Source: Mobula hypostoma
Lineage: Eukaryota
Reading direction: 5' to 3'
NCBI RefSeq assembly: GCF_963921235.1
Contig: NC_086108.1
Span: 71,178,001-71,242,000, forward strand
DNA length: 64,000 nt
Positions 1 to 64,000 of the stretch are shown piece by piece. The notes under the pieces were generated by a model. The model was not told the DNA's origin and did no database searches. It saw nothing but the letters and a program-made list of their open reading frames with translations. The number at the start of each line of letters is the position of its first letter. Within the stretch, counting starts at the first letter, position 1. Made by a program: the position numbers and the translations under genes.

Positions 1-491
1 ATCTTTGACTTTGAAACTGTGATCTTATAATGACCTAACAATGAGGAACTCTGAGCTTAAAGTCCAATCTGTGCACATTTAAGGTATAAAACAGTTAAGA
101 GATAAATCCAAATTTTAATCAAATCTATTGTTGTTTCACTTTGAGATTGTGACTGGAATCCCTGTGAGATTGATGTAATGAAAATATTTCTCCTTATTTT
201 CTCTATTGCTGTTAAACGTGTCTCTCCACCCCCCCCCCCCAGTGCCATTCTCCCATTCTTGTGTTTTCTCCCCCTGTACTTCAACCTATACATAACATTC
301 TTAGTGAACCCAGCTTGGTTAGTCTTGCTCCATTATAAATATGGTTTCCTCAATAAATCCTGATCGATGAAAGAAGTCTTGCTGGTTAAGTAGGTGTACC
401 ATTAATTAAGTTATAATGTTTTATATTGAATGAATGTTACAACAAGCTCCAGGCAACCACTATTTTTCTTACAGTGCTGCCCAGTACCAAT

Positions 492-645
492 CGCAAACAA
501 GAGAAGATCTGCAGGTGCTGGAAATCTGAGCAACATGCACTTCACTATGCTGGAGGAACTCAGCAGGCCAGGCAGCATCAAAAGAAGATTCTTTCCTAGA
601 TGCTGCCTGGCCTGCTGAGTTCCTCCAACATTTTGTGGGTGTTGG
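492..645. mobile_element. Short fold-back Penelope-terminus element
   Basis: Inverted arms tgctggaggaactcagcaggccaggcagcatc / gatgctgcctggcctgctgagttcctccaaca; 11-bp TSD ccagtaccaat at 481-491 and 646-656. Confidence 0.8.
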
Positions 646-2569
646 CCAGTACCAATAGAATTTTCTTTGATAAAATATTAGATATTATGTCAAACAAGCA
701 CCTGAATAACAGTTTCATTTTTATAGATCAAATATGTGCGAATAATAGAGAAGGGACGCTATGAGGCAACTTCCTGGGTTCGATGCCTAACAAAAAGTGG
801 AGGTAATGCTTCATTGAAAAATTGCAGACATTATTTTATGAAATAAATTTGTGGAGTTTAGTAGTGTACAAGATGAAATTTTGTTGCACGTGGAGAACTC
901 CTGTTTTAATTGTGTTACAGTGAGGGGGTACCAAATAAAAATCACCAAATCCAACAGGAAGTGAGAATAAATTGGGTGCAAGTAATCCTGATTTACCATC
1001 TTACTGATTGACCAGGTAGTTATACAGACCGAGACTGTATAGTTTGTGCATGGTGATGAAGTTGGAAATAAATCCACAAGTTCTCAGCCTGAGGAGGAAC
1101 AGGATTCAAATCATTAGCCACTTATTAGATTGTCAAGTGTGGACACTTGACAGATTCAGAAGAATAAATCTGTCGGTACACATGACTGTCTTGATTCCAC
1201 ATGGGGCAACAGTAACATTGCTGTACTTTGGGATGACCACGGGTGATGTAATAACAAATCTATTGCTTTTCTTTGTTTTTTGGTGGCTGCCTGCAAGAAA
1301 ATGAACCTCAAAGTTGTATATGGCATATATACTTTAATAATAAATAAATCTCTCATTTGCCCCTAGATTTTCAGATTCGCATTTAAAATACACAATTGAC
1401 AAGTTTCTGAAGAAGATTGGGAGGATTCCAAGTTTGGACATCATTCATAAGAAGTTCATTGTTGTCTGAAACTCAGAAACAAAGGTCCTTGGTACATGGT
1501 TCATTTTAGATAAAAGACGAAACAGTACAGATTTAAAAAAAACTTGAATAATTTTATTACAGAGAAAGGACAGTTACTTCAACCAGTTCTGAAATTACAT
1601 GTCTATAGGCCACCAGGATCTGAATACGGCCTCAGGTTTGTGTTACTTTGACAGTATGAAAATACTTGTTCATTAAACAAGTACGCATGCACATGGCTAT
1701 CGCTATCTGATGGTGTTTTTTTATGTTAGTTGTCCTGGTATGATGTTGCTTTACCACTTCCAATTTGTGCTTGTTCTTCCATTAATAATTATGGTGCTCT
1801 GAAAACGTGTGTTATGCCTTCTGGGTATGTACAAAAGGCAACAGTGGGAGTGGCACTTGTTTTGAAGAGGAACCTGTTTAGATCTTGCTGCAGCAGTGCA
1901 AGGTAGTAGCTCGTTTTCAAAGTGAAATCAGGGATGGGGCTTAGTAATGACACCAACATGCTATTGTATAGTGCAGCATTGTAAAATAGTACAATTCCCT
2001 GCCATAACTACACCACCTTTGAAATGTACGGGTGAAACTGTTAACAGATATGATCAATTGTGATTATAATGCACTGAAACTACATGCAGGAAATTGTGGA
2101 ACAACACAGCTGGTGGGAAAAATTGGATCATCTACAAGACTGATGACTGGGATTGCAATTCCCAGATCGACATCTGGTGAGTGTCAATTTGAAGCAGCTT
2201 ATTATGTTGCAGATATTATCAGTGGCCCTACTGTCTTCATTGTGCAGGGGTAAAGTTTTAGCATTTGTTACAGGAGAGAATGGGACCCACCTCGAATGCA
2301 ATTGCATTTCTGTTAGGGAGTGCAAAACTTTCCACCTTCCTCATGAATCAGCGATGGTTTAGATTTCCTGCTATTGCTTTGGACTTCTCTCTTACTTTGG
2401 CTGCTATCCAGTAGATTTCTTGGTCTCTTTCAACATCGGTGCACAGTGTGTGGACTAACTGCAATATTCAATAATTGCACGTACACAGGGCATGAGAACT
2501 AGATCACAAAGACCTACATGCATCTGCTGCCTGTCATTGAGGTTAACAACCCCTTAGCACAGGAAGAAG

Positions 2570-3075
2570 CAACACACACAAACTATTGAAGGAACTCACA
2601 GGTCAGGCAGCATCTATGGAAAAGAGTAAACAGTCAACATTTCGGGCTGAGACCCTTCATCATGACTGGGGAGAAAATATGGTCAGATAAAGAAGGTGGG
2701 GTTAGGGGAGGAAGAAGTATAAGGTAGTAGGTGATAGGTGAGGGGGAGGGGTGAAGTAGAGAGCTGGGAAGTCAATTGGTGAAAGAGATAAAGGGCTGGA
2801 GAAGGGGAATCTGATAGGAGAGGACCTTAGGCCAGGGAAGAAAGGGAAGGGGGAGGAGCACTAGAGGGAGGTGATGCGTGGGTGAGGAGAAAAGGTGAGG
2901 GGGAAATGGGAAATGGGAGGGCGGCAATTACTGGAAGTTTGAGAAATCGATGTTCATGCCATCAGGCTGGAGACTACCCAGATGGAATACAAATCCACCT
3001 TCTTTTTGCTTCATCTTAGCATACCTTTTCTACTCCTTTCACTGTGGCCTCAGCGTGATAGTAGAGGAGGCCACG
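2570..3075 (-). mobile_element. Penelope-like element 3' fragment (terminal repeat plus purine-rich tract)
   Basis: Co-linear with 12480-12970 of the longer Penelope-like copy. Confidence 0.8.
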
Positions 3076-4339
3076 GTGAAAGGAGTAGAAAAGGTATGCT
3101 AAGATGAAGTGGTAAGGTGGTGGATTTGTGCGGAGGGCAGGGGAGAACAGATAATCTTACTGTGCTGTAAACTGGGGTCTTGGCCGAGAGTACCTCCTAT
3201 GTCAATCTTTAAATTTTCCCTGAATCGTTCAGCTTTTCTAACAGAAGAATCAAATCTTGCAGGATCAGCACCAACAGACACATAGAAAGTCTGTCAGGTT
3301 TAATAACAATTGACGAGGTGTTACACTCAAACTTGTACACTCCAAATATTTCAGCTCAGTTTCAATTCTACCAGTGCTAACTGAAGAAATACTCACTGTA
3401 ACTCATGATACTGTACCCCCGTTACCATTCAACCACATAGAGTGCAGCTTCTGTTCGAAGCGGGTGCAATTCCCCCTGCTGTTTTCTGCATTGTCATCTT
3501 CTTTGGCTGTCATCCAGAAGTGAAACTGGCTTGTTTCAGCTCTAGTTTTATGGCTGAGGGGAAGCACATGCTCTTTCATTGAGGAAGCACGGAGGGTAGT
3601 TTGAGAGGTGATGAGGTGTGGTACCCCTTTCACTGTTTACATCGACCTGAGATTCTTAATACTATCCAAATTCTGCTTCTCCACTGGGCCAGGGTAAAAG
3701 TTGGGTACTTGTTTTTAAAAGGAGGCTTTAAAAAGGAATGTTATTGAACCTTTTCCTCTGTCCACCTGGTAATTTCTCCCCTTGCCTGAGCTTGGAATAG
3801 AGCAGTTTCAGGTGCTTGATTATGCAAACAAATCGGTCTCCCAAAAGGCAGCGGCTGAGTGTAACAACAGACTCGATGGTGGTGGGATGCTGGCCTGGCA
3901 TCAATTTTTTTCTCACCAGTAAATTTGGAGGATTTTACAGCGCCAGAATTGGTGGCATCCTGAGCGTCTGCTGTGTGTAGATAGTCCCAGTGTCATGCGT
4001 ATAGAGGAAGGTGAGGATCACTCCTGCTCTGTAGCCACACAAGTTTGTGCCAGGTCTGAAGTCTTTATCTACAAGTACTATTCTCTCAAATGACCAAAGT
4101 CTGGGCTGGTGTTTTGAATTTTGCCAATGACATATGCCTTTGCTGAGAGATGACTCCCACACAATAAGTGGTCCACATTTTTCACGATCTTAAACATTTA
4201 ATGCCAGAAAGCAGTGTTTTACAGCAGGAGCAAGTTTGCAGAGGAACTCAGCCTGGCAGACGTTGTGGAAGGTCCAACTTCATTTTGCTAACTGTACTGC
4301 AGCTGCAGCTCAAACATATTTCAATAATTGTATTTTTTA

Positions 4340-4590
4340 AATTTATTGAGATACGGTGCAGAATAGGCCCTTCAAGCCGCACCCTAGCTTAATCATGGGA
4401 GAATTTACAGTGACCAAATAACCCACCAACGGGTACATCTTTGAACTGAGAGAGGAAACCAGAGAACCCTGAGGAAACCCACACGGTCACAGAGAGAGAA
4501 CGTACAAACTCCTTACAGGCAGCGGTGGGAATTGAACCCGGGTCACCTGTACTGTAAGGTGTTGTGCTAACCATTACACTACCATGCCAC
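4340..4590 (-). mobile_element. tRNA-derived V-SINE (HE1-like)
   Basis: Minus strand has A box tggtgtaatggtta and B box ggttcaattcc, then the V-domain-like gtgtgggtttcctcagggttctctggtttcctc...caaagatgtacc. Confidence 0.75.
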
Positions 4591-4597
4591 CCAATAA

Positions 4598-5068
4598 CAG
4601 ACATCCCACCCTGCAAAAACTCATTTCAGGGAGGTAGCATCATCAATTTGCGGGAGACTTCCGGGAGAGGTGGGATATCTGCAATAGAGTAGCTCCTTAG
4701 CAGCTAGCCAGCTAGTTTAAATAATGTTAGCTATGCTAATGAACGAATGACACCTGTTAAACTCACCTCAACACGTCTTTTACAGTCTTAACCCACCATG
4801 GGTAATAGAAAAGTCACCGTTGCAAACAGTGCAGTGAGCAAAACTGTCATTATTTTTGACCCCTATTAGGCAGGGGTACACTTTAGTGTAGTCTGGGGTG
4901 ACGAATGTTTTATATTTTCTTTTTTTGGAACACTCTGCCATGGAGCTCTCTCTCTCTCTCTCAAAAAAAATTGATTTCCAGGATATTGTATATAATTTGC
5001 GGGCATCAGGGAGTCACTATCAATATGTGGGAGACTCCCGGAACTTCTGGGAGAGGTGGGAATGTCTG
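4598..5068. mobile_element. Non-autonomous DNA transposon (MITE-like) with terminal inverted repeats
   Basis: Left cagacatcccacc versus right ggtgggaatgtctg. caataa flanks both ends (4592-4597, 5069-5074). Internal copy of the right end at about 4650-4685. Confidence 0.65.
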
Positions 5069-5299
5069 CAATAATGACTGGTAGTTAGCCAACTTGCTCC
5101 AATAGGGTAAGGGGTAGGTAGACTGTAATGGCATATTTTAAACAAGCTAGCTCAAATCACCAAACACTGCAATTAAATCTGGAACACAAAAGTAAAGAAT
5201 CACCCATGACGAGGTTGAGTTGAAGCTTTCTAGAGTAATGATGCTAGGATGGCATATATAGAGTGGCAACTCAGAGCAGGTCTCAAACTGTTGGCTCTC

Positions 5300-5927
5300 T
5301 TCAATAAAGACACATTATAAAATAAACAATTTAAACTTACATGTTAAATATTTTAATTATGGATCCCATTCATAACAACTTTACTCCAACAGAACAAGAT
5401 TCATAAGTGCAATGTAAATTACAGAAAATGAAATTCCTCAGCTCTAGAAGCAGATACTGTTAAATAATCACATAGAATGGAGTGATTAATTTAAAGCAAT
5501 AAAAAAAATATACCTTCCTTTCAATTTTTTGAAGATACACCTCAGGTATGTGTTTTTTCATGCTTTCTCTATACAAAAGAACTGAACAAATCTGGATCCA
5601 TCTCTACACTCCCATTTTCATGCAAACATTAATACAGCATCAAAATGTCATCCTTAGTCCAATAAATAGTTTCTGTACACATTGTACATAGATACATATA
5701 AAGTGAACCTTTTCCCTTAACATCAAACTCCTTCTCAATTCTTTCACCATCCATGTTGAGATACGTCCCAACATTCTCCTGTCCAATCAGCTTCAAATCT
5801 CTGCAAGTTAAAGTGCATTGACCACTCGAACAAAAACAGTGAAGAGGGGGTGATGTTTGCTCTGATAAACTTTACTGCTGCTTACGTCTGGGGATAACGG
5901 AGTCTGTTCTATCAGTGTTCTTCAGTT
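5300..5927 (-). other. fzr1 3'UTR (end uncertain); candidate poly(A) signal ATTAAA at 5357-5352
   Basis: AT-rich unique sequence after the stop codon. Only a variant hexamer was found. Confidence 0.35.
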
Positions 5928-5969
5928 TTATCGTATCCTTGTAAAAAGGTTAAGGACAGATTTGGATTC
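5928..5969 (-). CDS. fzr1: fzr1 coding exon 13 ([13 protein letters not shown]), IR tail
   Basis: Acceptor ttttttttcag, TAA at 5930-5928, C-terminal Ile-Arg tail typical of APC/C co-activators. Confidence 0.95.
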   Translation of the reverse strand, partial: ESKSVLNLFTRIR

Positions 5970-8900
5970 CTGAAAAAAAAAGTCAAACAATTAACTGTTT
6001 CAAGAAACATCTAATGCATGCACAAACTTCACATTCATATACTAAGGTTGGATACAAGGCAGCAATTCAATAAAGCTACAGATAAAATCTAACATAATTA
6101 AAAATTAAATTCAAGTGTATCAACTTCATTGATTTGCTGTGCATTGCTCCAACAACTTGTATTAAGCCAGCATGAAAAAGATTCAATTTATAGAACTGGC
6201 AAAATAAAAGACGGGTGGAGGAGAGGAATTTTAACAATTGGTCAAAAAAAAAGGGATGAATGGAAGAAACTGAGGGGGAAAATTAGAAAGGGAATCTATT
6301 TAGTGTGAAGATGATGGTAGCATGATCACCAGTTCTGGGATTAGCAGCTGTTCAGGAATCTGGAGTTAGGCGTATAAATACCAACACCTGAACAAATCCC
6401 ATTAATTTTTAAAGATCAGAGAACCAAGAGAGTCATGAAAGTACGTCTGAAATGGCCAGGAAACATTTACACTGTCAGCTTATAGCGGGGCAAGAATGTA
6501 GTTCAGTATTCAATAGTTTAGTGGGTGCAGAGTGGGAGGGGAATAAATCTCAGGCGAAGAACAAAGGGTCAGGGGGTAGGGCTGAAGCTGTTGGGTAGAT
6601 CGAGTCCATGTGTTGCCCATGTTCTGCTCTGAGAATGGGACGTTCAAGGAGAAAGGTAATTGCTGATGTATAAAGCAGCTAATTCCTTTAACTAATTCCA
6701 AAGGAAGTATATTATGTCCAACTAATCTTTCTTTTAGCCTACTGGGAAAATTTAACACTAATACTGTATCTGTAAAGGCTGAGCACGTATTCTTGAAACA
6801 TTTCTACGGTTCTGTGAAGTTGTTGTAGTTTTATGCATTTGGCTTCATCTAAAACTATCCTTAGCTTTCACAGAGTGTTATCAAACAAAACAGCAGTACT
6901 TGGCTGCACAAGGGCAGTTTACACGTGGAGTGTGTACTGCAGTACACATGGCCTCACTGACAATCAGTATATGCAATAGGTTACAAGGGAATATATAACA
7001 AAAGCACTGCTTCAGAAAATTCTGGATTTTGAGAAATGGCTGATGTCAGACCTTAGTACAAGCAGTTTTGCAAAAAAGCTTCCTCTATTAGATAACCAAA
7101 CTTCTAAAAATTGCTCCATTTAGTGTGAAGCCATGTGGCAAATGGAGGTTGAGAAAGGTACAATATAAGTGTTAGTGCCTCTCAAAAAATAGCTCAGCCG
7201 GAGAAGCAATCAGTCATTGGGCATCTAATAACGACCTTCAACTACCATGTGACTCTAAAGATAAAGACACATTCTTTTCAGCTAGATGGCAACAAAATTG
7301 CACACCAAACTTGTTTTGTAACAACAAACCGTCAACTTGAACACGTACCAGCTACTCAAGAAATCCTTGGTGATTTTCCTCAAAGCACAGACCTATGCTA
7401 ATAATGGACGGATCCCAAATACCCACTCAACTCTCTCGCCCAAAACCCAGATGGAACTTCAGGAAAGCCAACTGGGAAAAATTCACCTCGCGAGTCGACA
7501 ATTTGTGCAGCAGAATATCGCCCACCACCAAACCTTTCCACCCATTTCATAGACTCATGCTGAACTGCGCGAAAGAAGCAATAGTGAGAGGCCATCAACA
7601 AGAATACATTCCTTGTTGGTCTTAAAAAAAAGTGAAGAACTATTTCAAGGGTTTAAAACAACAGACAATACAACTACAGCTAATGATCTCCTCAAATCAC
7701 TCCGTAACGACAGACAAAATAGATGGATGGAAACTGTTGAAAACATGGAGCTCACTCACTCCTACATGAACCCTCCTCAAAAAAACTAGACCCCAACACA
7801 GCACCAAAGCAACAAACTAATTATCCAGTCGGTGCAGACACAGTAGCAAAATACATCAGACCAAGAAGAACACACACTCCTAATCATAAGTTCAAAACAC
7901 AAGTCAGATCCGAATACCAAAAACTTTGCATTAGCTCACTAGATGACGCACCTACATTTCCAATAACAGCAGCTGATGTAAAATCTGCCCTGCAAAATAC
8001 TAACTTAGCAAAAGCTGCGGCATTAACGATATCTATCCAGAAATGCTGCAACATCTCCGAGAAGGGAGTAACAAGTGGCTAACTAGTGCTTTCACTGATG
8101 TCATAACAAAAGGAAAATACCCTGACACCTGGAAATGTGCAAAGTCATTGCAATACCTAAACCAGGAAAGCCTGCGGATGATCCAGCAAGTTACCGGCCA
8201 AGTTCTCTCCTCTGTTGTACTTACAAACTTCTTTGGTGTGTTATTTTATCCAGAATATTATCTCTGATAGATCCTGACATAGATATTGAACAAGCTGGCT
8301 TCAGACATCACCACAATATAAGTGAACAAGGTCTCGCACTCACATCGTACATCAAATCAGGCTTTGAACTCAAAAATAAAACTGGAGCAATTTTTAATCG
8401 CTTTAACTGCTGCATATTACACCATTTGGAACCAAGGGTTAATGTTAAAACTAGTTTTAATGTAAAAACATCCTACATCTCCTCCACCGAATGACAGGCA
8501 CCCAGTCTTTCATCACTGGGCACCCAGCCTAGGAAGTGACACCAGTCGTATTACGTAATTCCACAATGGCGTTGTCCAAGGGTCAGTTCTTGCTCCTACC
8601 TTGTTCAATCTGTACCTCAGTGATCTCCCTGAAACCAAATCTGCTAATGTTAGATACATTGATGACTGGGCTATAGCCTTCCTATTGAATGATGTCAAAT
8701 CCATTGTGAAAATTCTTAGCCAAGATAACAACTCCCTATCCAACTACTTCACAAAGTACTACCTGATATGAATGACAACCAAACAGCAACTTCTATATTT
8801 CACCTGGACAACCAACTTACCAAACTTAAACTTAATATCAAACTAAATGACAGTTACTCAACAATCCACACCCAAAGTACTTAGGAGTCACACTAGACTG

Positions 8901-10932
8901 AACTCTCTCATACAAGATCCACCTTCAAAATGTTGCAAGAAACTAAAATCCAGAATGGTCACGATCAGGAAGATAGCAGGAACTAAATGGGGTGCTAAAG
9001 TCAGTCCTACGAACATCTAGCCTAGCACCATGTCTCTCAGCCACCGAATATTGCACACCCACCTGGGAGAGAAGTGCCCATGCAAACATCATCCATACAC
9101 AGCTGATTAGTTCTATGAAAATAATCCCAGGAGCCCTAAAATCCACACTGGTCTAACAGCTCCCAACAATGAGCGGAATAGCACCCCTGGAGATCCGTAA
9201 GAGAGCAGCTTCAGCAAAATTCTACAAACGTATCCAACATTCCAGTTTGCAAACCCATCGAAAATGCTCCTCCAACTTTCCGATTCGAATCCTGAAAACC
9301 TTTCTACAACTTGAAAACCCTCAGCTCCTATGGTGATCACAATGAATGGCACCAATCCTGGCACACCAATGTGCACCCCCCCCCGAGATCTGATCAGTAA
9401 CTCCACCTCACTCCTCCCGGGATTTACTACTGCTACCAGGAAAAACTGGACAGCTGCAAACAGATTCAGAAGTTGACATGCCAAAACAGTACGAGCACTA
9501 CACTGATGGGGTGCTCGACAAATCCCAGCTTGCCCCTGTGGTGCTCCAACCCAGGACATCCTCCACCTGGACTAAACATGCCCTCACCAAGATCCAAGGC
9601 AGCTTTGCCGTGGTCCATGGCTGGGGCCATGAGCTGGAGGAGCGGCTTGACAAAAAACAATTAGAAGTATGAAGAGAAAAGCACCTGCCATATGAAACAA
9701 CAAGTGTCTCCTTACGGCAGAAATCACAAGTACACAGAGATAGTTTGAAATGGGAGGAGTTAATTCATTTCAAAATATTGGGAATGGAGTAGACTTCCCA
9801 GGATTATTCTTTTTCCCCTTTAATAACTTATCCCAAATTAGACTGAAGTGCTATTATAGAAACAAGTTATAATCAAATTGATGCAAAAATAAATGACAAG
9901 TTGAAGAATCCGTTAGTCTTGCGAGACCATGGATCTGCGCCTGGAAAGTCTTCACTCTCCAGGGCGCAGGCCTGGGCAAGGTTATATGGAAGACCAGCAG
10001 TTGCCCATGCTGCAAGTCTCCCCTCTCCACAACACCAATGTTGTCCAAGGGAAGGGCATTAGGACCCATACAGCTTGGCACCAGTGTCATCGCAGAGCAA
10101 TGTGTGATTAAGTGCCTTGCTCAAGGACACAACACGTTGCCTCGGCTGGGGCTCAAATTCACGACCTTCAAGTCGCTAGTCCAATGCCTTAACCACTTGG
10201 CCACGTGCCCACAAGTTGAAGAATATGCAATGGGAAATTAAAAACATCTTTTCAATAACTAGTTACCAAAGTGTATGCTTTCCCCTAAAAACACAAGTTT
10301 ATTTATAAATCAATCAAATTGGGTGCCACGGTAACATAGTGGTTAGCGCGATGCTATTACAGCTCGGGGCAATACTGAGTTCAGAGTTCAATTCCGGCAC
10401 CATTCTGTAAGGAGTCTCTGTACGTCCTCCTGTGGAATGGGTGGGTTTTCGCCAGGTGCTCTGGTTTTCTTTCACAGCTCAAAGATGTACCGGGTAGGTT
10501 AATTCATCATTGTAAATTGTCCTGTGATTAGGTTAGGGTTAATCGGGTTTGTTGGGGGTTGCTGGGGCACCTTGGTTCAAAGGGTCATAAAGCACTGCTC
10601 CGCACTGTACAGCTAAATTAAAATAAAATTTTAAAAAATGTTTACAACACAACTCTGCTAGCAAATAACACTAAAATGCTTGATACCTTTGTAGAACGAG
10701 TTTTACTGAAAACGTTCCAAAACCGCAAAGTTTCATCTCCGGCACCTGTCACGATTGCCTCGCCATCTGGTGATATGGCCTAAAGATCAATGAAAGGGAA
10801 ATTTATTACCAACACTAAGTGGAAAATGCGCATCCACAGACATTATGTCCCACCATGACTCTAACTCAGAAAAACAACTTGATCTCCTGAAGTTTAGATC
10901 TGTAAGTTGCCTCATAAAGTTGGATAGGTACA

Positions 10933-10968
<36 letters not shown>

Positions 10969-13900
10969 CTGCATAAGGATATGCAAGACAGGTTTATGCC
11001 TCAGGAATGCTGTTTTATTACCTGCTTTCTGTAGCAATAGGAAACCAACCTTATGGCAGATTTTCTCAAATTATTTATCTGTTTCTTCTAATTTCAATAT
11101 AGTATGAATTGCTTATTTATGTTGATCAATTTTGGAAATATAAAATTAATTAATATTTTAAGTTTCTGCCATGCCGATAGATGTGACTGGAGTCTGCATC
11201 AGTTCTGGGAGAACACCATTTCCAATACTTCTCTAAATGAAGCAATGCTCGTTCACCCACTGTTTAAAGAAAATTGTTCAGGCTGTGTGAGAGGGAAGAA
11301 TCTCACATCAGATTACCAACTGGAATGTAAAAAGGAAAATATATTCTTTTCAGTCCTTGAGATAAATAAACATCTGTTAAGCGTAAGTGGGGAAAAAGAA
11401 GATTTTAAAAGTAAAAGCATTAACATAAGTGCTATTGTGACTCAGTCTCACTGTCGAACAGTCTGTTGCTCACTGATAGAGTGCCCTCTGCCGGTTGTGT
11501 TCAGAATCCATGCCTGGACACCAACTGCTTTGAAAATCATTCATTCAGAATTAATTTTAGGGATGGATTGCTCTCTGCCTATAAACAAGGCAGGGGAACA
11601 AAGCTGCTACAGGAGTTTGAAAAGACAACTGTGAAGTCAACTGTTTTCCTCATTTATCTTTTCACTGGGGGGGGGGTGGTCTCATTGAAATCTTTCGAAT
11701 GTTGAAAGGCCTAGACAGAGTAGATGTGGAAGGGATATTTCCCATGGAAGGAGAGTCTAGGACAAGAGGGCACAGCCTCAGGATAGAGGGGCACCCTTTC
11801 AAAACAGAGATATGGAGAAATTTCTTTAGTCAAAGGGTGGTGAATTTGTGGACTGTATCACATGCAGCTGTGGAGGCCAGCTCGCTGGGTGTTTTTGAGG
11901 CAGAGATTGATAGGTTCTTGATTGGACATGTCATCAAAGGTTACGGGGAGAAGGCTGGGAAATGGGGTTGAGGAGGAGAAAATAAAACTAACAGCCATGA
12001 TTGAATGGCAGAGCAGGTTCGATGGGCCAGATGGCCTAATTCTGCTCCTCTGTCTTATATTAAAAAAATGCAATAGAGAAAGGGCCAGGGAGTGAGAGAA
12101 ATAAAATTTACAATGACATGATTTACTTTTGTGCCAAGTAACCTTTTACATAAAACTACATGTAACAGATGAAAGCTTACGACAGCAAATATCCCTCCTA
12201 CAACAGGTATTCATTTCACACATAATATCTAACATTTTCAATCAAAATACACATCAATGAACATTAAGCAACTTAGAATAGAAATCACTTTGCGAATAGG
12301 CACAGAAGTTTAAGAACTGAACACCACAATGTGTTATTACAAGTCAATTAAGCCATGTACCATTTTGGATTGCCTGGAAATAACTTGAGCCTTTTACGTT
12401 GAAAATAATCATAACTGAGAAGCAGAGTCAGTCTCTTAGATCACAAACAAGAGAAAATCTGCAGATGCTGGAAATCAAAGCAACACACACAAAACGCTGG
12501 AGGAACTCAGCAGGCCAGGCAGCATCAATGGAAAAGACTTCCAATGTCAATGCTTCAGGCTGAGACCCTTCATCAGAACGGGAGAAAAAAGATGAGAATT
12601 TGGTGTAAGAAGGCGGGGGGTGGGGGAGGAGGAAACACAAGGTGAGAGGTGAAACTGGAAGGGAGAGGGGTGAAGTAAGGAGCTGGAAAGTTGATTGGTG
12701 AAAGAGATTCAAGGGCTGGAGAAAGGGGAATCTGATAAGACAGGACAGAAGGCCATGGAAGAAAGAACATGGGGAGAAGTACCAGAGGGAGGTGAGGTGA
12801 AAAGGAGAGAGAGGGGAATGGGAATGAGGAATGGTGAAGGGGTATGGGGGCATTACCGGAAGTTCAAGTTGTCAATGTTCATGCCATTAGGTTGGAGGCT
12901 ACCCAGATGGAATACAATGTGTTGTTCCTCCAACAGGAGTGTGGCCTCATCGCGACAGTAGAGAAGGCCATGGATGAACATTTCGGAATGGGAATGGAAA
13001 GTGAAATTACAGTAGGTGGCCACGAAGAGATTGTGCTTTTACTGGTGGATGGAGCAGGGGCGTAGGTGCTCAGCAAAGTGGTCTCCCAATCTACACTGGG
13101 TCTCGCAGATATACAGGAGGCCACACTGGGAGCACTGGATACAGTACATGACTCCAAAAGACTCACAGGTGAAGTGTCGCTTCACCTGGAAGAACTGTCT
13201 GGGACCCTGACTGGTAGTGAGAAAGTAGGTGCAGGTGTAGCACTTGTTCTGCTTGCAAGGGTAAGTGCCAGGAGGGAGATCAGTGGGGAGGGACGAATGG
13301 ACAAGGGAGTTGTATAGGGAGCAATCCCTGTGGGAAGCAGAAAGGGGGGGGGGAGGGAAAGACGTGCTTGGTGGTGGGATCCTGTTGGAGATGGCGGAAG
13401 TTATGGAGAATTACATGCTGGATGCCGAGGCTGGTGGGGTGGTAGGCGAGGACAAGAGGAACCCTATTCCTGGTGGTGGTGGCGGGAGGATGGGGTGAAG
13501 GCAAATGTGTGTGAAATGGAAGAGATGCAGTTGAGGGCAGTGTTAATGGTGGAGGAAGAGAATCCCCTTTCTTTGGAGGAGGAGGACATCTCCTTCGTTC
13601 TGGAATGAAAAGCGTCATCCTGAGAGCAGATGCGGCGGAGACGGAGGAATTGAGAGAAGAGAGTGGCAGTTTTACAGGTAACAGGGTGGGAAGAGGTATA
13701 GTCCAGGTTGCTGTGAGAGTCAGTGGGTTTATGATAGACATCAGTAAACAAGCTGTCTCCAGAGATAGAGACAGTGAGATCAAGAAAGGGAGGGGAGATG
13801 TCGGAAATGGACCAGGTAAATCTGATGGCAGGGTGGAAGTTGGAGGCAAAGTTGATGAAGTCGACGAGCTCTGCATGGGTGCAGGAAGCAGCACAAATGC

Positions 13901-16900
13901 AGTCCTCGATGCAGCATAGGAAAAGTTGGGGAGTGATACCAATGTAGGTGTGGAACATCGATTGTTCCACTTAGCCAACAAAAAGACAGGCTTAGCTGGG
14001 CCCATGCGAATACTACACCTTTTGTTTGAAGGAAGTGGGAAGAGCCAAAGGAGGAACTATTGAGAGTGAGGACAAGTTCCACCAGACGGAGGAGAGTGGT
14101 GGTGGAGGGGAACCGGTTGGGTCTGGTGTCCAGAAAGAAACGGGGAGCTTTGAGGCTTTCCTAGTGGGGGATGGAGGTGTGTAGGGACTGGACATCCATT
14201 GTGAAAATAACATGTTTGGGGCCAGGGAACTTGTAATCATTGAAAAGATCAAGGGCGTGTGAAGTGTCACGGATGTAGATAGGAAGGGACCAAACCAGGC
14301 TGGAAAAACTGAGTCAAGGTATGCAGATACGAGTTCAGTGGGGCAGGAGGAAATTGAGACAACGTGTCTACCTGGACAGGCAAGTTTGTGGACCTTGAGT
14401 AGGAGGTAGAAACAGAAGGTGTGGGGTGAGGGAACTATGAGGTTGGTAACAGAGGATGGGAGATCCCCACAGTGTGGGAGACAAAGGCTTGATGCTCCTT
14501 AGTGGGATCCTGTTCAAGGCGCAAGTAAGAGCAGGTGTCTGACAGTTGTCGCTGGACCTCAGCAAGGTAGAGATCAGTCTGCCAGATTACTAAGCAGCCT
14601 CCTATCTGTGGGTTTTGATGGTGAGGTTAGAATTAGTGTGAACAGCGTGGAGGACATCTGGAGGGAGTGAGGTTGGAATTGGAGAGGGGAGTGGTGAGGG
14701 TTGAGACTGTTGATGTTCCATCGGCAGTTGGCAATAAAAAGATCCAGAGCAGGGTGTCCAGCAAGAGGAGGAGGGTTGAAGACAGGAGAAGGGGTCATCT
14801 GTGGGGGTGGAGAGTCCTCGCCAAAGAAGTAGGCTCGGAGACAGAGCCAGCGGAAGGAGAGCTCAGTATCACGGCGGGTACGGAACTCACTGAGGTGTGC
14901 GTGCAGGGGGACAAAGGTGAGACCTTTACTGAGGACAGAATGTTCTGCATCAGAGAGGGGAAGGTCAGAGGGAATGGAGAAGATCACACAGTTTTATAGA
15001 TTGTGATAAATTCAACTGAGAAGTTACAGCATAGTCTCCGAATACTGCACTTTCTTTGCACTGTAATTAAATATTACAGTCACCCATATTTACACACTGT
15101 GCTTACAGTTGTTATACTTTTTGTCAGTAACAATTGATTGGTGGAGAACCATTCAAAATGTTAAAACACTTACCAGGTACAGCACTCTATATGAATGTCC
15201 TGTCAGTTTGGCAACTTGTGTTAAGGATGGATATTTCCACACTAAGATTTGATTCTGGGAATAGCCATGTGTACTAACCTGGAAAGTAAAGCAGAGTCAC
15301 AACAAACTTGAACAGAAGTGAAACAATGATAGACTTTAATTAGAAATAACCTTGCTTCAAAAGAGACTGATTCAAGTAAAAGTCAACTGAAAGCTGGCAA
15401 GCCACACAACACTTTTATTGGCTATATAAACATATTCATCACCTGATGCCCTTCAACCATAAGCTCCTTGAAGCCATACAATTTGGCTCCAATACTTTAT
15501 CCTCGGCTGTACAATTATCTTTTATTTTGCTATAAACATCACAATGCAAGCTTTTCAAAAGAGCAGTTCAGCTGTAAAGCAGGCATTGCAATCCCAGATG
15601 ATGCCTTTAATGGGCACCACATGCAAAAACAAGAATTAAACAAAAGGTTTTGCAGCTTTTTTACAAGGTTACTGGAGAAAGCTCCAGAATTTCAAAAATA
15701 TTGGTGTTAACTTTAGTTTGCTTGCTAAATGCAATAAGCTTCAGAACAGAGTAAGCTGGGACTCATTGTAACTGCTTGAAGACTACCAAGTTTCACCTTG
15801 AAATCATGAACACTTGTACTCTATTAGTTATTATTATATCTAGAACCAAACAATCATGAGCAGAGAAGATGCAGGAGGGTTGGATAGAAGAATGAGAAAG
15901 ATCTTCGATAGGACAGGGTCAGAAGACCACGTGCTCTGCTGCCCAAAATGAACATTTCTTTTTTTGTCCCCCAGTTCCAATGAAGGGTCCTAAACCTGAA
16001 ACATTAACTGTTTCTCTCTTCCCAGATGCTGAAAGTTTCCTGACCTTTTTGTATTTATTCAGACTTTCAGCATCTGCAGTTTAAAATTTTTTTTTTCACC
16101 TTATCTTATGGACACTGCCATCTGCTGCTACAAAGGTTCTATGTAATTTCACAGGGAGCAAGGAAAATAGGAAAATAGATTGTTAAAATCCCAAGTCTGA
16201 TATTCAAGGATAAACTGTGAAATCTCTTGAACTCTACCATCTCGAGTCAGAGAGCACTACAACACAGAAACAGGCCTGGCCCTTTGGCGCACCTGGTCTA
16301 TGCTGAACTCTTATTCTGCCTTGTCCCATCCATCTGCACCTGGACCATAGCCCTCCGTACCCCTCTCAACCATACACTTACCCAAATTTCTCTTAAATGT
16401 TGCAATCAAAGCCACATCTACCACTTCCACAGGCAGCTCACCCTCAGGTTCCCCTTCCACACTTAATGGATGAACCATGAGTTCTTGTCTCACCCAACCT
16501 CAATGTAAAACGACTGCTTGCATTAACCCTATCTATGCCACTTATAATTTTATATACCTCTGTCAAATCTCCCCTCATGCTCCAGGGAATAATTTCCTAA
16601 TCTCTTCAACCTTTTCCTATCGCTCAAGTCCCAGCAAAATCCTTTGAGTGCCAAGTCCACAATGATGAGATCTCTCATCACAGTGGCAGAGCTGACAGCA
16701 TTGCTGCTGCACAGGTATGGTCCAGATCAGATTCTGTCTGTGTGCATATTCTCGCTATGGATTACCCATGTACTCTGCATGTCAGAAAGAACAGGTTGTG
16801 GGGGGGGGGAAGGGGGAAGGACTGGTTGGAAAATTCAGTGCTGGCACAGGCTCAATGGGCTGAACAGCCTCATCTGATTTGAAGAAAATGTGAAGTCTAC

Positions 16901-19900
16901 CACAAGTATAAAGGACACAGACTGTGCTTCCCAGAGAGTTAAAGTGCTTGGTATTCTGAAGACATAATAGAATAAATAAATCCACTCTAAGATCATCGTC
17001 AATATGAATGACGTGCAGAAGAAAACAAATCTTTATTCCATCATTTCCTGTCCAGGCTAACCGAATATGTGCATGCACATACGTCGCTCACTGGATTTAT
17101 TACTAATATACTGCAGATTTAATTTGTCATAGCTTTCAATGTTAGAAGCTTACCAGTTCATTTGCGTGCTTTGACCACGCAAGATTGCAGACTTGGGAGC
17201 CGGTGTCAACGCACTGCAGTGGCTGACAGGTTAGTGTGTTCCAGAAACGGATGCAGCGATCCGCAGTGCCCCCTCCCGAAGCCAGGAGTCCGTGTTGATG
17301 AGGGGACCACGCGATGGCTTTTACAGCTGCTAAGTGTTCTGTGTACTGTTGGACTGGGCTCAGACTGGAATTGTTCCACACAAACAGCTGAAAAAAGAAA
17401 ATATGTTGCAGCCGTAATACAAATATAATCAACAACTTTAACCTCACAGAACTTTACATCATAACACAACTTGACAAGTTCCCAATGAACTTTCATCCAC
17501 TCCTCACTCAAACTGGTAGTCATCTAGCTAATTGAACAGAAGTACACCATTTCATCTTTCGGCAATTTGCCAACCATTCATTTAATTCCTTCATTATATG
17601 GGTGCAAGACCATGCCACTAAATTCCGTTTTACAGCTCTCGCAATAGTACCAACCCTAGACGGCAGTGGAATGCGTGTGAGGTACCTTGTTGTCGTTGCC
17701 GCCGGAAGCCAGGTGCTGGTGGTCAGGGGACCACTTTAACCCACAAACTTCCTGCCTGTGACCTTGTAACCGGCGCTCTGTCTGAAGTGGGGGTGTTCGT
17801 ACGTCTCGCTGCAGAATCAGACGGTCCCGACTACCTGATGAAAGTTGATCAGCATTCCAGGCCAAAGCCCCTGCACATCAAGCAACACTGCATTAAAAAA
17901 ACATTAGCAGTTGTATAACTAATCATTTAGTCCCCTAATACTCTCATTTCAGAACCATTTAAGCAACAATAACCTCATTTACTCAAAGGCAACATGTTGT
18001 TAAAAGCTGTGATGGTAGCAATAACAGACAACTGAAGATCAAAATACATCAGCACTAAACACAGATCTTAAACTCTCCTTTGAAATGTGTTCATGGATTT
18101 AACAGTGTCATAAGAATTTCTATTTTAAGCAGTTGTTGCTAACCCTGTCCTCCTGAAAACACAGACCTTCAATAAAAAAAAGCGTAGCAACTAAAATCAA
18201 ACAGCCCTGCTCTTCCTGGACAATATACATTTTGTTGGATTCCTAAATCTCCATGATTAACAATGCCATTTTAGTCCACATAACCTAATATCATTAGATC
18301 ACCTTTCCACATCTGTACACTTTTATAACAACACGTTTTAAAGCCCTGGTACAATCACAGAAGGACACAAAGGATTCCTTGGACCTTTTGCAGAGAGAGG
18401 TAGTAGCATCACACCACCTCTCCTCATCATATTTACCTCAATCGATAACACCAAAAAAACAAATCAGAGCAGGCTCATCACAAAATGCCTGCCCCACTTC
18501 CTATGACAATTAATCAGAATCACATTTAATATCACCGGCATGTGTCATGAAATTTGCACTTCACTGCACTTCAGTGGTTTAAAATTGCTTGAAGATACTC
18601 AGATAGCGTGGAGGCACAAGCCCCTCTCTCCATTTCTTTAATCCTGATTGAGAAGTTACAGAACCTGGGCCTCTGTACCTCCCTCTGCAATTGGATGCTC
18701 GCCTTCCTAACTGGAAGATCACAGTCTGTGTGGATTGGTGATAACATCTCCTCCTCACTGACGATCAACACTGGCGCACCTCAGGGGTGTGTGCTTAGCC
18801 CACTGCTCTACTTTCTACATACACATGACTGTGTGGCTAGGTATAGCTCAAATACCATCTATAAACTTGCTGATGATACAACCATTGTTGGTAGAATCTC
18901 AGGTGGTGACGAGAGAGCGTACAGGAGTGAGATATGCCAACTAGTGGAATGGTGCCGCAGCAATAATGTCAGTAAGACAAAAGAGCTGATTGTGGACTTC
19001 AGGAAGGGTACGATGAAGGAACACATACCAATCCTCATAGGGAGATCAGAAGTGGAGGGAGGGAGCAGTTTCAAGTTCCTGGCTGTTGAGATCTCTGAGG
19101 ATCTAATCTGGTCTCAACATATCGATGTAGTTATAAAGAAGGCAGGACAGTGACGATAATCAAGGAGTTTGAAGAGATTTAGCATGTCAACAAATACACT
19201 CAAAAACTTCTATAGGTGTACCGTGAAGAGCATTCTGACAGGCTGCATCACTGTCTGGGTGGGGGGTGGGGGGGGCTACTACACAGGACCCATGGAAGCT
19301 GCAGAGGATTACAAATTTAGCTGGCTCCATCTTGGGTACTAGCCTGCAAAGTAAAGTGTCTCAGAAAGGCAGTTTCCATTATTAAGGACTTCCAGCACCC
19401 AGGACATGCCCTTTTCTCACTGTTACCATCAGGTAGGAGGTACAGAAGCATATATATTGCATTGAACTGCTGCTGCTAACTAGTTTCATGACACACGCCG
19501 GTGATACTAAACCTGATCCTTGATCTGCTGATTTGTCCAATCTCACTCAATCACCCAAAATGGACCTCAGGAGATGGTACAAAGCTAATATTATTTCTAC
19601 AATATACAGTTACTTAGCTGTTCATCTTTCTTCCAAGGTTACACAAGACATACAGTTAAAAAACAAAATCCCACAGTGGAGGGTTATCTACAATTCTACA
19701 AGGACAGTTACATTACAGCAGTTCACTTAGTTCCTTAAATCAGTTTTATAATTTTAGCTAAATCAAAGATTGTTATTTGTAAACCTTGCCTAACTAAAAT
19801 CTATCAGACTTCACGTTGAAACTTTTAATTGACCCTCGGGGAGGCGGGATGAAAGAGAGGAAAGGAAACTCCAGATTTTCATTTCCCTTCTGAGGAGGAA

Positions 19901-22900
19901 TTTCTTGTCATCACTAATAAATATTCCAGATCCCTTAAAGATACATGGCAGAATTGCAGAACAGAAAATGCAAATTGAGGACATGTTCAAACTACAAATA
20001 TTCAGGAAGACAGCGTAATTCACCTTGGATGCTGACTGTACCATATGATAATTATCTATACTCCCACGCATCCATCTGCCAATTTAATCGCAACCAACAA
20101 CTCATTAGTACTCACCAACCCTAGCGGAATGTCCATCGAGAGAGGTCAGCTTCTTCCCAGCTGCTGCATCCCAGATCTGCACATATCCTTTATGGGTGCC
20201 CACAGCCACAAAGTTCCCCTGAGCATATTAAAAATGTATTATTATCTCCATAATAATACAGCACTTAGAGGTCCTTTTAACACACAGAACATATTCTTAT
20301 TCTCCCATATTCCCATTCACTCTACAACTCACCTATGTGCAAGAGGCAAATTGCAGTGGCCGGTTCACCCACCAACTGGCACGATGTTGGGATGTTTGGT
20401 AGGAAAGTGGAGCATATGTAAGTTTTACACACAAAGCACCGGGTGTCAGAATCGAAGCAAGATCACAGAAACCGTGAGGCTGCAGCTCTACCAGCTGTGC
20501 CCTGAAGACCAGTGAGGGCTTTGCTTGTAAGACAGCAGGTTGGTGACTCGCTCCCATAGTTCACCTCACAAGCAAAGTGAATAACAGTAGCACTGGTAAC
20601 AAGGGTTGAACACTGAGACAGAGGGAAATTCTGAAGCAGTGTCCAAAACGTATCTCCAAAGAATGGATCAGGCACACTGCCGGAATGGAGGGAGGGAAAG
20701 AACAGAAGTGTGTACCTGTAATGTATAGGACCTCTCAGTGCTCCCATGCCCATCTAACTGACCTGAAGTGCTTACAGATCATTCTTTATTTTATTGAAAA
20801 TAACCCCTCAGCCTTTGCATTGAAGTTGGTCAAAAATAATTGCACAAGGCAGGGAGGAAATCATTCCCTAAAAATGTCATCTTCATTTTAATGCTATCTT
20901 ACAGGGCTTCTCAAATACTTCCATGTTTTAACTTCATAGAATTCGTAGATCTGTTTTTTTTTAATAGAAACTCAAAGCTCTATTTAAATATATACCAAAT
21001 TTTCTAATTAAAAATTTACAGGCCATTTTCTATCTATTCATTTGCTCAGTTAACCCAGTGTCGGTAGTTAAGTAACTGCGTAGCAATTAACCTTTTGCAC
21101 AGAGTAGAAATTATCCATGACACACCAATTGACTAAAAGGTAATTAGCAATACAGTATTTCACAATATTTTAGTATTAATTCATCTGTGAATGATAGCCT
21201 CATGAAAGAAAAAAATCATTAATATTTGTAAATAAATGTACAATAAAATCTAACGAATTTGACTGGACATTTGATCAGTGAGCAGAACAGGAATTGAATT
21301 CAGTAAAGAGTGATTACACGCACCCTCTCATTCCAACAAACTGATGTAACAGAGTCCCCATCTATGGAGAGGTCACATAGCCTTGTTACCTAGGAAACAA
21401 AAAGACCAAGCACAATTAGCACGGCTCTCTATTTAAAAACAAGATCCAATCCCTCGATAAATCAGAGCTCACCCCTCATCGACCCCCAATTTAACACTCT
21501 TACTCAGGTGGCTTTGCAGAATAATTGTCCCAAAGGACCAGAATCCTTTGTTAAATAGACACCACATGTTTCATCGAAACAATCGTGTACTCAGGCCAAA
21601 CGCGAGGTTCCTTATTAAGCTCTCTCTCATGTTGCAAGAACAAAAGCAATTCATTGTTTGCCCAGCACTGAGAGATTGTGGTTGTAAATAATTAAACGAT
21701 AAAACGCGCTTATGAAACAAAATTAAAAAATTCATTGTATCAGATTTCCTTACGATATAAAGAGGCAAATATTTGATTCATTTAGTTCTGCCGGCTCTCA
21801 TAGCAATTCCTACATTCCATTCTACTATAACCTATTCCCTCTAAAATGCACACTAACTTCACCCTGATTCTCAGCCCCCCCCCGCCCCATTACGAGGTAA
21901 TTTACAGTAACTAATTTCCCTCCCAACAAGCAGGTCTTTAGGACATTGGAGCACCTGGGAGATCAAATGTAGGTCACAGCAGTTCTATCGTGCCACACTT
22001 TTAACAATAAATGGGGCAAGAAAGTCCTTGATCTCAAATTGCAAGTGATCACTGTCCATTCAGCTCTAAATGAAAGTAAGTCACTAAATATATTGAAAGA
22101 ACAGAAAAAGGAAACAAATAAAAAGAAATCTATCAAAACAAAACCGTATTCGCAGTGGGACCCCCTGTAGTTTCTGGAGATGGAAAGGTAGTTCAGTTGC
22201 CTCTGGAAGGCTGAGTGGGCAGACTGGTCTTTGTTCTTCCCTAGGCTCCAGCTAATAAACACTTGTAAATTGTGAATATCAAACTCCAAAGAACTGGCAT
22301 TAATTTACCCTCACTTCTCCCAAAAGTTCTTAGACTGTGAGCTAGACCTGAATCCTCCATACATGAGCAAGACAAAAGCCTAGATGTTACCAAGGCATGA
22401 CGATGTATAATAACAAAGGCCCGTCAGGAGACAAAACCGTCACTGACCCACTATGCGCGAAGAGTGTCGGAGACACCAAGGGCATGTCTCTTCCAACCAT
22501 CAGTGCCATCTACATGATGCACTGCTTCAGAAAGGCAACATTTATCAACAAAGACCTTCACCAGCCAGGCCATGCCATCTTACTGCTACCACTGGGTAGA
22601 AGGTACAGAAGCCTCCAAGTCCCACATCACCAGGTCAAGAACAACTACTTCTCTTCAACCATCTGGTTCTTATACAAACCTGCACAACCCTAATCACTTC
22701 CTCAGTTTAGAAACATTATGTCTATTTTACATTACAATATACTGTCCTTCCTCCCCCCCCCACATTTTAAATGTGTTCTTCATTGTATAATTTGCTCTGC
22801 TTGCGATTGTTGTGTCTCTGATGCTATGCACCTGGTGATGCTGCTGAAAGTAAGTTTTCCATTGTACTTATGCACGTGATGATATGTTCAACTTTGCCAC

Positions 22901-25900
22901 TAATGAAGACATTTGAAATACTTCTAAATGTTTCTGATTATCAAAGACATTTTAGGAAGTTCAAAATAATTTAGATCATTAAAAAGATCAGAAACATAAA
23001 ACAATAAACCTACTTTAAAACTGACAGTATTGGAAAATAATATTAAAAATTAAGTTTCCATTTCTATACATCTGCCTGATCTGCTGTTTGCAGTATTCTC
23101 TGTTTTTATTTCAGATTTATAGTACTCCCACATTCCTTTTTAATCAATGCCAGTGATCACATAAAATACTGGTCTTGCGCTATGTCCACCAGCCACCTGG
23201 GCATTGAAGTGTTGACATCTGACCTGCTGCAGCAATGCAGGCTGGGAACAGAACTGTTGCCAAGGAAATATTGGCTGAACAATAACACATGTTGCCATGT
23301 CATGTAACAAAGTAAGCAAGCTGCACCTTACCTGACTGGTACATGCACTCCACAGGTAAACACACGCACCAAGACCAACACTTAAGACATTTGCTGCTGA
23401 CCAATCCACCAGATTGAGGTAAAAGTCATCTTGCAATTCTGGAGCATCCAGGACTTTAAATGGAATCTTTGAAATCTTCCTTGTTGGTTTCCGTGGTGAC
23501 CGCAACAACTTTTGACTGTTCAAAATAAGTTGAAAGCAGGTTAAATTTATGGTCAGTTAGAGATATTGCTTGCTTATTCTATCCTGGGCAAATAAGGAAA
23601 TTCTGCCTAGAACAGAATTTTTAAATCATTGATAAAACCTTCAGCTTTAAAATGTAACAGAAAAGGTTCAACTTATGTTGTGACATTTTCCAGAACTAGT
23701 CCCCTGTAATGAGCCAAAGAGCGCCACTTACAAATACAAATGTTGAGTGAACCTGGCAATTAAACACTTCAGAAATAAGTAAACAGCTAAAAAAGCAGAG
23801 CAAGAGAAATATTCTTCCACGTAACAAACTCATAGCTTTTCTTTCATTTGGTTCTTTAAAATATAACTGATTGATCCCTTTTTTAAAATCATTACTTCTA
23901 ATACATTTCTGCCAAGCCTGTGTTCTAACCATTCAATTATTTAATAATTAAATATTGGAGAACGCGAACCACAGGATATGTAAATGCCAAGAACACCATC
24001 AGTTTCTTCTTTCTACATTGGTTCATTTCTGGAGCCACTTTAAATCCACTGCTCTACATCTTATTCTGTTTTCTTTAAAGCATATACACTTTAAAATGCT
24101 GAGAGTGCCAAGAAAATAATTCGATTCTAACACTGAGATCCTTCACTGAATGTATCATGCATGTACAATTATCAAACAATACAAGTTGCATCATAACTGT
24201 TCATATTCAGATGAAATTTGAGAATGAACAGAAATAGTTAAAACTACATCTGAAAAAGATTAATTTTCATGAATAGGCTACAAATATTTGTCTCAATTGT
24301 TCATGTTGGAAGCAGCAAAAAGGAATTTAAGGAATTAAGTTCTCAGCAATTCGACTAAGAGCATTTCACCAACGAAGAGAACTCATAAAACCTAATACTT
24401 TGTTTTACGAAAGCAGTGGAAGACACTCAGTGAAGTTTGGAGGCTGAAAGAGCACACGTCTAATACTCATTTTCAAAATCAATCTACAATTATGGTTCTT
24501 CATTCTTCTTTAAAAAGAGAGAAATAAATTGAACAATGAGTTAACGGTCCTGCTTTACCCACCTTTTATTACTAACAGGAGATAGTGAATACGGTGAAAT
24601 CTCATTCCCACTTTCAGTAGTAGATCTCTTTGTACTCAAAGCATACTGAAAGAAGATGAAACACACCAAGTAAAAATTAAAGCTCGAAAGAAAACCTTTT
24701 ATTGCAATGAGCAACACACAGTGAAGCAGTTACTACCAAGTAAAATCCTTGTAGAAAGTAAACCTTTCAGAAACAGAATAAATTTCAGTCATTTTTAGAT
24801 TTATGCTATGTTAATGAACAATCCGTTCAATAATATCTAATTAAAATATTTCACTACTCTTTCTTTGCTTATGCTTATCTGAAATACACAGGCGTAAATT
24901 AACATTTTGTTCAAAAAATGGTACCTATCGTCCATATTACAGTTCAAGATCGGAACATACTGAAGTTTTTCAAAAACAAAATAGAAGTACACAAGAATGT
25001 GGGTTAAGTCAGCGTGGAGCTTACAGAGCTCACTGTTACTGATCTGAGACAAAAAATTAACATCATGGTACCTCCTAAGTGTATCAGCCTCCTTTGGAAG
25101 ATTAAAGCAAGGAGGGAAGTGAGACCTTATGACATCACAACATCAACTAACGTATGGGGAATTTTTTTGCTATCAATGTTATCTTGTTGTGCACAAAGCA
25201 ATGAGAAGAGTTGATTAATCCATTTTTAATATCTTAAAATGGGGGGAGGGTGTTTCCTGGACATAGGACAGATCTTGGGCAATGAGACGTTAATCAATTA
25301 TGGAGCAACACACACAAAATGCTGGAGGAATTTGGCAGGTCAGACCGAAATAAACAGCTGACATTTCAGGCTGAGACCCTTCATCAGTACTAGGTTAACT
25401 AGCTAACGTAGGTTTATTTATTCATCTGGAACCTGTTGTCACGGAACAAAGGAGAAACATACAGTGGAATATAGTTATTTGTAGGTGCTACATCTATAAT
25501 TATTATACTGTGGGGCTATCAACCTGGGGGCAGTTACATTGAAATCCAAGCAAAAAATATGCCACTTTCAGTACAGGCACAACAGAAATGACTGGGGTGG
25601 CGAGGCAGAGAATTAATCAACTCTCTAGAACTCTTTAGAAATCAGGGGCAGCTTTCTGATTCAGCTCCAGTTATTATGCTGTCAAGTTTAGTGTTACAAC
25701 ACAGGAGACACCATCTGACTGTGCGTAGGACAATATGGCTGACCAGAGATAAAGGCACTAGTTTAGCCAGTCTATAAATAATGGCGTCATTGATCACGTT
25801 GTTCGCTTACTCTGAATAGATTGCGTCGCTCCTGCATCGGCATCTGGAATCTCCGATCTTCTGTCTGTGGATCACTCACTTTTTCAATGCCTGCTCCCAG

Positions 25901-28900
25901 TAACTCATTTTTTAGCAAGGCAGCATATGCCACACCATCTGCCAATGGACAAGAAATTCCCATTACGGCAATACCACCATCCCATTATTACCACGGAAAA
26001 GAGCAACTTCTTTTATTTTAGATCATCTGAAATCCACACCCAAACACAATGGGGCACCTTTCCGCCAACAACTATACACCACGAATGGAAGAAAATCAGG
26101 AGTACATTCTTCTCCAGTAGGGATAAGCAGAAGATCAAACAAATAGCAGTAAACAGCAAGGGTTATCAATTTCCAGTTATTTTCAAGTTTACTGTCATTC
26201 AACAGTATACTGCCAAATGAAACAATGTTTCTCTGGACCAAGGTGCACAGCAGAGTATATCTAACTCCCACCCAACACTAAGTAAATAAGCTGCATTTAC
26301 TACACCATTTCAAAAGTAAGTGGTCTAACACTACTGACACTTCATATGTGGTGAGACCTGGGCGGCTGCAGGGAGTTCAGTAATCCTACGGTCTGGGCAA
26401 GGCGAAGAAGCTGTTTCTCATCCTAACAGTCATTGTCCTAATACTACAGTACTTCCTGCCCAATGGTAGGGGGTCGAAGAGATTGTTGTACAGATGGGAG
26501 GGATTTGTACACACAACTCTCATGATAAACATCTCAGATGGGTGGAAGACAGACTCCGACAATCCTCTCAGCAGACCTCGCAATCCTTTGTAGGGCTTTG
26601 CGGTCAGATGACTTGCTACTCCTGTACCAGACAGGACACCCTCAATGGCGCTCCTGTAAAAATTTGGTCGGAATGCTGGCAGCGGGGAATCCTCGCTCTC
26701 CTCAATATCTTCAGGAAGTGGAGATGGTGATGTGCTTTCTTGACGAAGAGGTGCGATTGTCTATTATGTGCACTCCTAGAAACGTGGTGCTTCTAGCTCT
26801 CTCCATGGAGGAGCTGTTTATGTTCAGTGAGGAGTGGTCAGCCTGCACCTTCCTAAAGTCTTTATTCTTGTCCACGTTGACCATCAAGTTGTGCTTGCAC
26901 CATTCTCCCAGCCATTCACCTTGCTCTCTGTATGCTGTATTGGCATCGTTGTTGGTGAGGCCATCCACTGAATGAACCTTACAACGCGGACTGACTGGCC
27001 CTTCTGTCTCGAAACCCAAGATCCAGTTACAGAGAGGGGTGCTGAGACCCAAGGAGTACAGTTTACCCACAAGGATCTGAGGGATGCCGCGATGAAGTCG
27101 ATAAACGGCACACTGGTGTATAAGGCATAGAAACTGATGGGGTCAACAGTGTTCAGGTCATTAGGTCACCCAAAATTCCTTGATCTTGCCTTGGATCTCT
27201 TAACAGGCAGTATGGAACCCTAGATTGACATTCATCCAAAAGATGGTATCCATGATAGTGGTGGGATTCCCTCAGCAGTGCCCAACTTCTTAGCCTTCCT
27301 TCAATAGACAACCTGCTCAACCCAAGTGTCTTACATCTGTATTTTGTATAGCTAAATCACGTTACAGATGCAACTCTCCAAGCTCAGGAACCCTAATACA
27401 GCAAGTCAAGATTCCTTGAGAACTCATCCAAGTCCATTTTAATTGTATGAAGGATCCTGCCTCGAGCACCTTTGAGGCAATGAGTTCTAAATCCTGACGG
27501 TCCTGGATGGATATCACATCCTCCTCTGCCCTCCCTCCAACTCTTTTCTAAGCCTTTCCACCATTAACTACTTACTCAGAGATACAGCACTGTCACATGC
27601 CCTCTGGCGCAACAAGCTCGTACCACCCAACCCCACCCATGTGACCAAGTAATCTACTAGCCCATACATTTCTGAAACGTGGGAGGAAACAAGAGTGCCC
27701 AGTCAGAGGGAGGACGTACAAACTCCTTACAGAGAGGTGGCAATTGAACCAGGATCACTGGGGTGTAATGGCGTTAGTCTAACCACTACACTACCATGCT
27801 ACTGATGCCACTCATCCACAGAGAATATTGGTTCTGCAAATATCCCAAATATAAATTACAAAAAAAAACAAATACTATATTACGTAAGAAAAAAATTAGG
27901 CCATTTGGCCCATCAAGTCTGCTCCACCTTTCTATCATGGCTGATTTATTAACCCTCTTAACTCCGTTCTCCTGCCTTCTCCCCATAACCTTTGAACTTC
28001 CTGATTAATCAAGAACCTGACAATCTCTGCTTTAAATATACTCAATGACTTGGCCTCCAAAGCCATCTGTGGCAATCAGCTCCACAGATTCACTACTCTC
28101 TGGCGAAAGAATTTCCTGCTCTTCTCTGTTCTAAGTGGACGTCCCTCTATTCTGAGGCTCTTCCTCCAGTCCTAGACTCACCCACTACAGTGAACATCCT
28201 CTCCACATCCATTCTATCCAGGCCTTTCAATATTCGATAGGTTTCAGTCAGATTCCCTCACCCCCCTCATTCTTCTAAATTCCAGCAAGTACAGGCCCAG
28301 AGCCATCAAACACTCCTCACACATTAACCCTTTCTTTCCCAGAATCATCCTTGTGAACCTCCTCTGCACCCTCTCCAATACCAGCAATTTTTTCCTCAGG
28401 TAAGAGGACCAAAACTGCCCACAATACTCCAAATGCAGCCTGACCACTGTCTTAAAGCTTGAGCATCACATCCTTGCTCTTACATTCAAGTGCTCTTGAA
28501 ATTAATAGTGACATTACATTTGCCTTCTTAAACACTGACTTAACCTACAAGGTAACCTTTAGGGAATCCTGCATGAACACTCCCAAGTCCTTTTGCACAT
28601 CTGATTTTTTTGAATTTTCTCCCCATTTAGAAAACAGTCTACACCTTTATTCCTTCTACCAAAGTGCATGACCATACATTTCCCTACACTATATTCCACT
28701 TGTCACTGCTTTGTCCATTCTCACAATCTCAGCACATCCCTGCTTCCACAACACTACCTGCTCCTCCAGCAGTCTTCGTATCATCTGCAAACTTGGCCAC
28801 AAAGCCATCAATTCCGTCATCCAAATAACATATATAATGTGAAAAGAGATGGTCCTAACACCGACCCCTGTGGAACACCACTAGTCACCAGCAGCCAACC

Positions 28901-31900
28901 AGAAAAGGCCCTTTTTATTTCCACCCTTTGCCTCCTGCCTGCCAGTCAGCCAAGCATGCTGGAAACTTTCCTGTAATACCATGTACTCTTATCTTGTTAA
29001 GCAGCCTCATGTGCCGCACCTTGTCAGAGGCCTTCTGAAAATCCAAGTAAACAACATCCACCAACTCCTTTGTCTATCCTGCTTGTTTTTCCCTCAAAGA
29101 GTTCCAACAGGTTTGTCAGGCAAGATTTCCTCTTAAGGAAACCATGTGGACTTTGACCTAGTGCATTTGATCTTGTGTCTCCATGTACCCCGAGACCTCA
29201 TACTTCATATAATGGACTCCAAAATCTTCCCAACACTGAAGTCAAGCTAACTGGTCTATAATGTTCTTACTTCTGCCCCTCTCACTTCTTAAAGAGTAGG
29301 GTGACATTTGCAATTTTCCAGTCCACTGGAACCATTCCAGAATCTAATGATTATTGAAAGATCATTACTAAGACCTCTTCAATCTCTTTGTCTACCTCTT
29401 TAAGAACCCTGAGCGTAAGACCATCTGGTCCTGGTGACTTATGGTGACTTACCATCAGACCTTTCAGCTTACTGAGCAACAGCAACTACCCTCACTTCTG
29501 TCCCTGACACTCTTGAATTTCTGGCATTCTGTTAATGCATTCCACAGTGAAGACTGACCCAAAATATGTACTAAGTTCATTCGCTATTTCTTCGTCCCCA
29601 ATTGCTACCTCTTCAGCATCATCTTCCAGTATAATTTTGGCTCATTTGTGATCAGAAGCAAAACCAATAAACAGAACAATCAGAGTGTCACATTCACAAC
29701 TGCCACATCCTGAAATCAACACAAAAGCATAACTTCACAAGTGCTCAGTGTAACACACACGAGGCCGTGACAAATGTCTTAAGAGCTCTACTTGCCAGAT
29801 ACAGAATATCTGATGGAATTTTTACCTACAATGATTTATAAATGCTGAGTGGGGTGTGATTTAACAAAAAATATTCCATTTGTACAACTTCAAGTTCAAA
29901 TGCAGGCCAACCCGTAGGTGGATCCATGGGAAATGCATTTGGACTGCAATAAAAATATCACAAGAAAATCAGGGCATAAAAGGACTGGTAGACAAAGCAT
30001 TCTGCCAAAGGACAAGTTATGATTCATGGGAAGGGAAATGAGAAGCCACTTCCATCAAATTACCAATTGCTGGTAGGTCAGAGTTGGTACAGAATAGAAA
30101 GCTTATGTACAAGTACTATTTTGACAGCAATGACATTGCTGATCAAACTGGATTTAGAAATTACATCACTAGTGTGGAACGTTACCGCATGGCAAGCAGC
30201 AAATCCAAGATCACAACCACAAGGTACAATGCATAAGTGTAGAAACAATGAGGAATGGACTTCTTCATCAACTATCAAGGAACCAGTCATACCAAGTCCA
30301 CTGTTTTGACTCATCCAGAGAAAGGTGACCCAACTGGTAGACTGAATGTCTGTAAAACTTATGATAGTATTTGTAACGAAGCCACGTTTAATAAGAGCAC
30401 AGTCCTGAAACAAAGCTGTGATAATGCTGGTGTTTGGCTTTCCAGCAGGCTTAGCTTGCCACTGGCGCTAACATGCTTCACAGTGCATTGGCCGAGAGGC
30501 CTAGTTCTTGAGGGATCTCAACCACACTCATAATGCACACGACTGGGTTCCCCTGCAAACCGTGAGCTTCAAGGGGTTATCAGGAGAATGACTACAGGAT
30601 GAAGGACACATCCTTCATTATCTGGCCATCAGGTGGACAACTTAATTGCTCTGGTCACAATGTAATTAGATGGTTAAGGAATAGTGACCCTTTCAACTTA
30701 TAAAAGTAACAGTATTGGACCAGATGGCATCCTGGGAAGATAACATTAATTATTTTCAAATTGTTTCTCTTAAACAAGAAATTACATGTACTTCCTTAAC
30801 CAAAGATAGTTAGAAATTGTAAGTTTCTACCACACATAGTCAGCTTGGACTTGATGAGCCTGAGTGCCAGAGTCTGTAGTATGCAAATTCATCGCAACAT
30901 TATAGATAAAAATCCCTAAATTTCCTAAAGTAAGGAAGTTAGACACAAACTGAGAAGTCCTAAAGAGTATACGAACAGTACCCTTCTCTATTCAACCTTG
31001 GTTTTATGTCTGGGATTAGGATGTTAATTTAAATATAATTACATTTATTTATGAATGTAGAGCCAATGGAAAATGCATGAGGAAATTTTGTGCAGATATA
31101 AAATTTCCTCAAGTGTTAACTAGCTCTACTGAAAACAGCAATGAGTTGGAACTTGCAGGCAATTCAAAACCAAACTACAGGCTCTTAATCTCACTGTAAA
31201 TACCAGTGGTTCTGAACTTGCAGGCTGAGTTCTGCCAGTGTCTTCTCAGCTGGTTTCTTGTATGGCAGTTTACATTGAATCCAAATTCATTGTGAATGCA
31301 GTTGGCTACTTGCGCCTCCCTGTACTGCTGGCTGCTAGGCTTCCAATCGATAACTATACCAATCACCAAGCTGGAAAATACTGCATGGACCACAGGCATG
31401 TGGCTAGTGATCTTGGGGCAGTGATAGATCTGCCTCATTTTGTTACAACAAGAACATATTGTCTCCATTACTATATTACAAAAGAAAGATGATAATTGTA
31501 TAATTCCGCAGTGAGAAAGGGAAATATTGTGAGTTCATTATTGGATTTTATTCTTACTGTTAACAGCATAGAATGAGCTATAAACAAAATTAATCACCGT
31601 TACCACTCACATTGCAAAAATAATACACTGCAATCTATTATGCCAAAAACTCGTTGAGACCTGTTCTCATAAATAGGGGTTGAATGTGGATCAAAGGGGT
31701 CGTGATCATTCTATCTAGAGAGTTTATTTTCCATTTCACAGAGTGACCTTCCAAAGTTCAGGACATTAAGTTATGGTCTGTGATATGTTCAGATCAATAG
31801 TGATGGTTTCTCTACTGGTGCTGTTACAGCTACCACGTTGGGTAGTAGTATTGTACTCTAGGTCACAGGATCACAAAGCACTCTTACTTTCCGACAATGA

Positions 31901-34900
31901 TCATACAGGGATAACCCAATGCAAAGAGACTTTTAATTTAACCATGCTGAAGATAATATAGACATAAACTGTACCTTTCCCACTGTCAGAATTTGTTTCC
32001 TTCGTTTTTCGATTCTGATTTGGGGATTTTCCATTTTCCTGTTAAAATACAACAAAGTCTTTATTAAAGGAACATTCTCTTTTCACATATAACACAGTAG
32101 GGTTAATACGATAATGTTATTACTGATTAGAGCATTTGTTACAAGGTTACAATAAATTTAAGAAATAATTTATGTACTTGTGAATGTCTTTTTTCATTGG
32201 TACGCTTCAGAATGAGAGACGTGGACAATGCGTTTTCCCAGTCATCATTACACTGAGGGATCAGAGTAACATTTGTGCATCTTGCCAGAAATATCTTCCC
32301 TCTCATTGAGCAAAAAGTAATTTTTTTTAGTGCGAAAAGGGGTGCAGGATAATTGCCACAAACTATAAAGCAAGTGATAGATAAAAACTCCAATAAACTG
32401 TCATCACATTGATTAGAAATCCTGAAGCTTTGACAATTGGGTGGCGATGCTTCCTGTGCTTCCTTTCAATACACCAATACTTTATTACTCTCAAAAAACA
32501 AAATCTTCTGAAAAAAATTAGTAAGTTTTTTTTTTACAAGACCTTGAAGAATTTATGTGTCTTCTGAAACAAAAGACATTTAATTGCCAAATCCTGTATG
32601 TGCTGAGACTAATTTTCCAACTATTATTATAAATGAACAGAAATTTTCTTACAGGTGTGTTGAAAGTACCATCTGCCCAATGTTCCAACCAAATGTTTGC
32701 AGTTCAGTAGCGTTAAAGGCATTTTTCCTCAGTGCCCCAACAAGATACTTTGAGTTCCTCAGGAGATTTTCAGTACACCAGTGGAGTGAGGAGTTTAAAG
32801 TACCTTGTTGAAGCACTGAGGAATCTTGCCATTACTATATTAATCTCCTATAAGTATTCCAGCAATGTCATGCTCAGCATGCCCACATGCTTCGTGTCCC
32901 CACCAAAATGCTCAAATATCACTCTGTTTGACAGTAACCCTCATTATTATTTTACAAAGGATTTATAAGAAGCTAACAAGAGCCAATGTTAGTCCTTCAC
33001 ATAACTTGTCAATATTATCTTACATTTATGGTATGGAAGTTGATGCTCCAGTTAGAACTTGCCCTGGTTGGGATAAATCGGTCACCTGTCTTGCGAGGAA
33101 GGGTCGCTGGTGAGTTTGACGTTACATGTCGTGTACTCAAGGCAGACTGTTTCAAAAGAACATTCACATCAGTAGCAGTTATTTAAAATAAATAACTTAA
33201 ACTCAGAATCCATCTAATCTTGGGCATTATAAACAGAAGCTGTTCAGAAATAAAGATTGAGTGTATAGGGTACATTACCAGATAACAGTGTTGTGCAACT
33301 ATTGAATTATTAACCAGCTTAAAGATATATTAAACCCTTCACATGTGTGACATCCTCCAAATCACACTTCAACGCCATGTGGAAAAAAACATATGCATGG
33401 GTACATTTATGGAAATAATACCTGCTTTCCCCTAGGGCAACATTAATTATGCATACTTATTTTGTATATTTTTGTCTACATTATTGTAACTATTTTTCCT
33501 GTAGAGCTCAAGTCTTCCATCTTTGTTACAAAACAAAAATAAAAAGAACTCTTGCTGGACATCTGCGATAATGCAAAATGCTGGAGATACTCAACAGGTC
33601 AGTGGGAAGAAAGTAAGTTAACATCTCGGGACCATATAATAAACTGATCTGTTCTGATGAAGCATCATTGATGTGAAACATTTAATTTTGTATCTCATCC
33701 ACTGATCGCTTCCTGACCTGCTATGTCTTCACACTGTTCCCATGTATTGCTGTCTGTAGTGTCTTGAGTTGTGCATTCATTGAATTGCATTGTTCGAGAC
33801 CGAGATGACTTTGGTACAAAAAGTCTTGAGAAGTTGAACGTCCAATAAAATGGATATTACAAGGAATACTCCTCTTGGCTATTAATTAAATCATAACCAA
33901 TGAACACACCTCATGTTTATGGTATCCTCTCACAACTGCGTACTCATATCCTTGGCACCATCTCAGAATCGGAAGCAGAATCAGGTTTATTATCACTAAA
34001 TTTGCTCTTTTACGGCAGCAGTATAGTGCAGGACACAAGATTTTTCAAAAATATATATTTCGAAAGAATGTTGCGATTGTATCATTATTCTTCCTACTGA
34101 CGTTAAGTGGTCTAATCTCCAATTTATTGTTTTTGCTTTATCCTTTATCATCTCTCTTAAGCAGAAGTGTTAGTTATAGTTTCTTAAGTATAGCGTTAGC
34201 TTTGTAAACTTTTATCTGTTATAGGCACTAAAGCAACACAAATTATTAGAAAATAGAACCTATTCAATACAGAAATGGGCCTTTGTTCTATGATGTCTGT
34301 GCTGAACACAATGCTGTAATTAAACTAAATCTCTTCTGCCTGCTCATGATCCATATCCCTCTATTTCTTGTATATTCATGTGCTCATCTTGAAGATTATT
34401 AAACACCATTACTGTTTCAGCTTTCATCACTATCCTTAGCAGCCCATTCCAGATGCCTATCATTCCCTGTGTGAAAAAAATCTTGCCCCACACATCTGTT
34501 AAACTTTGCCCTCTCACTTAAATGCGCCTCCTCTGGTGTGTGACACTCACGTACATGGGTTCACCGTAAGCCTAACTGCTGAACTCAATTTAATTCCTTT
34601 AGGTGTTGCGATGCTGTGTTAGCATCGGAGAAAGTGAAAATTGCCTTTGTTAGTTATTCCCTCTCGATTGCAATCATTAAATTGCTTACTACTTCCTCCA
34701 AACAAACTTTTCCCTTCCTTTACCACCTACATTTCCAGCTCTGAGGGAAATGTTGCTACACAACTAAAGAAGTGATGTCAGTGGCAGGGATGAGCACAGG
34801 ATTGTAGTAGAATGAAGGAGTTTGCAAAAGAATAATGTAAATCTATTGAAGAACTTGTTAAACTCTACAGCAGCAGACCAGTGTCTACAGTAATGGAGAA

Positions 34901-37900
34901 ATTGGAGACAAGGACAATGGAAGGAATCAGATTTAGTGGGCTTTACTGAGATACAGCTGCTGAAAGAAAACAGTATTGGAAATTAAATGTTTCATGGCAT
35001 AATAGAATCATGAGAGACAAGTGAGGTGGTACAGCTAAATGTTCGCATGACAGTTGGATAAAACTATCATTAAGACATGTAAATTTCATACAGATGCAGG
35101 CAAATTATATACAGGATCAAACATACTACTGGGGCAGCTGACTGGCTAGAAGTGGCAATAAGACCATAGCAGTAGAATTAGGCCATTTGGCCCATCAAGT
35201 CTGCTCTGCCATTTCATCATGGCTGATCCAATTTTCCTCTCAAACCCAGTCTCCTGCCTTCTCTCCATACCCTTTCATGCCCCAACCAACCAAGAAATCT
35301 ATCAACCTCTGCCTTAAATATACATGAAGACTTGCCCTCCACAGCAGCCTGTGGCAAAGAAATCCACAGATTCACCACTAAAACAGACAATATAATGAAA
35401 CTCCCATTACATGCAGTATATTCTTTCAATTAATTAACTATGCAAGATAGGTAATGAGGGAACTAGATCTAGCAGTAATGAATGAACTTGAGCAGGTAAG
35501 GATGCTAACGAGAAAGGGTTAAGATGGTACTTGAGGACAGTACAATGAACAGAACTGGTAAATAATGATACAGAAGAGCACTGTAGACCATTTTTGAAAT
35601 GTGCTGAAAAACAAGAACCAATGAAAAAATTAATGAGACACAAAGATGACCCCAGAAGGGAAATGTTGAGGACTCTGCAGAGAGTGGTGCGGACTGCCCA
35701 GCGCATCTGTAGATGTGAACTTCCCACTATTCAGGACATTTACAGTGACAGGTGCGTAAAAAGGGCCCAAAGGATCATTGGGGACCCGAGTCACCCCAAC
35801 CACAAACTGTTCCAGCTGCTACCATCTGGGAAACAGTACTGCAGCATAAAAGCCACGACCAACAGACTCCAGGACAGCTTCTTCCACCAGGCCATCAGAC
35901 TGATTAATTCCCGCTGATACAATTGTATTTCTATGCTATATTGACTGTCCTGTTGAACATACTATTTATTACAATTTACTATAAATTGCACATAGACAGA
36001 TTTTTACTCCTCATGTATGTGAAGGATGTAAGAAATAAAGTCAATTTAGTTTAATTCAAAGTGACAGCAAGTACTGTAAGACAGATGAGAATAGACACAA
36101 TAAGATCAGAGGCCAAAAAGAGAATTAGGAAGATGGAGGAAAAATGAAATTAAATGTTTAAGGAACACAAAATATTTTACATACAGTATATAATTAGCAG
36201 GATAGGAAAAGAAATATTGACTGAAATACTTGATATAATCTCAGAAAGTAGGACATGAAATCACACAAACACACTTAAAAATATTAAATAGACAAATCAA
36301 ACTTGGAGGATAAACTGTTTTACAAGAAATTGTGAAGTCACAGAAATATTCAACAATTTGCTTAAAAATGGTGGAGCCCAAATGAGTGGTAGATAACTAA
36401 CACCTATACTTAAGGCAGACGATAAAACACAAGAGGTAAATTAGAGGAGAGCCTGATGTCAGTGGGAAGAACAAAATGATACAACCCACACTAAAGGGAG
36501 AAAAAAATGAAATATCCAGAAAGTAAAGACATAGAAATAAGTACTTAGCACATCAGATGCCAGAAGTGGCAAGAGCGATGTAGCCAATCCTCTTCTACCT
36601 CAGTTCCCTACCCTCCTCTCAGCTGCTGCATCCACAAAACCTAAGTCAGCATTCCCTTCTGTTCCTGAAAACTGTGCCCCTTTACTTCCAACCTTCTCCC
36701 AAATTGCTTCCAGTCAACTGAAAATCACATTCCCTCTACAGATTCCACAATCAGCCTACTGCTCAGCACAGCAGAGGCCTGTAGACTACTGTACAACCAC
36801 CCAAATTTTCATCCAGAAAGCCTCAGTTAAAGTATTGGTCGTCCACCGGATGCTGTCTGCTGTCAGCACATCACAGTAACTGGTGGGTTGATGGGTTCCT
36901 CCATGGTTGTCAACTGAGGGAAATGGGTTCCCGGAACCTTAACTGGTCAGTGCCACACTGGGATGTGAGAGGCACTACATCAGGACCTCTTTCAGCGAGG
37001 GAGATAAGTTGGACAGGGGTAATTATGGAGGGTTTTCCTGCTGTCTGCTGATGGTGAAGTCATCTCTAAGATCCTCCCAGGGGCAGCAGAGTTGACCCCA
37101 AATAATAATGAGGCTTTTCTCATCAAGAGATAGCATCAACATAATCTTCCTCATGTGACAAATGGAAAAGATATTGTAGTGGTAGCATTGACCACAGTGT
37201 TATCTCAGTGTCCATTCAGTGAGGTAGTGTTCATGGGTTTAATGTCCAGCAGACTTTGCCTGCTGTGTTTGCAGCATTTTCTGTGTGCACATCTTGCATT
37301 TCTGGTATCAGGCTTGTAGATCTTCTGAATTTAGTCCAATGCCTCCCTACTTTTTTGTAATATGGAGATCAGTCTGCATACAATATTCTAAATGTGGTTT
37401 AAGCAAGGTCTGACAAGCCAAGGCCCAATCAAGTCTCGCATAGTGTTTTTACCTTTCATTTATATACTACTGGTGCTTGGTTTGCTTTCTTAATGGGCTC
37501 CTGTTGTGCAGCACCCATTGTGAGTCTGGTGGGGCAGCTGACATGCTCCAATGATCTCCAGAGTAGGCATCGGATGTTGGTGGACTGGTCTGAGAAGGAG
37601 GCTGAACACAGCAGCCCCCACTGGACCTCCAGGCTGGGGGCCAGGCACAGGGCTAACAACCCTGCCCATTATGAAAACAAAGCATATTACAGAAAAGTGG
37701 TGGAGAAACTGACCAGCAGTGTGTGACAGATTAGTATGGTTGCCAATGGTGAAAGCTACAAGGACGTGACTGCCACAAAGAACGATGTGCTCAACATCAG
37801 AATCAGGTTTGTTAACACTGGCATGCATTGTGAAATGTGTTAGCTTAGCAGCTGCAGTTCAATGCAATATATGATAATATAGAAAGAAAAAAAACAAATA

Positions 37901-40900
37901 AATCAAATATAGTAAGTTTATACACATATATTAAATAGATTAAATACAGAAATAATATATATATTAAAAAAGTGAGGTAGTGTTCATGGGTTCAAAGTCC
38001 ATTCAGAAATTGGATGGCAGAGGGGAAGAAGCTGTTCCTGAAACACTGCGTGTGTGTGCCTTTAGGCTTCTGTACTTCCTTCCTGATGGTAACAATGAGA
38101 AGAGGCATGTCTTGGGTGATGGGCGTCCTCAATAATGGATGTTGCCTTTCTGAGGCACCCTTCCTGGAAGACGTCTTGGTTACTACAGAGGCTAGTACTC
38201 AAGATGGAGCTGACTAATTTTACAACTTTCTGTATCTTCTTTCGGCCTGTGCAGTAGTTTCCCAGATAGTAATGCAGCCTGTCAGAATGCTCTCAATGGT
38301 ACATCTATAGAAGTTTCGAGTGTTTAGTTGACAAACCAAATCTCTTCAAACTTCCCATGAAATTTCACCACTGCATCACTATGTTGGGATCAGATTAGAT
38401 CCTCAGAGGTCTTGACTCCCAAGAACATGAAAATGCTCACTCCCTCCACTCCCGATCCCTCTACGAGGATTGGTTTATGTTCCCTTGTCTTACCCTATCT
38501 GAAGTCCAAAATCCACCTGTACTAAATCACTCATCTTCTTGGTTCAGAGACAACGTTTAAAGCCACAAAAGGAAGCTTGGTCACAGCAGACGTGAGATAC
38601 GACATCTACATAAAGCAGCAAAATAACATTATGGAAGCTGTAAAGAGGAGCACCTTTCACCCTCAAATGCGATATAACAGGTAGAAAGTGGCCACTAACC
38701 TGAGGCACAACCTTAAGCACTGACCATGTTTGTATTTCAAGACCCGCTTTGCTCCTGTGTCCCACCCAGACTTGCACCCACCCAGTGAAAGAGTCACCTC
38801 CCTGCTCTTCCTTCCAAAGTGCATCTCCTTGCACAGACTGATAAAGAACCACATCAGCTAATTATCTGTGCAATCTGTTGGCTTAACGATATCTTTAGCT
38901 AAGGAAGTGAACCAGGAAATGGCTTTATTTAGTTAGTTTCGATGTCATACAGATGCTGCATCAGTCCAGTTGACAGACAACACCAGTCATCTGATCAGAC
39001 ACGGAACTTTAGAAACTTGATCACGTGGCATAAGTCCAGACTTCCTCCCCTCACCACCTATGACCAACTTAGGCTTGGTGTCTACCTATAGTGCACAAGT
39101 CTTTTAGATCCTTCCCTGAGTTTAGAGCAGATTGTAACGACTGGAAGCTTAAACTTGCCTCTATCTGCTAACCAGCCTTACCTCAAACAATGGGATTAGC
39201 AGCCACACTCACAGACATTCCCAAGGGGCAGAGAGGGTAGCACACATAATTCCCAAAACAAGTCCTAGTATAACAGTGAACAAGAAAATGTAAAGCGCAT
39301 ACTACCAAATTAAAAGCCTTCTGTAAAAATCTCCAATATCGACAGGGAATAAACATCATTTTAAGGCAGAAGATGAAAACTATAAATCTCTCCTCCACTC
39401 TTCCCAGTGCACAGGAAGATTAAGAATCAAAGTGCTTGAAAAGATGGGTGCTGTCAGAAATGTCTAAACTGAAACAGAATATCCTCATTCACGTCATTTA
39501 CAAACACAACTTATTGACGACATGCAACATGTAACAACATGCCACTGCTCAAAGCAGTCAGACGTGAGAGAGCAGCAGGAAATGAGGTCAGCATTTATGT
39601 TTTCACAAAAGCCTTGGAACAGATGCCACATTTTGGAAACAGAAATAAAGAAAGTATTCCCCCATTTGTATTTCCAGTGTCAGTCTTGAAATATCCCAGC
39701 ATTCTGTTTTGGTTCAAGTGCGTGGAGGCAATACAATGAGCGATCAATGCAAGGACGTTCAAAGCAGAGGGGAGGCAGTGCTGGTAAATGCTAGCACAAG
39801 ATGGTGGGGTGCCAGTGGGCATGCTGAACAAAGCTGAGAGGGGATTAGTGCAGAGATTATATTGAAGCAAAAGACAAAAAAATGACCATTATTTACCTTC
39901 TAAAATAAAGCAAAACCTACATTTCAAAGATAAATTGATTGTAGAAAGCATTTATGCTTTCTTCTAAAGAAAATAGTCGTTCAAGTATTTTTTTCTTTTT
40001 TCAACTGACATTACAGAATTATATTTCCAAATTAAAACAACAAATCTGATCAAATTTGCACCTAGCACTTGTCAGGATATCATTTCCATTTTCATTCCTA
40101 TGGTACTTTTATCTTCCTGGACCACAACAGGTCAAGACAAGGGAGCAGAATTAGGCATTTGGCCCATCGTGACTGTTCTGCAATTTGATCATGGCTGATT
40201 TATTTTCCCTCTCAACCCCATTATCCTGCTTTCTCCGCATAACCTTCACTGTCCTTACTAAGTACTATTACTTCTGCTTTAAATGTACCCAATGACTTGA
40301 ATGCCACAACCATCTGTGGTAATGAATTCCACAAATTCACCACCCTCTGGCTAAAGAGGTTCCATCTAATCTCTATTCTAAAGGGATTTTCTTATTTTCT
40401 GACACTGTCCTAGACTCTCCTGCTATTGGAAACATTCTCTCTATATCTACTCCATCAAGGCCTTTCAATAATCGGTAGGTTTCAATGAGACCCCCCCTAC
40501 CATTTTTCTAAACTCCAGTAAGTACAGGCACAGAGCCATCAAACACTCCTCATACATTAACCCTTTCATTCCTGGGATCAATCTCGTAAACATCCTCTGG
40601 TGTACCCTCTCCAAAGCCAGACATCCGTCCTTGGATACGGAGCTCAAAAGTGCTCACACTACACCAAATGTGGTCCAACCAATGCCTTATAAAGCCTCAG
40701 TGTTACACTCTTGATTTTATATTCTCGTCCTTTTGAAATGAATGCTAACATTGCATTTGCCTTCCCCATTACCGACTCAACCTGCAAGTTAACCTTTAGG
40801 ACTGATTGGCTCTGTTAGCATGTTCAGTGATGTACCAGAAACCCACTTATTAACTTTCAATCCATGAGCATTCAAGGTTCATCAGTCAAGCAGTGGAATA

Positions 40901-41023
40901 TTAATCTATAACTTCACCACTCCCGGCAGAACAAGCCCATTTGCTTACCGGAGAAAGCATATTTTCAGAGACATTTTGGAAATGTGTTTGCCGAAGAAGC
41001 CTCCGCTCATATTCTTGGTCCAT
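5928..41023 (-). CDS. fzr1: Fizzy-related protein (FZR1/Cdh1 family, APC/C co-activator); 13 coding exons, 494 aa; possibly a second paralog (fzr1-like)
   Basis: Manual splice join(40949-41023,33024-33146,31975-32038,25811-25938,24563-24645,23332-23515,21324-21389,20116-20218,17686-17870,17154-17387,15174-15278,10687-10779,5928-5969) gives 1485 nt, an open frame, consistent phases and GT-AG introns. It begins [12 protein letters not shown], has C-box DRFIPTR and [25 protein letters not shown]40 repeats, and ends LNLFTRIR*. Confidence 0.95.
7185..9702 (+). mobile_element. Decayed Vingi/Ingi-like non-LTR retrotransposon (APE endonuclease C-terminus, RT, CCHC), 5'-truncated and frameshifted
   Basis: Peptides [94 protein letters not shown]. 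No RNase H seen. 3' end gccatatgaaacaacaa. Confidence 0.75.
9910..10210 (-). mobile_element. Full-length tRNA-headed SINE with perfect 14-bp TSD
   Basis: TSD acaagttgaagaat at 9896-9909 and 10211-10224. Minus-strand head gggcacgtggccaagtggttaaggc...gaatttgagccc carries A and B boxes. Confidence 0.85.
10321..10630 (+). mobile_element. tRNA-derived V-SINE (HE1-like)
   Basis: cggtaacatagtggttagc...gttcaattcc head, gtgggttttcgccaggtgctctggtttt...gtaaattgtcc V-domain, A-rich tail. Confidence 0.75.
10687..10779 (-). CDS. fzr1: fzr1 coding exon 12 ([31 protein letters not shown])
   Basis: 93 nt, tag/gtatca. Confidence 0.96.
10934..10964. repeat. (TA)n microsatellite
   Basis: About 15 perfect TA units. 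Confidence 0.95.
11665..12060 (+). mobile_element. CR1 LINE 3' end
   Basis: [14 protein letters not shown]...TRGHSLRI...[11 protein letters not shown] (ORF 11699..11971) plus gatgggccagatggcctaattctgctcct 3' stem. Confidence 0.85.
12446..14980 (-). mobile_element. Penelope-like retroelement (RT plus GIY-YIG endonuclease), frameshifted
   Basis: Minus-strand peptides [54 protein letters not shown], and [30 protein letters not shown] (GIY-YIG-like). Possible 8-bp TSD agatcaca at 12438-12445 and 14981-14988. Confidence 0.88.
15174..15278 (-). CDS. fzr1: fzr1 coding exon 11 ([35 protein letters not shown])
   Basis: 105 nt, cag/gtaagt. Confidence 0.96.
15960..16085 (+). mobile_element. Old Penelope terminal-repeat fragment
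   Basis: cagttccaatgaagggtcctaaacctgaaacattaactg...cagcatctgcag resembles the other terminal repeats. Confidence 0.6.
16245..16640 (-). mobile_element. CR1 LINE 3' end
   Basis: [23 protein letters not shown] in ORF 16311..16493, CR1-type 3'UTR. Confidence 0.75.
17154..17387 (-). CDS. fzr1: fzr1 coding exon 10 ([18 protein letters not shown]...WSKHANEL)
   Basis: 234 nt, within ORF 17142..17447, cag/gtaagc. Confidence 0.96.
17686..17870 (-). CDS. fzr1: fzr1 coding exon 9 ([17 protein letters not shown]...LASGGNDNK)
   Basis: 185 nt, overlaps ORF 17656..17865, cag/gtacct. Confidence 0.96.
18633..19520 (+). mobile_element. Rex1/Babar-clade LINE fragment (RT C-terminal half)
   Basis: [58 protein letters not shown] (ORF 18608..19153). 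Confidence 0.85.
20116..20218 (-). CDS. fzr1: fzr1 coding exon 8 ([34 protein letters not shown])
   Basis: 103 nt, cag/gtgagt, WD and GH motifs. Confidence 0.95.
20305..20490 (-). mobile_element. Degenerate V-SINE
   Basis: ggcaaattgcagtggcc...gggatgtttggtaggaaagtggagca resembles the reverse V-domain. Confidence 0.5.
21324..21389 (-). CDS. fzr1: fzr1 coding exon 7 ([22 protein letters not shown])
   Basis: 66 nt, tag/gtgcgt. Confidence 0.94.
22400..22900 (+). mobile_element. Rex/Babar LINE 3' fragment
   Basis: [25 protein letters not shown]...NNYF (ORF 22397..22693). Confidence 0.7.
23332..23515 (-). CDS. fzr1: fzr1 coding exon 6 ([10 protein letters not shown]...WSACTSQ)
   Basis: 184 nt, within ORF 23140..23523; KLLR motif and start of WD40; cag/gtaagg. 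Confidence 0.96.
24563..24645 (-). CDS. fzr1: fzr1 coding exon 5 ([28 protein letters not shown])
   Basis: 83 nt, cag/gtgggt, conserved [12 protein letters not shown]. Confidence 0.93.
25305..25395 (-). mobile_element. Penelope terminal-repeat fragment with hammerhead core
   Basis: gcaacacacacaaaatgctggaggaa on the plus strand; minus strand reads CTGATGAagggtctcagcctGAAAtgtc. Confidence 0.7.
25811..25938 (-). CDS. fzr1: fzr1 coding exon 4 ([43 protein letters not shown])
   Basis: 128 nt, cag/gtaagc, conserved [11 protein letters not shown] motif. Confidence 0.93.
26200..27110 (-). mobile_element. Rex/Babar LINE fragment
   Basis: [58 protein letters not shown]. Confidence 0.8.
27570..27800 (-). 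mobile_element. V-SINE
   Basis: gtgggaggaaacaagagtgccc...cgtacaaactccttacag...aattgaacc...ctaaccactacactacc. Confidence 0.65.
27893..29630 (-). mobile_element. CR1 LINE (RT region to 3' end), decayed
   Basis: [30 protein letters not shown] (ORF 28244..28447), [10 protein letters not shown] at about 28850-28885. Confidence 0.88.
31975..32038 (-). CDS. fzr1: fzr1 coding exon 3 ([21 protein letters not shown])
   Basis: 64 nt, cag/gtacag, similar to ENEKSPSQNRKAKD of FZR1. Confidence 0.9.
33024..33146 (-). CDS. fzr1: fzr1 coding exon 2 ([41 protein letters not shown]), contains the C-box
   Basis: Acceptor aaacag, donor gtaaga, 123 nt, DRFIPxR C-box. Confidence 0.92.
33555..33765. mobile_element. 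Old fold-back Penelope-terminus-like element with hammerhead core
   Basis: caaaatgctggagatactcaacaggtcag arm, then CTGATGAagcatcattgatgtGAAAc at 33654-33679, then cctgacctgct arm. Confidence 0.55.
34250..34545 (-). mobile_element. CR1 LINE 3' end, old
   Basis: Similar to the other minus-strand CR1 tails (ccatatccctctatttc...cattccagatgcctatcattccctgtgtgaaaaa). Confidence 0.6.
35160..35380 (-). mobile_element. CR1 LINE 3' end
   Basis: [14 protein letters not shown]...FKAEVDRFL (ORF 35217..35429). Confidence 0.8.
35665..36060 (+). mobile_element. Rex/Babar LINE 3' end
   Basis: [11 protein letters not shown]...[22 protein letters not shown]...[15 protein letters not shown], aataaagtcaatt tail. 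Confidence 0.85.
37490..37725 (+). mobile_element. Probable RTE-clade LINE 5' leader fragment
   Basis: ggacctccaggctgggggccaggcacagggctaacaaccctgccc...aaaacaaagcatattacagaaa resembles RTE 5'UTR motifs as I recall them. Confidence 0.45.
37795..38515 (-). mobile_element. Rex/Babar LINE 3' fragment
   Basis: Starts with an (atcaga)-type tail; reverse complement of 18990-19520. Confidence 0.8.
38600..38945 (-). mobile_element. CR1 RT fragment
   Basis: [12 protein letters not shown] in ORF 38663..38854. Confidence 0.55.
40130..40800 (-). mobile_element. CR1 LINE 3' fragment
   Basis: [27 protein letters not shown] (ORF 40465..40647). Confidence 0.85.
40949..41023 (-). CDS. fzr1: fzr1 coding exon 1 ([25 protein letters not shown])
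   Basis: ATG at 41023 in strong context (attATGG), in-frame TAG upstream, donor gtaagc. Likely exon acceptor is tttctctccttcag ending at 41157, so 5'UTR part is 41024-41156. Confidence 0.92.
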
Positions 41024-41544
41024 AATTCTCCAGGATACACACGACTGCAGGAGTTGAGTAGGGAAGCAGTAGCAACGCAGTAGTTAACACCGTCAGCCAG
41101 AGCCAGTTAAGGATATAAACTCCCATTCACCCCGCCGCCTTTGCTAATTTGCATTCCTGAAGGAGAGAAAAACATTTATGCATCTAAGATATTAAGATCT
41201 TCAGAAACAAAGATATTGATACTGACATAAAACTGTTACCCTTCACAATGTCCAGCTTGTCTGAAAATCAGAGATCCTGCTCTTTATGAGGTAGCGTGTG
41301 TGAAAACAAGATGATGTAATAGAACAACACAGAAAGCTTTATCATTGATACTCAACGTAACATTGTGTGCTTTGATACAAAAAGCTGTGGGACTAGTGTA
41401 GAGCTCCAGTTGCTACACAAATGATGGTACGTGGTTGTATCCAGGGCGTGACCCTGTAATTCTGCAAAATCGGTTACAATTACATGCCTCAAAATGCTCT
41501 TCTGTCTCACCTAGTTTCCTTGGCTCATTTCCTTCACCAGCAAT

Positions 41545-41845
41545 GTTCTCAGCCTCAAGGGAATCGTTTATGCAACAATGGCAAAGGTAAAAGGTAGGAT
41601 TGTTAAGAAGATGTATGGTGTGTTGGCCGTGGTTAGTGAAGAGATTGAGTTCGAGAGATTACGATGCAGATCTATAAAACTCTGGTTAGGCCACACTTGA
41701 AACACTGTGTCCAGTTCTGGTTGCCTCTTTATAGGAAGGTTGTGGAAACCGGCAGGTCCTGCTGAAGGGTCTCGGCCCGAAATGTTGACTGTACTCTTTT
41801 CCATAGATGCTGCCTGAGTTCTGCCAGCATTTTGTGTGTGTCCTT
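41545..41845 (+). mobile_element. CR1 fragment (41545-41750) followed by a Penelope terminal repeat (41750-41845)
   Basis: YKTLVRPHLKHCVQFWLP in the CR1 part, then gtcCTGCTGAagggtctcggcccGAAAtgttgactg. Confidence 0.7.
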
Positions 41846-42224
41846 CAGTACTACACTGAGGGTGACTATTCAATAGAAACCAGTTGCCTGCTTTCAAACC
41901 CCGAATATCTGAACTTCTGTTTACTATAAATGTATTATTTATTTAGCATCCTTTACATCCATAGAAAATCCTTAAAATAACTTCATGGCCAATGAACGAC
42001 AACAAGAGTCCATGAAAAGCAAATGGATCCATGACTTGATGGCCTACTGTGGTGGCATTTATTGAAGGCAAATGTCGCCAAGGCACAGAAAATTCTGGGA
42101 ACCTTTTACATCCACTTTAGCAATAAACTAGAATGTCATCTCAACTGGTAGACAACATCATTAAGAAATCTGCCTTCTATGCTCCACTGATGTTGGCCTC
42201 GAATCCAGGTACAAACCCAACAAG

Positions 42225-42500
42225 TGCGACAGGGCAGTGCAGTAGTCGTTGTAATACTTTACAGTGCCAGCGACCCCGGTTCAGTTTTGCCACTGTCTGT
42301 AAGGGGATTGTATGTTCTCTCTGTGACCACGTGCGTTTTCTTTGGGTGTAACAGTTCCCTCCCACATTCCAAAGGATAGGGTTAGTAAGTTGTGGGGATG
42401 CTGTGTCAGCGCTGGAAGCAAGGCAACAGGGGCAGGATGCCCCCAGCACATCCTCCACGTTGGTCATTGACACAGATTATGTATTTGACAAATAAAACCG
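42225..42500 (+). mobile_element. V-SINE variant
   Basis: tRNA-like head, V-domain gttccctcccacattccaaag, aataaa tail. Same family as 58640-58935 on the minus strand. Confidence 0.6.
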
Positions 42501-44145
42501 ATATTCAATGCTGCTTGAGGACTTAACCTCTGACTCAACCAGAACCTGTCAGGGGGAATAAGTGGTTTCTGTATTAGTGCCGTAAACCTCAAGGTCCAGT
42601 CTTTCACAAATGCGAAACTAAACTTCCTAATTGACTACTAAAGCACAGAAGCCTGTGGGCAAAGTGGTGGTAAATGGGCTTTGTATAAATAAGTCCACAA
42701 TAGCTGGTATGGACAGGCTGGGTCAAAGGGCATGGTTCTGTGTGAAAGGTTTAAAAAACATGCATTAAATGCAGACAAATGAGACTAGCTTGAATGGGCA
42801 TCTTGTTCAACATTGCCCTTCTGAATATATTCAGAAAACAGCACACATGGAACAGCTACATAGCGAAAGCCCAAGCACCAGCTCATAGTTTCAATGTAAA
42901 GAACCACAACGGCCACAGATTGCATGCAGTTTGTAAGGACTAATTTTTGTACTTTGCTACAAGCTTTGCCCATAAATAGAGCAGTAGATCCACCACTCTT
43001 CAGCAAACACTGGCTTCAGTTTTGCTGAAAGGAGGTATGTACAAATGCCATGTACGTACATATACATACACCAGATGAAACTACATTCAAAAGAAATTTG
43101 TGATACTCAGTCTCATTTGGTTTGAGGTGTTTCTTCCTGGTGTACCTGGATCTTCACCTTCAAGGTGGAAATCATGACTCATGTTCAGGCCACTCCTGTG
43201 TTGGTATTTACCTTCTGTACAAGAAAAACCCATGATCTTATAAACTTGCCTTTATCCCCTTCTGTTCAACCTATTTGACTTGATAATAGCCAAGGCCTCT
43301 ACTTCAATTCACAAATTTCACTATGTTGCAATTCCAGGCCTCACCACTCTGGGAGCTTCCCTAATCCTCGGATCCTCAAGACTAGACAGGATCATGTGCT
43401 CTATTCTGCGCATTCTTGCAAAGTTAAAAGATTTTACCTATTACATCTTATTCCTCTTTTCAACTGGAATGCAATCCCAAGTTTTCTGCCTTTTTAGCTC
43501 TTCGAACAAGACAGCCTCGTTGAGCCTGTTACTTGCTCAACATTATTCTGATGATCTAGAGCCCATTTCTCCATAATTAAACTATGTCCCATCAAAGAGT
43601 GCATAATATTACAGATGCCATTTAACCAAAGTACCAACAATTATACTAAGCATCTATTTCAGATTTTGTTCTTATCGATATCCTTTCCTTTCACCACCTT
43701 TCTTCTTGCAAGGTTAACCTTGCTCCATCAGGAATAATTTGGTCAGCTGACTATTCTTGGTAAAGAAGTCCCATTAATGACAAGAGGGAATTCCTGAAGC
43801 CAAGACAAATACGGGAACAAGCTAATATGCTGGAACATGCTGATGTTAAAAAAGACGATGCACAGGAACTTTTGAAAAATATTAGGATAGGTAAGTCCCC
43901 AGGGCCAGACAGGATATACCTCAGTTACTATGATAAGTGAGAGAACAGATCGCTGTGCCTTCGGCAATGATCTTTGCATCCTAACTGGACGTGGGAGTAT
44001 CACAAGAAGATTGGAGGGTGGCAAATGTTATTTCTTTGTTCAAGAATGGTAATAGGCATAACCCTTGGAATTGTAGACCAGTGAGCCCCACATCAATGGT
44101 GGGAAAACTACTGGAGAGGATTCTTAGAGATAGGATTTACGAGCA

Positions 44146-45475
44146 ACACACACAAAATGTTGGAGAACTTAGCAGGTCGGGCAGCATCTATGGAAATGTA
44201 TAAACAGTCAACGTTTCAGGCCAATACTCTTCATCTGGACTGGAAAGGAAAGGGGGAAGATACCAGAATAAGAAGGTGGGGGGAGGGGAAGGAGGACAAG
44301 CTAGAACTAGATAGGTGAGGCCAGGTGCGTGTGGGAGGGGGAGGGATGAGGTAAGAAGCTGGGAGGTGATAGGTGGAAAAGGTAAAGGGCTGGAGAAGAA
44401 GGAATCTGATAGGAGAGGAGAGTGGACCATGGGAAAAAGGGAAGGAGGAGGAGCACAAGGGGGAGGTGATAGGCAAGTGAGGAAAAGCGGTAACAGGTGA
44501 GAGTGGGAAACTGAAGAAGCTAGAAGGGGCCAGGTAAAATACTGATCATGCCATCAAGTTGGAGGTTACCTTGATGGAATATGAGGTTTGCTCCTCCAAC
44601 CTGAAGGTGGCAGAAGAGGCGGCCATGGATTGACATGTCAGAACAGGAGACTGTGATCCCTGTAGAAAGCAGAGAGTTGGGGTGGGGGGCTCTCTCTGTA
44701 ATTTCCTTGCCCATTCATCCTTCCTGGCATTTATCACTGCAAGTGGAAGAAGGGCTACAACTACCCATTCACTTCCTCCCTCACCTCTATTCAAGGCCCC
44801 AAACAGTCCTTCCAGGTGAGGCAGCACTTCGCCTGCAAATCTGTTGTGATTGTCTACCGTATCCAGTGCTCCTGATGCAGCCCCCTCTACATTGTTGAGA
44901 CTCAACATAGATTGAGGTCTGCTCTGTTGATCACTTCCTGCAAAAAGTGGGATTTCCCAACGGCCAACCATTTTAATTTCAATCCCCATTTCTGTTCTGA
45001 CATGTCGGTCAACGGCCTCCTCTTCTGCCACAATGAGGCCACTCTCAGGTTGGAGGAGCAAAACCTCATATTCCGTCTGGATAGCCTCCAAGCTGATGCA
45101 TGAATATTGATTTCTCAACTTCTGTTAATTTTTTTCCCTTCCCACTTCTACCTTCTTCAATTCTTCATTTTCACCTCTTCTCCTATCACCTCCCTCTGGT
45201 GTCCCTCCTCTTTTCTTTTCTCCCACAGTCCATTCTCCTCTCCTATCAGATGCCTTCTTCTCCAGTCTTCACCCAACACCTTCCAGCTTGTCCTTCTCCT
45301 CTTCTCCCACCTTACTCTAGCATCTTCCCCCTTCCTTTTCAGTCCTAATGCACAATCTCTGTCTGAAATGTCAACTGTTTATCCATTTCCACAGATGCTG
45401 TTGGACCTACTGAGTTCCTCCAGCATTTTGTGCGTGTGGCTCTGGATTTCTAGCATGTACAGAATCTCGTCTGTT
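44146..45475. mobile_element. Penelope-like insertion with inverted architecture (minus part 44146-44640, plus part about 44690-45475)
   Basis: 15-bp TSD taggatttacgagca (44131-44145) and taggatttatgagca (45476-45490). Terminal repeats point outward at both ends, with a GIY-YIG remnant inside. Confidence 0.85.
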
Positions 45476-46246
45476 TAGGATTTATGAGCATCTGGATAAG
45501 CACAGTCTGATGAGGGACAGTTTGCATGTCTTTGTGCGGGGCAGGTCATGTCTCAGGAGCCCAAATGAATTCTTTGAGGAAGTGAGAAAACAACTTGAAG
45601 GTGGAGCAGTGGATGTGGGGTATATGGATTTTAGTAAGAAGCTTGATAAGATTCCCCATGGTAAGCTAATTCAGAAAATCAGGACTCATGGGATCCTGGA
45701 ATACTTGGTTGCGTGGAATTCAGAATTGCCTTGTCCACAGAAGGCAGAGGGACGGAGTGTATTCTGCCTAGAGATCAATGGCCAGTGGTGTTTCACAGGG
45801 ATCAGTTCTGGGACCCAAGCTCTTTGTGATTTTTATGAATGACTTGGATGAGGAAATGGAAGGGTAGGTTAGAAAGTTTGTAGATGACAAGACTGGTGGT
45901 GTTGTGGATAGTTTCGAAGTTATAACTTTCTACAAGTTTCAACAGGACATCGATAGGATGCAGAGCTGGACTGAGAAATGGCAGATGGAGTTCAATGTGG
46001 AAAATGGTGAAGTAATAAACTTTGGAAGGTCAGACTTCAAGGCAGAGTACAAGGTTAATGGTAGGATTCTTAGCAGTATGGATGAACAAAGGGATCTTGG
46101 GGTGCATGTCACAAAGTTGCTGCACAAGTTGATAGGGGGTTAAGAAAGTATATGATGTGTTGCCCCTCTTTAGTTGGAGGACTGAGATTAAAAGCTGTGA
46201 GGTAAAGTTACAGCTCCATAAAACCAGTTATATCACATTTGGAGTA

Positions 46247-47969
46247 CAGGTGTCCCCCGCTTTTCGAACGTTCACTTTACGAAACCTCACTGTTATGAAA
46301 GACCTACATTAGTACCCTGACAACACGCTGGAGGAACTCAGCAGGTCGGGCAGCATCCATGGAAACGTCGACTCATCGTTTCCACGGATTCTGCCCGACC
46401 TGCTGAGTTCCTCCAGCGTGTTGTGAATGTTGCTTTGACCCCAGCATCTGCAGATTATTTTGTGTTTACATTAGTACCCTGTTTTCGCTTTCAGAAGGTG
46501 TTTTCACTGTTACGAAAAAAAATTCAGTGCGCGATAAAAGGCAGCGCGCCCCGAGCAGCCGCTCTCCCCCGGATTCGGAACGGCTTTGCTTTAACACGTG
46601 CCTGTGAGCAGCTGTTTGCAAGATGAGTTCTATGGTATCGGAAAAGCCTGAAAGAGCTCATAAGGGTGTTACACTTACGGTAAAACTAGACATAATTAAG
46701 TGTTTTGATCGTGGTGAATGAAGTAAGGACAACGTGAGTTTGGCTTGTGGAAGCTGACGAACATCATGTTGAAGAGGTTTTGGCATCCCATTACCAAGAA
46801 CTGCCAGATGAAGAGCTGATGCAATTGGAAGAAAAAAGTATAACAATCGAAACCGAATGAGTAATGATAAAGTACGACTTTAATCTTGAAAGGGTACGTC
46901 GGTTTAGGGGATATTTGCAGGATGGTTTGAGTCCTTATTAAAGAACTGTGTGATAGAAAAATGCGCGAGGCTCAGCAGTCAAGCAAGCCTTCCACATCAG
47001 CCACAGCAGACGACGAACCTCGACCTTCGACATCGAGGCGGGCAGAGATAGAAGATGAGCTGCCTGCTCTAATGGAAACAGGCGACGAGATGACACCCCG
47101 GTGTCCCACCACCCCAACCCCCAGGCCATGGACAGATACCGATTTGCGGAGAATGCAAAGGTAGCTGGGAGGTACACAGCACATCTTTAAGAAAAAAGCC
47201 AAAATAAAAATGCTAATTAATTAGGTGCCGCCAACATGTAATTGTCGGCCCAGATCAGAGACGACGCAATCGGAAATCGGCACTGATCTGGGCCGACAAT
47301 TATGGGCGGCACCTAATTAATTAGCATATTTGTTTCGGCTTTTTTCTTAAAGATGTGCTGTGTGCCTCCTGGCTACCGCTGCACCCCTGCGTTCTTCGCG
47401 GTAATGTATCGCTCAGCGGGTAGGAGGGTGGGGGCCACTGCACCATCCCAGCCTGCGACGACTCAGTCTAACACACCACCATCAGTGTACTCTGCGCTGT
47501 CTTCCCAATTCCAGTAAGTGATACTACACTGTACATACATTATTTCTACTTTATATATGCTGTGTATTTTTATGTGTTATTTGGTATGATTTGGCAGCTT
47601 CATAACTTAAAGGTTACTGGAGAGCGCTTGCGCGTGTTTCTGCTGAGAGTGCTTGCATGAGATTTTCTGCCGACGGCGCCTGCGTGCAATTTTTGCTACG
47701 GAGAGCAGTGCAGTAATGATTGTGGAAAAGTATTTCTACTTTATATAGTCTGTGTATTTATCATATCATTCCTGCTTTTACTATGTGTTACTGTTATTTT
47801 AGGTTTTATGTGTTGTTTGGTATGATTTGGTAGGTTATTTTTGGGTCTGCGAATGCTCACAAAATTTTCCCATATAAATAAATGGTAATTGCTTTTTCGC
47901 TTTACGACATTTTGGCTTGCGAACCGTTTCATAGGAACGCCCTACCTTCGGATGGCAGGGAGAAACCTG
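46247..47969 (+). mobile_element. Tigger/pogo-like (Tc1-mariner) non-autonomous DNA transposon
   Basis: TA TSD (46245-46246, 47970-47971), imperfect TIRs caggtgtcccccgc / gcagggagaaacctg, transposase remnants KGVTLTVKLDIIKCFDRGE (CENP-B-like HTH) and EEVLASHYQELPDEELMQLEE. Confidence 0.82.
46320..46466. mobile_element. Short fold-back Penelope-terminus element nested in the Tigger-like element
   Basis: 15-bp TSD tacattagtaccctg at 46305-46319 and 46467-46481; about 45-bp inverted arms around GAAACGTCGACTC. Confidence 0.88.
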
Positions 47970-49849
47970 TATTGGGTTCAGTTTAGGTCACCTCATCATA
48001 GGAAGGACGTAGAAGCTTTAGAGAGTGTGCAGGGGAGATTTACCATGCTGCCTGGATTAGAGATTACATATTTTAAGGGGAGGTTGAGTGAGCTAGGGCT
48101 ATTCTCTTTCGAGGAAGGATGATGTGAGGAGACTTGATAGAGGTGCACAAGATGATAAAAGGCATAAATAGAGTGGGCAGCCTGAGATTTTTACCCAGAA
48201 TGGAAATGGCTAATATGAGGAGGCATGATTTTATGGTGATTGGAGGAAAGTATAGAGGGGGCAAGTCAGAAGTACATGGAGTGTGGTAGAGGCATGGAAT
48301 GCAATGCCGGGGGTGGTGGTAGAGGCAGACAGATTAGGAACATTTAAGAGGCTTTTAGATAGGCACATGGATGAAAGGGCTACGATGGAGGACAGGGTTA
48401 GGTTGATTTTAAGAGTATGTTAAAAGGTTGGCACAACATTGTGGGCCAGAAGGCCTGTATTGTGCTGTTCTGTTCTGTACAAATCAAGCTTACAACAATT
48501 TAAATAAGCTTTACTCATTAAAAGAATAATGTAATCAGCTGGATCTTGTCAGAGCAAAATCACTATAGATTAACAAATCTCTCATTTAGCAAATTGTAAA
48601 TTTACTGCAACTTTGATCATGAATTGCATGTCAAGAAGACAATCCATAACCTGTACCAAACATAATCTTCACCTGTCCTGCAGTAGGTAAGTGATGAGAG
48701 ACTGGGTAACTCAGTTGCGAGGCCAGATACATACATGTAAAAGATATGATGAATCAGTATATTAAATTTTATTAAAAAATGTTTGGCATTGACCCTGTGG
48801 CCAAACAAAGCTCATAATCTAGAAAAAAATCCAAATTGCTGGATTATAGAAAGGACAGAAGTGCTTTTATTGGTAAAGAAAATAACATGAATAGTGTCCT
48901 AAAACCTGAATTACTAGATCTTTAGGAGAACAGAATCAATTTAAATGAAGGGAAGATGATGACTAGTTAAACTTACTTATAATGCCAATTATACAATTGT
49001 AGTTAAGCACAAAGTGATATAAAATCTAATTCAATTTTCAATAGCAATTTCAAATTTTTATTCCCAGTCTTTTTCTTGTCACATTACTTGGATTAATTTG
49101 CTAAAACATCAACACTTAGAGTGAAGTACAAGCGGCTTGTTTGAATGTTGCTACCAGAATAAAGGTTAACCAGAGTATTAGCATCAAATTCAGCATCTAC
49201 AAATAATGTATAAAACAACAGTCTAAACCTACTCTAGAAATACCCAATATTCTCATCATAAAATTATTACTTACTATAAAAGGCAATGGTACCTCTATCC
49301 TCTTGTATGTAGCTGGCTTCTCAATCCTGATCTATTGTATACAATGGGATGCATAATTCAAATCAATATGGCAAAGATGAAATTCCATTGTCTTACTATA
49401 ACATTTCATATCTAGCAATTAAACATCAATCAGAAATGGGAAAGAACCATTTAGATTACCAGGCCTACTTCCACACCATATGTACAGTATACTCTTGATT
49501 CCAATTCTCTGCCATGAATAGAATTTAAATCCTTTTTTAAAAAAAATTGACATTACCATAAGTATATCTCCAATATATTTCTATTTTTAGAATTAAATCA
49601 TGAGCAATTACAGGATAGTGTTCCAATTTTATAATTTACTACATTGCAAATCTATGAAAAAACTAAACACCTTGTACTGATTTCCCCATAAAACCTTACT
49701 ACAAACTTCAATACCATTCCTAAATGGGCAGTAATCTTGCCTTTTCTGTACATAGTCAGTTGAAGAAACGGGTTTGATGGCATAAATACTTGCATTCTAC
49801 ATTTATTTTTACAGATGTAACAAAAAGGCAAATAAGGTATATTACTTTA

Positions 49850-50120
49850 GTATTTATGTATTGAGACAGTACGGAATAGGCCCACTGAGCCACGCTGTCC
49901 AGCACCCCCCGATTTAACCCTTGCCTAATTGTGCGACAATTTACAATGACCAATTAACCTACCAGCTGGTCTTTGGACTGTGGGAGGAAACCAGAGCACC
50001 CGGAGGAAATCATGTGATCAAGGGGAGAATGTACAAATTCTTTACCGACAGTGGTGAGAATTGAACCTGGGTCGCTGGTACTGTAAAGTGTTCTGCTAGC
50101 CACTATGCTGCCATGCTATT
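49850..50120 (-). mobile_element. V-SINE (HE1-like)
   Basis: ctttggactgtgggaggaaaccagagcacccggaggaaa V-domain plus tRNA-like head. Confidence 0.8.
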
Positions 50121-50339
50121 TAGGGAGGGGGTAATCTTTTTAAAGTCAGTTTCATTTGACATTTTAAAATTGGGCCCACATGTCAAATCTTTGTAAATCA
50201 AAGTAACAACAAATATAATATTCTATTGTCTCACTAGTTGTTGAGCTTGGATGATGCAATGGACTTCCACTCTGACTGGTTGCCACTCATTATCTAAGCA
50301 GTTGCATATAATTTGTTATTTATGTACATGATTTGGTTG

Positions 50340-51090
50340 TAAATACATGAGGCTTGATCAGTAAATTTGCAGATAACACACAATTAGGTGGTGGTGTTGA
50401 TGGTGAAGAAGGTTATCGTGGATTGCAAGGGGATCTTGATCAATTAGTGAAGTGAGCCAGGGAAGTGGCAAATGGATTTCAACACAGGTAATTGTGAGGT
50501 GATGCACTTTGGAAAGACAAACCATATAGGTCTTATACTATGATTGGTAGGGCAAGAGGGAGTGTAGCGGAACAGAGGGATCTAAGAGTACAAGTGCACA
50601 GTTTGTTGAAAAAGAGGTGAAAGAGACATTTAATATGTGGGCCTATCAGTCAGGGCATCGAGTATAGGAGACTGAACATCATATTGCAGTCATACAAGTC
50701 ACTAGTGAGGCTGTGCTTGGGAGTACTGTGTACAGTTTTGCTCACTCTGTTATTGAAAAGACGTGGTTAAACCGGATTGAGTGCAGAAAGGTTTTGAGTA
50801 CGTTGGCAGGATTAGAGGGCCTGAGTTCTAGGGAGAAGGTTGACACACTCGGTCTTTATTCTGTCGAAGGCAGACTTAAAGCAGACCTGAGAGGCAACCT
50901 TTTCACGCAGAGGGTGATGAGCTGCCAGAGCAAGTGTTTGAGGCAGTATCACTGAGGAAGCACTTGGATAGGGATGTGCAGGGATGGTCTTTGGAGGGAT
51001 TTGGACCAAAAACAGAAAATTAGGAATCGCTGAGTGGGTACGGTGGTTGGGTCAGCAGGCTTGCATCCGTGCTCTACGACTCTCTACAAG
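50340..51090 (+). mobile_element. CR1 LINE fragment
   Basis: ISKFADNTQLGG, WQMDFN.GNCEVMHFGK, NLFTQRV. Confidence 0.8.
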
Positions 51091-52099
51091 AGGAAATCTG
51101 GTATACAAGGGCAATGCAGCACCAAGGATTGTCTTAAACTGAATTAATAATAGCAACACCAGAGCAAAATAACGTTGAGGGATGTGGATGGGGAGGAAGG
51201 TAAAAATCACATCAAAGCTCCATTTGAAGTAATCAAAGATATTCTATTATTCTTCTGGCAATCCTCTCTGCCCCCTAAATGAGACCACTGGCTGAGCCAA
51301 CAGGCCTACAAGTGCCGTAGCTCAGAGGCAGCAATTCACGCAATGTATTAGGAGCCACAAAGGTGGCAGAACTGTTCAATACAGGTCCATACCCAACCCC
51401 ACCTCATACTCCAATGATGCCACAATATATTGAACAGGAGCAGCAGCCAAAACAAGCTTTGCCTACCCAGCTGTTGTGTGCAAAGGCCAGCTGTATTGTT
51501 TCTAATATTGTGACTGTTGTATTAAGTCTTCCTTCTGCTGTCTAGTAATAACAACATAAAGTCAAACAGTAAGACAAGCTCGAGTCTAATGCAATCTATT
51601 AGACAAATAAATGCTCTGGAGTTTACTGGGCTCACATGCCATTCGGGCAACTCTTCTCTATAATCTAACCAGTCTAAAGAAAACTCTCAGCTCCTCACTC
51701 TTTCACTACATTCTGCCCTTTTCTCATCTCACCTTCATGTTCTTATCAGTTTTATTTCCTGATTCTCACTATTTTTATGTTATTGAAATTTGAGTAATTA
51801 ATAGTGTAAGCTCTCACCAATCATCTCCAACAAATGTTTGAAATGGAAAACATTTTACAATTGGGACTTCCATAATATTAAAAACAACTCTATTTGCAAA
51901 CGTATCCGGTATACCACTTCTATTCAAAGTTTCTATTTCTATCTTTATAATGGAAATTTCTGTCATAAACAATGGTAAACAATAAATAATTTTAATCCTG
52001 TATTCAGCAGTACAGTTACCTTAAAGTTAAAATAAACTCTAAGGACTCATCAATATTTCGCAATTCAATTAAATACCCACAGAATAATAATATAAAAAG

Positions 52100-53470
52100 A
52101 TGAAATACAACAGGTCGACGTCAAAGATTGAACGGAAATCCGGACATAAATGGAATTGAAAATATCAATAAATGACAGCCAGTGTCCCAAACGCGAGACG
52201 TAATCATCTTATTTTCTAAACTCCAAGAAAAGATATCTCGCATAAAACACGAATATCTCCTTCTGAAATACCAGCAAATCAAACACCCGATGGTAAACGA
52301 TGTTCGTTATTAGCTCAAAGCTCACACAGATGATTCCCGAGTCTTCAACTAGCCGGTCCAAACCATTCGAAAAAGTTCCCAGCGCTCAGGAAAAGTGTTG
52401 TGTTACGACTATTAACTATACACACCAATTTAAAGGACCGCAAGTACGCACACATATTCGAAAATAGATTCGGAAGACAAGTCTACCTTGCCAGAGAATA
52501 AAACGATTACAAGTCAAATATGTTGCGAGGTTTTAATTGAAGTTGTTTTGGGGGAATAAACATCACAAGTATAATTTTCGAGTACATGGTGCGAGAAGGC
52601 CGCTCTGCTAGCAACAAACCTGGTAACCAGGCAATTGTATCAATTTCACACCACAACAAAATCCAAAACATTCTAAATTGGAACGTTTTGTCTCAAAAGT
52701 GACCGACACGAATTCTCCGGGAGCAAAATGGAAACATTACAACGAAATGTATCAACATTCAGCAGCTAAAAATCCCGATCATGTCTCTCGACTTTTGTTG
52801 CCCCGAAGCGCCGATTACTATTAATGCAGAGTTGTCACGGAAGACTTCCCTGCATTCGAGGCTCGATTACCTTTTCATCATACTGGCAAAATCATATGCT
52901 TCTTCGTTGCGGAATGCTTAAAGAGATCCGTAGCAGATAACCTCATTCAAGATGACAGAACTGAAAAAAAAACCCTTCGCGTCCCATTCAGCCTGTTTAT
53001 ATAGAATCCCTACTCAATATGGCTCCGTGGCAAGGAAGTGCGCGGCACTATGGGAATGGCTACCATAAAAGGGAGTGCTGTATTTCATTACAGACTCATG
53101 CTCTACGAGCAAGATATATCCCATTGTGTATGGACGTATTTTTGTAATCACCTGCACCAATTTAGAGGATATATTTACCGTCTTGTATGCACACCGTTTC
53201 TCAACGGTATGCTTAATCTCCCTGCTGGTAATGACGAGTAGTGTAGTTAGGAATAAGGAGGCAAATTCAGTCAATTAAAGGCTCGAGAATACAGAATTAT
53301 GTAACGTCACCCAAACTCTGATGTTTGTGAATTCTCAATAAACAAAATTGTCCGAAAACACGAAATCACAGCTAAACTCTCACAGTTATCAGGCCACCGT
53401 CGATTTAAGGGGAGCAGTAGGATTGTGTGTAATTCTCGTTATGATGTCATGCACAGGCCGTAAGGTGTTT
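52100..53470 (-). promoter_or_regulatory. Candidate fzr1 promoter and non-coding exon 1 (about 52871-52970)
   Basis: Non-repeat region visibly richer in CpG than the rest of the window. Minus-strand TATATAAA at 53003-52996, donor AAG|GTAATC at 52870, ETS-like AGGAAGTG 53033-53040, YY1-like CAATATGGCT 53015-53024, CRE half-site ACGTCA at about 53304. Confidence 0.55.
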
Positions 53471-53613
53471 TAAAATATTGCAAACCAGTAAGGATTTTCT
53501 GATTTTTTTTGTTGAAAATAAAATAATTTCAAATCTATTTTAATAATTTTATTTAAAATAAGTAATTGTATTTTATCTGCCAAATCAATTCAATGGTGGT
53601 AATAATCACTGAA

Positions 53614-53660
53614 TACAAACGTATTACGTATTATAAACGTATTATAATACAAACGTATTA
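53614..53660. repeat. Short tandem duplication (aatacaaacgtatta / acgtatta units)
   Basis: Four acgtatta cores in 47 bp. Confidence 0.7.
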
Positions 53661-54224
53661 GCAATGGAAAAGGTGAATGCCACGGTTTTAGTGGAGGATA
53701 GGTGAGGGTGGTACTGACAGTAGGCCTGAGCAAGAGTTCAAGCAAGATTGTGTGTGAGAGAGAATGGGCTTGGTAACAGAAGGAAGAGAATTAATGGGAA
53801 ATCAGATGGGGCAAAGGAAGATTCATGGAAAGATGTGGGCAGGGAAGAGAAGGATTGCACCAGAGTAAGGAAAAAGAGGAAAATGATTAAGAGGGTGAAA
53901 AGAAATAGTAAAAAGGTTCAGATTAAAACGCGTGTGGGGCAGAGGAAGAAAGGAAGTGGGTGGGTGAAGGGATGGGGAAGAGAAAGAAAGGGTTAAAGGC
54001 AGAGGCCGGGAAAAGGTTAGGAGAAAGGAAAAGAAAAGGTGATTGAGAAGAGCAAGTGGAGAGGACTAAGGGAAGATGAGAGAGCACTGAGCAGAAGTGA
54101 GAGGAAAGAGAAAGAGGCAGTATAAGGCAGAGGAAGGGAGATGGTTAAGGCAAAGAATGTTCAAAGATGAAAAGGGAATGGCATTGAGGAGTGAAATGGC
54201 AAGGACTGAGAAGCAGAGTTAAAT

Positions 54225-54385
54225 GGGGAAATGAGGAAGGGGTGAGGTGGGGGAATGAGGGGTGAGGAAGGGGTAAGGAGGGGTTGGGATGGGGAAATGA
54301 GGAAGTGGTGAGGAGGGGTTGGGATGGGGAAATGAGGAAGGGGTAAGGAGGGGGAAATGCGGAGGGGGTAAGGAGGGGTTGCGAT
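54225..54385 (+). repeat. G/A-rich minisatellite (25-40 bp unit ggggaaatgaggaaggggtaaggaggggttgggat) at the end of a purine tract of about 650 bp
   Basis: About 5 imperfect units; plus strand 53750-54410 is strongly purine-biased. Confidence 0.75.
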
Positions 54386-55564
54386 GGAGTGTTGTGTACA
54401 GAAGGGGGAAAAATAGAACTGCAGATGCTGACATTTGAAACAAGAAATTATGGATGAACTCAGACAGTCAAGCAGCATGTCTCGAAACAGAAACTACGAA
54501 ACATTTCTGGTTATTGACCCTTCCCCTAAGTTTACTTTAGCTGCAGGTCCTGATGAGATTAACTATTAGGCACTTGGAACCACTCACCAGTTTAAAGGTG
54601 CTATACAAATGTAAACTACTATTGATCTGCAACAAAGTTATAAGAAGATTATATACTGTATTGAGATTGGTGATGCTCGTTGTTCTCCATGCTAATTCAT
54701 TTACTGAATGCCAAAAGGATGACTGCAAACGTTGATTCCAGTTGTAGGAAGCACAAATGAAAGTCCCCACACACTTTATGCTGAATCTTCACTTGCAGCC
54801 TGTCCTTGCTGATCCCAGTGGCAATTGTTCTTTACTTTGACAGTGCATCCTGAGAATTTTATAAACACAAAAGCAGGAAACTCAGAGCTGACTGTCATTG
54901 CAATTTATGTCAACGACATCAATCAGAATTGAGTAGCTGCATTTCAGGAACCTGCAGAAAGCTTAAGAATATTCACACTGAGCAGTTTTGGATTAAAAAG
55001 AACAGGTATAACTGACTTCCCTTTCATATTGGTGCCAAAATAGTCGCATGCCCTGATTAGATACCAAAATAGATAAAATCAAAAAATGTAGAAACTCAAT
55101 AAAACAATTAACCAGTCAATATGCTTGAAAGTCTTTCTGAGATATTTATGATAAAGTTATTAGCAGTTTAAATAAAACACATGCTATCTTTGTAAGTACT
55201 AATAAATCCAATAACAATATGAAGGCACTGCTTCTGACTACTTCCATTGAAAACTGTAAAAGAAACCATTTATCCAATACACCAGTTCAGTTATTCAATG
55301 AAGTCGTGGCTGATCTGTAACCTAATTTCATCCATCCAACATAGCCACATATGCCTTGCTGCAAGCTATGACATTGTCCATGGATTTGCCCAAAAGTTGA
55401 ACAGCATTCATTCCAGAATTCAGCATTAAATTAACAACATTCTTCAGTCTTCACCTATTCAAATACTCGGCTTTGCAAATTATTCTTATGTCAGCTACTT
55501 CCTTAATGTTATACACACATACAAGCTTGGTGTGTCTTCACAAAAAGAGTGTTAGATCAGTCAG

Positions 55565-55840
55565 TTTATTTTTTTTAGACGTACAGCGTGGAATAGGCCC
55601 TTCAAGCTGCACCACCCAGCAATCCCGATTTCATCCTAGCCTAATCATGGGACAATTTACAACGACCAATTAACCTACTAACTGGTCTGTCCTTGGACTG
55701 TGGGAGCAAACTGGAAGGGCCAGAGAAAAGCCACGCTTTGCGGGGGAAGGACGTAAAAACTCCTTACAGATTTCGCCAGAAGTGAACTCCAAACTCCAAA
55801 TGCAACAGTGTTGTGCTAACCACTGCACTACCGTGGTGCC
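55565..55840 (-). mobile_element. V-SINE (HE1-like)
   Basis: Similar to 4340-4590 and 49850-50120. Confidence 0.75.
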
Positions 55841-56149
55841 CAGTTTTCTCCGATGTTTTTATTGTGAAAACACATGCTGCAATTGAATAAGTGGCTTGGC
55901 CTATGCAGTATCAGAATCAGCTGACCCAGATCTGGGTCATACCCTCCAAATATCCGGACCTGCCTCTCGGTTTTTTGCACTACCTTACTTTCCTTTTCTA
56001 TGTTCTATTTATGATTTATAATTTAAATTTTTACTATTTACTATTGATTTGTAGTCCAGGGTGTGCGAAGCGCAGAATCAAATATCGCTGTGATGATTGT
56101 ATGCTCTAGTATCAATTGTTTGGCGACAATAAAGTAAATTAAAGCTTAA

Positions 56150-57760
56150 ATATCACCGGCATATGTAATGAAATTTGTTTTGTGGTAGCAGTACATAATA
56201 ATAAAAATATAAATTACAATAAGTATATATACTAAAAACATTAAATAAGTCCGAATCAGAATCAGATTTATTATCACCAGCATATGTCATGAAATTTGTT
56301 AACTTTACAGCGGCAGTAGAATGAAATACATGATAAATAAATATACAGAAAAAAAGATTAATAAATAGTGAAGTTAAAATAAGTAATGCAAAAAAAAACA
56401 CGGAAATAAAAAAAAAGTAGTGAGGTGGTGTTCATGGGTCCAATGTCCATTTAGAAATTGAATGGCAGAGGGCTAGAAACTGTTCCTGAATCACTGAGTA
56501 TGTGCCTTCAGGCTTCTGTACTTCTTTCCCAGTGGTAACAATGTGAAGAGGGTGTGTTTTGGGTGGTGGGGATGATTAATGATGGATACTGCCTTCCTTA
56601 GATACCGCTCTTTGAGGACATCTATGGAGGCTAGTAGCCATGATGGAGCTGACTAATTGTACAAGTTTCTGCAACTTATTTTGATCTTGTGCAGTAGCCC
56701 CCCCTCTCCCCCCCACCCCCCGTAATACCAGACAGAGATACAGCTAGTCAAAATGCGCTCCATGGTACCCTTGTAGAAGTTTTCAAGTGTTTTAGTTGAC
56801 AAACTAAATCTCAAATCCCATTCTTTATAACTGCATCAATATGTTGTGTCCATGATTGTTGGCTAGGCATAGCTCAAATGCTATCTATAAATTTGCTGAT
56901 GATACAACCATTGTTGGCAGAAGTTCAGATGGTGGTGGAAGGGTGCACAGGATTGAGATATACCAGTTAGTTTTGTGGTGTCGCAGCGACAACCTTGCAC
57001 TCTATGTCAGCAAGTCCAAAGAGCTGATTGTGAACTTCAGGAAGGGTAGGATGAGGATGCACAAACCAATCCTCTTAGAGGGATCAGAAGTGGAGAGAAT
57101 GATCAATTTCAAGTTCCTGGGTGTCAAGATCTGAGTACTGCAAAAAGAGGAAATATAGTGAGGTAGTGTTCATGGGTTCACTGTCCATTCAGAAATCTGA
57201 TGGTGGAGGGGAAGACGCTGCTCCTGACATGTTAAGCATTTAATATAAAGTTCCTGTACCTCCTCCTTGATGGTAGCAATGAGAAGAGGGCATGTCCTGG
57301 CTGATGGGGGTTCTTAGTGATGTACGTATGCCACCTTTTTCAGGCATTGCCTTTTGAAGGTGCCCTTGGTGCTGGGAAGCCTTTGCCCATGATGGATCTG
57401 GCTGAGTTTACACCTCTCTGCAGCTCTTTCTGATCCTATGCAGTGGCCCTTTCATACCAGACAGAGACACAACCAGTTGGAATGCTCTGCACAGCAGACA
57501 TTTGCGAGAGTCCTTGGTGACATACCAAGTCACCTTAAACTCCTCATGAAACATAACCACCATTATGCCTTCTTTGAAATTGCATCAGTATGTTGGGCCC
57601 AGGATAGATCTTCAGAGATATTGACACCCAGGAACTTAAAACTGCTCACCCTTTCCACTCTGATCCCTTGAAGAGGACTGATGCCCATTCCTTTCACTTC
57701 GCCTCCCTGAAGTCCACAATCAATTCCTTGATCTTACTGAAGTTAAGTGCAAGGTTGTTT
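56150..57760 (-). mobile_element. Cluster of Rex/Babar LINE pieces, with a plus-strand RT segment at about 56853-57133 between minus-strand segments
   Basis: gaatcagaatcaga tail at about 56253; ORF 56856..57134 [11 protein letters not shown]...SKSKELIVNFRK on plus; flanks match minus-strand Rex 3' regions. Confidence 0.8.
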
Positions 57761-57920
57761 ATAATGTAATTTGGACAGAAAGGGCTGTTTTCTTTGTACA
57801 GCTGGCTACATAAACAAATTCTTCTTATACTTGGGAAACCTGGGAAGAAAACAGAAAATCTGTTCCATAAATCATAGAAATATTACTATAGTTATATTTA
57901 ACCAACAATTCAAGTTCATC

Positions 57921-58030
57921 CAACACACTTCAAAGTTGCTGGTGAACGAAGCAGGCCAGGCAGCATCTCTAGGAAGAGGTACAGTCGACGTTTCAGGCCG
58001 ACACCAGAATTCCTGTTGTTAGCGTTTTAA
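57921..58030 (-). mobile_element. Short Penelope-terminus element with 14-bp TSD
   Basis: TSD aattcaagttcatc at 57907-57920 and 58031-58044; minus strand has ggcctGAAACGTCGACTG. Confidence 0.8.
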
Positions 58031-58639
58031 AATTCAAGTTCATCTTTGAGAGTATTCGATACCTTGTATAAATATGGTTTCTCCATGCGATACATGCTTA
58101 CTGCAATATGCTTCTGTAAACAGCTTGTTTCATGCTGAAACTTGCCATTTCCTCACTGGTTTTCTAATTGACAATGACTGGCTCTTCCATTCCACATCGT
58201 TCAACAGCACCAATTGCATTTTTATTGCTTCTTTAACAAGAAGAAAACATACAAAGATTCCACACAAAAGAATAATCAGACAAAGGCAGATGAACAGTTA
58301 GCAAATGCCAAGAGCTTGGTCAAAGAGAAAGGTTTTACTAATGAACCTACAGAAGAGAGGAAGGTGGAGGCAGAGATTTCCTGTGTGTGAAGCCTCAACT
58401 CAATGTGTGTGTGGGTTTCCAAGTCCCATTTTGCTCTGCAATTGAATTATTGCTCAGTCAGCTTATTCTTCAAACACAATCACCCAATTTGAGCCAACCA
58501 CTTGTATTCATATAAAAATTTCTCTATAACATATTTACTCATAAGAGGTAATGATGTATTGATGCATTGATGTATTTCCTTAATATTACTATTAGATCTC
58601 ACAAAAAGAAAAAGAAAAAGCTTGTCCCATGTACAATGG

Positions 58640-58935
58640 AACATCCTTAGCATACAGTGAATTGTGTGTTGGCATCAAATCAAATCAGCAAGGTTGTGCT
58701 GGGTAGCCTGCATTTGTTAACATGCTTCCGGCGCCAACAAAGCATGCCCACAATCCACTAACCCTAACCGTAGGTCTTTGGAATTTGGGAGGAAATCAGA
58801 GCACTTGATAGAAACCCATGCGGTCATGGGGAGAACCTACAAACTCCTTATATAGGCAATGTCAGGTACTGATCCCGGATTGGTGATTGCTGGTGTTCTG
58901 GCAGCGTTATGCTAACCACTACACTATTATACCAC
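58640..58935 (-). mobile_element. V-SINE variant
   Basis: tctttggaatttgggaggaaatcagagcac...gaaacccatgcggtcatggggagaacctacaaactcctt...gctaaccactacact. Confidence 0.7.
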
Positions 58936-59427
58936 CTGATATTTAATTCAAACTAAAAGTTCACTGAAAACTTCCAAATGATTTCAACTGCCAACCTTAT
59001 ATAATTACAATAGCCTGGGGTACAAAGTTAAACATTATTCAGACCAAAGGCAACTAACCAGGACCGCTACTAGGGTTAGAAAAGAATAGCTGTGTCAGCA
59101 CATCACTTCTACAAAAATAAGCAAACTTGCACTTTTATCTCTCCAGGTAACTACAAGCCCACAGCACAAGTGCAATATACTTGGGCAGGCTTACGCAGAA
59201 AGATGACAAGGAGAATTGGCTTGTGAAATTGCAATGACTCATACTGGCAAAATTGCAGTGTCCTTAACAAAGACACAGAGAACTTCACCTTAAGGTAACC
59301 ATGTGGCTACATATGAAGTACTCCAAAGAGAATGCAGTATATGAGTGAAGAATTTTTAATGAGGGGGGTTTTGGGCAAAGTGTTCCAAACCTGAAGATTT
59401 TCCTCAGAGTGGATATCTATTTCTAGG

Positions 59428-59528
59428 GCACAAACAAGAGAAAATCTGCAAGTGCTGGATATCCGAGTAACACACACAAAAATGCTAGAGGAACTTCGCA
59501 GGCCAGGCAGCATTTTGTGTGTGTTGCA
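59428..59528. mobile_element. Short fold-back Penelope-terminus element
   Basis: cacaaacaagagaaaatctgca...aacacacacaaaatgct / agcattttgtgtgtgttg inverted arms. Confidence 0.7.
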
Positions 59529-60652
59529 CCTACTTTTAGGGAACTTGAAGGACACCTGAAGCTGATGAACCAAGTTCAAGGTGAGAGGAAAAGAATGTCT
59601 ATGTTGGTTCTCACTCTAGGATATGTCTTCCCATACCCATGGGCCAAGGAGCAAATGCAGATAACTTAATCTATTAAATTAATATAGTTTAGCCTACTTG
59701 TTCCAGTTGTCATTATGCTCACATTCCTGAGAAGATACAAATACAGGACAGAAAAGATCACAGGCATTGAAGCCATGCATGATATCTGGACCAATAAAAT
59801 AATTATCAAGATGAAACTGAGGGTACATGAAGATGGAAATATCATCTACCTCATAATTTTCGTGAGGCATGGTAAACTAGAGACAATATAAATGCATCGA
59901 ACCTGTGAAAATCTAGGCACAAACAAAACTTTGTGATCTTCTAAGACGCAGGATGGATGAACTACCAGAAAGTCAAATGCTGCAACTTGAATAGGTATGT
60001 GGATGACTTCTACAAAGCCTCCCAAAAACACATTTGCTACCCTCCCTAGACAGCAAGACAAAAGGAAACACAGAAGGAGAACAGCAATCATAGCTACTCC
60101 AAAACAGAACTCCAGCCTCTGCCACCACCTTGCTGAGAGGTATTCTCTTTTTTAAAAAAAAATATTTTTATTTGGATAAGGTATAAGTATACAATCTTTT
60201 CACATGTATAACCTTTTCCATTTTTTATATATGTATAGATCTATAATTATTTATACATTCACAAGTACACATTGAGATGATATAAAAAGTAATTAGGCAC
60301 TTAAATAGATAATTATGTGCAGTTGTAATTCCACTCTACTAGACTAAGTATTGATAATGGTTGTAAAAAAAAGTAATAATAGTGGATTAATAATAATTTC
60401 CATTTATCTCTTCTGGACCATTTCTTTCTGGTCCAAAATATTGTATGTAACCCTATCTAACTTCCATCGTAGGTGTTTAACTGCAAGGTATCTCAATGAA
60501 GAGGAGGGTATGAGACACTGAACAGCACAGAGGAAAGTACTACATATCCCACAGGCATCACTGGGATATGTACGGCAAATCAATGCCTAGGACAGGTTGG
60601 TTGACACAGAAGAAAGCAGAAACCTCACAGATTCATAGGAACCCGAGTTCAA

Positions 60653-60876
60653 TCACAAACAAGAGAAATTCTGCAGATGCTGGAAATCTGAGCAACACGC
60701 ACAAAATGCTGGAGGAACTCAGCAGGTCAGCCAGCACCTGTGGAAGAGTACAGATGATACTTTGGGCTGAGAACCTTCAGCAGAACCCTACTAAAGGGTT
60801 TCAGACCAAAACGTTGACTGTACTCTTTTTCATAGATGCTGCCTGGACTACTGAGTTCCTCCAGCATTTTGTGTGT
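60653..60876. mobile_element. Fold-back Penelope-terminus element
   Basis: Arms of about 80 bp (cacaaaatgctggaggaactcagcagg / ctgagttcctccagcattttgtg), with decayed hammerhead remnants head-to-head at the centre. Confidence 0.8.
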
Positions 60877-60999
60877 AAACTGAATTCCAGGTGGCAAGGC
60901 AGAAGCAGGTGCCTGGAGGCCACAATAAACAGGACTAATCTCTCCTCTACTGAAGACTTGCATGGACAAAAACACCCTTGCAATGTGTATATCATGGAT

Positions 61000-61490
61000 C
61001 TGCAGTGCATAGAGGGTATTGAATCTCTGCCTCCAAGGTGGTGTTGGTGAGATCATTAGAAATGTTGAAGGTGAAGATAGAACAATATTTGAAAGATCAA
61101 GGAATTGAGCTTTATGGGGAATTAGCATAGAGCAGAGGCCAGCACAAGTAAGCCATGATCATATCAAACTGAAGGACTGGCTTGAGGGGCCAAATGGCTT
61201 CCTCCTGCTTCAGTTTTCTTGTGTCCTTGTGCAACACAGTCCAGATTCACGACATGTGGGATATTGGCCTCCTTTAGTCAGAACATCATCTACAATAGAA
61301 AGGAAATAATGCTGATAGTATGAAACCTTGGTTGGACCTCAGCAGGAAAGCTGCCTGCAGTTCTGGTCACTTGGTATGGCATCTGTATACTGACGAGGGT
61401 ACAGAAGAGATTTGCCAGGATATTGCCTTGGATGGAGCATTTTATTAGAAGGCTACTGGAGAATCTAAGTCTGTTCTCCCTGGATGTACT
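61000..61490 (+). mobile_element. Two old CR1 fragments
   Basis: 3' stem gaggggccaaatggcttcctcctgct at about 61185; LVGPQQESCLQFWS and RVQKRFARILP at 61330-61430. Confidence 0.6.
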
Positions 61491-64000
61491 GTGAAGCCAG
61501 AAGCTACAGAAAATTATCTGGTCAAGTCCATGCAGATCAGTTCATTCCAGGATAAACTAACTACCCTTTTGAGATCCAAACACTCAGGATCAATCCACTG
61601 ATATCACACTAGTGTTCTCTGATCATCGTTGGTTCAAGTTATCTGCAGGAAGACTAGAAGGCCATCAGGGGAAAATGGAAGTTGAACATGAAACAAGTGA
61701 AACTGGGGAATTTGATGAGTGGTTACTTAGATTGAAGAATTGTGAAACTCTGCTTTAATTTCCCAATCTATTACTGAGATGCATTAGAATGAACATCACA
61801 ATTCTTCACTCTCAAATGTGTTTAGAAAGGGAAATCCAGAAGGAAATGTGCCTACTGCAGATTGAGGCATAATCTTACTTCTTCCAAAAGGTTTTCACAG
61901 AAATCCTTCAGACAGCACAAGGTAATTTTATAACACAGCCTTTCAGAATTTACATTTCTCGGAGTCAAGGTTTTAGTTGAACAAAAATTGAATAATCTGC
62001 CTAGCAACTCGGCAGGTTGTCTAGGTTGGTGTGTTCTTTCCAGATGAATATCCTTGGAAGACATGGCATGTGTTTAAGGCCCAAACCTGCTGAACTGCAC
62101 ACTACTTTGCTTCTAATGGGAAACATCGCCTTTTTCTACATGCAGTAAACAGTGGGAGGAAATCCTACCCACTGGAAATGCATCTCACTTAATACAGATC
62201 ACAGGATTCTGTCCACAAGCAAAGACTGCCCTGGTGATTCACTGGGATCAAATATCTGCTTCCATGTGGGACAATGGAGTAGACACTTGCTTGGTCAGCT
62301 TGACCAGAGGACCTTTGACAGAATATTGTCCAAGAAAGTAATGGATATGCTTTCCAAAATGGGCTTGGTAGGAAATTCATAATTGAATATGACAGCTCTA
62401 TGCAGACATCAGGAGCACAGTTCTACCTAATAAATGGGAAATAAAGCTTCCCAAATCAAATGTCCCATTGGTTGTCTAGACTCTCAGGTAGGATATTGAA
62501 TATAAAAGGGGTGATGAACCCAGGTAGTTAAACCCCATTGCCGTCTTTCTGTCAGGTTCACAATTGGTCTGCAACTGCTGAGCAACTATGGCCATTGCAT
62601 ACTGGTCACTGGCTCCAAAGAGTTAATTGCAGCAAAAGCAAGGCTATGCTCTATGCCATCTGGTCTAATTGGTATTTCACCTCTTTCTGCTGTTCTGTCC
62701 AATTATTTAAAGTGCCAAGGAACATGATTAAGGTTGGAGTGTTTGGCCAGGATGAAGCAGGAAATGGCACTGTGGGAACGGTACTCCCTCCCAGTTGGGA
62801 AAAGGAACTGGTCATGTTTTTATTGTGTTCTTTATGCTTATTGTGTTTTCCACTGCTGCACGCATCCACAATAACAATCATTTCATTCTCTTTTATAATC
62901 AGGTACGGAAAGATGACAATAAACAATCTTGAATGTTGGGATGCAAGATGCTCGCACTGTTTCTAAATATTGAGTAGCTGTACTTCATTCCTGGCTCCCA
63001 CGCTGCAGCAGTAATCAGTCTTTTTCTTTGGAGAAAGAAGATAGATTTTGTTTATGGAGATCCAATGAAATTCCTGCAAATGACTGAGAAATCCACTCAA
63101 CATGGTCTTCAACCTTTGCATGTGGCTGTGTCAAACTATGAAAAGATCATTGGTAATCCAAGTCCAATTATCACTGGATGCTTTAGTACTATTACTGTTC
63201 TTAAGGATGGGACTGGAACATTCCACTCAGTTGGACCATATTACACTTCCTTCCCCTTATTGAAAGGCCAATATAAAAGTGTTTTTTTTTTAAATATACT
63301 GAATGTTTTCATGATCCTGCAAGATGATGGTCAAAACTGACTGGAAATAAACAGCAGGACCTTGTTTGATTGGTGGTAGTAGGACTCCGCTTGTCAGATT
63401 ATTCATGCACTGTGAGAGTAGTTTTGCCATATGGTACACTCAGGTCAACTTTGCTTGTGGGAGATTGAGACTTGTATCCAAACTGGAAATGTTCACGTTC
63501 CAGGATCCGGAAGGAAATGCAGTGGCTTTTGTCAAGGTTCATCCCAAAAAAGCTATGGAACATAGGGATTTGCTCCATCAGACCCACTCTGCTTCCAGTA
63601 CCAAGGAGTTGATAACTGTTACAGATTGACACATTTCAAAGTCCAGAACTGCATGCTAATTTACACACAAAGTCTGTGTAGGTAACACAAATGCTCTAAG
63701 GGGAAAGACCAGTTTAAGGCCCCTCACCACTGCACACAGGGGTCTGAATAAGTATAACAGCACATGTAAAGAAGTGTAATGTAAATAGCATAAGTGGAAT
63801 GTCTTCTAGAGTATGGGGCTATACTGTATTATATTTGCAAATTCAGAAAAATTATTTTTGGGGAAACATCTTTGCTTAGAGATCCAGATTCAAACAAACT
63901 TTGGTACTTTCACAACTCTCAAATTCACCACACTTGACAAAAAGACATGATCTTCTAAAATTAACAGTGAATAAGTCATTGGCTAAACCAAATTTCCTTT

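Follow-up and report, generated by a model that had tools for sequence, protein, structure and literature searches.

The repeats dispersed over the analysed window (64 kb of the Mobula hypostoma genome that includes the coding exons of fzr1) are decayed copies of a minimal type-I hammerhead located in the pseudo-LTR of a Penelope-like element. The reading that we consider rather probable is that this ribozyme is predicted to cleave at a low rate, requiring either pairing with a second copy or help from the element protein, and new insertions likely derive from RNA that is whole at the cut site. Minimal type-I hammerheads were reported in the pseudo-LTRs of metazoan Penelope-like elements by Cervera and de la Pena (2014, PMC4209133), and because both the motif class and its link to these elements have been known since 2014, the basic finding is ordinary and the family described here belongs to that known kind. 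The role of the ribozyme for the element is, however, still called unclear in the account of Craig et al. (2021, PMC8557442). The present family, with more than 60,000 young copies, gives insertion-end statistics at the level of single bases and makes this question testable at scale; copies with an intact ORF and two natural variants that differ at one conserved stem II position offer a further handle.

The consensus proposed in the preliminary description proved to be real, its 31-nt core having 1,217 exact matches in the genome (593 forward, 624 reverse) and none with the reversed-pattern control. Its interpretation as a minimal type-I hammerhead also held: C3-U4-G5-A6-N7-G8-A9, G12-A13-A14-A15 and U16-H17, in type-I order, are the majority letters in young and old subfamilies alike. 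Pair tables of 213 older copies contained paired stems I and II, an extra base between A9 and 10.1, and a palindromic 15.2-16.2 without loop. Stem II is indeed paired, but instead of the GGG/CCC helix suggested earlier it consists of four pairs (G-C, G-C, G-C, U-G) with a 4-nt loop and one unpaired A ahead. The palindromic ACGU of stem III is present as claimed, but it has no loop at all and can pair only with another copy, and a single motif is predicted to be unable to fold actively on its own. Nearest-neighbour energies, which ignore the tertiary core, were -11.5 (G-U) and -16.7 (G-C) kcal/mol for the active double hammerhead versus -30 to -34 kcal/mol for an inactive rod duplex. CpG sites in the 213 older copies decay evenly to TG and CA, as had been noted; position 10.1-11.1 in these copies reads GC in 104 and GT in 69, likewise with even CpG decay, and the youngest subfamily carries a G-U pair. 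Covariation of the stems between the very similar subfamilies is weak, with a signal only at 2.1-1.1 (13 U-A copies, odds ratio 4.3, p 0.0045) that is confounded by age. The suggested Rfam search did not detect the motif, giving no hammerhead match in the window, and none in L337, L049 and L229, three loci that carry intact copies, even when E values up to 10 were allowed; the weak Rfam matches are hairpins of inverted copies.

The carrier is a Penelope-like terminal repeat, as had been assumed. The unit of approximately 3.5 kb comprises motif, tail, an ATG about 135 nt past the cut site, an ORF encoding reverse transcriptase (RT), a CxxxxCxxC linker and a GIY-YIG nuclease, then the pseudo-LTR with a second motif and tail. 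The intact copy at locus L337 has an unbroken frame of 1016 amino acids with YIDD, flanked by two direct motifs about 3.5 kb apart, and its matches to RVT_1 (E 2.6e-5) and GIY-YIG (E 0.001) are weak and below the Pfam cut-offs; 313 homologues carry the RT and nuclease domains. Of the 10 fetched loci with an ORF start, 6 have the ORF enclosed by two identical direct motifs at a spacing of about 3.51 kb. The C-x4-C-x2-C linker and the two C and two H of the nuclease can be read in L337 and in a remnant in the window. In these motifs the protein resembles the Neptune clade, described as having a C-terminal GIY-YIG with CCHH and a CX2-5CxxC linker (PMC8557442), and it differs from Poseidon, in which the linker is absent. 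Partial tandems that form the pseudo-LTRs, inverted 5' pieces and an optional tail of 30-40 nt are all present, as expected for an endonuclease-bearing Penelope-like element and as described for Neptune (PMC8557442); unlike in that description, the insertions bear target-site duplications of 9-17 nt and lie in non-microsatellite DNA.

The motifs share with those described in PMC4209133 the type-I order, the full core, the extra base after A9, the palindromic 15.2-16.2 without loop, G10.1-C11.1 (here in the older subfamilies), the occupation of both pseudo-LTRs and the predominance of solitary truncated copies. In contrast to them, stem II has four pairs, and the dominant subfamily has a fixed G10.1-U11.1. 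The earlier claim of a very large genomic family was confirmed, with approximately 860,000 modules estimated genome-wide by sampling and 45,139 exact intact 34-mers, as against about 9,000 in Xenopus and about 4,000 in coelacanth obtained in PMC4209133 by another counting method. The hammerhead load is among the largest that we saw reported for one genome. The main text of PMC4209133 makes no mention of cartilaginous fish.

The position of insertion ends relative to the cut site bears directly on what the element copies. A sample of 98 young copies was drawn from 5.3 Mb of a single contig by means of a downstream anchor; 39 of them reach the ORF, 22 have their 5' end at -284..-53, 35 at -47..-8 and 2 past the cut. 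Target-site duplications of at least 9 nt accompany 28 of the 35 copies ending at -47..-8 (65/676 by chance). Over 135 events, the per-base stop rate was 32/1787 at -40..-24 versus 3/2005 at -7..+7 (p 4e-8) and versus 35/5984 at -125..-41 (p 8e-6), the latter upstream control being inflated by 11 false ends that the ungapped end-caller placed near -80 at a C run. Genome-wide, the raw share of 5' ends on one base, -31, the first G of stem I, is 3.1% (1,217), compared with 0.85% at -36 (297), 0.77% at -44 (418) and 0.15% per base at -4..+5 around the cut site (945/62,425); the denominators for -36 and -44 were estimated from small samples. When 30 of the 945 near-cut ends were examined, 22 were fold-backs, 6 internal deletions, 1 a duplication and 1 a plain end at about +1 (4 classed by eye), and none of 30 copies with an ORF start begins at the cut site, as judged by eye. 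A 5' end peak at the cut site was rejected: ends are rare there and frequent 8-47 nt upstream, forming a broad hump from -55 to -8 that culminates at the first G of stem I. Since the ends avoid the cut site, cluster most strongly on the base that opens stem I and are accompanied by target-site duplications, the templates were continuous across the cut site, and the element is likely copied from RNA that is not left cut at the motif. We found no description of this pattern in the literature on hammerheads and Penelope-like elements, supplements aside.

Cutting followed by re-ligation, or a circular template, would likewise produce no ends at that position, and uncut and re-joined RNA are therefore not told apart by this observation. 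The processing scheme of Cervera and de la Pena, in which the two motifs of a tandem precursor act as a pair in cleavage, the unit-length RNA becomes ligated or circular and reverse transcription runs across the re-joined site to yield more-than-unit copies, would account for the missing ends by a circle and is consistent with the paired direct motifs around the ORF, with the persistence of the core letters in young and old subfamilies and with the reach of 17 among the 30 ORF-start copies, which extend upstream of the cut site in the first motif by more than 75 nt. Nevertheless, we regard it as unlikely, as it does not predict the peak at the 5' edge of stem I, read-through tandem RNA accounts equally for the more-than-unit copies, some linear cut RNA would be expected to leave plain cut-site ends among the 30 ORF-start copies, which have none, and an anole element does not need cleavage in vitro (PMC11167929). 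In that element, the Poseidon PAc of Anolis carolinensis (Frangieh et al. 2024, PMC11167929), the hammerhead depends on protein, the substrate used in vitro is mainly uncut RNA, and the tail results from two RT start sites. The family studied here resembles PAc in the hammerhead near the ORF start, in the two RT start sites in the tail past the hammerhead (3' ends lie at two tail sites, about 60 and about 100 nt past the cut site) and in the likely uncut RNA template, while the evidence comes from genomic insertion ends here and from in vitro reactions for PAc, whose ATG lies inside stem II.

Several causes of the peak were considered. Pausing before the folded motif was rejected, as the ends would then fall on the 3' side of stem I, the region with the lowest rate; a strong cDNA hairpin is a poor candidate (about -4 kcal/mol); the peak does not coincide with an initiator-like A at -36; and no captured shared first exon precedes -31 in 30 examined of 1,217 copies. 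The last two results weigh against another explanation, in which the fold of the youngest subfamily is no longer catalytic and has instead been retained either as an RNA handle for the protein or as promoter or splice-acceptor sequence, the 5' end peak being a transcript start. Such a role is suggested by a pyrimidine tract and AG directly ahead of stem I, similar to the D. virilis intron in PMC4209133, by G10.1-U11.1 and C7, which favour the inactive rod in the folding energies, and by 6 of 30 examined copies ending at -31 that abut the target-site duplication without an extra base. Three sequence runs that proved to consist of contigs have no junction resembling an intron ahead of stem I, which speaks neither for nor against such a role. 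However, all core letters are still in the majority in the youngest copies, and full-length copies do not share the peak: ends at -35..-29 occur in 0/25 ORF-start copies versus 21/122 tail-anchored events (p 0.025), and therefore one fixed RNA 5' end does not explain all classes, which, like the breadth of the hump, also weighs against the reading with a template whole at the cut site. Loss of catalysis with such a role thus appears quite improbable to us.

The youngest and most abundant subfamily carries a fixed G10.1-U11.1 in place of the conserved G-C pair (38,661 exact copies versus 6,478 with G-C), including both motifs of L337. At the CpG of 11.1, young copies read TG in 114, CG in 44 and CA in 6 of 167, and the three other CpGs have persisted in 132-140 of these 167 copies, so CpG decay was rejected as the origin of the G-U pair in the young subfamily. 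We expect slower cleavage with G10.1-U11.1; active hammerheads are described even with U10.1-U11.1 (PMC3088659). The takeover by the G-U variant also appears to be without description in print, as far as the literature on hammerheads and Penelope-like elements goes, supplements aside.

Returning to a template whole at the cut site, the element protein would bind the tail and start reverse transcription there, and copying would proceed through the uncut ribozyme. About one third of the events would stop at or just past its 5' edge, producing inserts of 95-135 nt made of motif plus tail, and the free cDNA end may re-prime on itself and give head-to-head pairs. Rather than producing the ends of templates, cleavage would remove templates or act at a later stage, and therefore a weaker variant such as G10.1-U11.1 could take over the latest expansion. 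We tentatively go further and propose, as a possibility with less than an even chance, that tens of thousands of young copies preserve, in their insertion ends, a record of events in vivo. According to this record, the ends of the copied RNA would not be set by the Penelope hammerheads; reverse transcription would instead run past the cut site and halt at the ribozyme 5' edge, leaving the 95-135-nt inserts, and the weakened G10.1-U11.1 subfamily would have outgrown the canonical one sixfold, so that cleavage would act as a brake on the element. The short inserts resemble animal non-LTR retrozymes, which are described as short non-coding hammerhead-bearing derivatives of Penelope pseudo-LTRs (PMC7229834; 10.64898/2026.07.22.740005), but in the sampled copies they are single or head-to-head units rather than head-to-tail tandem arrays, and no array of the retrozyme type was found in the window.

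All 11 sites listed in the preliminary description contain the motif, or the claimed part of it, on the correct strand. None is intact, again as noted there: no single window copy combines the full core with the stems, and 0 pass the intactness descriptor, versus 20 in 600 kb of stretches taken at round coordinates and 0 in the reversed control. The core profile gave 18 matches in the window, 148 in the 600 kb and 0 in the reversed control; the density is about 1 per 4 kb and not about 1 per 6 kb.

The host gene fzr1 lies on the minus strand, as indicated previously, with coding exons between 5931 and 41023 (approximate tblastn limits): 41023-40952, 33158-33024, 32038-31952, 25939-25811, 24654-24565, 23517-23284, 21389-21306, 20221-20114, 17874-17683, 17390-17148, 15278-15171, 10779-10663 and 5972-5931. 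Minus-strand copies had been placed in sense orientation within its introns; two of the five lie between coding exons. One belongs to a 5'-truncated element inside a coding intron (12438..14983, minus), which consists of decayed RT, CxxxxCxxC linker and GIY-YIG (12856-14990) followed by the pseudo-LTR with hammerhead and the tail, is 77% identical to the intact unit of L337 over 2648 nt (tblastn E 2e-178), and has a broken hammerhead at 12545..12582 (A15.1>G, stem I lost). The other is a short hammerhead-plus-tail copy starting from stem I (25288..25392, minus; motif at 25355), with core letters kept, stem I broken and U15.2-G. Of the remaining three, the motif at 2631-2668 (C3>A, U15.2, U17), in a pseudo-LTR copy at 2497..2913 (minus), lies 3.3 kb past the last coding exon, and those at 44205 and 57982 are upstream of the first. 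A nuclease-end piece is found at 2931-3020, near the pseudo-LTR copy 2497..2913. Because only two of the five lie between coding exons and both are broken, the suggested cutting of fzr1 pre-mRNA is not supported; none of the window copies, all of them dead relics, is likely to affect fzr1. More generally, we give very little credence to sense intronic copies cutting host pre-mRNA, fzr1 included, and so acting on host expression. In its favour, sampling puts the number of descriptor-intact copies at approximately 116,000 (95% range 71,000-179,000), many of them necessarily intronic, and a depletion of Xenopus retrozymes in introns is described in 10.64898/2026.07.22.740005; against it, loop III is missing from a lone copy, no in vitro cleavage by single minimal motifs was seen in PMC4209133, and the window holds no intact copy. 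Strand runs of neighbouring intact copies, used as a proxy for intron orientation bias, gave no signal (52/98 equal; 99 of the 100 strands listed), at low power.

The copy closest to intact within the window is a short hammerhead-plus-tail copy from stem I at 41754..41861 (plus; A6>C, U15.2, U17), antisense to fzr1 and upstream of its first coding exon. An old short copy with a broken core (15963..16045, plus; hammerhead 15972-16010) is antisense in an fzr1 intron, and an old, heavily decayed head-to-head pair at 33574..33687 retains a hammerhead remnant at 33650-33687 (plus). The motifs at 44205 and 45340 are the two arms of a single inverted insertion (44071..45516): the pseudo-LTR arm at 44071-44500 (minus) has its hammerhead at 44205-44242 (U4>A, stem II mismatch), that at 45149-45516 (plus) a broken one at 45340-45377, and an inverted nuclease piece occupies 44711-45122 (plus). 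The hammerhead 3' half at 46362-46374 forms, with the tail, a fold-back hairpin insertion (46305..46480) with a 15-nt target-site duplication. At 57911..58025 (minus) a short copy of the young subfamily ends inside stem II; a small piece of tail accompanies it in inverted orientation, and the target-site duplication measures 14 nt. The motif at 60787-60822 (plus) has a head-to-head partner at 60749-60786 (minus), absent from the earlier list; the two, both broken, are joined at their stem I 5' strands (60648..60876). Finally, a tail-only hairpin insertion of the same family, without hammerhead and with an 11-nt target-site duplication, is located at 490..644, and a similar one at 59421-59538.

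The motif is present at each of the eleven places in the window where the preliminary description had put it, and a profile search with four window copies gave 17 matches in the window, including tail-only hairpins (the tail being the part 3' of the motif) and a second arm at 60749-60786. In order, it comprises a five-pair stem I, CUGANGA, one extra A, a four-pair stem II with a four-nucleotide loop, GAAA, C-G-U-C and the cut site; because the palindrome A15.1-C-G-U16.1 is loopless, stem III is possible only between two copies. The observation is real and the kind of motif already known: it is the minimal motif described in the available part of PMC4209133, where a single Schistosoma motif gave no cleavage and dimers low cleavage, and the available part of a 2026 preprint (10.64898/2026.07.22.740005) reports hammerhead retrozymes in one cartilaginous fish. 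Rfam, suggested earlier as a check, did not detect the hammerhead. Of 213 older copies, 20 carry A6>C and may form a subfamily whose core varies naturally (related window copies at 41754-41791 (+) and 60749-60786 (-)); 6 of the 213 carry U4>A. At one fetched locus (L297) the hammerhead body is cleanly removed between the GTC triplets of stem I and the cut site in an otherwise whole pseudo-LTR, as in 3 of 100 listed near-cut matches.

The carrier is a Penelope-like element, represented in the window by a 5'-truncated copy at 12438-14983 (-) with 77% identity over 2648 nt to the intact unit at locus L337. The frame of that unit is unbroken over 1016 aa and encodes YIDD, the linker C-x4-C-x2-C and GIY-YIG; the linker is compatible with Neptune as defined in the accessible part of PMC8557442, and the closest named homologue is from Chiloscyllium punctatum (72%). 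At 6 of the 10 loci retrieved by their ORF starts, two direct motifs lie about 3.51 kb apart. The ATG is about 135 nt 3' of the first motif's cut site, and the ORF-start sequence has 812 exact matches. Read by eye, the copies end 3' mostly at about +60 or +100; PMC11167929 traced such an optional tail to two internal RT start sites. Among full-length-type copies, two (L200, L201) share the loss of about 30 nt from the tail and one (L162) lacks the second tail part before the ATG, while two full-length copies (L333, L335) stack extra short or inverted motif copies at one end, which would place three or four motifs in one locus. A pyrimidine tract and AG stand immediately 5' of stem I in all subfamilies (L337:1240-1262 (-); window 44243-44275 (-)), accompanied in the young subfamily by a branch-point-like stretch. 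The Penelope intron of D. virilis ends at helix I, according to the part of PMC4209133 available; no spliced form of the element was seen.

Sixty 10-kb samples, taken at round coordinates and spread over 17 contigs of the 3.48 Gb genome, contained 148 modules (control 0), which extrapolates to about 860,000 genome-wide (725,000-1,007,000). A descriptor requiring the full core, at least 3 pairs in each of stems I and II and palindromic 15.2-16.2 was passed by 20 of the 148 and by 0 window copies, which agrees with the earlier claim that none there is intact. Exact 34-mers numbered 38,661 with G10.1-U11.1 and 6,478 with G10.1-C11.1 (controls 0).

We then located insertion ends relative to the cut site (0 being the first base 3' of it, -31 the first of stem I) in the 98 distinct copies, comprising all that match a 30-nt anchor at +8..+37 exactly, from the first 5.3 Mb of one contig (L061-L146). 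Their 5' ends fell at or beyond -311 in 39, at -284..-53 in 22 and at -47..-8 in 35, 22 of these last being inverted; only 2 of 98 lay just 3' of the cut, and these look like one duplicated event. Target-site duplications of at least 9 nt flank 28 of the 35 copies ending at -47..-8 versus 65 of 676 shuffled pairs, and these copies are therefore primary insertions. In a set of 135 events, obtained with a looser anchor and the random stretches and counting each head-to-head pair once, stops per base amounted to 1.8% at -40..-24, 0.15% at -7..+7 and no more than 0.58% at -125..-41, and the longer arm of head-to-head pairs ended at -35..-29 in 8 of 11. Genome-wide patterns requiring non-element letters before a given base gave raw end shares of 3.1% at -31, 0.85% at -36, 0.77% at -44 and, over -4..+5, 0.15% per base; allowing for how likely an end is to pass this filter, the shares became 10.7%, 4.0%, 2.4% and 0.42%, the -36 and -44 denominators being estimates from 35 sample copies. 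The first 30 of 1,217 matches at -31 comprised 18 plain and 12 inverted ends, 22 of the 30 with a target-site duplication. Among the first 30 of 945 near-cut matches, a script flagged 19 as inverted and 6 as internal deletions, and the rest were by eye 3 inverted, 1 duplication and 1 plain end near +1. In contigs from a DNA run of organism A and one of organism B, either of which may be the source of this genome, the best-supported 5'-side loose ends lay at -32 and -31, those at -32 being mixed with the differing upstream sequence of an older subfamily. By eye, 55 of 100 listed -31 ends have a G directly before the junction (about 30 expected), which re-copied motif letters or inverted arms explain in part and untemplated addition may otherwise account for. 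Literature searches yielded no published report of the end peak or of the G-U takeover treated below; the supplements of PMC4209133 may list the motif.

Beyond these observations of structure, counts, ends and subfamily change, we propose that a protein binds the tail and would initiate there on a template that spans the cut site without a break, and that synthesis often stops at the ribozyme's 5' edge. A template cut and then re-ligated into a circle would leave ends equally absent at the cut site and is a possible alternative to this continuous template. Under the proposed mechanism, the 5'-edge stop might reflect some RNAs beginning there (from a promoter in solitary pseudo-LTRs, or where an exonuclease has stopped) or release of the enzyme once the motif is unwound. 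Among 30 ORF-start copies read by eye, 17 ended beyond -75, 6 at -55..-27, 2 at -9 and -7 and 5 at +25..+105. Neither the cut nor -35..-29 held an end (for -35..-29, against 21 of 122 tail-anchored events, p 0.025), a distribution that speaks against one fixed RNA start. The free cDNA end could re-prime on its own strand where 3-4 nt match, GTC/GAC of stem I being an example; palindromic junctions, self-priming and a Penelope promoter and intron are described in the accessible parts of PMC3846280 and PMC2377424. The element family is a useful in vivo test bed.

At position 11.1-12, 167 young copies read TG in 114, CG in 44 and CA in 6, three other CpGs being intact in 139, 132 and 140 of them; TG copies are somewhat younger, diverging by 3.3% from their own majority against 4.0%, and the site decays evenly in the 213 older copies. 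The C form holds 25% of depth in run X1 and 20% in run X5. In the parts available, PMC4209133 calls G10.1-C11.1 highly conserved and PMC3088659 ranks it most conserved after 15.1-16.1, activity nevertheless being reported with U-U. Computed energies for G-C versus G-U are -5.1 versus -2.5 kcal/mol for the stem II hairpin and -16.7 versus -11.5 kcal/mol for the active double hammerhead, and -30 to -34 kcal/mol for the inactive rod as a duplex (core GAYG paired with CGUC); the G-U pair would be expected to slow cleavage.

On the minus strand, the coding exons of fzr1 extend from 41023 to 5931, one being identical to the protein of Scyliorhinus torazame and likewise of sturgeon, paddlefish and bichir; with the Chiloscyllium homologue of the element's protein, this makes a cartilaginous fish the probable host. 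The sense copies between the coding exons, at 12545 and 25355, are both broken, and the suggestion that an intact minus-strand copy could cut the fzr1 pre-mRNA finds no support at this locus.

The window further holds a dispersed, likely tRNA-derived SINE family (repeats D10, D12, D17 and D19) at 4372-4593, 27669-27805, 49908-50122, 55624-55842 and 58775-58938, of which 4517-4588 (-) matches a tRNA very weakly, and decayed LINE-type reverse transcriptase pieces (RVT_1 matches; D8, D13, D14, I1) at 8126-8494, 18593-19450, 37966-38513 and 56414-57745. Long inverted repeats lie at 47154-47383 (79 nt at 90%) and at 2989-3129 (63 nt at 89%), the latter next to a fragment of the nuclease end of the Penelope-like element, and a purine-rich low-complexity tandem tract (D3) at 54213-54387.
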